From contig NC_086097.1 in assembly GCF_963921235.1 (NCBI RefSeq), forward strand, positions 20,214,001 to 20,278,000: 64,000 nt of DNA. Reading direction: 5' to 3'. Positions 1 through 64,000 of this stretch are shown piece by piece. The notes under the pieces were generated by a model that saw nothing but the letters and a program-made list of their open reading frames with translations, had not been told where the DNA came from and made no database searches. Source of the stretch: Mobula hypostoma (lineage: Eukaryota). Each line of letters begins with the position of its first letter. Position 1 is the first letter of the stretch. The position numbers were made by a program, and so were the translations under genes.

Positions 1-1125
1 CTGTCCCTTATAGCAGACAGTTTCATGGTTTGATTGTTGCTCACCAGTAACTTGGTCTCCACTTTACTCCCATCAGCCAACTCAATCTGCACCCATGGTT
101 TGCTGCCGGGCAACTGGTGGGGTTCAGGCCAGGTATACTTCACTGCTCTGCTCCTGTACAGCACGTGCACTCTGTCTAAGGAAAACAACACCCAGCTAAG
201 CAACGATCACTTCATCAGCCTTTCACTAGAACTTCACTGGCTGAATTGTAAAGAGTTCATCTTTGTGCTTGTTCAATGTCTCACCATCACAGTGGCCTTG
301 AACATAGCAGAACTTTGGGAATTCCATCCTACTAAGGGAACAGGCATGGGAACATGAAAGTTAAGTGAACACAGGGGTGGAACTTGTGAAGAGTGGTGAC
401 ATGATGATTGGCTCTGGTTCAGTGGCTTGAGATGATGCTATGTATTGGTCCACTTACTGCAGCACTTCATGTCAGGGGAGATGGCATAAAAATTGAGCAT
501 TGGGGGGCCATGGGGGTAGGTTTTTAGGGGGGCCTCACTGATGAGCTGGTTGTCAACAGCACCTAACAGATCAACAGAATGGAAGGTGTGTTGCAGTGAA
601 AGGGGCCCACACATACCTAGATAGGTATTTTAATGCTTGCTCTGTACTAACCTAATTGGAGTCTGTAGATAATTGGAGTTTGTGTCTTTCTGCTTATCAA
701 AGCCACATTCGACAGCCCCGTAATGGAACAAAACACTAGCTGCCCTGGACACCTACAGTTTGCCCTTTACAAGGGGTGGCTCTGTGACATTCAACCCAGC
801 CCCTCCCTGACTTCAAACCCCAATGTTCTGTGATGAACACCCCAAGGGAAGTAACACTTATTCTCATCAGAAACACATCAAGGCTCTGAGATCGAGTTTC
901 CAAACTCATGTCCCCTTGCACAAACAAGACCTGCCATTTGAAGATAGGCCTCAGTTTAATGTCTCACCCCAAAGATGAGGAGCAGGATGGTAAATGTAAC
1001 ACAAGGATTGCCTTATCAGGATCTTGGGAAACTAAGTGGTGAGTTCTAAGCTTATGAACACGTTAAGTCACTGAAACCTTCCCAACCCCTCACGTGAATG
1101 TCCTGAGTTCAAGCTTCACACCTAC

Positions 1126-1252
1126 CTGCAGTGGCTGCCAGCTGTTTTGACAAAGCCATTAATATCACATCGTTCTCAACAATGAAGCCCATGTCCTCTG
1201 ACAGGTCAACTTTATCGAAAGTGATCATTGCATCAGAGCACTCGTCCCAAAC
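1126..1252 (-). CDS. COQ6: COQ6 coding exon 4 (ubiquinone biosynthesis monooxygenase); gene continues beyond left edge
   Basis: Translates [42 protein letters not shown], matching the COQ6 VWD..S.A.I.FD....DMG.IVEND motif; cag acceptor, G|GTAGGT donor, 127 bp, phase 0 to 1. Confidence 0.93.
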
Positions 1253-1361
1253 CTGAAGGAAGAACGTCAGAATTTCAAACTCACCACAGCTAACAATCAA
1301 GCAAGAGGCGCAGCACAAACTGAACATCTGAGAAAGGTACAAGGAACCTATACAAACCTTA

Positions 1362-1973
1362 TGTAATGCCTTGGTTCTTTTTTTTTCCTGTTATGCTGTA
1401 CATATTTCATTTAGCAGTTCTGTAAGAGTAGTCTGCTCTGCTTTCAGCTTGGTTGGGTTATTGTTGAAGATAAGGGATGATGAGGAATGTGTCCCAACCA
1501 ATTAGGATGGGAAAACTGAGGGGAGGTTTTTCCTGGTGAGGGACACTAAGGTTGGGCTTGGGGCTTTTGTTCGGGGGAGGTGAAGAGAGAAGACACTGGA
1601 GAGAATAGGTTGTAGGATTCGATCCGGAGCGGAATTCGATGAAGCCGGGGCAATGACCACTTGAGGATCGGTGAATATGGCGAAATGTTGAGCTCCAACT
1701 TGTGCACATTTGACTGTTTAATTAAAATGGGCCCTTTTCTTTTAGTTTTTCTTTACTAACCCTTTGGTTAAGATTCATAAATATAATTCCTTTAATTGTA
1801 TGTAGTGTACTGTCTGTCATTTTGTGGCATCAATTTGTAACAGGGTAGCAAATTACACAGAATCTGCACAAACCAGGGCCTGGGGTGGAATAACCGACTC
1901 AATCTCACAAGTTCGGCGGGACCGGAGAGTGTCTTCCCTGGACTTATACAGCCAAGAAACCAGAGGGTTTTCA
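1362..1973. mobile_element. Solo LTR inserted in an old CR1 fragment
   Basis: TG...CA termini with 4 bp direct repeat CTTA (1358-1361, 1974-1977); flanks rejoin into CR1 ORF2-like sequence (LYKTLV.PQLE.C..F.SP). Confidence 0.7.
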
Positions 1974-2211
1974 CTTACAAAACTTGTCAGCCTCAGCTGG
2001 AACACTGCATAATTCTGTTCACCATGGAACAAGCATGTTATGGTGCTAGCATGGGTTCAAAGGCAACTAGAAAATTTTAGATAACTGAAAAAAATAAGAT
2101 TATTTTCACTAGAAATCCCCAGGGAGTGGGGGTGCGTGGTTTCACCAGTGTATACAATTATGAGAGACCTCATTAAAGTGGATGTGAAAGACCACTGATC
2201 TTTACAGAGTT

Positions 2212-2604
2212 CATAGTCATACTTTATTGATCCCGGGGGAAATTGGTTTTCATTACAGTTGCACCATAAATAATAAATAGTAATAGAACCATAAATAGTT
2301 AAATAGTAATATGAAAATTATGCCAGGAAATTATGAAATAAGTCCAGGACCAGCCTATTGGTTCAGGATGTCTGACCCTCCAAGGGAGGAGTTGTAAAGT
2401 TTGATGGCCACAGGCAGGAATGACTTCCTATGATGCTCTGTGCTGCATCTCGGTGGAATGAGTCTCTGGCTGAATGTACTCCTGTGCCCAACCAGTACAT
2501 TATGTAGTGGATGGGAGACATTGTCCAAGATGGCATGCAACTTAGACAGCATCCTCTTTTCAGACACCACCGTCAGAGAGTCCAGTTCCATCCCCACAAC
2601 ATCA
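2212..2604 (-). mobile_element. Rex1/Babar-type LINE 3' end
   Basis: C-terminal peptide SHPLH...STFSQRL..PRC.TE..RKSFLP.AIKLYN; 3' end AATTTCCCCCGGGATCAATAAAG plus (ATGACT)n tail. Confidence 0.75.
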
Positions 2605-3739
2605 GTAACCAAAGAACACAGAAATAGGATTATTGCAAGATGATTAAAGACTGATAACTATTTTGTCCGTATTTGGAGAATAATGGGGTCCATAACTCAC
2701 TGCTTGAAAGAATGGCAGAGACAGAAACAATTTTAAAAATACCCAGACAGTTCAAAGCACATTGACTGTCAAAGTATGTACACTGTATACAACCTTAAGA
2801 TTTGTCTTCTGGCAAGCAGCCACAAAACAAAAACCCCCACAAAGACCATCAAGCACTCAATATGCTAAACAAAGAACAAATGGTGCAAACAAGTAAAACA
2901 GTAAACAAATAACACACAGGAGATAAACCAGAGTCCCAGAGGGTGAGACCACAGCCAGAGCCCATTCTGTGCTCAGGCGAGTGAAATCAGTCCAGGGGCC
3001 TGATGGCTGCAGGCTGCAGGCCACAGCTGCAAGGTCAGTTCAGTACTGAAGCAAGAGAACCTCAGAGTAGTGAGCTGAACAACTATTCATCCTTCACCTT
3101 CAGCCTTACCGCCTTGATCAAATTGTGCAAACAGTAAAAATAACAAAAACACAAGGAACATGAACTGTTGAGTCCATAGCTGCAGGGCCTGTTCAGCACT
3201 AGCTAAGGAGAGTAAAGCCCATTCAGGAACCCAAATCGGGCATTAACTACTCCCGAATCAAGACTCTTGCATCTCCTGCCTGACGGTAGTTGGGAGAGGG
3301 AGACCACTCAAACACAGGCCAACTGCACTGAACACTTGTTCGTTTTCTGCTCTCGTCCTCAATTATCTTAACCTTGGTTGATGCTTTAAATTGGCATGGA
3401 GTAATGGAGACGACCACAGGCCTGTCTTCCGCCAAAAGGTCTCGACGCAGTGCCCACGCCCAGTGATGGCTGACCCGGCCACACCTGCACACTGGAGAGC
3501 CTAAATCATCGAACCCCCTGGCAATCACAAAAGTGCCAGATCATTTAGTCAGTTCAAAAGTACATCTTTAAAAGGGAAATTACAGGCTGCAGACTGCAGC
3601 GATAGCAGTACAGGAGAAGTATATCTACCAGAGCATCTAATAATTTTGTGAGTTGTTGGCAAAACTTCGCCGTTCGTCGCTGGCGTCATCTTGAATAAGC
3701 ACTTTGCTTGCATACCATTCACTTATCCAGTGAAAGGTA

Positions 3740-4560
3740 GTCGTAATAAGCCAGGAAATTAAAGCCACTGATTCTCACATCAGAACTTTTTCCAATAATT
3801 TCCTCACTATTAAAGAGATAGGATTTATGTTCACTCGGAAAGGTTGGGACTGACTAGTGGAGTTAGCATGGTTTTGTACAGGTGAAATCCTGTCTCAGAT
3901 CTGAGAATTTTTTCTTGAAGACGTAACTAAGAAAATTTATGAAAAAATAGCCCTTAACGAAGTCCCACTTGATAGACATGTCCAGAAGTTAAAGTCCTGA
4001 GATCCAAAATTAATTGTGATAGGAGGCAGAGGGTAGTGATGCATCTCAGGAATCAGTTTGTCATACAGAACATATGGATACAAGAAATATGATTAGTAAG
4101 TCTGCTGACTACATGAAATTGGTGGAGTCATAGATCGTGAAAAAAAGATGTCTAAAGATACAACAGGACACCGATCGGCTGTGGAGTTAAGTAAAGCACT
4201 GTCAGACGAGTGTGAAATAATACATTTTGGGGTTGCAACTGCTGGCAGGACATACAGTAAATGCCAAAATTCCTGAAAAAGGCAACACAAGATGTTAGGG
4301 TAGCAAAAAAAAGGCATTTGACAGAGTTAGATGTCAAACTGTAGCTGCACAAGACATTGGTTAGGCCATATTGTGTACAGTTCTTGTCACACTACAAGGT
4401 AGGGTGTGGCACTTTAGAGAGTGCAGAAAATTCACCGAGATGTTGCTGGAATGGATGACCCGAGTCGCAAACAAATTGGACAGGCTGAATTTATTCTCAC
4501 TGGAGCCAAGGCAGCCGAGGAAGGGTTTATAAGATTATGAGAGGCACAGGGAGGGTAGGT
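3740..4560 (+). mobile_element. Highly degraded CR1 ORF2 fragment
   Basis: Remnants of the NYRP.SLTS, QHGF..G.SCL and LY.TLVRP..YCVQF motifs with many indels. Confidence 0.6.
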
Positions 4561-4704
4561 AGTTGATTCAGATTCCTTTATCATTTGTCAAGTCAAGGCC
4601 AAGTTTATGGTAATTTAACTATATGTATATAACCATATAATGTATATAGAAACACAGTTAAGATTTGGGGAGGAGGAGCCTTGTTTGCCTCAATCTTCTT
4701 AGGA

Positions 4705-5192
4705 AGATTGATTCCTGGGATGGCAGGTCTTTCATATGAAGAAAGACTGGATGAACTGGGCTTGTATTCGTTGGAATTTAGAAGATTGAGGGGGGATCTG
4801 ATTGAAACGTATAAGATCCTAAAGGGATTGGACAGGCTAGATGCGGGAAGATTGTTCCCGATGTTGGGGAGGTCTAGAACGAGGGGTCACAGTTTGAGGA
4901 TAGAGGGGAAGCCTTTTAGGACCGAGGTTAGGAAAAACTTCTTCACACAGAGAGTGGTGAATCTGTGGAATTCTCTGCCACAGCAAACTGTTGAGGCCAG
5001 TTCATTAGCTATGTTTAAAAGGAAGTTAGATATGGCCCTTGTGGCTACAGGGGTCAGGGGGTATGGAGGGAAGGCTGGGTTCTGAGTTGGATGATCAGCC
5101 ATGATCATAATAAATGGCGGTGCAGGCTCGAAGGGCCGATTGGCCTACTCCTGCACCTATTTTCTATGTTTCTATGTTTCTATGTTTCTATG
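4705..5192 (+). mobile_element. Young 5'-truncated CR1 LINE 3' end
   Basis: ORF2 C-terminus (LSYEERL..LGLYSLEFRRLRGDLIETYKI...TRGH...FFTQRVVNLWNSLP), 3' UTR and (TTTCTATG)n tail. Confidence 0.92.
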
Positions 5193-5505
5193 AAATGGAG
5201 GTACTGCTGTGCCTTCTTGTTCAAGGAGCCAGGTGAGGTCGTCTGTGATATGAACTCCGAGGAACTTGGTGGACTAACTCTCTCTACAGAGGAGGATAGC
5301 TCGTCTGCACCATCCACAAAGATCAGTAGAGACAAGCTGAGCCAAAGGGCTCTTTTCTGTGCACACAATACAAACAAAACGCAGCTGATCAAGCAGATCA
5401 AAGGACTCTAGAAGTACATGCTGACGATTCAGGTTGAGACCTGCATCGGGGTTGAAAGAGAAAAGGTTGCCAGTATGAAAGAGTAATGAGAGACTGGTAG
5501 GTGAT

Positions 5506-5725
5506 TTATTTATTTAGTGATACAGCACTGAGTAGACCCTTCCGGTCCTTCGAACCACAGCACCCCAGCAGCCCCACAACCTGATTAACCCTGACCGAAC
5601 CACCGGACAATATAGAATGTCCAACTATCCTACCCAGTACATCTTTGGACTGCGCAAGGGAATCAGAGCACACGGGAAAACCCATGAATTCCACGGGGAG
5701 GACATACAAAAACTCCTTACTCCTA
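5506..5725 (-). mobile_element. V-domain SINE
   Basis: Reverse complement carries a V-domain-like CTCCCCGTG...GGGTTT...CCAAAGA.GT sequence and an (AAAT)n tail. Confidence 0.6.
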
Positions 5726-6321
5726 GGTGGAATCAGGTGGCGACGGGATGGGGACTGGTTTCTTATTGTCAGATTTACCAAGATTGTGAAAAGCTAGTCT
5801 TTCATACAGATCAAATCATTACACAGTGCATAAAGCATGAATAAGGTAAAACAATAATAATGCAGTAAAGCATAAAAGCTACCAAAAAAGTGCAGTGCAG
5901 GTAAACAGTAAAGCACTGTAGACCAGGAGGTCAAAAGTCCATCTTATCATACAAGGGAAACCATTCAATAGTCTTAACAGAAGTGGTCGTTGAATCTGGT
6001 GATACGTGCTTTCAGGCTTCAGCATCTTCTCCCTGATGGGAGATGGACTCTTGACCTCACAATCTTCCTTGTTATGACCTTGCACCTTACTGTCTATGTG
6101 CTCTGTAACTGTAACACTTTATTCTACATTCTGCTACTGTTTTACCTTGTATTACCTCAACATACTTTGTAATGATCTGTATGAATTGCACAAAAATGAA
6201 ATTTTTCACTACACCTCAGTGTGCGTGACAATAATAAACCAATTCAAATCCACCTTGACTGGCACTGTAAAGTCAGCACAGACACTTGAAGTTTATGCTG
6301 GGGTTTCAGGAACGGGACTTT

Positions 6322-6610
6322 ATTTGTTTATTTATTTGTTTCTTTACAGATACAGGCAAAACAGGCCCTTGTAGCCCACTAAGCTAAGCCATCCAGCAAC
6401 CCACCGATTTAACCCTTGCCTAGTCACAAGACAATTATCAATTAACCTACGAACCAGGTCTTTGGACTTTGCGAGGAAATCAGAGCACCCGGAGGAAACC
6501 CACAAGTACACAAGACTATCGTACAAACTTTCTTATGGAGGACACTGGAATTGAACACTAAACTCTGATCCCTGAGCTATAATAGTGTCATGCTAACCGC
6601 TATGCTATCG
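6322..6610 (-). mobile_element. tRNA-derived V-domain SINE (HE1-like)
   Basis: Minus strand has A-box and B-box-like (GTTCAATTCC) sequence followed by GTGGGTTTCCTCCGGGTGCTC...CAAAGTCCAAAGAC. Confidence 0.65.
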
Positions 6611-7399
6611 CTGAAACCACCCAGTTTCGTGACTAAAAAGGTGGAAGTCCTACAACATGAGCCACAGCTGATGTGTGAATGTTTGAGTTATTTACTCACC
6701 AAACTGTGGAATGAACTACACAAAGAAAAACACATTAGCAATCTCTCTCCTCCACCTTAGGTTACTGATCTTGCTGCATTATTTATGCCAATCAACCCAG
6801 AAAATTGTGCAAGCGGTTTTTCCCCACAAAACCCAAAACCTTCCTCAAAGACCAAAGAGGGGTTTTTGGCCAACATTAATCAGAAACACAAAAATTTCAG
6901 ATACAAGAGAAGAAAGGTCATCTGTAGTACTGCACACACCACTCCAGAAGAGCTATTCCCTCAAAAAAAGCAATTGAATCATGGGGTACACAGCTCAGAC
7001 TCCCAATGGACAAAATACCTACAAGTCACTGCTCAAGGTGAAATTTAACCTTAAACAAAGCACATAAATAATAGAATGATTAAATAATCTCATGAAAGGA
7101 TAAAATTCACTTTTCAAATTCATGGGATGTTGTCAAAACAATTATTTTTATTGTCTAACCACAAGTGAATTTCAACGAAGTGATTTGCTCCGCCATTTAA
7201 GGATGAATTCAGGGTCATCCACAGTGCTATGTTACAAACGTCAGACAGACCCAAACCTCCTTCCCTGAAGAACAAGTGAGGTGTGGAGATTTTTATGATA
7301 ATCCAGTGGTTTCAAAGTCACAATGCGGATTTGAATGTGTCAGAGGATGATCAATCCATTTACTAGCCTGATAACAATAGCAGTATAAACACAAGAAAT

Positions 7400-7545
7400 C
7401 CAGAATAACACCCACAAAATGCTAAAGGAACTCAGCAGGGTAGGCAGTACCTATGGAAAGATTCTTGGCCTGAATTGATGACTCTTTATTCTTTTCCACA
7501 GATGCCGCCTGACCTTCTGAGTTCTTTCAGCATTTTGTGTGCATT
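7400..7545. mobile_element. Short foldback element derived from the Penelope-like terminal region
   Basis: CACAAAATGCTAAAGGAACTCAGCAGG ... CCTTCTGAGTTCTTTCAGCATTTTGTG inverted arms; same family as the 45750 and 28580 copies. Confidence 0.65.
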
Positions 7546-7568
7546 AACATCACCATATTTGAACCTAC

Positions 7569-7627
7569 CTGCATCCTTTTGAATGGCTTGTATCTCATGT
7601 TGCAAATATGATCCCAAACTCCAAGAC
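7569..7627 (-). CDS. COQ6: COQ6 coding exon 3
   Basis: 59 bp, tag|GT CTT GGA GTT TGG GAT CAT ATT TGC AAC ATG AGA TAC AAG CCA TTC AAA AGG ATG CAG|GTAGGT = (R)[19 protein letters not shown]; phases fit exons 2 and 4. Confidence 0.93.
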
Positions 7628-8381
7628 CTACAAGAAGTGAAAGTGATTAAAATGTAAAGTTGAAAGAGACCAATATAATAGATGCAGTTAAGCACAGTCT
7701 ACAAAGGAAATTGTATTATTGGGAAGTAAAACATTTAAGTTAAAATTTAAAGAATGAACTAAAACACATGCAGAAACTAAGTCTCTCATCCCCTTGCCCT
7801 CAATTTACACACAAAACAATCCTTCTTATCCTTGTTTTCAAATCCCTACATGGCCCTTAACTCTGCAAACTCATCAGAACTACAAGCTTTGGTGTCAGTT
7901 CATGGCAGCCTTACAGTATTGAAACAGCAATCTTACTGCAAAATGCTCAGTGTGGAGTGAACCGCCAAGGCAAGGTGTACGCAGTGGCTGCCTGTGCTGG
8001 ATCAACAGCAGCGGGCAGTGATTTGCACTAAGTTTCCTGGCACAGCAGCTCAAAGCCTGAGTAGATGCCTTTAAGGTATTTATGCATCCGTGAAATGTTT
8101 ATACTGCAGGACCAGGAAAACTCTGGAGAAGAGGACCAAGCATGATACCAGAGTACTGGGCCCCAGTGTCAGCTAAGGAAGATGAAGAGTCCAGCCTCCA
8201 ACCATACGGGCAGCACAAAACATATAGTCTAACCCATATGCATACTTCAACTGCATGGATTAATTCAACTACTCCAGTCAGTACTTCTGCAAATAAATAA
8301 TTCCAGTAAATGTAAAATAAAAGCAAACTACTAGAAAGACTGAACAGGTCAGGCAGCATTTGATCAGTACAGAGGTTGGTC

Positions 8382-9309
8382 AGTAACACGAAGCTGGGTG
8401 GCAGTGTTAGCAGTGAGGAGGATGCTAAGAGGATGCAGGGTGACTTGGATAGGTTGGGTGAGTGGGCAAACTCATGGCAGATGCAATTTAATGTGGATAA
8501 ATGTGAAGTTATCCACTTTGGTGGCAAAAATAGGAAAACAGATTATTATCTGAATGGTGGCCGATTAGGAAAAGGGGAGGTGCAACGAGACCTGGGTGTC
8601 ATTATACACCAGTCATTGAAAGTGGGCATGCAGGTACAGCAGGCGGTGAAAAAGGCGAACGGTATGCTGGCATTTATAGCGAGAGGATTCGAGTACAGGA
8701 GCAGGGAGGTACTACTGCAGTTGTACAAGGCCTTGGTGAGACCACACCTGGAGTATTGTGTGCAGTTTTGGTCCCCTAATCTGAGGAAAGACATCTTTGC
8801 CATAGAGGGAGTACAAAGAAGGTTCACCAGATTGATTCCTGGGATGGCAGGTCTTTCATATGAAGAAAGACTGGATGAACTGGGCTTGTACTCGTTGGAA
8901 TTTAGAAGATTGAGGGGGGATCTGATTGAAACGTATAAGATCCTAAAGGGATTGGACAGGCTAGATGCGGGAAGATTGTTCCCGATGTTGGGGAGGTCCA
9001 GAACGAGGGGTCACAGTTTGAGGATAGAGGGGAAGCCTTTTAGGACCGAGATTAGGAAAAACTTCTTCACACAGAGAGTGGTGAATCTGTGGAATTCTCT
9101 GCCACAGCAAACTGTTGAGGCCAGTTCATTAGCTATGTTTAAAAGGAAGTTAGATATGGCCCTTGTGGCTACAGGGGTCAGGGGGTATGGAGGGAAGGCT
9201 GGGTTCTGAGTTGGATGATCAACCATGATCATAATAAATGGCGGTGCAGGCTCGAAGGGCCGAATGGCCTACTCCTGCACCTATTTTCTATGTTTCTATG
9301 TTTCTATGT
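8382..9309 (+). mobile_element. Young 5'-truncated CR1 LINE with an uninterrupted ORF2 C-terminus
   Basis: About 270 open codons (TKLGG...QGDLDRL.EWA..WQMQFNVDKC...RPHLEYCVQFWSP...) and (TTTCTATG)n tail; splits a Penelope-derived foldback remnant (about 8320-8375 and 9310-9390). Confidence 0.93.
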
Positions 9310-9446
9310 AACCTTAAAATATCAACTGCTTCGCCGTTGATAGTTTCAGACCTGCTGAGTGTTCTCAGCACTGTTTAGTTCAGATTTTCAGTATCGCTTT
9401 TTCTTTGCTTTTTGAACAAAAACTCAACAGAATAACAGGGACTTAC

Positions 9447-9581
9447 GGTCCAAGAAAGCTGCAGAGCCTGGAGTAAGGGCACTCACTCGATTACTGTGTA
9501 GTTCTGGCAGCTTTCCATCTGCTTTCTTATTTGCAGCCTCCAGTAGAAGGATCCTTTTCTCAGACAGATTTGGATCATCAG
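9447..9581 (-). CDS. COQ6: COQ6 coding exon 2
   Basis: 135 bp, aag acceptor, C|GTAAGT donor; (A)DDPNLSEKRILLLEAANKKADGKLPELHSNRVSALTPGSAAFLD with the ILLLEA and SNRVS motifs. Confidence 0.93.
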
Positions 9582-10034
9582 CTTCAGAAGGAAAAAGGTG
9601 GGAATTTCACTTCATTTGATCACAAGTACTGGCAGTGTTGCAAAGATACAGACAAAATGCAATCACTTTTAGAAAGTAGTAAGTTTTCTAAAAAAAAGTT
9701 CCCAAAATAAATCAATCAATAGGCTATAGAAAAAATTCTGAACATATTAATCCAAGACATAGGAATAAACATTAGAAAAAGGAGCTAATAATATATTTAT
9801 ACTCTATTCTTGGTGCAACTGTAACGAAACCTAATTTCCCTCGGGATCAATAAAGTATGTCTATCTATCTATCTAAAGGTTCAGTGTGGAAGGAAGTTCC
9901 TCCAGCATTTGGTGAGTGTTGCTCACAAAGTTTAAATCCTCACTTCAATGGGAGTTCAGTGAGACCCTCTCTCACTGCTTCCCTTCTGTGATCACTGCTG
10001 TCTCCGCTCTTCAGCCATGTGCTCACCTATTCAC

Positions 10035-10570
10035 TCTATTGGTGAAAGAGCTGCAAGGCTGGAGAAGGAGGAATCTGATATGAGAGGACAGAAGGCCATG
10101 GAAGAAAGGGGTGAGGAGCACCGGAGGAAGGTGATGGGCAGGCAAGGAGATAAGGTGAGAGAGGGAAATGGAAATGGGGAATGGTGGGGGCGGGGGGGAC
10201 ATTACCAGAAGTTTGAGAAATCAATGCTCAAGCTATCAGGCTGGAGCCTACCCAGGCAGAATATAAGGTGTTGCTCCTCCATCCCGAGTGTGGCCTCATC
10301 GCGACAGCAGAGGAGACCACGGACTGGCATGTCGAAATGAGAATGGGAAGCGGAATCAAACTGGGTGGCCAGTGGGAGATCCCACTCTTTCTGGCAGACG
10401 GAGTGCGGGTGCTCAGCGAAGCGGTCTCCCAATCATATCGGGCCTCACTGATGTACAGGAGATAGCACCAGATACAGTACATGACCCCAACAGACTCACT
10501 GGTGAAGGGTCACCTCACCTGCAAGGACCATTTCTGGCCCTGAATGGCAATGACGAAGGAGGCGCTGGGT
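10035..10570 (-). mobile_element. Penelope-like element fragment (GIY-YIG endonuclease C-terminus)
   Basis: YCIWC.LLYISE and GDRFAEH..SV...HF....HSH.DM.V.GLL.C.DEAT..EEQHLIF.LG.LQPD...IDFSNF. Confidence 0.8.
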
Positions 10571-10984
10571 GAGAGTGTTCTGAAATCCATCTGCCACTCC
10601 CCAGCCCACTTTAAGATCCCCTTGTAATCTACAATAACGTTCACTATCAACATCTAATTTCATCACAACCCAACCACAAGCTTACTGATCAAGCCTTGTG
10701 GATTTGCATCCAGGTCATTTACATAAATAACATAATCAGGGTCCCAACAGCAATCCCTGATGCTCTCATCCCTGCATTTTTCTTCAGAATCTCCTCACTA
10801 CTCCATTTCAGCAACACACTAATTTCTTAATGCTCCTCTTTTCCACCTTCCCAGCAAGCATCACCCACTGTTCAGAAGCCCGTTCCTACAGTCCCACCAC
10901 CTCACACATAAACCTCCTCCCAACTCCATCTTACACCCACCACCCAAACTCAAAACCCCTCTCACACATACACCACACCTACCA

Positions 10985-12202
10985 TGATGGTTGCTTTGAG
11001 AGACTGACCATGGCTATAATTAACTCCTGCTTAAGGACCCGGAGCTGCTGTGGTTTGCCTTCCATCACAATAGATCTACAGCAGATGCAATCTCACATGC
11101 TCTCCACATGGCTGCGGACCACCTGGACAACAGCAATACAGATGCAAGGCTGCTGTTTATTAATTACACCTTGGCATTCAACCCAATCATTCCCACAGTA
11201 CTAATCAATAAGCTTCAAAAGCTGGGCACCTGTACCCCTTTCTGCAACTGGATCCTTGACTTCTTCACCGGGAGACCACAGTGAGGGCAGATCAGAAATA
11301 GCGTCTCCTCCTTGCTGACAATCAGCACTGGCACAGCTCAAGGATGTATGCTTAGCCTACTGATTTACTCTGTCTAGGCACAGCGCAAACAGCCTCTAAA
11401 CATTCACCGTTAACATAACAGTTGTAGGCAGAACCTCAGAGGCGTATAGGAGTGAGATACTGTACATCAGCTGGTTGAGCGCTGTTGTGACAACAACCTT
11501 GCATGTTGCTCTGGATTTCCAACATCTGAGGGATCCCTGGTGTAACTGATCACAGACTTCAGGAAGGGGAAGTCAAGGGCACACAGACCAGTACTTATCA
11601 AGGGGTCAGCAGTGGAAAGGGCAAGCTCATGGGTGTCAACATCTCAGAAGATCTATCCTGGGCCCAATATATTAATGAAATTTCAAAAGTGGACATATCA
11701 GCAGCTATATTTCAATCTGAGTTTGAGATTTGGTATGTCACTAAAGATGAGCAAATTTCAGCAGATTTACCTTGGAGAGCATTCTAACTGGTTGCAGCAC
11801 CATCTGGTATGGAGAAGCCACCGCACAAGAGGAGAAAAAGCTGCACTGGGTTGTAAATTCAGCTAGCTTCATCATAGGCACTAGCCTCCCTAGCATCAAG
11901 AATATCTTCAAAGGGCAATCCGTCAAATCGGGCAGCATCCATCACCCAGGACATACCTTCTTCTCGTTGCTACCATCGAAGAGAAGGTACAAAAGCCTGA
12001 AAACTCACATTGAACTTTTTAAAAACAGCTTCTGCCCCTTCGCTATTGGATTTCTGAACTGACAAAGAACCCATGAACACTGCCTTACAATTTCTTGCTC
12101 TCTTCTTGCGCTACTTATTTAATTTTCTTACATATTTGCAATCACAATTTATAGTATGTTTATATTTCACAACATAGGTCAGTGATAATGAATCTGATTC
12201 TG
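10985..12202 (+). mobile_element. Degraded Rex1/Babar-type LINE (RT to 3' end)
   Basis: CFERL, NRSTADAIS, AFN.IIP, CNWILDF.TGRPQ, STG.AQGC.LS.L motifs; C-terminal HHPGH..FSLLPS.RRY; (TGATTC)n-like tail. Confidence 0.8.
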
Positions 12203-12245
12203 AACCCTCCCTCTCACACATAGCAACCGTCCTTCCTAAACTCAC

Positions 12246-12249
<4 letters not shown>

Positions 12250-12284
<35 letters not shown>
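12250..12284. repeat. (CA)n microsatellite in COQ6 intron 1
   Basis: Uninterrupted AC dinucleotide run. Confidence 0.95.
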
Positions 12285-12288
<4 letters not shown>

Positions 12289-12359
12289 CTCACTGCCACC
12301 CCTCCGCCAGGCTGTGGAAAGGCGGCCTGTCTCAGTCCCGCGTCCGGGCCCACACTTAC

Positions 12360-12555
12360 CCAGAGCGCAGGCCATCGCCGTGCCGACCATCCCGCCGCCG
12401 GAGATCACCACATCGTACAGATCCGGGGGCCCTGAATCGTGCTGCTCGCGGGCGGACGAACAGTGCCTACAGGCGCTACTCGCCAGCAACCAGCCCCGGG
12501 CCCGGCCCTGAGCACGGAAGCCGCACAGAAGCCCAACTCCCCACCACCCAAACAT
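12360..12555 (-). CDS. COQ6: COQ6 coding exon 1: putative mitochondrial presequence plus FAD-binding Rossmann motif
   Basis: ATG at 12555; Arg/Ser/Ala-rich N-terminus, then YDVVISGGGMVGTAMACAL (GxGxxG); G|GTAAGT donor; 196 bp, phase 1; GC-rich. Confidence 0.92.
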
Positions 12556-12599
12556 AACAGCTAAATGGCCAAGGAGGGATCACCTTCGACACATAAGGG

Positions 12600-12675
12600 C
12601 AGGCCACACATAACATCCGGTGAAAAGCACTCAGCCAATCGGGACACAACGCGGCTGAATTCACTTCCGGCCCAG
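12600..12675 (-). promoter_or_regulatory. COQ6 proximal promoter with CCAAT box and ETS/GABP-type sites
   Basis: AGCCAATCGG around 12633-12642; CACTTCCGG (CCGGAAGTG on minus) at 12662-12670; ACATCCGG at 12613-12620; CpG-rich and just upstream of the ATG. Confidence 0.6.
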
Positions 12676-13025
12676 TAGAATTTTATTTTGAATGGGGGTT
12701 GTAGTGTATGGTTCTAATGTGGAGCGAGGTTTTGGTTTATTATTGTCATACGTACTGAGATACGGTGAAAAGCTTGTGTTGCATACTATCCAAGCAGATC
12801 AAATCATTGCACAGTGCACTGAGATCGAACAAGATAAAACATTAACAGAAGACAGCATGAAACCTAATAACTACAGATAAAGTACAGTGCAGGTAGAAGA
12901 TAAAGTGCAAGATCATAACAATGTAGGTTTACTGTCATAGGTATACATATACAGGACGTAAATACCATGAAAATTAGAAGATTTCATCAATGTCATAGTA
13001 TATTACAAACATAAATATAAGTTAG

Positions 13026-13989
13026 GACAAGATGGGAGAATGCGGTTGAGAGGAAAGTGACCTGGGCTGATCTTTGGAGAGCCGAACCACACCACATCCA
13101 ATTTCTCATCCAGGCAGTGTACGATGTGCTTCCAAGCCCATCAAACCTGCACACATGGGGCAAGGCAGAGTCATCTGCATGCCCACTGTGCTCCAAGCGA
13201 GGAACCCTGGAGCACATCCTCAGCAGCTGAACAAGGGCACTTGGTGAGGGACGGTACAGGTGGAGGCATGATCAGGTCCCGAAGACCATCGCTGAAGCCG
13301 TCAGCGCAGGAGTTGAGGGGGCGAAGCGGTCCCGACCCGCCAAGCAGACCATTGCCTTTGTCAGAGCTGGGGACCAGCCAATACCTGCCAAAAGAACATC
13401 TGCAGGCATTCTGACCTCTGCAAGGGACTGGCAGCTGTTGGTGGCCCTTGAAGGGCAGCTGAAGTTCCCCAACCATATCACAGCCACCACCCTGCGACCA
13501 GACATTGTCCTAGTGTCTGAGTCTACTAAGCAAGTGGTGCTGCCGGAGCTGACAGTTCCATGGGAAGATAGCTTGGAGGAGGCCTTTGAAAGGAAGCTCT
13601 CCAAGTACGCAGGACTGGTCAGCAACTATCAGCAGGCTGGATGGAGTGCGAGGTGTCTCCCAGTGGAGGTTGGTTGTAGGGGATTCATAGCCCGTTCTTT
13701 AGTTAGAGCCTTCAGCATTTTGGGCATCGAGGGAGAGAGGAAAAGGAGAGCCATCCACAGTACCACCGATGCGGCAGAGAGGGCCTCAAGATGGCTGTGG
13801 CTCAAAAGAGGGGAGCCATGGAGTCATAAGTAGCTAGCCATCTGGACACAAGCTGGGGTCTGATCAGCCCCGGCTGGGTCACCTGGAGGAGGTTGTATGA
13901 TGTTGAAAGACCCGAAACACCTGATGATTCCAGGAACATCACTGAAGATGTGTCCAGAAGCATCAATAGATGTATGTACACAGCAGTAC
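13026..13989 (+). mobile_element. 5'-truncated RLE-encoding non-LTR retrotransposon (HERO-like, R2 superfamily)
   Basis: One reading frame with zinc knuckle CPLC...LEHILSS*, RYRWRHDQV and restriction-like nuclease RPDIVL...ELTVPWE...K..KY; only one stop (TGA 13228); possible GTTAG TSD (13021-13025, 13990-13994). Confidence 0.8.
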
Positions 13990-14044
13990 GTTAGCTTAAA
14001 TTTATGTAATTTATACATAACTGACATGACAAAATAAAGGTAAG

Positions 14045-14360
14045 ATTAACTTTATCTTGAAGGAAATTGTTGTTGCAAGGTTTCTCAGTCAGAAATATAT
14101 ACCTTAAACCACAAAAAACAAAACATTGAGGTGCAAAAATACAAAATGTGCATTAAAAAGTAATACTGCAAAATACAGATGATTGCAATGATGAATCCAT
14201 GCACCTATATACTTAAGGAGAAGTTGTAGAGTCTTATAGCAACAGGGAGAAAGGATCTCCTGTGGCGTTCAGTGGTGCACCTCAGTGGAATCAGCCTGTC
14301 ACTGAATGTGCTCCTCTGTTTGTCCAGTATCAGTAAGGGGGTGAGAGAGATTGTCCATAA
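14045..14360 (-). mobile_element. Rex1/Babar-type LINE 3' end
   Basis: Minus strand encodes STFSDRLIPLRCTTERHRRSFLPVAIRLYN, same C-terminus as the 2212 element. Confidence 0.7.
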
Positions 14361-14867
14361 TGCTCTGTAGTTTTCACCTTCCTGAAGTCACCACCAACTC
14401 CTTTGCAAGATTTAACCTTAATTCAAAATTAAGTTCAAAAATAATGATACCTTATTCACTTGTTTACATCATCCTCTTAAATACATGTCTGTTAAATTTG
14501 TCAAATCTGGAAGAATTCAGTTTTACAAAACACTTGGAAATGGATTGAAAGGAACTAATCTGTGAGGCCATGGAGAAACGTTGGTCTAAATTGGACAGTT
14601 TTTTTTTCAAAAAAACAGCAAAGGCATAATAAAGAAAATGGCTTTTTTCGTTCCATAACACTAAATACCATGTCTCTAATATGTTTTACCTACAATGATT
14701 TTGTTGTTTGATTGCCAGTTCTTGCTATGTTGATTACACACTGAAGAGGAGTGCATACCTGTGTTTTTAAGGGTTATTGTTTTATACAGCATATAAATTT
14801 AACCTTGGAAAAATTGCTCATTTAAATCAATACTCTGGTCAAACCGTGCATGAAAACTCACACATAG

Positions 14868-14980
14868 AGCAGGGAGGGAGAGGGGAAGAGAGGGAGAGAG
14901 GAAGGAGAGGAATTGGGGAGAGTGAGTGGGGGAAAAGGGGGGTGAGAGAGAGAGAGAGCGAGAATGGGGGGGAGGGATAG
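14868..14980 (+). repeat. Polypurine (GA/GGA-rich) tract
   Basis: About 110 nt almost entirely G/A with several G runs. Confidence 0.8.
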
Positions 14981-15109
14981 CAATACACTATCTCAAAGAA
15001 CACGACATTTCTCTCTGTTTTTCTGGGTAATATTCATATCTCAACCCACTGCCAGAGTAAATCATCTGTTTGATTATCTCTTTGCTATTTACATCCTCAC
15101 AGTACTGAA

Positions 15110-15260
15110 AACTTAGATTCGATCCTGATCTTGGGTGCTCTCGACATGGAGTTTGTATATTTTCTCTGCAACCATGTGGATTTCCTCTGGGTGCCCCAGT
15201 TTTCTCCCACACCTCAAAAATGTGCTGGGACTTAATTTGAAACTGTAAGTTACCCTCTAG
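15110..15260 (+). mobile_element. V-domain SINE fragment
   Basis: B-box-like GATTCGATCC then GGAGTTTG...GTGGATTTCCTCTGGGTGCCCCAGTTTTCTCCCAC. Confidence 0.6.
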
Positions 15261-16164
15261 GACAGAGTGCCAGAAAGAAAGAAAAGATTATGGGTCTGTG
15301 AGGGAGAATAAGTTATGAGGCTACAAGGGAAAAAGGAAGAGAGGGAGAAGAGCTGATGGAATTGCTGCACTGGCGGCTGACCTCTCACCAGTCCTATGGT
15401 GGCACTAATACACAGGGTCGGATAAAGCTGCAGAGGGTTGTAAACTCAGACAGCTCCATCATGGGTACCAGCCTCCCCAGCAACCAGGACATCTTCAAGG
15501 AGCAGTGTCTCAAAAAGGTGACATCCATTTTAAGGACCCCCACCACCCAAGACTTGCCCTCTTCTCATTGCCATCATCAAAGAGTAAGTACAGGAGCCTG
15601 AAGACTAAACCTTTTAGGGAACAGCCTTTTCCCCTCCGCCATCAGATCTTCGAATGGCCCATGAACACACCACCTCGCTATCTTGCACCATTTATTTATA
15701 TTTTCTTAAGTTGACTCTTCTAGTACTTTTTATGTCTTGCACTTCTCGTCTGATTCTGACAAGGACTAGATGGGCCTCCTGTGTTATAACAAATGGTGAC
15801 CATGTTTTTATTTATTGATTTATTGGAATCTGAGCAACACCAAAAGGCTAGCGTTTTTTGCCCATGACTTGAGAAGGTGCTGGTGAGATTCATTATTGAT
15901 TTACTACACTCAATTTTCTGAAAGTGCTCACGCAATACTGCTGAGGACAAAGTTTCCAGAATTTAGACTCATTATCAATGACAAGAGAGATTAGCTTTAT
16001 TTGTCACAGGAAAATGATAAAGTGAAATGTGTCAAATCAAATTAGTACCTCTATCTGGTGGCAACAATTTACTAACCCTAACCCATACATTGGCACGGTA
16101 GTGTAATGGTTAGCACAACACTTTGCAATACAGGTGACCCAGGTTCAATTCCAGCAGATGCAGG

Positions 16165-18373
16165 AATGATGGCAGAGCAGAGATGGCTGAAGTTTCTGGG
16201 AATAGTTCACAAGGTGTAGGATAGATACAGAAGAAGTTGTTCTCAAATGGCAGGGATAGGCAACCGTGACTGACAAGGCAAGTTAACGACTGCATAAAAA
16301 TCAAGGAAAAGGTATATAAGGTTGCAAAAGTGAGTAGGAAGTTGGATGATTGAGAAGCTTTTAAAATCCAACAAAAGGCAACTAAAAAAGTCATAAGAAG
16401 GAGAAAGATGAAATATGAGGGCAAACTAGCCTATAATATAAAGCAGGATACTAAAAGTTATTTTCAGTTATATAAAGAGTAAAAGGGAGGTGAGAGTTTT
16501 ATATTGGACCACTGGAAAATGATGCTGGTGCGGTAGTAATGGAGGACAAAGAAATGGCAGATGAAGTTAATGAGTACCTTGCGTCAGCCTTAACTGTGGA
16601 AGACACTAGCAGTGTGCCAGAGGTCTGTGAGTGTCATCGCTATTACAAAGGAAAAAGTTCTAGGCAAACTCAAAGGTCTTGGACCAGATGGACTACATCT
16701 CAGAGTCCTGACAGCTGTTGCTGGAGATATAACAGATGCATTGGTCATGATCTTTCAAGAATCACTTGATTCTGGCATGATCCTGAAGGACTGGAAGATT
16801 GCAAATGTCACACCACCCTTTAAGAAGGGAGGAATTCAAAAGAAAGGAAATTATAGGCCAGTTAACCTAACCTCTGTGGTTGGGAAAGTGTTGGAGTCTA
16901 TTATTAAGGATGAAGTTTCAGGGTACTTGGAGACTAATGATAAAATAAGTCTAAGTCAGCATGGTTTCTGTAAAGAGAAATCTTGCCTGACAAATCGATT
17001 AGAGTTCTTCAAGGAAGTAACAAGTAGGTCAGACAAAGGAGAGGCAGTGGATGTCATTTACTTGGATTTTCAGAAGGCATTTGATAAGGTGCCACACCTG
17101 AGGCTGTTTAAGAAGATAAAATCCTATGGTGTTACAGGAAAGATACTGGCATGGATAGAGAAATGGCTGACAGGCAGGAGACAATGAGTGGGAATAAAGG
17201 GGGGCTTTTCTGGTTGGCTGCCAGTGACTAGTTGTGTTCCTCAGGGATCACTATTGGGACTGCTGCTTTTCACATTTTCAGTGATTTAGATAATGTGATC
17301 GATGGCTTTATGGCAAAAGTTCGTGGATGATATGAAGATAGGTGGAGGTGTAGATAGTGCTGAGGAAGCAATGTGATTGCAACAGGACTTAGACAAATTG
17401 AAAGAATGGACAAAAAGATGGCAGATGGAATACATTGTTGTGAAATTTACGACAAAGCATTTTGGTAAAAGGAACAATAGTGCAGGCTCTTACCTAAATG
17501 GGGAGAAGGTTCAAACATCAGAGGTGCAGAGGGACTTAGGAGTTCTTATACAAGACTCCCAGAAGGTTAATTTTCTATTTATGGTTATATTACTATTTAC
17601 TATTTATGGTGCAACTGTAACGAAAACCAATTTCCCCCGGGATCAATAAAGTATGACTATGACTATTTACAGGTTGAGTCTGTGGTGAAGGCGGCAAATG
17701 CAATGTTGGCATTTATTTCAAGGAGAATAGAATATAAAAGCAAGGAGATAATGCTGAGGCTTTATAAGACATGAGACAGGCTGCACCAGAGTATTATCAA
17801 CAATTTTGGACCGTGTATCTCAGAAAGGATGTGTTGTCATTGGAAAGAGTCCAGATGAGGTCCACAAGGATTATTCTGGGAATGAAGGGGTTAATATACG
17901 AGGAGCATTTAGCAGCTTTGGGCCTATACTCACTGGAATTTAGAAGAATGTGTGTGTGTATGTATGTGTCGGGTGGGGGTGGGGGGAATCATATTGAAAC
18001 CCACCAAGTGTTGAGAGGATTAGATAAGGTGGATGTGAAGAGGATGCATCCTATGGTGGGGGTATCCAGAACTAGAGGGCACAGCCTCAAAAACAGAGGG
18101 AGGGGACGACTTTTTAGAACAGAGATAAGGAAATTTTTTTAGCCAGAGACAAGTGAATCTGTGGAATGCTCTGCCACAGACTGTGGTGGAGGCCAAGTCC
18201 TTGGGTATATTGGAGGCAGAAGTTGATAGTTTCCTGATCAGTCAGGGCATCAAAGGATATGGTGAGAAGGCAGGAGTATGGGGTTGAGTGGGATCCAGGG
18301 TCAGCCATGATGGAATGGGGAGAAGATTCGATGGGCTGAACGGCCTAATTTGCTCCCGTGTTTTATGGTCTTA
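16165..18373 (+). mobile_element. Degraded CR1 LINE ORF2 and 3' UTR with a short Rex1-type tail inserted at about 17572-17666
   Basis: GPDG.H.RVL, DWKIANVTP.FKKG, NYRPV.LTSVVGK, QHGF, YLDFQKAFDKVPH motifs with stops and frameshifts. Confidence 0.88.
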
Positions 18374-18519
18374 TTTCAGATTGCACGACAACCGTTGGGT
18401 TACTCTGTTATTTTTTGGGCTCATCTTTGTGTTCAACCTTACATAATGTTTACTTTGTGAGCTTCAGGAAAACAAGGATTTTCATTATCGTGATAATAAA
18501 CTAATCCAATTTTATCTAA

Positions 18520-18742
18520 CGCTATTACAACTGGGGCCGTTTCGGAATTCGGAGTTCAATTCCAGCGCCTTTATCACTTTCTCCCCGTGGGTTTCCTTCC
18601 ACATTCCAAAGACATACCAGTTAGTAGGCTAAGCGGTCATTGTAAATTGTTCCGTGATTAGTCTCGTGTTAAATGGGTGGATTGCTGGACTCGTTGGGCC
18701 ATATGGCCTGTTCAGCGCGGTGTCTCTTAATAAAAATAAAAG
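18520..18742 (+). mobile_element. V-domain SINE (internally deleted)
   Basis: GGAGTTCAATTCC B-box, CTCCCCGTGGGTTTCC...CATTCCAAAGAC, AATAAA-like tail. Confidence 0.55.
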
Positions 18743-19099
18743 GCTACTTAACCTACTTAGTATTTACTGTTCAGATTTCAGATTTTCAGTTTCTGCAGTT
18801 GGATTAATCATCCCAAATAAACATTTTGCTAATCCCGTTCACACCTCAACAAATACACTGTTGTTTCTTTTTTTGTGTCTCATTGTAATCCTCTTTTACC
18901 TTGCTGGATTATTTCTTTTGACAGGTAATCTCTTCTGCCACCCATTTCAATCATTATCTCTTCCCTTTAAAATCAATGATCCTTAAAGTTATGTTTAATT
19001 TTTCACGGTTGGTGGTATGAGCAGCAATTTACCTTTACAAACTCACAGGACAATTACAGTATACTCCGAACATCGTGAATTACGAATCGCATAGGGATT

Positions 19100-19227
19100 A
19101 GGCGGGGTTACTCTAAAACTGACATCTAACTTGTCCAATCAGCGATTGCCGCTGCACCATTATCCTCCAATCAGTTTAGCAGTGCTTGGGTTCGGACTCC
19201 GTGGCCCACTGGCCTGGTGCCTGAAAG
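19100..19227 (+). promoter_or_regulatory. FAM161B promoter and 5' UTR in a CpG island
   Basis: GC-box-like AGGCGGGG near 19100; two CCAATCAG boxes near 19135 and 19167; CpG-dense region about 19190-19600. Confidence 0.6.
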
Positions 19228-19353
19228 ATGCCCGGGTCTCTCGGCACCGCGTTCTCCACGGACACCCCTCTGGAAAGGCATCCCCGACGCCAGGATTGGC
19301 CGCCTGACTCGGGGCAAACGGAGTTCTCGGTAGGAGATGGCGGGTGGCTTGAG
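19228..19353 (+). CDS. FAM161B: FAM161B probable first coding exon
   Basis: ATG at 19228 opens 42 stop-free codons (MPGSLGTAFSTDTPLERHPRRQDWPPDSGQTEFSVGDGGWLE) ending at a strong GAG|GTGAGT donor in phase 0, matching the phase-0 acceptor at 27606; no homology support visible for this peptide. Confidence 0.65.
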
Positions 19354-19544
19354 GTGAGTGGGGCGTCTGGCCGGGAGACGATCTAATGCGCTTTGGGCCT
19401 CGGGGGTTCTGGAGCGGAGTTAAACCCGTTACGAGCCTCCACTAAGCGGCATCGCCCGCCGACTGCCGGGCAACGCTGGGCGCCGGCAGTTCGCTCTGGC
19501 TTTACCTACTCGGCCGCCCGCCGCCGCCGCCGCCGCCGTTCCCG

Positions 19545-19558
19545 GTTGCTATGGTAAC
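19545..19558. promoter_or_regulatory. RFX X-box motif
   Basis: GTTGCTATGGTAAC fits the palindromic X-box consensus GTYNCY-AT-RGNAAC; preceded by a GCC repeat in the CpG island. Confidence 0.7.
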
Positions 19559-20637
19559 AGCGTCACGGCTCCGCTGGTTCGGTTGGGACCGGAGAGTGTG
19601 TACAGGCAACCGGCTACACCTGTCTCCAGTGCTACAACGCACGCAGCTCCCTAGAAATCTTCACCCCGTGGGTTGTGCAGACCAACTCTTCGATTATATT
19701 CAAAACGGAGATGGACAATTCTGGATGCCACTGGGTTGCTACAAATAGCGGAAATATTGTGTACAATTTTGATCTCATGGAGTCATAGAATACAGGCCTC
19801 TCATCTCCGATTATCTGGACTCTGACAACATTCATTCGTTCCTGAATCACACTTAATCTATCTGTGCTGAAAATTCGGATTACATTTGACAATTTTTGTA
19901 AATATTGATGCAATAGAAACTTTGTGCGCTTCTCAATTGCGTTATTTGCATATGTAAACACTATTCACAATACCTTTTCCAGCTGTTAATAATCAATAAA
20001 ATTATGGTTAATGGCTAATAGTAACTTAGATTTGAAGTTCAAAGTAAATGTATTATCACCATATGTACTTGTCATCATATACAAACCCAGAGATTTGTTT
20101 TCTTGCAGCTACTACTACACTGCTACGTCGACTCAGGCTTAGGGGGCCGGCGTCTTGCAGCCATACTCAGTAAATCCAAGAAACATAACAGAATCAATGA
20201 AAGACAACACCCAACAAGACAGACAAACAATATGTAAAAGACAATAAAAAGAAATAATAAATAAATAAGCAACAAATGTTTATATCATGAGAGGAAGAGC
20301 CCTTGAAAGTGAGTCCATTGGTTGTGGGAACAGTTCAGTGATGGGTGACTGAAGTTATCCTCACTGGTTCAAGAGCCTGATGGTTGAGGGGCAATAACAG
20401 TTCCTGAATATGGTGGAATGAGTCGATGATCCATCATTTGCTTCCTTGTATTGACTTAGCACTGTATGTCTGATGATCTTGGATTCCAGGCATGAACAAA
20501 AGGCTGTGTAAAATGGAGATAGGTAATCAGAATCAGGTTTATTATCACTGGCATGTGACATGAAATTTTATGTTAACTTAGCAGCAGCAGCACAATGCAA
20601 TACATAGTATAGAAGGGAAAAAAAACAAAATATAATA

Positions 20638-23443
20638 CACCCTATCCTCGTTATATGCGAGGGATACATTCCTCGAAGTTGACACATAATGTGAAATTGC
20701 ATACTATGAATAATTATTTAAATGGAGAAAATAGGGATGTGTTCCAGAGGGCTTCCTAAATATGTTATATCTGTAATTTATTCACATTTTCATACCAATA
20801 CAACACAAAAGCAGTACTACAAGACAACATTTGTATTATATTTAATCAATTTAAGGTAATAAATCATAGAAAGTTAACATCCTCTGGTGTACAGTACTCA
20901 CCAACAGAGAAACCATAGAAACTACAGCACAGAAATAGGCTTTTTGGCCCTTGGCTGTGCCAAACCATTTTCTGCCTAGTCCCACTGACCTGCACACAGA
21001 CCATATCCCTCCATACACCTCCCATCCATGTATCTGTCCAATTTATTCTTAAATGTTAAAAAAGAACCCGTATTTACCACCTCGTCTGGCAGCTCATTCC
21101 ATACTGCCACCACTCTCTGTGTGAAGAAGCACCCCCCCCAATATTCCCTTTAAACTTTTCCCCCCTCACCCTAAACCCATGTCCTCTGGTTTTTTTCTCC
21201 CCTTGCCTCAGTGGAAAAAGCCTGCTTACATTCACTCTATCTATACCCATCATAATTTTATATACCTCTATCAAATCTCCCCTCATTCTTCTACGCTCCA
21301 GGGAATAAAGTCCCAACCTATTCAACCTTTCTCTGTAACTGAGTTTCTCAAGTCCCGACAACATCCTTGTAAACCTTCTCTGCACTCTTTCAACCTTATT
21401 TATATCCTTCCTGTAATTTGGTGACCAAAACTGAACACAATACTCCAGATTCGGCCTCACCAATGCCTTATACAACCTCATCATAACATTCCAGCTCTTA
21501 TACTCAATACTCTGATTAATAAAGGCCAATGTACCAAAAGCTCTCTTTACGACCCTATCTACCTGTGACGCCACTTTTAGGGAATTTTGTATCTGTATTC
21601 CCTGATCCCTCTGTTCCACTGCACTCCTCAGTGCCTTACCATTAACCCTGTATGTTCCACGTTGGTTTGTCCTTCCAACGTGCAATACCTCACACTTGTC
21701 AGTATTAAACTCCATCTGCCATTTTTTAGCCCATTTTTCCAGCTGGTCCAAGTCCCTTTGCAGGCTCTGAAAACCTTCCTCACTGTCTACTACACTTCCA
21801 ATCTTTGTATCATCAGCAAACTTGCTGATCCAATTTACCACATTATCATCCAGATCATTGATATAGATGACAAATAACAATGGACCCAGCACTGATCCCT
21901 GTGGCACACCACTAGTCACAGGCCTCCACTCAGAGAAGCAATTCTCTACCACCACTCTCTGGCTTCTTCCATCGAGCCAATGTCTAATCCAATTTACCAC
22001 CTCTCCATGTATACCTAGCGACTGAATTTTCCTAACTAACCTCCCATGCGGGACCTTGTCAAAGGCCTTACTGAAGTCCATGTGGACAATATCCACTGCC
22101 TTCCCTTCATCCACTTTCCTGGTAACCTCCTCGAAAAACTCCAGTAGATTGGTCAAACATGACCTACCATGCACAAAGCCATGTTGACTTTCCCTAATAA
22201 GTCCCAGTCTATCCAAATGCTTGTAGATTCTGTCTCTTAGTACTCCCTCCAATAACTTACCTACTACCGACGTTAAACTTACTGGCCTATAATTTCCTGG
22301 ATTACTTTTCGATCCTTTTGTAAACAACGGAACGACATGAGCCACTCTCCAATCCTCCGGCACCTCACCTGTAGACAGCGACATTTTGTGGCAGGTGTGA
22401 TCACTCTGGGAGATGAGTGGTTGTTGTGGTGTCGGGCAGCTTTACGTGGATAAGGTGGATGGTTGTAGTCGTCAGGATAATATCAAGCACAGCAAGGGGT
22501 GAAGGAAGACTCACAGAACTCTTAGAATTGCCGGCAGCAGAAGGTTACAGTGATTTGCATAAAGTGGTGAGGGTTGTTTGCTTGGCAGCATTTTGTTTTT
22601 CAGCATAAATTTGCTTGTAGGGAAGAAGGGTTGACGGCAGGGAACAACTGAAATGCTGACTCCGTTCTAAACTTGGGCCCATGTCCATTGCCATTTGTGC
22701 CAAGTGTTCCGACTTCCACCATTCCCTCACTGTTGGTAAACTCCCGGGATTTTCAAAATCGTCTGTTGCTTGCAGCATCTGAGAGATAGTTCCCCGAAAA
22801 ATAAAACATACACCTTGAATGTGGATCACACCGTTCAAGTGGTTGAATCAGCGATGTTGTGTTAGGCGGTGGGAAACGCACTGTTATGTTAGGATGAATG
22901 CTGTCCAAATGTTTAGGATAGGCTGGCGCATTGTCAAGCAATAAAAGAACTTTAAAGGCAAGATTCTGTTCCTGGCAGTAGCATCCCAGAGCTGTGTTAC
23001 CTTCAGCTGATGCTGCGCTGTTTATAATTTCCAACTTTTTTTCAAGTGTTAAAGCAGTTCTCTGCTGCTCTGCTGACAGTCCAAGACATGACATCGGACA
23101 CTTAGGAGGCATAGTTAAATATTTCAAGCATAAAATCACTGCACTGTAGCTAAAACCAACAAAAGTTTAAGATCGTGCATCCACACCTTGTCAAAACCAA
23201 TGCGAGAGTGGTGGGAGTGAAATTGTGAGGTGCGCGCACCTGACTTGAATTGGTGGGAAAGTGGTGCTTCTCGTCCCAACAGTGAGACTGTGAAGCACGC
23301 GCACGTGACTTGTATTGGCAGGAAGGCAGTGCTCCTCGCATAACTGTGAATTTTGGACACATATAACGAGACGTTGGTAGAAATAGGTTCCTCGCATAAC
23401 TGAATTCGCATAGTCTGAAGACACATATAACGAGGATAGGGTG
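20638..23443 (-). mobile_element. Internally deleted pogo/Tigger-type DNA transposon containing a CR1 insertion
   Basis: Perfect 20 bp TIR CACCCTATCCTCGTTATATG at both ends, TA TSD; minus-strand LTLEKKLEII (HTH) and KVLLLLDNAPA.P...PPNTTSLIQP (DDE_1-type) peptides. Confidence 0.88.
20908..22386 (-). mobile_element. Young CR1 LINE (RT domain to 3' tail)
   Basis: 436 aa ORF with NYRPVSLTSVVGK, DFSKAFDKVPH, SGVPQGSVLGP and KFADDTK; tail TTTCTATGGTTTCT. Confidence 0.93.
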
Positions 23444-23759
23444 TAATAAATAAATCAATTGCAATATATGTATATTGAGTAGATTAGAAATCATGCAAAA
23501 ACAAAAAATATATTAAAAAGTGAGGTAGTGTTCTACTTGTGTGACTGTACAATGTCTGCACACTTTCTCAGTTAGCACATCATCCTAACCCTTGACTTGC
23601 TGCAACTTCCAAAGACTCTTCTGCTCAAATGGTCTACACCGAGCACAGGATCCTCCCTGCTTGCTCGTGTTCAGCCCATAACACTCTAAGCTCTTCCTCT
23701 TCAATGTGGCAGTTGTAACATCTGAAAGGTGGAGTTGGCTGTCTTAAACTATATTCAAC

Positions 23760-24105
23760 AAGCAATCTACTACCGGAAATCAGCAGACCGGCAGCATCCG
23801 TGAGGGAAATGAACAGTTGGCATTTTGGTCAAGTCCTTTCAACTAGTCCAGATGAAGGGTCTTGTCTTTAAACATCGACTATAACAAACAACCTACTGTA
23901 GGAAATCAGTGAACAGGCAGCATCTGTGAAGGGAAACGGACAGTTGATGTTTCGCGTCAACACCCTTCGCTAGTCTGGAAGAAGGGTCTCAACTTTAAAC
24001 ATCAATTGTCCATTTTCCTCTACAGATGCTGTCCGGCCTACTGATTTCCACCAGCTAATTGTTTGTTGCTTCAGATACCAGTATCTGTAGACTCTTGCAT
24101 CTCCG
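23760..24105. mobile_element. Two adjacent degraded Penelope-derived foldback elements with decayed hammerhead-like cores
   Basis: CAGCATC...CAGTTG arms and ..GATGAAGGGTC...AAACATCGAC-type cores near 23850 and 23945-24005. Confidence 0.55.
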
Positions 24106-24631
24106 TTAAAGCACAGGATGTTTTGTTGCTCAGTCTCTCCCTGATATTTGGGGATAATCTGAAATAATTCCTCCAAAGAACATGCAAATATGCAGAAGAG
24201 CATAAAAAGCAGTTGTAGACAATTTGACCCTTCAAACAAGTTCATGTCTAATCATTCACTACCTCAATTCTCATATCACTTGAGTATTTTTATATTCAGA
24301 TATCTGTCTCTCTATTTTGAATGTTTAAACCGCTACAATCTTAATGGATAAAGAACTCTTGATACTCACTGCCTTCCAAGTGAAGACCGTACCTTTATCA
24401 GTCCTTAACGTCTGGTCTCCTACTTTCAGACTGTGACCCTCTTATTCTAGACTCCTTAACCATGGTAGGCCTCCTCCCTGTATCAAACTTGGTGAGCTTT
24501 GTGAGAATTGTATTGAAGTCATCTATCATTTTAACCTCTGGGGAACAGAGGCCGAGCCTGCTCATTCTGTCCTCGTACATGAGATCCTCTAACCCAGGAA
24601 CCAGTCTGGAGAAGCTTTGCTAAATTCCCTC

Positions 24632-24713
24632 CAGGGGTTCCTAACCTGGGCTCCACAGATCCCACAGTCAATCCTAGGGATCCATGGCATTAAAAAAATG
24701 TTGGGAACCCCTG
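24632..24713. mobile_element. About 80 bp hAT-type MITE
   Basis: TIR CAGGGGTTCC(T/C)AAC ... GTTGGGAACCCCTG; related to the 25312 copy; TSD not recognisable. Confidence 0.7.
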
Positions 24714-25311
24714 CCATTCTTTTTAAGTTAAAGAGATGAAAATTGTACCCACTGCAGGCCGTCATCGGTTTGTTTGTTTATTTTCTCTTTAAGATTGCAG
24801 CACCTGCATTGTCTTGTGTCTCTAGAGAAAACGTTGACCCTGCATCAACTCTGTGGAGCCTACAAGACTTTGTGTTTTTAAAAAAAAACTGACCTCAAAC
24901 ATTCCCCTTATACTCTCCTCCAGTCACCTTAGAATTCTGCCATGGGCCTGTGCTGATCTGCTGTGGTATTAGAGTTATAGAGCACAGAAATAGGCCCTTC
25001 GGCCAAACTCATCCATGCAAACCAAGTTGTCTAACTGAGCCAATCCCATTTAGCTGCACTTTCGGTCATATGGCTCAAAACTTTTCCACCCATGTACCTG
25101 TCCAAATGTCTTTTAAATGTTGTAATTATACGTGCCTCTACCACTTCCTCTGGCAGATTATTCCATATACTCACCACCCTCTGTGTGGAAAAGCTTGCTC
25201 CTCAGATTCCCCTTGAATCTTTCACCTTAAACTGTGCCCTCTAAAGAGAGACTGGACAAACTAGGATTATTCTCCCTGGATCAAAGGAGGGTGAGGGGTG
25301 ACTGTATAGGG

Positions 25312-25388
25312 CAGGGGCCCCCAATCAGGAGTCTATGACCCATTTAATGGTATTGGTCCATGGCATAAAAGAGGTTGGGAAATCACTG
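25312..25388. mobile_element. hAT-type MITE
   Basis: CAG...CTG ends and an exact 8 bp TSD GTATAGGG (25304-25311, 25389-25396), inside a CR1 fragment. Confidence 0.75.
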
Positions 25389-26185
25389 GTATAGGGGTTT
25401 ATAAAATTGAGGGTTATTCGTAGATAAAGTGAATTGTCACCGTCAATTCACAACGAATTTTCTCAGAGTAGAGAAGTCTAAGACCAAAGGTCATTTGATG
25501 TTTACAGGTTTGCAAACTGAGACTTTATATGAATTCTACAATATCCCTCTTTGGTTAAACGTGTACTTCCTGTCAAGGTGAGGTAGACTATCTATAGATT
25601 GGTAACTGTTTGTTAAGCCTGGCTCCTCCCTTTTTGTGGTTAGGTTGATCCAAAAAGTAACCCCCAATTCTCATAATTGCACTTTATAGGATGGCACAAG
25701 TAAATTTTTGAACCAAATCAACTTGTACATAGGTTTAAATGTGACACTACGATGAGTTATTTATTGTGTATCACAACTTACTGTCAGCATACAAATAATC
25801 AACTGCATATACGAGCAAGTTGAATCTAGGTCATTCAAATGCGGACAGGGCAGGAGCACATCCTTTTTACAACATTCTTTCATCTCTCAAAGTCAATTTA
25901 TTCTGCCATCAGCTCAAAGCTACTAGGCTACATTCATAATTTGCCAAATTTAGACTTTGAACTTGCGACCTAGTCTGATGTCATTGTTACTGAGCCATAT
26001 ACTATTCCTGACAACTTCTGGAATTCAATTTTTGCCCAAAAACTACAAATTCCTATAAGGTCCTTGGTAGATATATTTGTATTTTGCAATCCCTTAAATG
26101 TACAAAATAGTAGACCATTGTTGCTGAATTTTATTATGATGTTGTTTAGTTATGCACAAGCTACAAGTAATAAGTATATGTAATA

Positions 26186-27478
26186 TAGCATGGATTTACA
26201 AAGGGGAAATCATGTTTGACTAATCTTCTGGAATTTGTTGAGGATGTAACTATGAAAATGAACATGGAAGAGCCAGTGGATGTAATGTACCTGGACTTTC
26301 AGAAAGCCTTTGATAAGGTCCCACATGGGAGGTTAGTGTGTAAAATTAGAGCACATGGTATTGGGGGTAGGGTACTGACATGGATAGAAAACTGGTTGGC
26401 GGACAGGAAACAAAGAGTAGGGATTAATGGGTCCTTTTCAGAATGGCAGGCAGTGACTAGTGGGGTACCACAAGGCTCGGTGCTGGGACCGCAGCTATTT
26501 ACAATATACATGAATGATTTAGATGATGGGATTAAAAGTAACGTTAGCAAATTTGCAGATGACAGAAAGCTAGGTGGCAGTGTGAAATGTGACAAAGATG
26601 TTATGAGAATGCATGGTGACTTGGACAGGTTGGGTGAGTGGGCAGATGCGTGACAGATGCAGTTTAATGTGGATAAGTGAGAGGTTATCCACTTTGGTGA
26701 TAAGAACAGGAAGGCAGATTACTATCTGAATGGTGTCAAGTTAGGAAAAGGGGAAGTACAACGAGATCTAGGTGTCCTTGTTCATCAGTCACTGAAAGTA
26801 AGCATGCAGGTACAGCAGGCAGTGAAGAAAGCTAATGGCATGCTGGCCTTCATAACAAGGGGAGTTGAGTATGGGAGCAAAGAGGTTCTTCTACAGTTGT
26901 ACAGGGCCCTGGTGTGACCACACCTGGAGTATTGTGTACAGTTTTGGTCTCCAAATTTGAGGAAGGACATTCTAGCTATTGAGGGAGTGCAGCGGAGGTT
27001 CACGAGGTTAATTCCCAGGATGGCGGGATTGTCATATGTTGAAAGATTGGAGCAACTGGGCTTGTATACACTGGAATTTAGAAGGATGAGAGGGGATCTG
27101 ATTGAAACATATAAGATTATTAAGGGAATGGACACGCTAGAGGCAGGAAACATGTTCCCGATGTTGGGGGAGTCCAGAACCAGAGGCCACAGTTTAAGAA
27201 TAAGGGGTAGGCCATTTAGAACGGAGTTGAGGAAAAACTTTTTTTACACAGAGGGTTGTGGATCTGTGGAATGCTCTGCCTCAGAAGGCAGTGGAGGCCA
27301 ATTCTCTGGATTCTTTCAAGAAAGAGTTAGATAGAGCTCTTAAAGATAGCAGAGTCAAGGGATGTGGGAAGAAGGCAGGAAAAGGGTACTGATTGTGGAT
27401 GATCAGCCATGATCACAGTGAATGGTGGTGCTGGCTCGAAGGGCTGAATAGCCTAATCCTGCACCTATTGTCTATTGT
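26186..27478 (+). mobile_element. CR1 LINE, RT to 3' tail, few stops
   Basis: YLDFQKAFDKVPH, SGVPQGSVLGP, KFADD; (TATTGTC)n tail. Confidence 0.92.
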
Positions 27479-27605
27479 AATAAAATAAAAAAAATTATAA
27501 AGGTCCTACATCGATCAATATGGTTAAAATGCTATAAATACATTTTAATAAAATGATAGTTTATGAATAATTTTAGTAAAATGATACTGTATGGTCTTCA
27601 ACCAG

Positions 27606-27937
27606 GTTATGCCTGAAACTGGTGCAGATTCAGATGATGAATCTCCCAATGTTGAACTCAGCAAGAGCAACAAAGGTGAATTAATGGATTTTCTAAGCCA
27701 AGATGAGGGAAATTTTAACAAGCAGTACTATGAAAGGCTTATGACCTTGAAGAACTCTGGTCGACAAAGACTGCTGGCACTGGACATGCAATATGAGCAG
27801 CAGAAGAATAAACTTAAATCAGAAGGTGAGGGAAAACTGGACAATGTGGGACTGACAGAAGAAGTGATCAAATTCTTTGCAATGAATGAAGGAAGAATTC
27901 CTGTGGACAACAGATCCTCCAAGCCGAATTCATCTAG
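27606..27937 (+). CDS. FAM161B: FAM161B coding exon 2
   Basis: cag|GTT ATG CCT ... TCT AG|GTGAGT; 332 bp; contains NKQYYERLMTLK...LLALDMQYE, resembling the FAM161 N-terminal helix. Confidence 0.85.
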
Positions 27938-28577
27938 GTGAGTCTGTTATGGAGTCAGAGAGCAATACGACACGGATGCAGGCCCTTTGGTTCAACCAGT
28001 CCATGCGGCTGGTCCCAATTTCCTGAGTTCAGCCCATATCCCTGCATGCCCGTCCCTCCCGTGTACCTATCTGAGTGCTTTTCTCACAGCGCATTCCATA
28101 TACTCTCCACTCTCTGCGTGAAAAAGTTGCCCCTCAGATCCCTTCTAAATCTTTCCCCTCTCAGCCTGAATCTGTGTCCCCTAGTTTTGGTCTCACCTAT
28201 TCTGGAGAAAAGACTGTTACCATCCACTATATCTATGCCTCTTGTAATTTTAAACATGTCTATATATGGTTGCCTCTCATTCTCCTGCATTCCAAGGAAT
28301 AAAAATCTAGCCTGGCAAATCTCTTCCTATATCTCAGGCCCTCTAGTCCCGGTAACATCCTCATAAATCTTTTCTGTACTCTTTCCATGTTGTGGATAAA
28401 TCCACCAAGTTTGGTGAAATTTTGTCACCTTAATTCTCTCAAACATCATTTAGTCCCTTTTGTTGGCTTAAGTGAATTTAACAATAACTTGAATTTTGGT
28501 AGCATCTTCTAATATAGGAATACAGTCAGAGATGATTATCAAGAATATTATCACAAAGGTATCTTTCAACACTCACA

Positions 28578-28782
28578 AACACAAGACATTGTGCAGATGC
28601 TGAAAATCAGAGTAACACACACAAAATGCTGGAGGAACTCAGCATGTCAAGCAACATCTATAGAGAGGAATAAAGAGTTGATGTTTTGGGCCAAGACCCT
28701 TCATCAGGACTGCCTGAAATATCAGTTTTGTTCTTCTCCAGAGATGCTGCCTGACCTGTGGAGTTCCTCCAGCATCTTGACT
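28578..28782. mobile_element. Penelope-derived foldback element with a decayed hammerhead core on the minus strand (28676-28712)
   Basis: Arms AATGCTGGAGGAACTC...CATCT / AGATGCTGCCTGACC...GAGTTCCTCCAGCAT; minus-strand core AGTC CTGATGA AGGGTCTTGGCCC AAAA CATC AACT. Confidence 0.7.
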
Positions 28783-31610
28783 TTGTTACTTTCAACACTC
28801 AGTTATGGAAGATGATATCAAGAAGTATAAGCATAGAAAGGTGATTAAGGTTTAGGAAGGAAATTCTAGTTAACGATAAAAGTACAGTGCTCAGTAAAAG
28901 AACAATTAAAATCAAGGATGAGCGCAATTTAGTAATTGGTAAAGTTTGCATTCTTGGAGCCCATTTAACAAACAATAAAATATCTTGTTAAACTCTGAAT
29001 CAATTTTTTAAGATAATGACTGATATAATAGAGCAACATTGATTGAGCACAATACAATTCTGATAACCTATGCCACTAAGTGATGTGCATACTCAGAAAC
29101 TACAGCATGCCAACATACAACAAGACAGACACAACAACAGCAAAACAGACCCTCTTCCTACCCCACCCTCATTGGGATTCAATGGCCCTTGTCCTTGGGG
29201 CCCAGTGACTGCGGTCCTTGACCTTGGGGATTGCATAACTGTGGCATTCCAAAACTGCAAATACTTCACACTAGTTAGCATGCAGGAATTTCAGAAATTT
29301 GTTTTTAATAATCAAAACAGAGAACCGACATAGCTGGTTACCTTTAATCTGAGATTCAATTACCCTTTTTAATAGTGTCTTTCTTAATAAGTCTCATTTA
29401 CTGAAGATGAAATGTTACTTTTGTTCTTTATTCATTCCCATCCTGTTATTTCAGCTGACTTTCCATTGGGCAAGTTAGGAATATCAGATGGAACCTGTAA
29501 ATTGTATTTAGGGAATAAATTAATGAATAATAATTTTCTGTCAACAGAAATATTTCACTTCCTTTCCACACCATCTCCTCCAACGCACTACACCTGGGAC
29601 TTTTGAAGTCCAAATTATTTTGGATTTTGTTGTATTTACAAATTGGATTACACCAAACGTTTATCATATCTGCATGGACATTAATTCCCACAGAACAATG
29701 CTTGATCCTCTTCACCAGTGGGTCAAAACCTTGTTCTGTGAAGCTCTTGACGTCAATGGTGTGCAACTGCTTCTCAGGTTTTAAAACAAACTATACACAG
29801 GCAACTTTCATAGCACATTATGATGTTCAGGACATGTAATGGTAAGACACTCACAGACTACTCAACAATTGCAGACCTGAACAGCACACTATTATAACTT
29901 GAGAGCTCAGATGGTTTGGCATCAATATGGCTGCTCTGACTGATGCATACCATGGAGAGGGGGTGGCCAGTTTGAAAATACTAGCTTACTTTCCTGTAAG
30001 CCTACAACTTATTCTCTTGCACATGCTCGACACCCCATTTGATTTTTTTTTCCTTTTGCCTACACCAGAATTATCAACAGTGGCCATTTAACTTGAGTAC
30101 CTTAAAACCCTTGCATTCCTGTTAGTACTCTGACACCTTTTAAATTTTTTTTAAAGTATGTTACACAGTATAATAAATTTTATAGCAAACATGGTAAGGT
30201 TAAATAAAGAGTGAGAAACAGACCAGGTAGTTTTCAAGGGAACATTGGAATGGGGGTTTAAAGGGAGTTTAATGAGTGTCTTCCAGGGAAGTGTGAGAAC
30301 TGGAGCCCCAGTGTGTCAGGAGGAGTGTGGGAACCAAGGCACTAGTGTGTCAGAGGGAGCGTAGGAGTCAGCTGGATGTGGATCCACTAGGATTTACAAA
30401 TAGTCGGATAGGGGATTATCAGAGCTTTACTGTACATCATTTGGATGTGGAAGGAAACTGGAGCACCCTGGTAAACCAATATAGTAATAGAAAGAATGCG
30501 CAAACTCCAGACTGACGGCACCAGAGGTCAGGATTAAATCTGGGCCACTGGAGCTCTCAGAAAAAGCTTCAATGGAAAAACATGCAACATCTTCACTAAG
30601 AGCCAGAGTTTGTGGCATATAACCAGTCAAAATGCAGCAGATGATATTGAGAAATTTTGTGTCCTTATATAGGGAGTTCAGAGAATTTGTATGTAATTGG
30701 GGGAAAGAGCAAAAACTGCACTCCCGTCCATCTCTTTGGCCACCATCCTGTCCCATCTGTAGAAGGGTGTCAAAAGCTATGGGGGGAAGGTGGGAGAATG
30801 AGGTTGAGAGGGATAATAAATAAGACTCAATGGGCTGAATGGGATACTAAATCAGCCATCATTAAATGGCAGACCAGACTCGGAGGGCCAAATGGCCTAA
30901 TTCTGCTCCTATGTATTATGGTCATTTAAGCAGTGCAAAGGCGATGGATGGTGTGGATACAGAAAGCAGGGTTTTGGATGAATTCAGATTTATAGAGTGT
31001 AGAAGTTAAAAGGCCAGAGAGGAAAATGTTAGAATAGTCCAGCCTGTCAGCATTAGTAGCTGAATGAGGGTTTTGGCAGCAAGTTGAACCTAGCAGTTTG
31101 CCAATTTTGGATATGGAAAGGCATGTTAGAAGATTACATCCAGTAGCCATCTGTCTTGCTGTAAATTATTGGGATAGCTTCACAGAATTGGATAAAGGAT
31201 TGTTATTCTCAGATCAGCACAGGCCCATGGTGTACTGCCACACAGGTCCTAGATGTATGAAGAGGCATAGTTTTAAGATGATAGTGTGAAGATTAGGGGG
31301 ATGAAAGAGGTAAGTTTTCTTTTACAGGTGCATGGAACGCACTGCCAGGGGTGATGGTAGAGGCAAATATATTGGGGAGATTCTATAGGCTCAGACAGGC
31401 ACACGGAGGTCTATGTTGAGGGGAAGGCTTAGATTAATCTTGGAGCAGGTTAAAAGGTCAGCACAATAACATGGGCAAAAAAGGCCTGTGCTGTGCTCTA
31501 TTGTTCTATGTTCTGAATATCTATATGGTGTTTGGATGAAATGTTGCATTTAAACAAGCCGAGCTATTCATAGTTTGATTTAGTGTCAGCTATTTTTATT
31601 TCTTTACCAG

Positions 31611-31756
31611 AAATATAATGAAGAGAAATTCCTACTCTGGTAATGAACACTGCAGTTTAACAGATACAAAGGGATCTGTTAAAAAGGATCTTTTGCAGCC
31701 AAAAAAGCCCAGCAGACCTGAGAGTACCACATCGGCTTGGATCTCACAGATCACAG
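31611..31756 (+). CDS. FAM161B: FAM161B coding exon 3
   Basis: Pyrimidine tract plus cag acceptor, G|GTGAGA donor; 146 bp, phase 2 to 1; ends SAWISQIT and joins exon 4 to give ITVPQPF. Confidence 0.87.
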
Positions 31757-32524
31757 GTGAGACTTTACAAATTTATTCACCAGTCAATGCCAAGCTTTCC
31801 AAATGAGAAATATAAAAGTAAAGTAACAGACCTATCAGAAAGTGCAAATGTGTTAAAAGTCTTGTATGGAAAAATACTTGTATTTTACAAACATGTGGGT
31901 TGCCCCCAGCACATCGTTTGGTTACGTTGCTTCTTTCGCAAATAATATTTCCACATTTAAGAGAAGTTTGTTTAAGTACATGGATGAGAGGGGTATGGAG
32001 GGCTATGGTCCAGGTGCCAGTCAATGGGACTCGGCAGAGTAACAGTTGTGCACAGCTAGATAGGCCAAGTGGCCTGTTTCTATTATGACTCTGATATACA
32101 TTTCACTTTATGTTTTGATGTACATGTGATAAATAAAAAAAAAAGCTATCCTTTATAGTTGTAGTAAGATCTCCAACAGCTCTCATTTAATTAAAAGGCG
32201 GGAGATGGAAATTGCTACAAACTACAAAATCTGCACAAGACATCTGGGGCTGAATTTTCCTTTGCAATGACCTGAACTCAGTTTCCTTCCTGCAGCTCAG
32301 CTGCGGCAGATGCTAATAACCATTCATCAGCTGTTTAGTACTGGTAGGCAGGTTATGAACTTGTGCCAAGGACCATGATCTCTGCTAGCCTTGTATAAAC
32401 TGAAAGACATGACAGAAGGATCAAGGGTAGCAATGGTAAAGAGTGTCATCTAACTTGTACAGTACTCTACAACCTGAAACAAATGAGAGCAAAGTCACAT
32501 TTTACTCCTGTGCAATGTTCCATT

Positions 32525-33003
32525 CATATAACTATATAACAATTACAGCACAAAAACAGGCCATCTCAGCCCTTCTAGTCCATGCCAAACTCTTACTCTC
32601 ACCTAGTCCCACCAACCTGCACTCAGCCCATAACCCTCCATTCCTTTCCTGTCCATATATCTATCCAATTTAACTTTAAACGACAACATTGAACCTGCCT
32701 CAACCACTTCTGCTGGAAGCTCGTTCCACACAGCTACCACTCTCTGAGTAAAGAAGTTCCCCCTCATGTTACCCCTAAACTCATGTCCTCTTGTTTGAAT
32801 CTTCCCCACTCTCAATGGAAAAAGCCTATCCACGTCAACTCTATCAATCCCCCTCATAATTTTACACACCTCTATCAAGTCCCCCCTCAACCTTCTATGC
32901 TCCAAAGAATAAAGACCTAACTTGTTCAACCTTTCTCTGTAACTTAGATGAAACCCAGGCAACATTTTAGTAAACCTCCTCTGTACTCTCTCAATTTTAT
33001 TCA
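32525..33003 (-). mobile_element. CR1 LINE 3' end
   Basis: KIERVQRRFTKMLPG...RGDLIE...FFTQRVV.VWNELP. Confidence 0.9.
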
Positions 33004-33049
33004 ATTATTCTAGTGTTGGGAAAAGATGAGGGCCCAGAAATTCAATCAC

Positions 33050-33051
<2 letters not shown>

Positions 33052-33087
<36 letters not shown>
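33052..33087. repeat. (TG)n microsatellite
   Basis: Dinucleotide run. Confidence 0.95.
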
Positions 33088-33091
<4 letters not shown>

Positions 33092-33465
33092 GAATCACTC
33101 CCAGAATTGCATGTGGCTATTGTGCCAACTATGTACAAAGTGGAGAGTCTTACCAGGTAAATGTAGAACATATTTCTTGACGTGTAATGAAAATCTTTCT
33201 TGAATGAGAAGGGTGTGCTACTCTTCACTGTGCAATATTATCACTTTTACAACCACAAGTGAATTTGTCATCTGACATATTTGCTGTTCTCATTCCCAGC
33301 GAGTTCTCATAGAAGAATACGGTTTTGAACTACTTGCTTCTGAGAAAGGAGGCAGTTTAGAGAGAAGTTCCAGGAAGAGTCTCAAGAATAACAAACTGCT
33401 ACTTTACATTTGAGTAACATAAAAGGATAAGGAGTCAGTCACTTTACAGAAGATCTTGGAAATTA

Positions 33466-34207
33466 CAATGGGTTCTGGTTAATTGGGACAGCCATTTATT
33501 TAGAACAACTCTTAAAGAACAAAAGCTAATCCAGAAAATAGCACAGATTCCCTTTGTTTATTTGGGACATTATATTGCTTAATTGGGCATTAGATATTGC
33601 TGAACAATTTTTAACTGTTGTCAGTCGCATGCACTTGCATGACCGTTAGATACCACACTACTTGGAGTGAACAGTTTTTAAACAGCGTCAGTAGTGTGTG
33701 TTTGTGTTCAAAAAGCAGCAATTCTTGTCACTGATAGTCAGGGAGAAATGAGCAATAAGACAATTCAGTATTGTATTGCTCACTGTACTTTCAAGCATTC
33801 AGACTTGGAGATGCCAGAACTGGCTGGGAGTGAAAATGAAATAATTCCACTAACTCAACAAGTTAATAAGTTACGGGAAATTTGAATGTTTATAAAAATG
33901 AAGATTTGGAGGATGCAATCATTGTATGAAGGCAGTCTATTATCTGCACTGGGTGTCTGTGCTGATTTGTTCATTTATAGTCAAATGAATACAGTGTGAA
34001 TTAATTGGCAAGCATTAGGAACCAATATGCAGTTTTGTAGTACTGCAGTAGTATTGGTAGTATTCTAATTTGTTCTATATTTCATTTAAATACATAATGC
34101 ATTCCTCAGGTTTGTCTTTTTTATACCGTTTTAATTATTTCATGAAACTGGCTAATTAGGCCAAAATGTTCTGGTCCTGAGGTGTCCCAATTAACCAGAA
34201 TCCACTG
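33466..34207. mobile_element. Non-autonomous pogo/Tigger-type element
   Basis: 25 bp TIR CA(A/G)TGG(G/A)TTCTGGTTAATTGGGACA with 2 mismatches; TA TSD on both sides. Confidence 0.82.
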
Positions 34208-34410
34208 TACTTGTGATAAGTGCTTAAAAAAACAGAGTTAGTGAAAGAGTAATTACCTGTGAATGCAGTTAAGTGGGTGCCTATAGTCACTGCACAATGT
34301 TAGAAAGAAAGAACATGCAAGGTAAAGAAAGGAAAAATTAGATTGGCAGGGATCTACCTAATGTGAGCTTGGTTGAGAACATAGAATAGTACAGCATTAG
34401 ACAGGCCATT

Positions 34411-35024
34411 TGTTGTAAGTGAGGAAACAGATTTGATAGGTCTCAAAGGCAAGGACTCTGGACACAACCTTGGTTGTAAAGGATTTTATTTACAGAAGAC
34501 AAACGTGGGGAAATGGCAACAGAAACAACACGCACACGCACACAATTCACAGTAGTCAGATCAGCAATAAAACACACGGACAATTAATAAAATCGCGTGG
34601 GACGCACACACAATATGATAACCCGACACCCTTGTCTCTGTGTGGGCACGGCTCTTATGATATTAGGGACGATACCCACACCCCTAACCCTATTCAATGC
34701 ACAACTCACCAACAGCAGGGTGGTCCCTCAGAGGTAGCAAAAAAGAGAAAGGGTCAAGCCCATGTGGCTTCCTTTAGAGTGCAGCAGGGCTGATGAGTCC
34801 AGCCCAGGTGATTCACAGGGAAGCCAATGGCTCGGTGCCAGCAGGGTTAAGCTGATTACAAAGGCCAATTGCCCAAGGTCAAGTACAAGGCTAATTAAAG
34901 GGGCCAATGGTTAGGTGTGCATTGATGGGCGAGGAGGGGTCAAACCTTGATTGGCAGGTGGCGTGTCTTTCAACCAGTTAAACGGGCAGTGCTGTCACGT
35001 GACAGTCACGGCCCCTCCAATATA
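34411..35024 (-). mobile_element. Probable solo LTR inserted in a CR1 tail
   Basis: Starts TGTTGT; 5 bp direct repeat CCATT (34406-34410, 35025-35029); AATAAA on minus near 34485; right end reads TA rather than CA. Confidence 0.62.
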
Positions 35025-35099
35025 CCATTCTGCCCACAACGTTGCACCAGTCTTGCTGCTAATTTATACCAATTGTCCTCCTCCTGTGGACATTTAGTA

Positions 35100-35752
35100 T
35101 AACACAAAGTACTCTGCAGATGCTGGGGTCAAAGCAACACTCACAACACACTGGAGGAACTCAGCAGGTCGGGCAGCATCCGTGGAAACGATCAGTTAAC
35201 ATTTCGGGCCGAAACCCTTCATCAGGACTGAAGAAGGAAGGGGCAGAGGCCCTATAAAGAAGGTGGGGGAGGGGGGGAAGGAGAAGGCTGGAAGGTTAAG
35301 GACAGTGGTTTCCCTTCTGCCATCATCAATGATGACCTTACCCGCATTGACTCCATTTCCCGCACTTCGGCCCTCACCCCATCCTCCCGCCACCGCAACA
35401 GGGACAGAGTTCCCCTTGTCCTCACCTACCACCCCACCAGCCTCTGGATCCAGCATATTATCCTCCACAACTTCCACCACCTTCAACAGGACCCCACCAC
35501 TAAGCACGTCTTTCCCTCTCTACCCCTCTCCGCTTTCCGCAGGGATCGTTCCCTCCGCGACTTCCTGGTCCACACGTCCCTCCCCAGGGATCTCCCACCC
35601 GGCACTTATCCCTGTAAGCGTAAGTGCTACACCTGTCCCTACACCTCCTCTCTTGCCACCATTCAGGGCCCCAAACAGTTCTTCTAGGTGAGGCAACACT
35701 TCACTTGTGAGTCTGTTGGGGTCATCTATTGCATCCGGTGCTCCCAGTGCAG
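35100..35752. mobile_element. Penelope-like element: inverted terminal segment (35100-35295) joined to a plus-strand coding fragment
   Basis: Plus strand RDRVPLVLTYHPTSL.IQHIIL.NF.HLQ.DPTT...AFRRDRSLRD.LV...C..KC.TC...FTCES.GVIYCIRCS.C; hammerhead-like core on minus at 35193-35230. Confidence 0.82.
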
Positions 35753-37890
35753 TACTTTCTCATTTCATTTGACCTCCCAAGGTGCTTCATTTCACATTAG
35801 CCTGGATTAAACTCCATCTGCCACTTCTCTGCCTATATCTGTAATTTATTTATATCCCACTGTGTTTTTTGATAGCCCTTTATATTACTATTCTCAGGTC
35901 TATCAGCTGGCCTTGCTTATTTCCCAAAACTAGGCCCAGTATGTTTTCCTGTAGTTAGTCTCCACATCCTCTCAGATGTTCTGAAGAAATCCCAGCCTAC
36001 CCAAGTCTTTTGTATGATGGGAGTTCCACTCATTACCAGAGAAGTTAAATTCCCAAAGTTTAAAAATTCAAACTGAATTTATTATCAAGGCACATATATG
36101 TCTACCATTACTACCATGACATTCATTTTCTTGCAGCCATTCACAGTAGAACAAAGAAATAATAAAATCGATGAAAAACTACACACATAGACTGACAAAC
36201 AACCAATGTGTAAAAGACAAACTGTGTAAATACAAAAAAAGAATAAGTAGTTGTAGAGGCGATGACAACCCAGTTGTCTCTTCACCTTTCCATAAATCTA
36301 TTTGCATATCTGTTCCTCTACCTCTCTGTGATGATGGGGGGGGGGGGGCTCTAGTACCCTGTCAGTATAATTACACCCTTCTTATTTTGGAGCTCCACTT
36401 AAATGACTTCTCTAGTTTGTCCTCTGCTTGGTACTGCTGTGACATTCTCCCTTATCAGGAGGGCAATCCTTCCTCCTCTTTTACCCCCACATCTAAAACA
36501 ACAAAAGCCAGGAAAGTTGAGCTGTTCGTCACACAACCATGCCTCCTAATTTCATATACTGATGCAGGCTCTAAGTTCACCCTCCTAGTGTTGAAATAAA
36601 CACATTTCATCCCATCAGTCCCACCATGTTTATTAGCATGCCCCTTGCTGTCCTTCCATTCAGTCTTACTTATTATATCCTCTATCTTGTCCTCAAACCT
36701 GTTATTGAAGAGCAGAGGGAACATTTTATTGTAAGTGTGGTTGTCTTCTAGCTGACAAGGTTGCACTTGACAAATATCAAGGGGAAAGGTTTTCTGTTTC
36801 AGTTGACACTCCTTACATTTCTTGACAGAAAACTAACCAACTGTGTCAGTTACAAGAGAGTCACAAATAAATTCAACAAGGAATTTGGCAGAAGTTGCTT
36901 TACACACAGAGAATGGTTAGAATGTGGGTGTAATGATTGAGGCTTACAAAATAAATTGATTGAAATAGATGAGGATAAAAGAAATTGAAGAATTTAGTGA
37001 TAAAACAGGAGGAAGCTCACATAGGCTCAACACCAGTACTCAGACTCAATGTCTTGTGTCTGTGATGTAGATGTAAGTAGCTGAGTGAGAAATTGAAATG
37101 AGATTTACTGGCTCTTATATATAGTTTCTATACAGATTCAATCATACTGTGATCACTCTTTCCAAGGGGAACCCAAACTCCTCTTGAGATTTTATTTATC
37201 TCATTTCATAGGACCAGATCTAAGATAGCACATTCCCTTGTAAGTTCAGCAACATGCTGTTCAAGAAAGTCACCACGGATGCATTCTATAAAGCCCTCCT
37301 CAAGACTGCCTCGACCAACTTGATTCACCCAATCTATGTGCGAGTTAAAGTCCCCCATGATAACTGTTGTTCCATTCTAACATGCCTCAAATATTTCTTT
37401 GTTTATTGCCGGTGCCTCTGTAATGTTATTATTTGGTGGCCAATAGACAAGTGATTTTTTTTTCCCTTTACTATTCTTAATCTCTACCCAGATGGATTCA
37501 ACGTTCTGCTCCTTAGATCTTATATCGTCTCTCACTATTGCCCTGATCTCATCTTTAAGAGCGCTACCCAACTGCCCTTACCTTCCTGCCTATTCTTCTG
37601 TAATATCTGATGACCTTGGACATTTAATTCCCAATCCTCTTCACCCTGCAACCACGTCTGTGTAATGGCCACTTTAATGGCCCTTTGTACTGATTTGAGC
37701 CACAAGTTCACTGGCCTTGTTTCAAATACTACAGGCATTCAAATAAAGTGCCCTTACACTCATTGTGCTTCTAAAATCTTGTAATCTTTTACTCTTTTGC
37801 ACTTGACTTTTCTTCACTCCACTTTTACTTTTCTCTTTTGCTTTTTCTTTATCTTTATCCACACTTTTCTTTTTCACTTTATCCATACTT

Positions 37891-39157
37891 AAGACCATAA
37901 GATTTGGGAGCAGAAGTAAGCCATTCAGCCCATCGAGTCTGCTCCGCCATTTAATCATGGACTGATCCAATTCTTCCAGTCATCCCCACTCCCCTGCCTT
38001 CTCCCCAAACCCTTTGATGCCCTGGCTAATCAAGAATCTATCTATCTCTGCCTTAAATGCACCCAATGACTTGGCCTCCACAGCTGCTTGTGGCAACAAA
38101 TTCCACAGATTAACCACCCTCTGACTGAAGTATTTTTTCTGCATCTCTGTTCTAAATGGACGTCCTTCAATCCTGGACTCCCTACCATAGGAAATAACTT
38201 TGCCATATCTAATCTGTTCAGGCCTTTTAATATTCAGAATGTTTTGTATGAGATACCCCCTCATTCTCCTGAACTCCAGGGAATACAGCCCAAGAGCTGC
38301 CAGATGTTCCTCATGTGGTAACCCTTTCATTCCTGGAATCATTCTCGTGAATCTTCTCTGAACTCTCTCTGTCATGTACCCCATGACGGGTTAAAGAACC
38401 AGCGGAAGTGGAAAACACTTTGGGGTCCAGTATTGCTATTAACTAATGGTACTTATTAGTAACTACACAATACAGTAATATTAATGCAGATAAATCAAAC
38501 AGGTTAGCAATGATTATATGTAAGTAAGTGTGGAAATATATGAAAACCAAGCTTCTTCAAGTCTAGGGGTAAATAGATAGTCTTACAAAGATGAGTAAAG
38601 TTCAGTTCAGTTTGTGGTATTGAGTTGAGTAGTGATAGAGGTGGGGGGGGGAGAGATTTGAGTCTTCAGGTGAGCTGACACCATAGATCTTCCCGTTGTC
38701 CTCCGAAATCCTTTAGAAGTCACCGACTGTGACCACAACAAAGGGGACCATTCTTCTGTGGTGGAATTATCAACCCAGGCAAGGGTTGGACACATGAATA
38801 ATTTCCCACCGGTCACACCCTTTTTACACTGCAAGAGCCACTGATTGATCCGCCTGATCGATCCTCTAAAACCCGCTTTTCCTGTGGGCACCACAAAGCT
38901 CATTCAGTGTCCAAACCATGTGTCTGTAGGTCTAACAGCTGACTTCTATTTATCTCACCGTGCTGAACACCAACTGTCCATCAAGCAGCTCCTCCCTTCT
39001 CTCTCTGTAAGAACTTGGAAGCTGCTAGTGTTCTTGCAAAAGTGTGAACATGCTGCCGAAAAACCATAACACCATCTCAAAGCAGTCTCTCCCTCTCCCC
39101 CTCTTTTAAAAACACAGTTTAGAGGGGTAATTCAGGACCCCATCACATCTCCAATGT
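37891..39157 (-). mobile_element. Younger CR1 3' end nested in the inverted CR1
   Basis: ERVQRRFTRMIPG...FSQRVVNLWN; (TCTTATGG)-type tail; TACTT direct repeat at 37886-37890 and 39158-39162. Confidence 0.85.
38370..39147. mobile_element. Solo LTR (778 bp), gypsy-like 4 bp TSD
   Basis: TGT...ACA termini; TCTC direct repeat (38366-38369, 39148-39151); flanks rejoin to CR1 sequence GAACTCTCTCCAATG. Confidence 0.82.
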
Positions 39158-40400
39158 TACTTCTACAATCTGTTGAACCCACACCCCCACTATTTAACTT
39201 AAAGCCCTATCCACAGCCCTGATATGCAATTCGCTATGATCCAGGTCCCATCACGGTTCAGGTGGAGCCTGTCCCATTGGTACAGATCCCTCCTTCCCCA
39301 GTACTGGTGCCAATTTCCCATGAATTCAAACCCACTTCTCCCACTCCAATCCTTGAGCCATGCATTTAACTCTCTAATCTTCTTGACCCTATGACAATTT
39401 GCACGTGGCTCAGGTAGTAACCCAGAGATAATTACCTTTTTGGTTCTGCTTTTTAATTTAATCCTGAGCTGCTCAAATTCCCTCAGCAGAATCTCTTTCT
39501 TCATTCTACCCATGTTGGTTTGGTACCAACATGGACCAAGACAACTGGATCTTTTCCCTCCCACTACAAATTCCTCTGCAGGTCATATAAGATGTCCTGA
39601 ACCCAGGCACCAGGCAGCCAGCACAGCCTTTGGGACGCTTTATCCTCACGACAGAGAACTCTGTCTATTCCCCTGACTATACTATCCCCAATTACCACTA
39701 TGTTTCTCTTCTCTCCCGCCTCAGGAATGGCTTCCTGAACTATGGTGCCACAGTTAGGTTGCTCATCCTTCCTACAGCCCCCACTCTCATCCACACAGGG
39801 AGCAAAAATCTCAGACCTGTTAGACAGGTTCAAGGGCCTAGGCTCCTCCAGCACTGTCTCTTGGATCCCACTACCCGCCTCATTCGCGGTCACGCCCTCT
39901 TGTCCCTGACCACAGACCAAATTTGAGGCAGCTAATCTAATGGGTGTGACTGCCTCCTGAAACAGAGAATTCAGTTAACTCTCCCCCCTGATGTACCACA
40001 GTGTTTGAAGCTCAGATCCCAGGTTATCAACTTTGAGCCTGAGTTCCTCGAGCAGCCAACACTTGCTGCAGATGTGGTCACCAGGAACCACAATGGGTCC
40101 ACCAGCTTTCACACCATACAGCTACAGCACATCACCTGATCCTGTATCACCACTACTTTATTTAATTAGCTGTAATTTAATGACTTTTTATTCAACCACT
40201 ACAAAAGCCTGACCTGCTACTTGCCTGTGCCTCCTCGCCAAAGCCTCAAGTTCCCACTGCTACACTGGTCCACTCACACGATGGCTGCTTGCTTTGACCC
40301 TGCTTCACTTCTATTTGCTCCTGCTAATGAATCGCGAATTGATTGGTCCACGCTAATGCGCCGAGCCCCGCGAAACACTACTTTTTAAACTCTTCCCAAC

Positions 40401-42751
40401 GAGTTTCTCATACAAATGAAGGTGCAATAGTTCGATCTAAAACCAGTGTATTATGCCTAAAACAGTGGAGACTACAATGGGATGAGGGAGGATTTGGCTA
40501 GTGTAGACTGGGAACATGGGCTGTATGGTGGTATGGCTGAGGAACAATGGAAGACTTTCAAAGCCGTTTTTCTCGGTGCTCAGTAAAAATATATTCCAGT
40601 TAAAAGCAAGGACAGTAAGGGAGGGGAGAGCCAGCCTTGGATAACTAAGGAAATAAAAAAAAGGTATCAAACTAAAAGCTCAGGCATACAAAATCACCAA
40701 GAAGAGTGAGGAAACTGGAAATTGGGAAAACTGTAAAAAGCAACAAACTACCAGTAAGCGAGCAATAAAGAAAGGGAAGCTGGAAAATAAACTAGCACAA
40801 ATTATAAAATTGGATAGTAAAAGTTTTTTTTTATTAAGTGCAATCATGAGCAATAGCCAGATCAGAAATGCTGATCAAGTCAACTAGTTCCCAAAGAGAA
40901 TTCTGAAAGGCCAATCAGATGGTTCACTGCTGCTCAGCAATAGAACCATAATATTATAATTATATAAACCAGGAAAGGGTGGCTGAAGTGAATATAGGTA
41001 CCTGGGAGGACAAGAAGGGGTTATTGAGATTGGGTAATGAGGAAACAGCTGAAGCTCTGTGTTACTATTCTGTGTCAGTCTTCATGGTGGAGGACACATC
41101 TAACATACCAAAGATAGATGTTATGGATGCAATGAGAGGTGAGGACCTTGGAAAAAAATAGCTATCACTGAAGTGGTAGTGCTGAATAAATTTATGGTCC
41201 TGAAGACAGACAAGTCCCCAGGTCCTGATGAAATGCATCCCAAGGTATTGAAAGAAATGGCAGAAGTTATAGTAGAGGCTTTTGTGATAATTTACCAAAA
41301 TTCTCTGGACTCTGGGCAGGTTCCAGTGGATTGGAAGACGGCAAATGACACGCCACTGTTCAAAAAAAGGATTTAGGCAAAAGGCAGGTATCTATAGGCC
41401 AGTTAGATTAACATCTGTAGTTGGGAAAATGCTTGAAGCTATCATTAAAGAAGAAATAGTGAGACATCTGGAAAGAAATAGATCCATCAGGCAGACACAG
41501 CATGGATTCAGCAAAGGCAGGTCCTGTTTGACAAACTTACTGGAGTTCTTTGAGTATAAAAGGAGTGCAGTGAATAGAGGGGAACAGATGGATGTTGTTT
41601 ATTTGGATTTCCAGAAGGCATTCGATAAGGTGAGGCTTAAAAGACTTATCCATAAGGATGCATAGAGCTGGGGGTGATGTATTAGCATGGATCAGGAATT
41701 GGTTAACTAACAGAAAACAGAGTTGGGATACATGAGTGTTACTCTGGTTGGCAATCACTGGTGAGCAGTGAGTTGCAAGGGTCAGTTCTGGGCCCACAAC
41801 TTTTAGTGTTTTCATACAATAACAATCTGGAAATGGGAATTGAGTGGAGTGTATTTAAGTTTTCTGATGATACTAAATTGAGTAGAAAAGCAAATTGTGC
41901 GGAAGATACGGAGAGTCTGCAGGAATAGGTTAAGTGAGTGGGCAAGGATCTGGCAGATGGAGTACAAAATTGGTAAATGTGAGGTCATCCATTTTGGAAG
42001 GGAAAATGAAAGAGCAGATGATTATTTAAATGGTAAAAAATTGCAGCATGCTGCTGTGCAGAGGGACTTGGGAGTCTTGTGCATGAATCACAAAAGGTTG
42101 ATTTGTGGCTGTAGCAGGTTATCAAGAAGGCAAATGGAATGTTGGCCTTCATTGCTAGAGGGATTGAAGTTAAGAGCAGGGAGGTTATGCCCCACCTGTA
42201 GAACTGCGTGCAGTTCTGGTCTCCTTACTTGAAGGATATGCTGGCTTTGGAGGCAGTGCAGAGGAGGTTCACCAGATTGATTCCAGAGAAGAAGTGGTTA
42301 GACTATGAGGAGAGATTGAGTCACCTGGGACTCTACTTGCCAGAATTCAGAAGGATGAGAGGAGATCTTATAGAAACATAAAATTATGAAAGGGATAGAT
42401 AAGACAGAGGCAGGAAAGCTGTTTCCACTGGTAGGTGAAAGTAGAACTAAGGGACACAGCCTTGAGATTCAGGGGAGTAGATTTAGGATGGAGATGAGGA
42501 GGAACTTCTTTTCCCAGAGAGTGGTGAGTCTGTGGAATTTTCTGCCTAATGAAGCAGTGGAGGCTACCTCAGTAAATATATTTAAAACAAGATTGGGTAG
42601 ATTTTTGCATAATAAGGGAATTAACAGTTATGGGGAAAAGGCAGATAGTTGGAGATAAGTCCATGGCCAGATCAGCCATGAATCTTACTGAATAGCGGAG
42701 CAGGCTCGATGGGCCAGATGGCCTACTCTTGTTCCTATTTCTTATGTTCTT
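40401..42751 (+). mobile_element. 3' half of the same CR1 (tether, RT, 3' UTR), degraded
   Basis: Begins EFLIQM; KSPGPD.MHP.VLKE, YRPV.LTSVVGK, DFQKAFDKV, KFSDDTKL; tail TTCTTATGTTCTT. Confidence 0.88.
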
Positions 42752-42824
42752 GTGAAAAGTTTGTGTAGTACCTGTTTTTGTTTGTTGTATTACACATTGT
42801 TTTCTTCTGAATTGTCCTGTGCAG

Positions 42825-43235
42825 TCCCTCAGCCATTCAATATGACGATGCGGGAGAGTCAGAAGAATACAGAGGTTCTCAGATCAAGGCTGATGATGGA
42901 AGTGGAGAAACAGCTGGTGGAGAAATGGCAGCAGGAAGAGGCAGAATGCCAGAAGAAATTCCGAGCCCTCCCTGTGCCCGGTCACGTTTACTTGCAACTT
43001 TATGATGAAATCAATGAACGGAATGAAGAGAAGAGAAAGAAAGAAACAGAGAAACGGCAAGAATATCTGCTGTCCACACAGAAACCATTTAGCTTCACAA
43101 AGAAGGAAGAAAGGAGGAAAGAAAAGTTGAAACAACAACTCTGTGCCGTGGTTCCAGAAACAGGAAGGACAGTAAAACGGATGAAGAAAATTCCACGTTC
43201 TGTCCAGGACCCATCAGTGAGTGAGAAACTCAAAG
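42825..43235 (+). CDS. FAM161B: FAM161B coding exon 4 (UPF0564 domain)
   Basis: (V)PQPFNMTMRE...EEAECQKKFRALPVPGHVYLQLY...LLSTQKPFSF, FAM161 hallmark motifs; cag acceptor, G|GTAAAC donor; 411 bp. Confidence 0.93.
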
Positions 43236-43889
43236 GTAAACTGAATAACTAATTGCACCATGTGTTTGTTGTGCAGGAGCATTCTGATCATGTTTTTTTT
43301 TAAATTCAGAAAGAATTCCATATGGCACAGAATATCTCCAAGTGAGACAGTAACATAATCTCTGGCATCTGTCTATCTGATGAAAAATAGGAGCTGACCT
43401 GAACACATGCATTCAAAGAACCAATAGCAAGGAATGCATTTTTTTTCCTCCTGCCCTTGTTCAGTCTGTGTCTTTTTCAGTTTATAACATAACTGAAAAT
43501 TGGAAACTTGCAACGTGAGAAATCTCAAATAGCAAGCCAGCACGTAAGTCGTGTGTTACATAGCTGCCAAAAATCACCACATCTAGCAGCACGTTAATTA
43601 ATTAACTTTTAAACTTCACTGCTGACATATGTAATGGGTGCTTTGATACATTCTTGTGAGTCTCAAAATAGATTGTGGTAACGGTCAGACAACTGTCTCT
43701 GACAAGAGTGCAGACCACTGCTTAGCAACTCAGCATAATAAGCAGCTGAGATTCAAATAATGCAGTGGTTGGCCTGAACTGCTGTTGACTCTTCCCGTGT
43801 GTCATGGTATAACATATCAATATTACCAATTATATTGGCAAGTATTTTTCTGGTTAATATTGTTTTACAGTAATAGAGAAGAGCTGCTA

Positions 43890-44294
43890 TTCTCATTGTT
43901 GTCATCAGGAATGAGGTACAGGAGTCTCAGGACTCTTACAGTCAGGTTCAGAAACATTTATGACCCCTCAGTCATCAGCCTCTTGAACTAGAGGCGATAA
44001 CTTCACTAGCCCCTTCATTGAACTGTTCCCATAACTGATGGACTCACTTTTAAGGACTCTTCATCCCATGTTCTTGATATTTACTGCTTATTTATTATTA
44101 TTATTTTTCCCCCTGTCTTTTTGTATTTGCCCTGTTTGTTGTATTTTGCAAACTGGTTGTCCACCCTGTTGGTGCAGTCTTACATTGATTCTATTATGGG
44201 CAATGGATTTACTGAGTATCCCCATAAGAGAATGAATCTCCGGGTTGTATATGGTGACATGTATGTACTTTGATAGTACATTTACTTTGAACTT
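43890..44294 (+). mobile_element. Rex1/Babar-type LINE 3' end abutting the exon 5 acceptor region
   Basis: FSLLSSG.RYRSLRT.T.RFRN...PSVI.LLN peptide; tail TACTTTGAACTT. Confidence 0.65.
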
Positions 44295-44320
44295 ACTTGT
44301 TTTTCTCCTATCCTGTGAAG

Positions 44321-44646
44321 AAGATGAACTTTACAGAAAAATCAGGATTCATATGAGAGCTGAAGATTTGCTCAAAAAGGCTGCAGCACCTATAGACCAT
44401 AAACCGAAAAATCAGGTCACTACTAGCTCGATGAGAGCAAGGCAGGAGAAGCTGAGCTTTCTGGAGGAAAAACCAAAGTTCAAGCCAAGGATAAATCCAG
44501 GAATTCCTGACTATACCAAACTGTACAATGCATTTCAAAGAGGAGCAAGAAAAGAGACAAAGGGGTCAACAAAATGTGTGCCCTTTGAACTGCAAACATC
44601 AAAGTTGCCCCCACGACAAAGCAAAGCCAAGACTATAGTACCAAAG
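44321..44646 (+). CDS. FAM161B: FAM161B coding exon 5
   Basis: (E)DELYRKIRIHMRAEDLL...FKPRINPGIPDY...TKCVPFELQT; aag acceptor, AAG|GTATAT donor; 326 bp, phase 1 to 0. Confidence 0.92.
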
Positions 44647-44899
44647 GTATATCTTTCAAGTATTTTCTGTCTCGTGGGAAGATTTTGTGGGAATTGATCA
44701 TGCCCTTTCAACCATGATGTATTTTGAGAATTCCAAAAATCTCATCCACACTCCAAACCTTAATCTGAAACCACTCAGTAAATTTATTGACCTTCATTTG
44801 TTGGCTCAACCCGATAGCAGATTGTTGACTTGCTTAATAGAATTTTCCTAGATTTTAAACCCACCAATTGCACTACTCTTCCCGGATTTCATCAGATTC

Positions 44900-45640
44900 G
44901 ATTAAACACAGGACAGCAAAGAACTGCTCCTCTGTAATCTGTATTGGGTCCATGAAGTTAATGCTGCTTTGCCTCACTTCTGTAGACTATGTCTGTCTCC
45001 TAAGTAAATACAGGTCCAAAAAAAATCATTTAAGATCTCCCCCATCTCTTTTGGCCCACACATGGAATCTTTCCATTCTAATCTTCCAGAGGACCAATTT
45101 TGTCCCTTACAATCCTTTTGTTCTTAACGTATCTGTAGAATCCCTTAGGATTCTCCTTCACCTTATTTGCTAGGGCAACCTCATGTCGCCCTTTAGTCCT
45201 CCTGATCTCTTTCTTATGTGTTTCATTTGTTGCACTCTACCTCATTTGTTCCTACCTGTCTATACCTGCTATGCACCATCTTTTTTTTTCTTAACAGGAC
45301 CTCAATATCTCTTGAAAACCAAGGTTCCCTACACTTCTTATCTTTACCTTTTATTTTGACAGGCACTTACAAGCTTTTTACTCTCAAAATTTTACTTTTG
45401 AAGGCCAGATAACAGCTCGTCCCAATCCACAGTTGCCAGATTCTTTCTGTTATCATCAAAATTGGCCTTTCTCCAATTTAGAATCTCAACCTGCAGACCA
45501 GGCCTATCTTTTTGCATATTTACTTTGAAACTGATGGCATTGTGACCTCTAGATGCAAAATGTTTCCTTACACAATCTCCTGTCGCCTGCTCCTGTCTCA
45601 TTCCCTAAGAGCAGATCAAGTATCGCACTCTCTCTCATCC
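44900..45640 (-). mobile_element. Degraded CR1 ORF2 fragment
   Basis: Minus strand HFAS.GHNAISFKV.M.KDR....VEILNWRKANF...LATVDW. Confidence 0.65.
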
Positions 45641-45749
45641 AAAGTAATTGCAGAAGAGGGAAGAATGGGAAATATTAAAATTGAAACTTAATACAGGGGT
45701 ATTAATAAAGAAAGATAAGTACGCAACAATATAATTGCTAGACCACAAA

Positions 45750-45926
45750 ATAATCTGCAGATGCTGGGATCAAAGCAACACTCACAACACGCTGGAGGAA
45801 CTCAGCAGGTCAGGCAGCTTCAGTGGAAACGATGAGTCAACGTTCCTGACGAAGGGTTCCGGCCTGAAATGTTGACTCATTGTTTCCACTGATGCTGCCT
45901 GACCTGCTGAGTTCCTCCAGCATGTT
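45750..45926. mobile_element. About 175 bp Penelope-derived hairpin element
   Basis: About 57 bp inverted arms (about 45786-45844 and 45868-45926) with few mismatches around a central core. Confidence 0.8.
45843..45877 (+). ncRNA. Minimal hammerhead ribozyme-like motif (degenerate)
   Basis: CTGACGA-AGGGTTCCGGCCT-GAAA-TGTT-GACT: CUGANGA and GAAA boxes around a short stem II; stem I weak. Confidence 0.5.
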
Positions 45927-46605
45927 GTTAATTGCTATACCATATGGAGTTGGCTGTAGAATATTTTTCCTGCATAGTCCCTTGGAATTGAGAATAACTT
46001 GCTTCCTTCTGTGTTCTGAGATAACTGCTGAGGTCATCATGGGGCATACAGGAAGTGTTATCAAACACAATTGGGTAAATAATTAATGTTCTTCCACTAT
46101 TTACACTGAGGTACCTTGTACTCCTCATTTATGGACCCAGGGTTCTCACTACCATGCTATAACAGCAAAACTGTTGCATTTTTTCATAGAGGCTTTTGAG
46201 CACATCCTCAGATCTTCTTAAAGATGAGCTTTATTTGTCACACGTACATTGAAACATCAAAATATACATACAGCACCTGCAGATTTTCTCTTGTTAGTGA
46301 AATGTGTCGTTTGCATCAATGATCAGCACAGTCTGAGGATGTCCTGGGGATAGCCCACCTTGGTCACCATGCTTCCAGCGACAACATAGCATACCCACAA
46401 CGTATTAACGCTTACACCTGTGGAATGTGAGAGAAACACGGAGCACCCTGAGGAAACTCAAGTGGTGACAAGGAGAACAAATTCCTTGTAGACAGCAACA
46501 GGAATTCAACCTCATTGACTGTGCTAATTGCTTTGCTGCCAGATTTTTTCCCCTCTGTCCAGCAGATAAATCTTTTCCATAGCAAAGCAATATATCCAGA
46601 TATGG

Positions 46606-47780
46606 AAACAACAGGAATTCTGCAGATGCTGGAAATTCAAGCAACACACATCAAAGTTGCTGGTGAACGCAGCAGGCCAGGCAGCATCTGTAGGAAGAGG
46701 TGCAGTCGACGTTTCAGGTCAGGACTAACTGAAGGAAGAGTTAGTAAGGGATTTGAAAACTGGAGGGGGAGGGGGAGATCCAAAATGATAGGAGAAGACA
46801 GGAGGGGGAGGGATAGAGCCGAGAGCTGGACAGGTGATAGGCAAAAGGGGATACGAGAGGATCATGGGACAGGAGGTCCGGGAAGAAAGACAAGGGGGGG
46901 GGTACTCAGAGGATGGGCAAGAGGTATATTCAGAGGGACAGAGGGAGAAAAAGGAGAGTGAGAGAAAGAATGTGTGCATAAAAATGAGTAACAGATGGGG
47001 TACGAGGGGGAGGTGGGGCCTTAGCGGAAGTTAGAGAAGTCGATGTTCATGCCATCAGGTTGGAGGCTACCCAGACGGAATATAAGGTGTTGTTCCTCCA
47101 ACCTGAGTGTGGCTTCATCTTTACAGTATAGGAGGCCGTGGATAGACATGTAAGAATGGGAATGGGATGTTGGAATTAAAATGTGTGGCCACTGGGAGAT
47201 CCTGCTTTCTCTGGCGGACAGAGCGTAGAATGAAACACATTGGAAAGAAAAGGTCCGGGAAGAAAGACGGGGGGCGGGGAAGCCTCCTCTACTGTAAAGA
47301 TGAAGCCACACTCAGGTTGGAGGAACAACACCTTATATTCCGTCTGGGTAGCCTCCAACCTGATGGCATGAACATCGACTTCTCTAACTTCCGCTAAGGC
47401 CCCACCTCCCCCTCGTACCCCATCTGTTACTTATTTTTATGCACACATTCTTTCTCTCACTCTCCTTTTTCTCCCTCTGTCCCTCTGAATATACCTCTTG
47501 CCCATCCTCTGAGTACCCCCCTCTTGTCTTTCTTCCCGGCCCTCCTGTCCCATGATCCTCTCGTATCCCCTTTTGCCAATCACCTGTCCAGCTCTTGGCT
47601 CCATCCCTCCCCCTCCTGTCTTCTCCTATCATTTTGGATCTCCCCCTCCCCCTCCAACTTTCAAATCCCTTACTCACTCTTCCTTCAGTTAGTCCTGACG
47701 AAGGGTCTCGGCCTGAAACCTCGACTGCACCTCTTCCTAGAGATGCTGCCTGGCCTGCTGCGTTCACCAGCAACTTTGAT
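46606..47780. mobile_element. Penelope-like element as a long inverted repeat
   Basis: Arms 46650-47136 and 47282-47780 near identical, each encoding the GIY-YIG C-terminus LLYCKDEATLRLEEQHLIFRLGSLQPDGMNIDFSNFR; TSD ATATCCAGATATGG (46592-46605, 47779-47792). Confidence 0.9.
47691..47726 (+). ncRNA. Minimal type I hammerhead ribozyme-like motif
   Basis: AGTC-CTGACGA-AGGGTCTCGGCCT-GAAA-CCTC-GACT: stem I AGTC/GACT, both conserved boxes, stem II; stem III CG changed to CC. Confidence 0.6.
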
Positions 47781-48149
47781 ATCCAGATATGGTATATTTT
47801 GGTATCTGGGTTCTGTCTACCTGAGCCTGTCTGATACAGGCAGGGAAGAAGATCCTGATATGATTGGTTTATCCTAATGGATTTGGAGGATTTTTCAGAG
47901 GCAATGTTGGTGGTATTTGTCCAGTGCCTGCTTCAGGTAGTCCAAGGCACAGAAGTATGTTGAGGAGCAAGAATCACTGTTGTGTGCAACATCATCAATT
48001 TTTGCTGATACGGAGGCCCTTAATCTTCAATCACCCATTTCCTCACTTGGCTAAAGGCTGTTTTGGTTCACTGTAAACATGAGTGAATTTGATCACAAGA
48101 TATTTTGGGAAAATATGACCCTCATTTTCCATTGTCTTGTTGTGACCCT

Positions 48150-48740
48150 TTATGGCAGAGGGCGATCTTGTACAGTAGAGGTATGTTGGTAGAGAACCTC
48201 TCTTTTGTAGGTGTTGGACATTAGGTGCATCCTCTGATATACTTGTCTGAATGCATCAGCATCGCTTTGGATCTCAGTCTTCAAGTATCTGCAAATCCAG
48301 GCGCTGTCTGTGTATTGCTCAAATTGACTTCTAAGGTTGGAGTGATCTTTGTTCTGGAGTGGAATCAATGAGCATTTTTCAATACTTCTGCAGATCAGTT
48401 CCACTTCAGTGAGAACATTGTTACAGACCACGTACAGAATTACAGCTTTAAAGATTGAAAAGAGCGATGTAGCTCTTCTTGACTTGGTTCTGCTCTCAGA
48501 TTGGTTCTGTTAGACCCTTTTGGTTAGGATCATGGTTTGCACGCTATCAAAATGTACATGCAAGATGGAGATAAAATTCTGTGGTGGCTGAATTTGATGG
48601 AGGAGCTCTTCGACCGAGTTATAGATTTTGATAGAGTTGATAAGTACCGTACACAGATTTTGCTGTAGGTCCGTGCATTTACCCCTAAGGTTGGTGTGTG
48701 ATAAAGATCAAGTTCACTCTGTGTTTAGATGAATAAAACC
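48150..48740 (-). mobile_element. Old RTE-clade LINE RT fragment
   Basis: Degenerate LFSIF, VEL..R, HSRTKITPT, QYTDSA (cf. QYADDA) and EVLYQ in RTE order. Confidence 0.55.
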
Positions 48741-48743
48741 TAC

Positions 48744-49529
48744 ATGTTGGAAGGACAAACCAATGTAGAACATACAGGGTTAATGGTAAGGCACTGAGGA
48801 GTGCAGTGGAACAGAGGGATCTGGGAATACAGATACAAAATTCCCTAAAAGTGTCGTCACAGGTAGATAGGGTCGTAAAGAGAGCTTTTGGTACATTGGC
48901 CTTTATTAATCGATGTATTGAGTATAAGAGCTGGAATGTTATGATGAGGTTGTATAAGGCATTGGTGAGGCCGAATCTGGAGTATTGTGTTCAGTTTTGG
49001 TCACCAAATTACAGGAAGGATATAAATAAGGTTGAAAGAGTGCAGAGAAGGTTTACAAGGATGTTGCCAGGACTTGAGAAACTCAGTTACAGAGAAAGGT
49101 TGAATAGGTTAGGACTTTATTCCCCGGAGCGCAGAAGAATGAGGGGAGATTTGATAGAGGTATATAAAATTATGATGGGTATGGATAGAGTGAATGCAAG
49201 CAGGCTTTTTCCACTGAGGCAAGGAGAGAAAAAAACCAGAGGACATGGGTTTAGGGTGAGGGGTGAAAAGTTTAAAGGGAACATGGGGGGGGGCTTCTTC
49301 ACACAGAGAGTGGTGGGAGTATGGAATGAGCTGCCAGACGAGGTGGTAAATGCGGGTTCTTTTTTAACATTTAAGAATAAATTGGACAGATACATGGATG
49401 GGAGGTGTATGGAGGGATATGGTCCATGTGCAGGTCAGTGGGACTAGGCAGAAAATGGTTCGGCACAGCCAAGGGCCAAAGGGCCTGTTTCTGTGCTGTA
49501 GTTTCTGTGGTTTTTCTATGGTTTTCTAT
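48744..49529 (+). mobile_element. Young CR1 3' end, same subfamily as 20908-22386
   Basis: Open 213 aa ORF2 C-terminus nearly identical to the 21074 ORF; (TTTCTATGG)n-like tail. Confidence 0.92.
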
Positions 49530-49922
49530 GAGTGGCCACATTATTTTGTACCTCTTGTACCTAATAAAGTGGCGACTGAGTGCACGTTCATGGTCTTCTG
49601 CTGCTGTAGCCCATCCACTTTAAGGTTTGACATGTTCTGCATTGGAAGATGTTCTTCTGTACACCACTGTGGTAACATGTGGTTATTTGAGTTACTGTTG
49701 CCCTCCGCCAGCTTGAATGAGTCTGGCTGTTCTCCTCTGACCTCTCTCATTAACAAGGCATTCTCACCAACAGAACTGCAGTTCACTGGATGCTTTCTGT
49801 TTTTCACACCTTCCTCTGTAAGGTCTACAAAATGTTGTGCACGAAAGTCCCATGAGATCAGCAGTTTCTGAGATACACAAACCACTCCGTGATGACAATC
49901 ATTCCACAATCAAGGTCATCAG
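49530..49922 (-). mobile_element. Tc1/mariner-type fragment
   Basis: GTGGCCAC.TTATT..GTAC end motif; minus strand reads CW*ECLVNERGQRRTARLIQAGG.ATVTQITTCY.SGVQKN, similar to the Tc1 N-terminus. Confidence 0.6.
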
Positions 49923-51329
49923 GTCTGAGAGAAAAGAGAAAAGAATGCCGGTATATAGCAGCAGAACCCATAACCTAACAGTTTCTCTTCAACCACCACT
50001 CCCCCACCCAGTTCTGTCTGTCCATCATCCCCTTCCCTCCCTGTTACCTACTATCCCATCCCCACTTTGTACTGCTATATACTGGCAATCTTTCCTCTTC
50101 CCTCTCAGCCTTGATGCAAGATTGATGCCCAAAACATTGACGTACCTTTTGTATCCTCAGAGGTTGATTGACCAAATGAGTTCAAGATTGTTCAAGGCTT
50201 CAAGATCGTTTAACGTTATCTCCAGTGCAGATGTGTAAAGGGGAACAAACAAACTAATTGTTACTCCGAATCTCATACAGCAGAAAAAAAACACAAGATA
50301 AAGAACACAACTGTTTAAAAAAACACTATAAATACATAAGGTGACTGACAGGAAATGATAAAGTAGTAGTGGAAGGGTGGGTTGGATGTTGATCAACATT
50401 ACTGCTTGGGGAAAGTAACTGTTTTTGAGTCCAGTGGTCCTGGCATGGGTACTACATAGCCTCCACCCTAAAAGGAGTGAGACAAAGTGAGGGGGATCTT
50501 TGAGCAAAGAATAGGAGCAAAATGGGTGGGATCCTTCATGATATTGCTGGCCTTTTTCTGACATCTTTCGTCCAGCATTCTGGGTTTTTTTGTTCCAGAC
50601 GCCGGCACTTGCAGCCCCTTTTGTCTTCAAGAGTGACTTGCATTTATGTTAATTAGCTCTTGGATCTAATGGTCAATCTCATAAAACCAGCCCTAGAAGA
50701 GAAGTTGAGAGTCTGTCCAGGAGCTGTTAATTATTCATTAACTTCAAGGTAGCGTCATGCACTGTAGACACTCTGTATTGCTGTTAGCCGAGAGTGAATA
50801 CAATAACTAGCTCAGAGCTGTCTAAGAGGAGCTGCATTTGGAGGTTCAGAGAGTTTCAGTGTTCAGAGTTTCTTACAGCATGATTTCTGTCAGTGATGTA
50901 TTGGGTTCAGGGTCATGTGAATAATGGTGGATTGGCCAATAATCAATAGTTATCATCATTTGTTGTGCTGCAGTGATGGTAACTTCCTCATGATCAATCA
51001 CTTGCACAATGATAAAATCTAGACAGACGCCAGTGCCTGGACCTGTAATATTCCCATGTGATTCTGCACATGGTCATTTCATAGGTTAGCAAATCTGTCC
51101 AGCCACTCCAAATGTAAATAGGATGTACAAAGACTGTACTTTCCAAGCTGAAATATAGGCTATCCAGTGGCCCCACTCCTTACAGGTAAGTGGGTTGCTT
51201 GATGTGGTGTCCAAATCTTATTAGATTTAAGAGCTCCTAGATTCAATGATTGCTTAGTTACATCCACTTGGGAATTGTACCAAAGGCAAAATCAGGTACT
51301 CAATTTGAGGAAGGCCCCACAAGCACAGA

Positions 51330-51685
51330 TTTACTTTATTGTCGCCAAACAATTGATACTAGAGCATACGTCATCACAGCGATATTTGATTCTGTGCTTC
51401 CCGCTCCCTGGAGTACAAATCGATAGTAAATAGTAAAAATTTAAATTATAAATCATAAATAGAAAATAGAAAAGGGAAAGTAAGGTAGTGCAAAAAAACC
51501 AAGAGGCAGGTGCGGATATTTGGAGGCTACGGCCCAGATCCGGGTCAGGATCCGTTCAGCAGTCTTATCACAGTTGGAAAGAAGCTGTTCCCAAATCTGG
51601 CCGTACGAGTCTTCAAGCTCCTGAGCCTTCTCCCGGAGGGAAGAGGGACGAAAAGTGTGTTGGCTGGGTGGGTCGTGTCCTTGAC
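51330..51685 (-). mobile_element. Young Rex1/Babar-type LINE 3' end
   Basis: Minus strand KDTTHPANTLFVPLPSGRRLRSLKTRTARFGNSFFPTVIRLLN followed by 3' UTR with AATAAA. Confidence 0.72.
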
Positions 51686-52587
51686 CTGTGTTCAGAACAT
51701 TGTAATAGCCCAGCTCTCATTAAGTTTTCAAAACTAATGAGCACACAATACCTCTTCATTTTGAGTCTTGAGTAGCAGCACCATACCTTCACATTTTTTT
51801 TAAAGACTGAGAAGGCTCAAAGCAAAATTTCTCAACAAATCCTCTCCCCTGTACTTCCCCACCCACAAGTCTTTGCAAAGTGCAAGATCTACCCTGCCAT
51901 CCAAATTTTATTTCACTGTATGCTACAATTCAGAGGTTATTAGAATCATAGTTATACAACATGGAAATGGGCTCTTCAGCGCAACTCATCATGCCAACAG
52001 GTTGCTTACCTGAACTACTCCCATTTGCCTGTGTTTGGCTCATATTGCTCTGAAATATACCTGCATACTTGTCTAAAAGTTTATGGTCATTTGTAATTGT
52101 ACTCGCCTCTGCCACTTCCTCTTGCAACTCATTCTACGAAACTAACACCTTTTGTGTGGAAAAATTTGCTCCCAGGTTCCATTCAAATCTTTCCACTCTC
52201 ACTTTAAACCTATGTCCTCCAATTTTAGCCTTCTATACTCTGGGGGAAAATTGTGACCATTCACTTTTTCTATGCCCCTCAAGATGTTATATTCCACTAC
52301 AAGGTCACACATCAGCCTCCTACACTTTTCTTATGAGTAGTCAATTGTTAGCTTAAACTTGGTTAACTAAAATCAGCTGAAAAATTTGTGAAGCCATATT
52401 AATGGTATTTGCATAACTTCATTCAAATTAGGAATGTTTCATCAAATATATGTGTAATAAGCAGTGTAATCAAATATTTGAAATCAGATAGTAACCACAC
52501 CCAAATTAAGGCTTTGATAAATTCTTGTAAATAATTAAATAGAATAATTTGCAAGTGTAAAATCCAGCCTTCCTGTCACATTTATAG

Positions 52588-52706
52588 GAAAAGGCAAAGA
52601 TTCACTTGAAGAAAAGTAATTCTTTCAGTGATATTCGTTCACTATCTTCTCATACACTGCCCATCTCTACGACAAACGCTGCAAGGAAAAGGCAGTCGGC
52701 TGTCAG
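52588..52706 (+). CDS. FAM161B: FAM161B coding exon 6
   Basis: tag|GAA...GTC AG|GTAAAA; 119 bp; EKAKIHLKKSNSFSDIRSLSSHTLPISTTNAARKRQSAV(R), resembling the FAM161B SLS..TLP...T.A.RKR.SAVR motif. Confidence 0.88.
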
Positions 52707-55700
52707 GTAAAACAAAACTGAAAGTTAACTGTGTGGATAATGCATCTGATGTTTCTTTACAGTTCATTGAAGATGGATGAAGAAATAATGCATTATAGAG
52801 ACTTGCGCAAAGTACTGGAGGAACTCAGCGGGTCAGATAGTATGGACTGTCGCCATTTTGGGTCAAGACCCCTTATCTGGACTGGAAAGCAAGGGAAGAA
52901 GTGATGATAAAAGGGTGGAAGAAATGGGCTGTGCACAAGCTAGTGGGTGATAGCTCAATCCCGGTGAGAGGGCAAGGGTAAGCAATTGGGGGAGGGGGGA
53001 GTTGGAACAACGTAAGAAGCTGGGAGACGATGGGTGGAAGTGACAAAAGGCTGAAGAAGATGGAATCTAATAGGTATTAGACAGTGGACCATGGAATAAA
53101 GGGAAGAAGCTGAGAAGGGGAACTAAAGGAAGGAATGTATGGGTGATGGGCAAAGGAGGGGAAAGAAAAGTGATAATGGGCTGGTGGGATAAAGGAAAAC
53201 AAAAAGGGGCACAGAGGATAGTCCATCTGTCTCTGAGCATATATAATGTCACCTGTGGATCAGTAAGAAATTTCTGCTTGTGCTGAATTTGAATTGAAGC
53301 TCCAGCATCTCAGTACACTTCAGTCATTGCGTTTTTACTGAGCTGTTGTACACAGTCATTTGAATTCTAGCCATAAGTTTTTACTGAAACAGTGCAAGTT
53401 GTTGCTGCTTCCCTTTTCTTTCTCCTTTCTTCCCAGAAATTGCTCCCTTTATCTGATTCCCTACTGAAAGTCATTTTTGAATATCTTTCTATCTTAATTT
53501 CAGAGATAACAGATGAATGCATAAATGGTTTTTGTTTCATGTCACCTCTGCGTAATTTTCACCAGTCAACTTAAATTTGTTTGTTATGGCTTTGTGCCTG
53601 TGCTCTTTATTTTTCTTTAGTCTATGAAAAGCCTCTGGTTTAAGCACCTCTCCTAACTCTTGTTTTTCTTTCTACTCTTACCAGCACAACCAAGCCTTTC
53701 ATCCCTGGTACTTTTCTCGTCAAGTTTCCAACATCTGCTCTGGACTTTGACATCCTTTCCTAAGCATGGTCCATAGATAATGGCCATTATAATCCAGTTC
53801 AAATCTAGTTTAGCAGAACTTGATTTCATACCCTGTATTCTTCTCTAATAATGATCCCAGATGGCTTCATGATAACTTTACCTTGCTTCCTTCAAAGACT
53901 TGTATGTATACAAATCCAGTTCAATACTCATCTCACATTCCATGTATTTTTAAAAATAATTTACTGACAGTGGAAACTTACTTTGCCAATTTGGATTGTT
54001 CTGGTATTACAGTGTGACAAAAAGTAATTCAGTGACTGTATTACATGTAATGGAAGGGTTTCTTTGTTGTAAACCCCCTTGCTGTTTCTGGGTCTATTGT
54101 CCAGTGTTCTTAGTACCTTTATATAGCAACTATGAATAGCAACCAGAAACAACTTGTTCTTGCAATACAACGAACATTTATTTTGTATGAAAGCTAATAA
54201 TCTACCCTATATAGCAATCAACAACCATTTAAATAGAAATAGTAGCCAAAAACAATTAATACTTGTTAAATTGTGAGTTGAAACATGAGCAAAAACTCAT
54301 ATCCAAAGTTTATACAGTTTAATTCCTACTCCTCCAGTACTGGGTCATTGCCTCAAATACTTCGTAAGGGAATGTTAGGAAATCAAACTGTAGGGAATGT
54401 TGTGTACAAGGGTAGTTGTGTGGAGTGCTTGAATGACACCCCTGTAAAGATGACTATTTGGATAGCTCCTTGCCTGGTCGATAGGATGTCGGATAAGCAA
54501 CATGATCAGTCTGAGTCAGCAGTGGAATCAGAAAAGAGAAGGAGCTCATAAAGACATGTGCAACAACAGCATGCATATTGAAAGACGTCCACTTGAGGAA
54601 CAATGGGTAGACTCGATGTAAAAGGAATCAAAGTTAGATTCCAGAGAAATGGGAAAAGAAGCATTTCAGGTGAATTTACTAGTTATTAGAGGGGGAGGAT
54701 GATGATGATGAGAAAAGTCTTCTCTCTGCTTGTGGTCACGTAGGGTGTAATTTGTATTGCTGATCAAGGGAGTTTAACTGGAATGGAACAATTGAGCAGA
54801 CTGAATAAGTAGGAAAGATAGGCGATGAAGAAGATTGGAAAGGGAAGGGAGATCAGAGATCAGTTTAATAGGTACTGCTGGATGAGGATACTAATACGCT
54901 GGTATTTTCAGCACATCTGCATCTGTTAAAGATCTCCACTCTCCACCATGGTTTATATTAGAGAGGGCTGGGTGGTAGTTTGAAAGAGAGGAAGATCAGT
55001 GATAAGGTTTCATTTGTAAAGTGGGTGTTGATGATGGCAGATTTTTAGGGGGAGAGAGTGGTCCCAGAGAGAGGAGACATGAGGCATCTTGGGGAGCCAG
55101 AAAGAAAAGTTGAGTGATTGTCAGTGTGGTGGGAATAAGATCAAAGGTGCAAGGTTGGATTATGGCCAAGATAACACGGATAGTCTGCCAATTCATATTT
55201 TTATTGAAGCAGATAATAATCTAGACTTTAGTAGTAAACAGAAAGATGTATGTGTGAAAGGTCCAATGGCAACAAACTTGCAATGTGGCTATCAAACTAC
55301 TCAGAGTAACACAGACAAAATTCTGGAGGAACTCAGCAGGTCAAGCAGCATCTACGGAGAGATATAAACAATTAGCGTCTTGGGTTGAGACCCTTCATCG
55401 GGATTCCAGCTTCTTCCAGATTTCCAGTACCTGCAGAATCTCTTGTGTTTATCAACTTTCCTAGCACAACTTATAACTTTCAACAATGTAGCCAACAACC
55501 TCGAATATATAAACAGGTATAACGTTGTGGCATCACTGAATCATGGCTGAAGGATGGTCGTAGGTGGGAGCTGAATGTCCGAGGTTATGCGATAGGAAGT
55601 GAGGCAAAAGGGGTGCTGTAGCTCTGCTGGTAAAGAGTAGCAGAATCAGCAGAAAGGTGTGACATAGGATCAGAAGATGTTGAATCCTTGTGGGTTGAGT

Positions 55701-56022
55701 TGAGAAACTGCAAGGTTAAAAGGACCCTGATGGTAGTTATATACAGGCCTCTCAACATTAGCTGGCATGTGGACCACAGATTACAACGGGAAATAGAAAA
55801 GGCATATCAGAAGGGCAATGTTATGATAGTCATGGGATATCTTAACATGCAGGTTGATTGGGAAAATCAGGTTGGTAATGGATCTCGCGAGTAAGTGTTG
55901 AATGCCTACAAGATAGCTTTTTAGAGCAGGTTGTCACTAAGCGTACTAGGGGATCAGCTGTACTTTCTGGGTGTTACGTAATGAACCGGAAGTGATTAGG
56001 GAGCTTAAGGAAAGGAACCCTT

Positions 56023-57609
56023 TCTTTATTAATCTTTTTATTGATTTTTAAAAAGCATAAATACAATCAAGAGGAGAATTAGTTCAAATATATATGTCGG
56101 CAACAATATAAACCAAGATTAAGATAGACATTGTCAAAATCATAAATATTGTTAAACTAGTATAAAATATATAATAAAAAATGAAAATAACAATTCTCCT
56201 CTTACCAGTTTATGAAGAGAAAGGAAAAAACAATGGGTTTTAAATGAAAAGAAAAAAATCCCACTACACTACACAAAAAAAAACAAAAAAAAGGGACTGG
56301 GCAGTCCATTTTGAGGATACGATCAAAAAAGGAAGAAAGACTTTCTGATCAAATCTAAAACTTAGAAAGGAAAAAAGAAGATTGAAAGAGTAATAAATCA
56401 AATTAAATAAAAAATATTGGATAAAAGGTCAACATATTTGCTCTAATTTGAAGGATGTTCCCCTTATTTCCTCTAAACTTAAACAGGACACAATGGAGGA
56501 GAGCCAATAAAAGACTGTAGGTGGATTAGAATCCTTCCACTTCAATAAAATGGTTCTCCTAGCCAATAAGGTCGAAAAGGCTATCATACGTTGAGCGGAA
56601 AGAGGAATATTTCCTGCTTCCGATGGGATAATCCCAAAAATTGCCTTAAGCAAATTAGGTTGTAGATCCAGATCCAAAACTTTTGATAGTGTTTTAAAAA
56701 CATTTTTCCAAAAGTTATCTAGCTTTATACAAGACCAATACATATGTTAAAGTGGCCAGCTCTGTCACAAATACGATTAATATTGGAGAAAATACGCGCT
56801 AGTTTATCCTTTGACATATGGGCACGATGCACTATCTTGAACTGTATCAAGGAATGACGGGCACAAATAGATGTGTTGTTAACCAAATGAAAAACTTTAC
56901 TCCATTGATTATCTGAAAATGACTCTTGAAGTTCCGATTCCCAAGCGCGTTTAATTTTATCATTAGATATCATTCGTGAACTCAGTAACTGTTTATAGAT
57001 TGTAGCTATCAACCCTTTTTGAAATGGTTTAAACTGAAAGAGAACACTTGTCATATTAGGTAGATAAGCAGAAGGGTAATTTGGTAACAAACCACGTAAA
57101 AATAAAAGTCCTAATTTGTAAATATCTAAAGAAGTGTATCATATGATAGATCATATGTATCCACTAACTGAGGAAAAAGACATTAAACAGTCCCCTAAAA
57201 ACAAATCTGAAAAAGTTATTATTCCCTTGGTTTTCCAAATTAAAAAGGCCTTATCCAAAATTGATGGTTTAAAAAATAATTGAGATAGATATTACTAGAG
57301 AGAATAAATTATTTAACTCAAAATAAAATCTACGAAACTGAAACCAAGTTCTTAATGTATGTTTAATAATGGGATTAAATTCTTGTCTGCTAATCTTAAA
57401 AATCAAAAGGGGAAGAGAAACTCCCAGTAAAGAGGCCACCAAGTTTACCTCTAGATCTAACCATGAAGGACAATCATGTATATCTGAATAGTGAATCCAA
57501 GAAGTAATATGTTGAATATCAATTGCCCAATAGTACATTCTAAAGTTACACAAAGCCATACCACCATCCTTTTTTAATTTCTGCAATAAGGGTTTACTCA
57601 ATCTAGGAT
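56023..57609 (-). mobile_element. 5'-truncated L1-clade LINE (ORF2 C-terminus, A-rich 3' end)
   Basis: LQK.KKDGGMAL.NF.MYYWA, IQFKIVHR.HMSK.KL..IF and H.YWSC.KL..FW motifs; 13 bp TSD GAAA(G/A)GAACCCTT at 56010-56022 and 57610-57622. Confidence 0.85.
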
Positions 57610-58354
57610 GAAAAGAACCCTTAGGAGGCAGTGATCCCAATATAATTGAGTTCAACTTGAAGTTTGACGAGGAGAAAGTAAAATCTGACATAGCAGTATT
57701 TCAGTGGTGTAGAGGAAATTAAAGTGGTATGATAGAAGAGCTGGCCAAAATAAATTGGAAGGAGATGCTGGCAGGGATGACAGCAGAACGGCAATGGTGG
57801 GCATTTCTGGGAAATATTAGGAAGGTGCAGGATAGATGTATTCCAAAAATGAAGAAATACTCAAATGGCAAAATATTACAACTGTGCCTGACAAGAGAAG
57901 TCGAAGCTAATGTAAAAGCAAAAGAGAAGGCTTACAACAAAGCAAAAATTAGCAGAAGATAGAGGATTTGAAAGGTTTTAACAACCTGCAGAGAGTAACT
58001 AAAAGAATCATTGGGAAGGAAAAGATGAAATATGAAAGCAAGCGAGCAAACAATATCAAAGTGGATAGTAAAAGCTTTTTTCAAGTATGTATAAAATAAA
58101 ACAGATAAGAATGGATATAGAGCTGCTAGAAAATGAGGCTGGAGAAATAATAACGGGACAAAAAGACTATTTTGCATCAGTATTCACTGTTGGAGACACC
58201 AGCACTGTACCAGATATTGAAGAGTGTGAGGAAAAAGAAATGAGTGCAGTTACTATTACAAGAAGATGCTCAAAAAGCTGAAAGACCTAAGGGTGCATAA
58301 GTCACCCAGACCAGATGAACTCCACCCTAGGGTTCTGAAAGAGGTAACAGTAGA

Positions 58355-58469
58355 AATGTGTCATCTTTAACTTTAAGGGAGTAAAAAATTAACTGATTTC
58401 CAAAAGGTATAACTATTCACAGTAACAGAAATTTTGACCAGGGGTGCCCAAACTTTTGTATGCCACTGT
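58355..58469. mobile_element. Tc1/mariner terminal fragment
   Basis: Ends GGGGTGCCCAAACTTTTGTATGCCACTGT, a typical Tc1 TIR end; replaces part of the host CR1. Confidence 0.55.
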
Positions 58470-60459
58470 GGAATAGATGAAGGGGAGGCAGTGGATGCTG
58501 TATATTTAGACTTTCAGGCGGCCTTCAACAAGGTGTCACACAGGGCTGCTTACCAAGTTAACAGCCCATGGTACTACAGGAAAGTTGTTAAGATGGCCAG
58601 AGCATTGTCTGATTGGAAGGAGGCAGTGAGTAGAAATAAAAGGATCCTTGACTGGTTGGCTGCCAGGTGGTGTTCCGCAGGGGTCGGTGTTGGGACCACT
58701 TCTTTTTATTCTATATATCAATGATTTAGATGATGGAATAGATGGCTTTGTTGCCAAGTTTGCAGGTCATAGTCATAGTCTTACTTTATTGATCCCGGGG
58801 GAAATTGGTTGATGATGTGATGATGTGAGATTGGTGGAGAGGCAGGTAGTGTTGAGGAAACAGGTAGGATGCAGAAGGATGGACAGATTTGGAGAATAGG
58901 CAAGAAAGTGGCAAATGAAATACCGTTTGTACAATGTTAGAAAGTGCATGATCATGAACTTTGCTAGTAGAAATAAATAAACAGACTATTTTCTAAATTG
59001 GAAGAAAATCCAAAACTGAGATGCAAAGGGATTTGGGAGTCCTTGTGCAGACCACCCTAAGGGTTAACTTGCATTTTGAGTCTGTGGTATGGTAAGGAAG
59101 GCAAATGCAATGTTAGCATTCATTTCAAGAGGCCTAGAATTCAAGAGCAGGGATGTGATGCTAAGGGTTTAAAAGGCACTGGTGAGGCCTCACCTTGAGT
59201 ATTGTGAACAAGTTTTGGGCTCCTCATCTCAGAAAAGATGTCCTGGCATTGGAGAGGGTTCAGAGGAGGTTCACGAGGATGATTCCAGGAATGAAAGGGT
59301 TATCATACGAGGAACGTTTGATGGCTCTGGGTCTGTACTTGCTGGAATTTAGAAGGATGACGGGGGATCTCATTGAAATCTTTCAAATGTTGAAAGGCCT
59401 AGACAGAGTAGATGTGGAAAGGATGGTTCCCATAGTGGGATAGTCTAGAACAAGAGGGCACAGCTTCAGGATAGAGGGGCGTCCATTTAAAGACAGAGCT
59501 ACAGAGAAATATCTTTAGCCAGTGGATGGTAAATTTGTGGAATTGATTACCACATGTAGCTGTGGAGGCCAGGTTGTTGGGTGTATTTAAGGCAGAGATT
59601 GATAAGTTTTCAATTGGACATGACATCAAAGGTTACGGGGAGAAGGCTAGGGAGGGAAAAAGGGATCAGCCATGATTGAATGGTGGAGCAGACTTGATGG
59701 GCCAAATGGCCTACTTCTGCTCCTATATCTTATGGTCTTTTATTTGTGCAGGTGGAGCAAGAAATTAGGATGCAAATAGGAGGTTGACTTTTATGTAATG
59801 GGATTTGAATACAAGGGGACAGAGACTTTAGGACCCTGATGAGACCATGTTTGAAATCTGAAGTAAGGATATGCTTGGGGCAGTGGGGGAGAGATGCAAT
59901 TAAGGTCCAATGGCTCGGAGGGATTTGCCTTGTAAAGAGAGATTAAGCTAACTAGGCCTAATCTCAGAGTGGTGTGTAACAAGAGATAATGTCAGTGAAA
60001 TATTGACTACCTTTTGCAGGGTATTTTCTTTTTACTACTTTGTATTTGTACATGGTTTAATATGCCTAGATGACACAAAAAACAAAATCTTTTCTCTGCA
60101 TCCCACACTTGTGACAATAATAAACTAATAGCAGGTTTTGTTCCATCAACAAACTAGCATTCAGTTCCCTCACCTTTGTGAAGTGTTGGGCTTCCAGCAC
60201 TGATCTCAGGAATATCTCTCAACCCAGCACCTGAGGAAGTCCCATAATTCCTCCTGTTTCTTATCTGTCAACCAATTTACAAATGGCATGATATTAACCC
60301 CTTTCTCATATCTATTAAATCTGCACATGGGACATGCGGACTGTTATATGAGACTTTATCAAAGGCTTCCATACACCACTGGTTCTTCCTTTTCCATTTT
60401 ACCTGTTACTCCCTCAGAAAACCAAGTAAGTTTATCAAGAACACAAGATTCTGCAGATG

Positions 60460-60860
60460 TTGGCCCTGAATGGTGGTGAGGAAGAGGTGTGGGGGCAAGT
60501 GTAGCACTTTTCATGATTGCAGGGGTAAGTGCCAGCAGGGAGGTCAGTGGGGAGAGATGAGCGGACAAGGGAATCGTGTAGAGGGGAATCCCTATGGATA
60601 GCAGATGGGTGGATGAAGGACGGGTGGGAGGAGGACGGGAGGGTGTGCTTTGTGATAGGATCCCTTGGATATGGTGGAATTTACGAAGAATGATGTCCTG
60701 GATACAGAGGCTCAGGGGGTGGTAGGGGAGGACAAGGGAAGTCTTATTCCTGTTATGATGTCAGGAGAATGGGATGTAGGAAATAGAGGAGATGCAAGTG
60801 AGGACAGCAAAAGCAGTGGTGGAAAGGGAAACACTATTTGTAAAAAGAGGACATCTCATA
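60460..60860 (-). mobile_element. Degraded Penelope-like coding fragment
   Basis: Minus strand resembles the RVPLVLTYHP...AFRRD.SL.D...C....C.TC segment seen at 35400-35650. Confidence 0.6.
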
Positions 60861-61230
60861 TCAAACCTTATTTTTCTTTAATAAATCCATCTTCACTTTA
60901 CACAATACTGCTTTCTAAGTGGTTTGATCTTTATAAGCTCTAATTCTTACATTTTGTCTTCCACTGATGTTAGGCTAATTGATTTATGGTTACTTGTTTT
61001 CTCTCTCTCATGCTTTTTAAAAAGTGGGATTACATTTTCCATCCTTCAATCTACCCAAACTGTTTCAAAATCTATAAAATTCTGTTAAACAGTTAATATG
61101 GAACTCATTGCCAATATAGCAGCACCCATTTAATAAACAAAGGAGAATTTTTGTGCCAATATTTGGCAACATGGAGCTATGTTTGATTGGAAGTAGTCCT
61201 TTGAATATGACTTTGATGTTTATTCCATAG

Positions 61231-61398
61231 AAAATCTCTGGAAGAACGAGATAAGCAGGAAATAGAAAAAGCTGAATGGATGGAGAAGTACAAAAAGAAT
61301 GTCCAAGATATAAGCAAAAAAGTATCAATCCGAGCTAAAGCGATGGACTCTCATCAAAGCCTTGCAGAGACCTTCAAAGAAATATTGAAGAAGTATAG
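61231..61398 (+). CDS. FAM161B: FAM161B coding exon 7
   Basis: tag acceptor; KSLEERDKQEIEKAEWMEKYKKNVQDISKKVSIRAKAMDSHQSLAETFKEILKKY(R); 168 bp, phase 2 to 2; weak AG|GTCTGT donor. Confidence 0.88.
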
Positions 61399-61682
61399 GT
61401 CTGTAGGTTTCTTAATATAACACATTTTAATTGTATAGAAAATTTATCAGAATTCTTAGTGTATGACTCTTAAAGGAATTACCTGTCATGTATGTAGTGC
61501 TAGTTGAATGCAAAAAGTCCCATTACATTAGTGCAGAGTTGAGGAAGTGAGTTCTGTATGGTCTCTCTATCATTTCTCTGTCAACAAACTCCGCCAAGCA
61601 GCAACTCCTCTTGTTCATAGTTTAGCTGTCATAAAGGCCTTACACTTGCTTCTATCACTTAATAACCTATTTTAATTCACAG

Positions 61683-61782
61683 GCAGGCGGACCTTAGGAG
61701 GAAACAGGAGTACAAGAAGGAATTAGAGGAGATGAAAAGGAGAGTCTGCAGCAGACCCTATCTTTTTGAACAAGTCACTCAG
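61683..61782 (+). CDS. FAM161B: FAM161B coding exon 8; gene continues beyond right edge
   Basis: cag|G CAG GCG ... QADLRRKQEYKKELEEMKRRVCSRPYLFEQVTQ|GTAAGG; RP.LFEQV motif; 100 bp. Confidence 0.9.
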
Positions 61783-63099
61783 GTAAGGATGATAGACACC
61801 TTGATCAACTTATGAATCCACGGATCGGATATACATCTTTGCACAATAATGTGGGCTGGAAATGAGACTCTGAAAGTCTTCTGTGAGTTCTAACACACCT
61901 AGGTGTTTGAGGTCAATATGGTCAACCAGTAGCCACCATATGTGCATTGACATGACCTTTCCACTCTCAGCTCTTGGTGTCCCTGAACTTGGTGGCACAG
62001 TCTGCCATAGAGTGGCGTAACCAGCAACATTCACTTGTATATTTTTTCCAGCAACTGTTTCGTATAGGTGTCTATAAAGTGACAATTTGTTTGCTACCTT
62101 AAAGGGAGAACTGGAGGAAGGAACAGGAGTCACCAGATATGTTAGTACCATTATCAGCACCATCTCTCCCAAATACTGCTGCAGGATGTTTATAAACATG
62201 AGATCTTGCAGCTACTGGAAATCAAGAGCAACACACACAAAATGCTAGAGGAACTCAGCACATCAGGTAGCAGAATCCAAATCAGGTTTATTATCACCGG
62301 CATGTGACGTGAAATTTGTTAACTTAGCAGCAGCAGTTCAAGGCAATACATAATCTAGCAGAGAGAAAAATAATAATGAATGAAATAAAACATAATAAAC
62401 AAACAAGTAAATCAATTATGGATATTGAATAGATTTTTTTAATGTGCAAAAGCAGAAATACTGTATATTTTTTTTAAAAAGTGAGGTGGGCCAGCAGTGG
62501 TGGCCAAATCACTGAGCTGGAAGCCAGGAGCAGATGGGCAGTGATTTGGCCACCACTGCCAGCCCACCAACTGGAGAGTGTCGTGGTTAAGGGTTGAAAC
62601 ACACTGTGAAGGTTGGGAACCACCTGATGACATCTGCTCCTGGCTGAAGGCTATGGTTACCTTATAAGGTAACTGGAGAATACACCCTAACAGGTGTATG
62701 TAACAAGGTAGTGTCTAAAGCTTCAATGTCCATTTGGGAATCGGATGGCAGAGGGGAAGAAGCTGTTCCTGAAAATGCATCTATGAAAATGAATAAAAAG
62801 TCAATGTTTTGGGCTGAGACCCTTCGTCGGGATTGGAAAGTAAGGGGGAAGGAAGCCCAAATAAGGTGGGGCAAAGGGAGGGAGTACAAGCTAGAAAGTG
62901 ATAGATGAAACTAGGGTGTTTAGGTATTTTTGGGGGATTCCCTGAAAAATACTACTTTATAGGTGGAAATATGATCTGAGTAATTTGAATCAATATAATC
63001 TCAGCATAGTGATACTACCTTCCCACAAGGAAAATTGCCTCAGTTCCACCCTGATTATCAACTGAATACGTACTGTTTGTGGCCAAAGAGTAAGGCTGC

Positions 63100-64000
63100 A
63101 CAAGAGTATTGTGTACAGTTCTGGCCACTCTGTTACAGAATGGATGTGGAGGCTTTGAAAACAGTGTATAAAAGGTTTACCAGGCTGCTGTCTGGATAAC
63201 AGGGCACTGAGCCATAAGGGAATAGGACAAACTTGGGTTGCTTCTGGGGCATTAGCAGCTGAGGGGTGACCTGATATGAGAGGTGTAGTTAGGATAGTTA
63301 GTCAGAATCTTTTCCCAAGGGTAGAAATACTGAATATTAAAAGACATACCTTTAAGCTGAGGACAGAATTTAGGAGTAGGGATATTATGTTGGAGTAGGA
63401 ACATTTTGTTTGTTATATAATAGGTGAGACCACACTTGGAGTATTCTGTACAGTTTTGATTACTGTAGGAAGGACATCAAGCTGGAGAGAGTGCAGAAGA
63501 GATTTATAAGGGTGCTGGCTGGACTAGAGGGTCGATAATTGTAGGAAGAGGTTGACCATGCTGGATCTTTACTCCTTTGAGCACAGGAGAATGAGCAGTG
63601 ACCTCAAGGAACTTTTTAAAATCATGAGGGATATGGATAATGTGGATGGTTATAGTCTTTCTTCCAGGGTCTGAGGGTCTTAGAACAGATACAAGAGAAG
63701 AGGGGAGAGATTTACAATAGCTGGGAGTGACTTCTTTAAACAGAGTAGTACCTGGGCAATGAGCTGACAGAGGAAATGACTGAGGCAGGTATGATTGCAA
63801 CATTTAATAGGTACATGAAAAAGGGGGTCTTGGAAGGTTATGGGCTAAACATGGGCAAGTGAAACTACAAGGGAGGACAAATTGGGCCCAAGGGCCTGTA
63901 TCTATGCTGTATTCTGAGGTGAGTGGGGACCAGGTTTAAAGGAGATTTTTGTTACAGGGAGCAGTGGATGTCTAGCACATGTTGCCATGTAGTGGTGGAA
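63100..64000 (+). mobile_element. Several degraded CR1 3' fragments
   Basis: EYCVQFW.., LERVQ.RF, LSYKE-type remnants repeated twice. Confidence 0.7.

What the first reader, a model, noticed from the sequence alone, without database searches (positions are those of the whole stretch)
7400..62840. Dispersed Penelope-derived foldback mini-elements built around a minimal hammerhead ribozyme core
Seen: about ten related segments (near 7400, 8320/9340, 23760-24105, 28580, 35100, 45750, 46606-47780, 52800, 55310, 62210/62780) share the arm GCTGGAGGAACTCAGCAGGTCAGGCAGCATC. Most also keep a core whose consensus I read as AGTC-CTGA(T/C)GA-AGGGTCTCGGCCC-GAAA-CGTC-GACT: stem I AGTC/GACT, CUGANGA box, stem II, GAAA box, a CG mini stem III and a GUC cleavage triplet. 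Established: Penelope-like elements carry minimal type I hammerheads with a palindromic stem III thought to act as dimers. Many departures from consensus are CpG transitions (GAAA to AAAA, CGTC to TGTT or CATC), consistent with methylation decay. Inference: several copies are non-coding 150-200 bp hairpins that may be a non-autonomous, ribozyme-bearing family mobilised by the Penelope partner, at roughly one copy per 6-7 kb.
Basis: partly seen in the sequence, partly recalled or inferred. Interest (0 to 1): 0.7.

Follow-up and report, generated by a model that had tools for sequence, protein, structure and literature searches.

The report
Truncated Penelope insertions in a ray
The hairpin repeats are real, but they are the short, decayed leftovers of separate insertions of a known kind of jumping gene (Penelope-like) in a ray genome, not a new ribozyme-bearing mini-element family, and their main value is as a natural record of how these elements insert.

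Summary
The repeats and the minimal hammerhead (HHR) trace are real: 14 loci in 64 kb, with strong CpG decay. The arm is the reverse complement of the stretch just 3' of the HHR at the end of a Neptune-type Penelope-like element (PLE). Its closest relatives are from myliobatiform rays. All 7 readable inner junctions differ except one locally duplicated junction. The two halves of an insertion group with each other, and hairpin 45750 is closest to an ORF-bearing copy (87/96). What is shared is the published PLE insertion pattern: an inverted 5'-truncated copy, a tail at one end only (5 of 5 clear cases) and 13-14 bp target duplications (3 of 7). Only 3 of 13 HHR-spanning halves keep both catalytic boxes, none keeps the palindromic stem III, and the foldback disfavours the ribozyme fold by about 19 kcal/mol. 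A useful by-product: in several copies each half holds sequence the other lacks. That fits priming from both target strands at two fixed start sites.

The parts
45732..45745 (.). left target-site duplication of hairpin 45750 (13 of 14 identical to 45929-45942)
45746..45843 (-). tail-bearing half of 45750: element positions +98 to about -5 (0 = HHR cleavage base)
45844..45928 (+). tail-less half of 45750, -29 to +59; holds both HHR boxes (45846-45873) but lacks the first two bases of stem I
45929..45942 (.). right target-site duplication of 45750
28563..28575 (.). left 13-bp target-site duplication of hairpin 28580
28576..28713 (-). tail-bearing half of 28580, +104 to about -32; HHR with G12 lost by a CpG transition
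28714..28788 (+). tail-less half of 28580, about -10 to +58/+67
28789..28801 (.). right target-site duplication of 28580
46592..46605 (.). left 14-bp target-site duplication of the long inverted copy
46606..47228 (-). tail-bearing half of 46606: tail, arm, HHR with an internal deletion of about 14 nt, 3' UTR and GIY-YIG C-terminus; reaches about -533
47229..47281 (.). junction filler, partly a templated copy of 46874-46902
47282..47778 (+). tail-less half of 46606, -440 to +58/+60; ORF end, 3' UTR, best-preserved HHR (47691-47726); 474/486 identical to the other half
47779..47792 (.). right target-site duplication of 46606
35101..35297 (-). tail-bearing half of 35100: tail, arm, HHR with both boxes (35198-35225), about 70 nt of 3' UTR
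35298..35753 (+). oppositely oriented PLE coding fragment: RT thumb, CX3CxxC linker, start of GIY-YIG; 75% identical to ray proteins; its 3' end is not in place
7395..7460 (-). left half of hairpin 7400, about +77 to +13 (no HHR)
7461..7541 (+). right half of 7400, about -18 to +62 (no CUGANGA box)
8324..8359 (-). left half of a decayed hairpin split by a LINE 3' fragment (about 8360-9309)
9310..9395 (+). right half of the same hairpin, from about -10 into the tail
23757..24103 (.). hairpin with an old 127-bp tandem duplication (23757-24003, 76%); junction at about -27/-31; tail at the right end; all four HHR traces defective
52806..53215 (-). one-sided copy: ends at +60 without tail; defective HHR; purine-rich antisense 3' UTR
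55299..55406 (-). half of 55310, about +75 to -31; defective HHR
55418..55450 (+). tail-only half of 55310, +71 to +103
62198..62272 (-). tail and arm of a copy split by an insertion of about 500 bp
62777..62905 (-). continuation of the same copy: spacer, defective HHR, 3' UTR
   Evidence: E 5e-4
50103..50184 (+). additional decayed copy
   Evidence: E 7e-6
9895..9925 (+). arm and tail fragment
   Evidence: E 1e-4
11491..11544 (+). tail fragment
   Evidence: E 5e-4
10181..10569 (-). broken PLE linker and GIY-YIG coding fragment
60480..60847 (-). broken PLE RT-thumb and linker coding fragment

Best explanation
Each locus is an independent insertion of a Neptune-type, endonuclease-bearing Penelope-like retrotransposon, from at least three or four subfamilies of different age in a ray genome. 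The element ends in: GIY-YIG stop, pyrimidine-rich 3' UTR, minimal type I hammerhead, then an arm-and-tail stem-loop. Shown here: two-sided copies consist of two oppositely oriented 3' ends joined head to head; one ends about 96-108 nt and the other about 58-66 nt past the ribozyme cleavage base; the inner breaks vary; the youngest copies have 13-14 bp target duplications. Inferred mechanism: the endonuclease nicks both target strands about 13-14 bp apart, and each 3' end primes reverse transcription at one of two fixed internal start sites (the tail end, and the apical loop of the stem-loop). The two cDNAs stop early at unrelated points and are joined by end-joining repair. When both stop within about 130 nt the product is a 150-210 bp hairpin; when they run further it is a long inverted repeat with coding sequence. 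The ribozyme is a passenger from the parent's pLTR: the cDNAs run across its cleavage site, and it then decays by CpG deamination.
For: Coding link: the arm and HHR are contiguous with a GIY-YIG C-terminus 45/48 identical to a Mobula protein; relatives carry RT, a CX2-5CxxC linker and GIY-YIG. Junctions as tail half/tail-less half: +13/-18, -32/-10, -5/-29, -31/-27, +71/-31, -533/-440, and about -100/mid-ORF. Halves of one locus are sisters: 46606 pair 100/99, 45750 pair 82/54, 23760 trio 89/88; 8 of 12 inner branches are unresolved. The 45750 tail half is 87/96 identical to ORF-bearing 35100, but 67/87 to hairpin 28580 and 41/53 to 7400. Target duplications score 11, 13 and 13; 0.4% of 1500 random pairs reach 10. 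The tail is at one end only in 5 of 5 clear two-sided copies. In 45750, 7400, 35100 and 55310 each half has sequence absent from the other, which excludes simple snap-back copying. No inner break lies at +1. In run X1, ORF-end sequence is about as deep as arm sequence (9.0 against 14.0 million summed depth), and the best of 1049 joints has only 17-23 contigs. Literature: inverted 5'-truncated copy and one-sided 30-40 bp tail (PMC8557442); inverted pLTRs with 8-10 bp TSD (PMC3846280); min-HHR pairs 100-700 bp apart on opposite strands, ascribed to truncated PLEs (PMC4209133); both strands cleaved and extended, two internal start sites, HHR dispensable in vitro (PMC11167929).
Against: Only 7 junctions from one 64-kb window; no genome was held. 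One search was saturated, showed 15 of 1049 joints, and used contigs that drop rare variants; its three raw-read runs held 2 reads each. Four of 7 two-sided copies show no target duplication (the more decayed ones). Five breaks fall at -27 to -32, and two of the contig joints shown (tail only, then sense from about -30 and -36) resemble 55310, so a preferred stop, or a recurrent short class, is not excluded. Under simple truncation models the cluster has P 0.0001-0.10, or 0.003-0.33 when one of the non-independent pair is dropped. No full-length element or RT phylogeny was obtained. The Pfam RT and GIY-YIG matches of the relatives are below the curated cut-offs. The two-primer step is inference; the in vitro work is on a Poseidon-clade element.
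Confidence: 0.85

Rival explanations
1. A non-autonomous hairpin family (or several) with fixed structure is transcribed and re-mobilised by the Penelope protein, with the ribozyme processing its RNA.
For: Shared outer ends and target duplications; high density; pLTRs can mobilise other sequence in trans (PMC3846280); non-autonomous PLE partners exist (PMC9977147); a few recurrent tail-to-HHR joints in X1 (4 contigs).
Against: No two independent loci share a junction; hairpins are not one clade. Only 1 of the 5 short hairpins has both catalytic boxes; it lacks part of stem I and is 19.3 kcal/mol from the ribozyme fold in its own hairpin. The two HHRs are on opposite strands. No dominant joint.
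Confidence: 0.07
2. Independent PLE insertions, but the inverted half arises by snap-back (the first cDNA folds and copies itself) or by later palindrome repair, not by a second priming event.
For: 23760 has a nearly symmetric junction (-27/-31). In 28580 and 46606 the tail-less half is contained in the tail-bearing half.
Against: In 45750, 7400, 35100 and 55310 each half has sequence the other lacks. The fixed end at +58 to +66 needs its own cause. Post-insertion deletion would have to be invoked in each case.
Confidence: 0.06
3. The elements are non-LTR retrozymes (tandem HHR repeats that spread through circular RNA), or foldback/MITE-type DNA transposons.
For: One 127-bp two-unit tandem with an HHR trace in each unit; inverted ends.
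Against: The only tandem has both cores defective with the same G12 change, which points to a later local duplication. The ends are asymmetric, the duplications are 13-14 bp, and the repeats run into PLE coding sequence.
Confidence: 0.02

Closest known systems
Neptune clade of endonuclease-bearing Penelope-like elements (Craig et al. 2021, PMC8557442; Arkhipova et al. 2013, PMC3846280)
   Same: RT, Cys-rich CX2-5CxxC linker, C-terminal GIY-YIG; 5' truncation; inverted 5'-truncated copy; 30-40 bp tail at one end; target duplication; HHR near the 3' end.
   Different: Host is a ray, with about one locus per 4.6 kb here; duplications are 13-14 bp against 8-10 bp in the rotifer; many insertions are so short that both halves stop within the pLTR. 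No full-length or partial-tandem copy lies in the window.
Minimal type I hammerheads of metazoan PLEs (Cervera and de la Pena 2014, PMC4209133)
   Same: Catalytic boxes, 4-bp helix I, an unpaired base between positions 9 and 10.1, G10.1-C11.1, palindromic region around 15.2-16.2; pairs on opposite strands 100-700 bp apart were already noted there.
   Different: Helix II is 4 bp (7-8 bp in Schistosoma). Four CpGs sit in the motif, one at G12 and one at the scissile bond, so methylation decay destroys it quickly. The passages read name fishes, coelacanth, Xenopus and reptiles, not cartilaginous fishes.
PAc (Poseidon from Anolis carolinensis) in vitro (Frangieh et al. 2024, PMC11167929)
   Same: Two internal start sites in a stem-loop that define the tail; both target strands cleaved and extended; HHR cleavage not required.
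   Different: Different clade. There the start sites are a few bases apart, inside the ORF; here the two ends are about 40 nt apart. That paper (parts read) does not map inner junctions of inverted copies.
Animal non-LTR retrozymes (Cervera and de la Pena 2020, PMC7229834; Li, Clavereau and Pollet 2026, bioRxiv 10.64898/2026.07.22.740005)
   Same: Non-coding, pLTR-derived, HHR-bearing; reported from one chondrichthyan genome.
   Different: Retrozymes are head-to-tail tandems with an HHR in each unit; these are head-to-head inverted pairs with variable junctions and mostly dead cores.
LINE-1 twin priming (recalled; only a search listing was seen)
   Same: Two primers from the two target strands give a 5' inversion; 55310 (tail-only part plus adjacent inverted part) has this geometry.
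   Different: The second priming site appears fixed, and the halves often overlap by tens to hundreds of bases, which needs strand displacement or two RNA templates.

Membership tests
EN+ Penelope-like element (Neptune clade) | RT followed by C-terminal GIY-YIG endonuclease in one ORF | tested here: met
   Window fragments 75-94% identical to P0001 and P0002, which run from RT motifs to GIY-YIG; Pfam GIY-YIG E 5e-4 to 8e-4 and RVT_1 E 1e-4, both below curated cut-offs; only fragments in the window
EN+ Penelope-like element (Neptune clade) | Cys-rich CX2-5CxxC linker between RT and EN | tested here: met
   CX3CxxC in the ORF at 35232-35687 and a similar motif in relatives; feature defined in PMC8557442 and PMC3846280
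EN+ Penelope-like element (Neptune clade) | Inverted 5'-truncated copy next to the direct copy | tested here: met
   46606, 35100, 45750, 28580, 7400, 23760, 55310
EN+ Penelope-like element (Neptune clade) | 30-40 bp tail at one end only | tested here: met
   5 of 5 clear two-sided copies (28580, 45750, 46606, 23760, 55310); 7400 and 8320/9340 compatible but decayed
EN+ Penelope-like element (Neptune clade) | Target-site duplication | tested here: met
   3 of 7 tested, 13-14 bp; 0.4% of 1500 random pairs score 10 or more
EN+ Penelope-like element (Neptune clade) | RT phylogeny within Neptune; partial-tandem full-length copy | not tested
   No tree was built; no full-length copy in the window and no genome held
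Minimal type I hammerhead | CUGANGA, GAAA and UH with helices I and II, extra base after A9 | tested here: met
   Met for the column majority and for 3 of 13 halves; the 47691-47726 copy folds into helices I and II on its own (ddG 0.0; 9.0 with 60 nt of flank)
Minimal type I hammerhead | Palindromic stem III for dimer formation in a copy with an intact core | tested here: not met
   0 of the 3 copies with both boxes keep it; the half at 46606 keeps it but has lost the 5' box by deletion
Minimal type I hammerhead | Compensatory changes in helices I and II | tested here: inconclusive
   90% of 71 cells paired, 1 two-sided change, 224 of 500 shuffles as high; 9 sequences, one off by a base at its end
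Minimal type I hammerhead | Self-cleavage | not testable with these tools
   Needs an in vitro assay
Non-LTR retrozyme | Head-to-tail tandem with an intact HHR in each unit | tested here: not met
   Only 23757-24003 (2 units, 76%), both cores defective
Non-LTR retrozyme | Circular or unit-length RNA | not testable with these tools
Discrete non-autonomous family (SINE- or MITE-like) | Copies share a fixed internal structure and both boundaries | tested here: not met
   Seven different junctions in seven insertions; no dominant joint among those shown
Discrete non-autonomous family (SINE- or MITE-like) | Short copies form a clade apart from autonomous copies | tested here: not met
   45750 is nearest to ORF-bearing 35100; halves pair by locus; the tree is weakly resolved

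The most novel reading that the evidence does not exclude
The preferred break at the 5' edge of the ribozyme (-27 to -32, five halves here, and two similar contig joints) is real. It marks the 5' end of a short pLTR transcript or a ribozyme-linked stop, so ray Neptune elements make a defined 'strong-stop-like' class of twin-primed mini-insertions, some of which are re-mobilised as a non-autonomous hairpin or tail-plus-ribozyme family among some hundreds of thousands of copies.
Probability: 0.15. Interest if true: 0.55.

Novelty: new member of a known kind. Interest (0 to 1): 0.27.

Why it matters
As a system this is ordinary Penelope-like element biology, and the published structural features account for nearly all of it. 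Two things keep some value. First, I found no description of this family in rays (searches; Repbase and Dfam could not be searched), and its density suggests some hundreds of thousands of copies. That would make these genomes a very large reservoir of minimal hammerheads, nearly all disabled by CpG decay. Second, how PLEs make inverted ends and one-sided tails is still open. Young ray copies with clean target duplications would allow the two-primer model to be tested with thousands of natural events; a search for twin priming with Penelope listed no paper on that model.

Tried and rejected
No whole genome was held, so the genome-wide boundary test could not be run. Exact scans with a 23-nt arm pattern found nothing in viral, metagenome or prokaryote genome contigs. 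Rfam: no hammerhead family; the mir-1791 match at 45801-45911 (45 bits against a gathering score of 75) reflects only a long hairpin, and the other matches are chance. Three raw-read runs (X21-X23) held 2 reads each and gave nothing; joints in X1 between the 45750 and 46606 copies mostly reflect the two subfamily references and were not read as foldback junctions. A possible partner tail for 52800 near 53270-53330 scored 21, below the 95th percentile of random windows (23), and was dropped from all counts in this report; its two values were still among the 16 breaks in the cluster simulation. The first folding run used a stem II register off by one base and was replaced; its CpG count also included a doubtful site at +36/+37. 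No target duplication was found for 7400, 8320/9340, 23760 or 55310, nor a downstream partner for 35100. Covariation in the HHR was not above shuffles, and in the arm-and-tail stem-loop it is weak (3 of 20 pairs, 6 sequences). Earlier scan notes held nothing similar by sequence or by the full word list; the 8 listed concern other genomes and were not used.


Full report
Setting. The window is 42% G+C with a CpG observed/expected ratio of 0.28, is rich in LINE fragments (RVT_1 at 21077-22441) and holds FAM161-family exons at 42.7-44.7 kb. The closest proteins to its Penelope fragment come from Hypanus sabinus and Mobula hypostoma. Run X1 holds two unique stretches of the window without a difference. 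The host is therefore a myliobatiform ray or a close relative. No genome was held.

Observation. The arm occurs 11 times at up to 7 substitutions and once exactly. A profile from 11 window pieces gives 24 hits at E<0.01 in 14 loci, against 2 hits at E>6 in the reversed window (seeds match by construction). Transitions are 57 of 134 at four CpG sites against 61 of 506 at other C/G columns (sites chosen from the data). Two of these CpGs hit G12 and the scissile bond. Only 3 of 13 halves that span the motif keep both boxes and UH, none of them with the palindromic stem III, and two of the three belong to ORF-bearing copies. Rfam found no hammerhead; covariation is not above shuffles.

What the arm is. 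On the element's sense strand the order is: GIY-YIG C-terminus and stop (47282-47397; the matching stretch of the other half is 45/48 identical to P0002), pyrimidine-rich 3' UTR, HHR, spacer, arm, tail. Relatives run from RT motifs through a CX2-5CxxC linker to GIY-YIG (Pfam matches below curated cut-offs). That linker marks Neptune-type elements (PMC8557442 passages; PMC3846280 parts 1-3 of 5). The window holds further broken coding pieces at 10181-10569, 35298-35753 and 60480-60847. Arm and tail are predicted to form a stem-loop, with weak covariation (3 of 20 pairs, 6 sequences).

Anatomy of the insertions. Two-sided copies are two 3' ends joined head to head. One half ends at +96 to +108 (with tail). 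The other ends at +58 to +66, in the apical loop of the stem-loop (+75 in 55310). This holds in 5 of 5 clear cases. Target duplications of 13-14 bp flank 28580, 45750 and 46606, 3 of 7 tested; 0.4% of 1500 random pairs score 10 or more, against 11-13 observed. The inner breaks (tail half/tail-less half) are +13/-18 (7400), -32/-10 (28580), -5/-29 (45750), -31/-27 (23760), +71/-31 (55310), -533/-440 with a 53-nt partly templated filler (46606), and about -100/mid-ORF (35100). 8320/9340 and 62210/62780 are single copies split by later insertions. The only repeated junction is inside 23760, a 127-bp local tandem at 76% whose two + strand cores share a G12 change.

Family or independent events. 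Halves group by locus (46606 pair 100/99, 45750 pair 82/54, 23760 trio 89/88; 8 of 12 inner branches open). The 45750 tail half is 87/96 identical to ORF-bearing 35100, but 67/87 to 28580 and 41/53 to 7400. Of 29.8 million contigs read from run X1, 280,707 were laid on 45600-47240. Unique bins have depth 8-24, arm bins 2.9-14 million and the ORF-end bin 9.0 million; the tail bin of 46606 (5.2 million) is lower than its arm bin (14.0 million). The best-supported of 1049 joints has 17-23 contigs. The tool warns that summed depth is no copy number and that counting was incomplete; only 15 joints were shown, and the three raw-read runs were empty. This supports, but does not prove, the absence of a dominant hairpin. 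A foldback also works against the ribozyme: the second HHR is antisense, and in 45750 the ribozyme fold costs 19.3 kcal/mol against the full hairpin.

Mechanism. Shown: geometry, ends, duplications, variable junctions, and cDNAs that cross the cleavage site (no break at +1). Established: PLE insertions are 5'-truncated, often with an inverted 5'-truncated copy and a one-sided 30-40 bp tail; inverted pLTRs with 8-10 bp duplications occur in a rotifer; opposite-strand min-HHR pairs were ascribed to truncated PLEs; PLE insertions can have a median length of 128 bp (PMC9977147 passages); the purified Anolis protein cleaves and extends both target strands, starts at two internal sites that define the tail, and does not need HHR cleavage (PMC11167929, parts 1-2 of 4). 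Inferred: both target ends prime, one at the tail end and one at the loop, and the two cDNAs are joined by end-joining repair. In 45750, 7400, 35100 and 55310 each half has sequence the other lacks, which snap-back cannot give without later deletion. 55310 has the geometry of LINE-1 twin priming (recalled). I put the independent-insertion reading at about 0.85 and the two-primer step within it at about 0.65.

Unexplained. Five breaks fall at -27 to -32, the 5' edge of the HHR, where a pyrimidine tract and AG resemble a 3' splice site (in Drosophila virilis an intron ends at helix I). Under exponential truncation models P is 0.0001-0.10, or 0.003-0.33 with one of the non-independent pair dropped; the list of 16 included approximate values and two from a pairing later dropped. 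Several of the breaks include the AG, so they are not clean splice junctions.

Comparison and novelty. The elements work like, and by the tested features are, Neptune-type PLE insertions; an RT tree was not built. They fail the tests for non-LTR retrozymes (PMC7229834 passages; bioRxiv 10.64898/2026.07.22.740005, parts 1-3 of 5 and passages; supplements not seen) and for a discrete non-autonomous family. Searches found no description of this family in rays, and searches listed none of PLE-derived hairpin families or of twin priming in PLEs; the library lacks most subscription papers, Repbase and Dfam. PMC8969392 and PMC6155905 were seen as passages only. Verdict: a new member of a known kind, interest 0.27.

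Noticed in passing
window 12217-12579 (-): Exon with a dinucleotide-binding GxGxxG motif, weakly like flavin monooxygenases (E 0.04). It looks like the first exon of COQ6, which neighbours FAM161B in vertebrates (both points recalled; no Pfam hit).
   Followed up: partly
window 42692-44697 (+): Two FAM161A/B exons (PF10595). Copies 45750 and 46606 lie just downstream; if they are intronic, their best-preserved HHRs are on the gene's sense strand and 46606 would form about 500 bp of dsRNA.
   Followed up: partly
window 46650-47780: Young inverted repeat (474/486 identical). One half has lost about 14 nt of the HHR between two short direct repeats; the other has lost 13 nt in the 3' UTR region (alignment gap).
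   Followed up: partly
window 35230-35245, 47675-47695, 52884-52892: A pyrimidine tract ending in AG directly before HHR helix I looks like a 3' splice site, as in Drosophila virilis Penelope.
   Followed up: no
window 4640-5170 and 8360-9310: Two nearly identical LINE 3' ends (98-99% over 300 nt) with an 8-bp tandem tail; one interrupts a Penelope hairpin. CR1/HER1 type by recall.
   Followed up: partly
window 20906-21682 and 48743-49517: Two 95%-identical LINE copies in opposite orientation 27 kb apart; the first has a 455-codon open RT frame.
   Followed up: no
window 13061-13833: Overlapping open frames on both strands; the + frame (200 aa) has a PD-(D/E)xK-like look typical of restriction-like endonucleases of some retroelements (recalled); no Pfam hit.
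   Followed up: partly
window 46205-46424: Another high-copy repeat fragment (depth up to 230,000 in X1) with a possible Penelope tail remnant at 46270-46300 (E 0.04).
   Followed up: no
window 60436-60464 and 24792-24822: Weak tail-like matches (E 0.095 and 0.16); the first abuts a coding fragment at 60480-60847 on the same strand with no 3' UTR or HHR between.
   Followed up: no
window 45801-45911: The hairpin scores as a sub-threshold microRNA precursor (mir-1791); such foldbacks could be mis-annotated as novel microRNAs in cartilaginous fishes.
   Followed up: no
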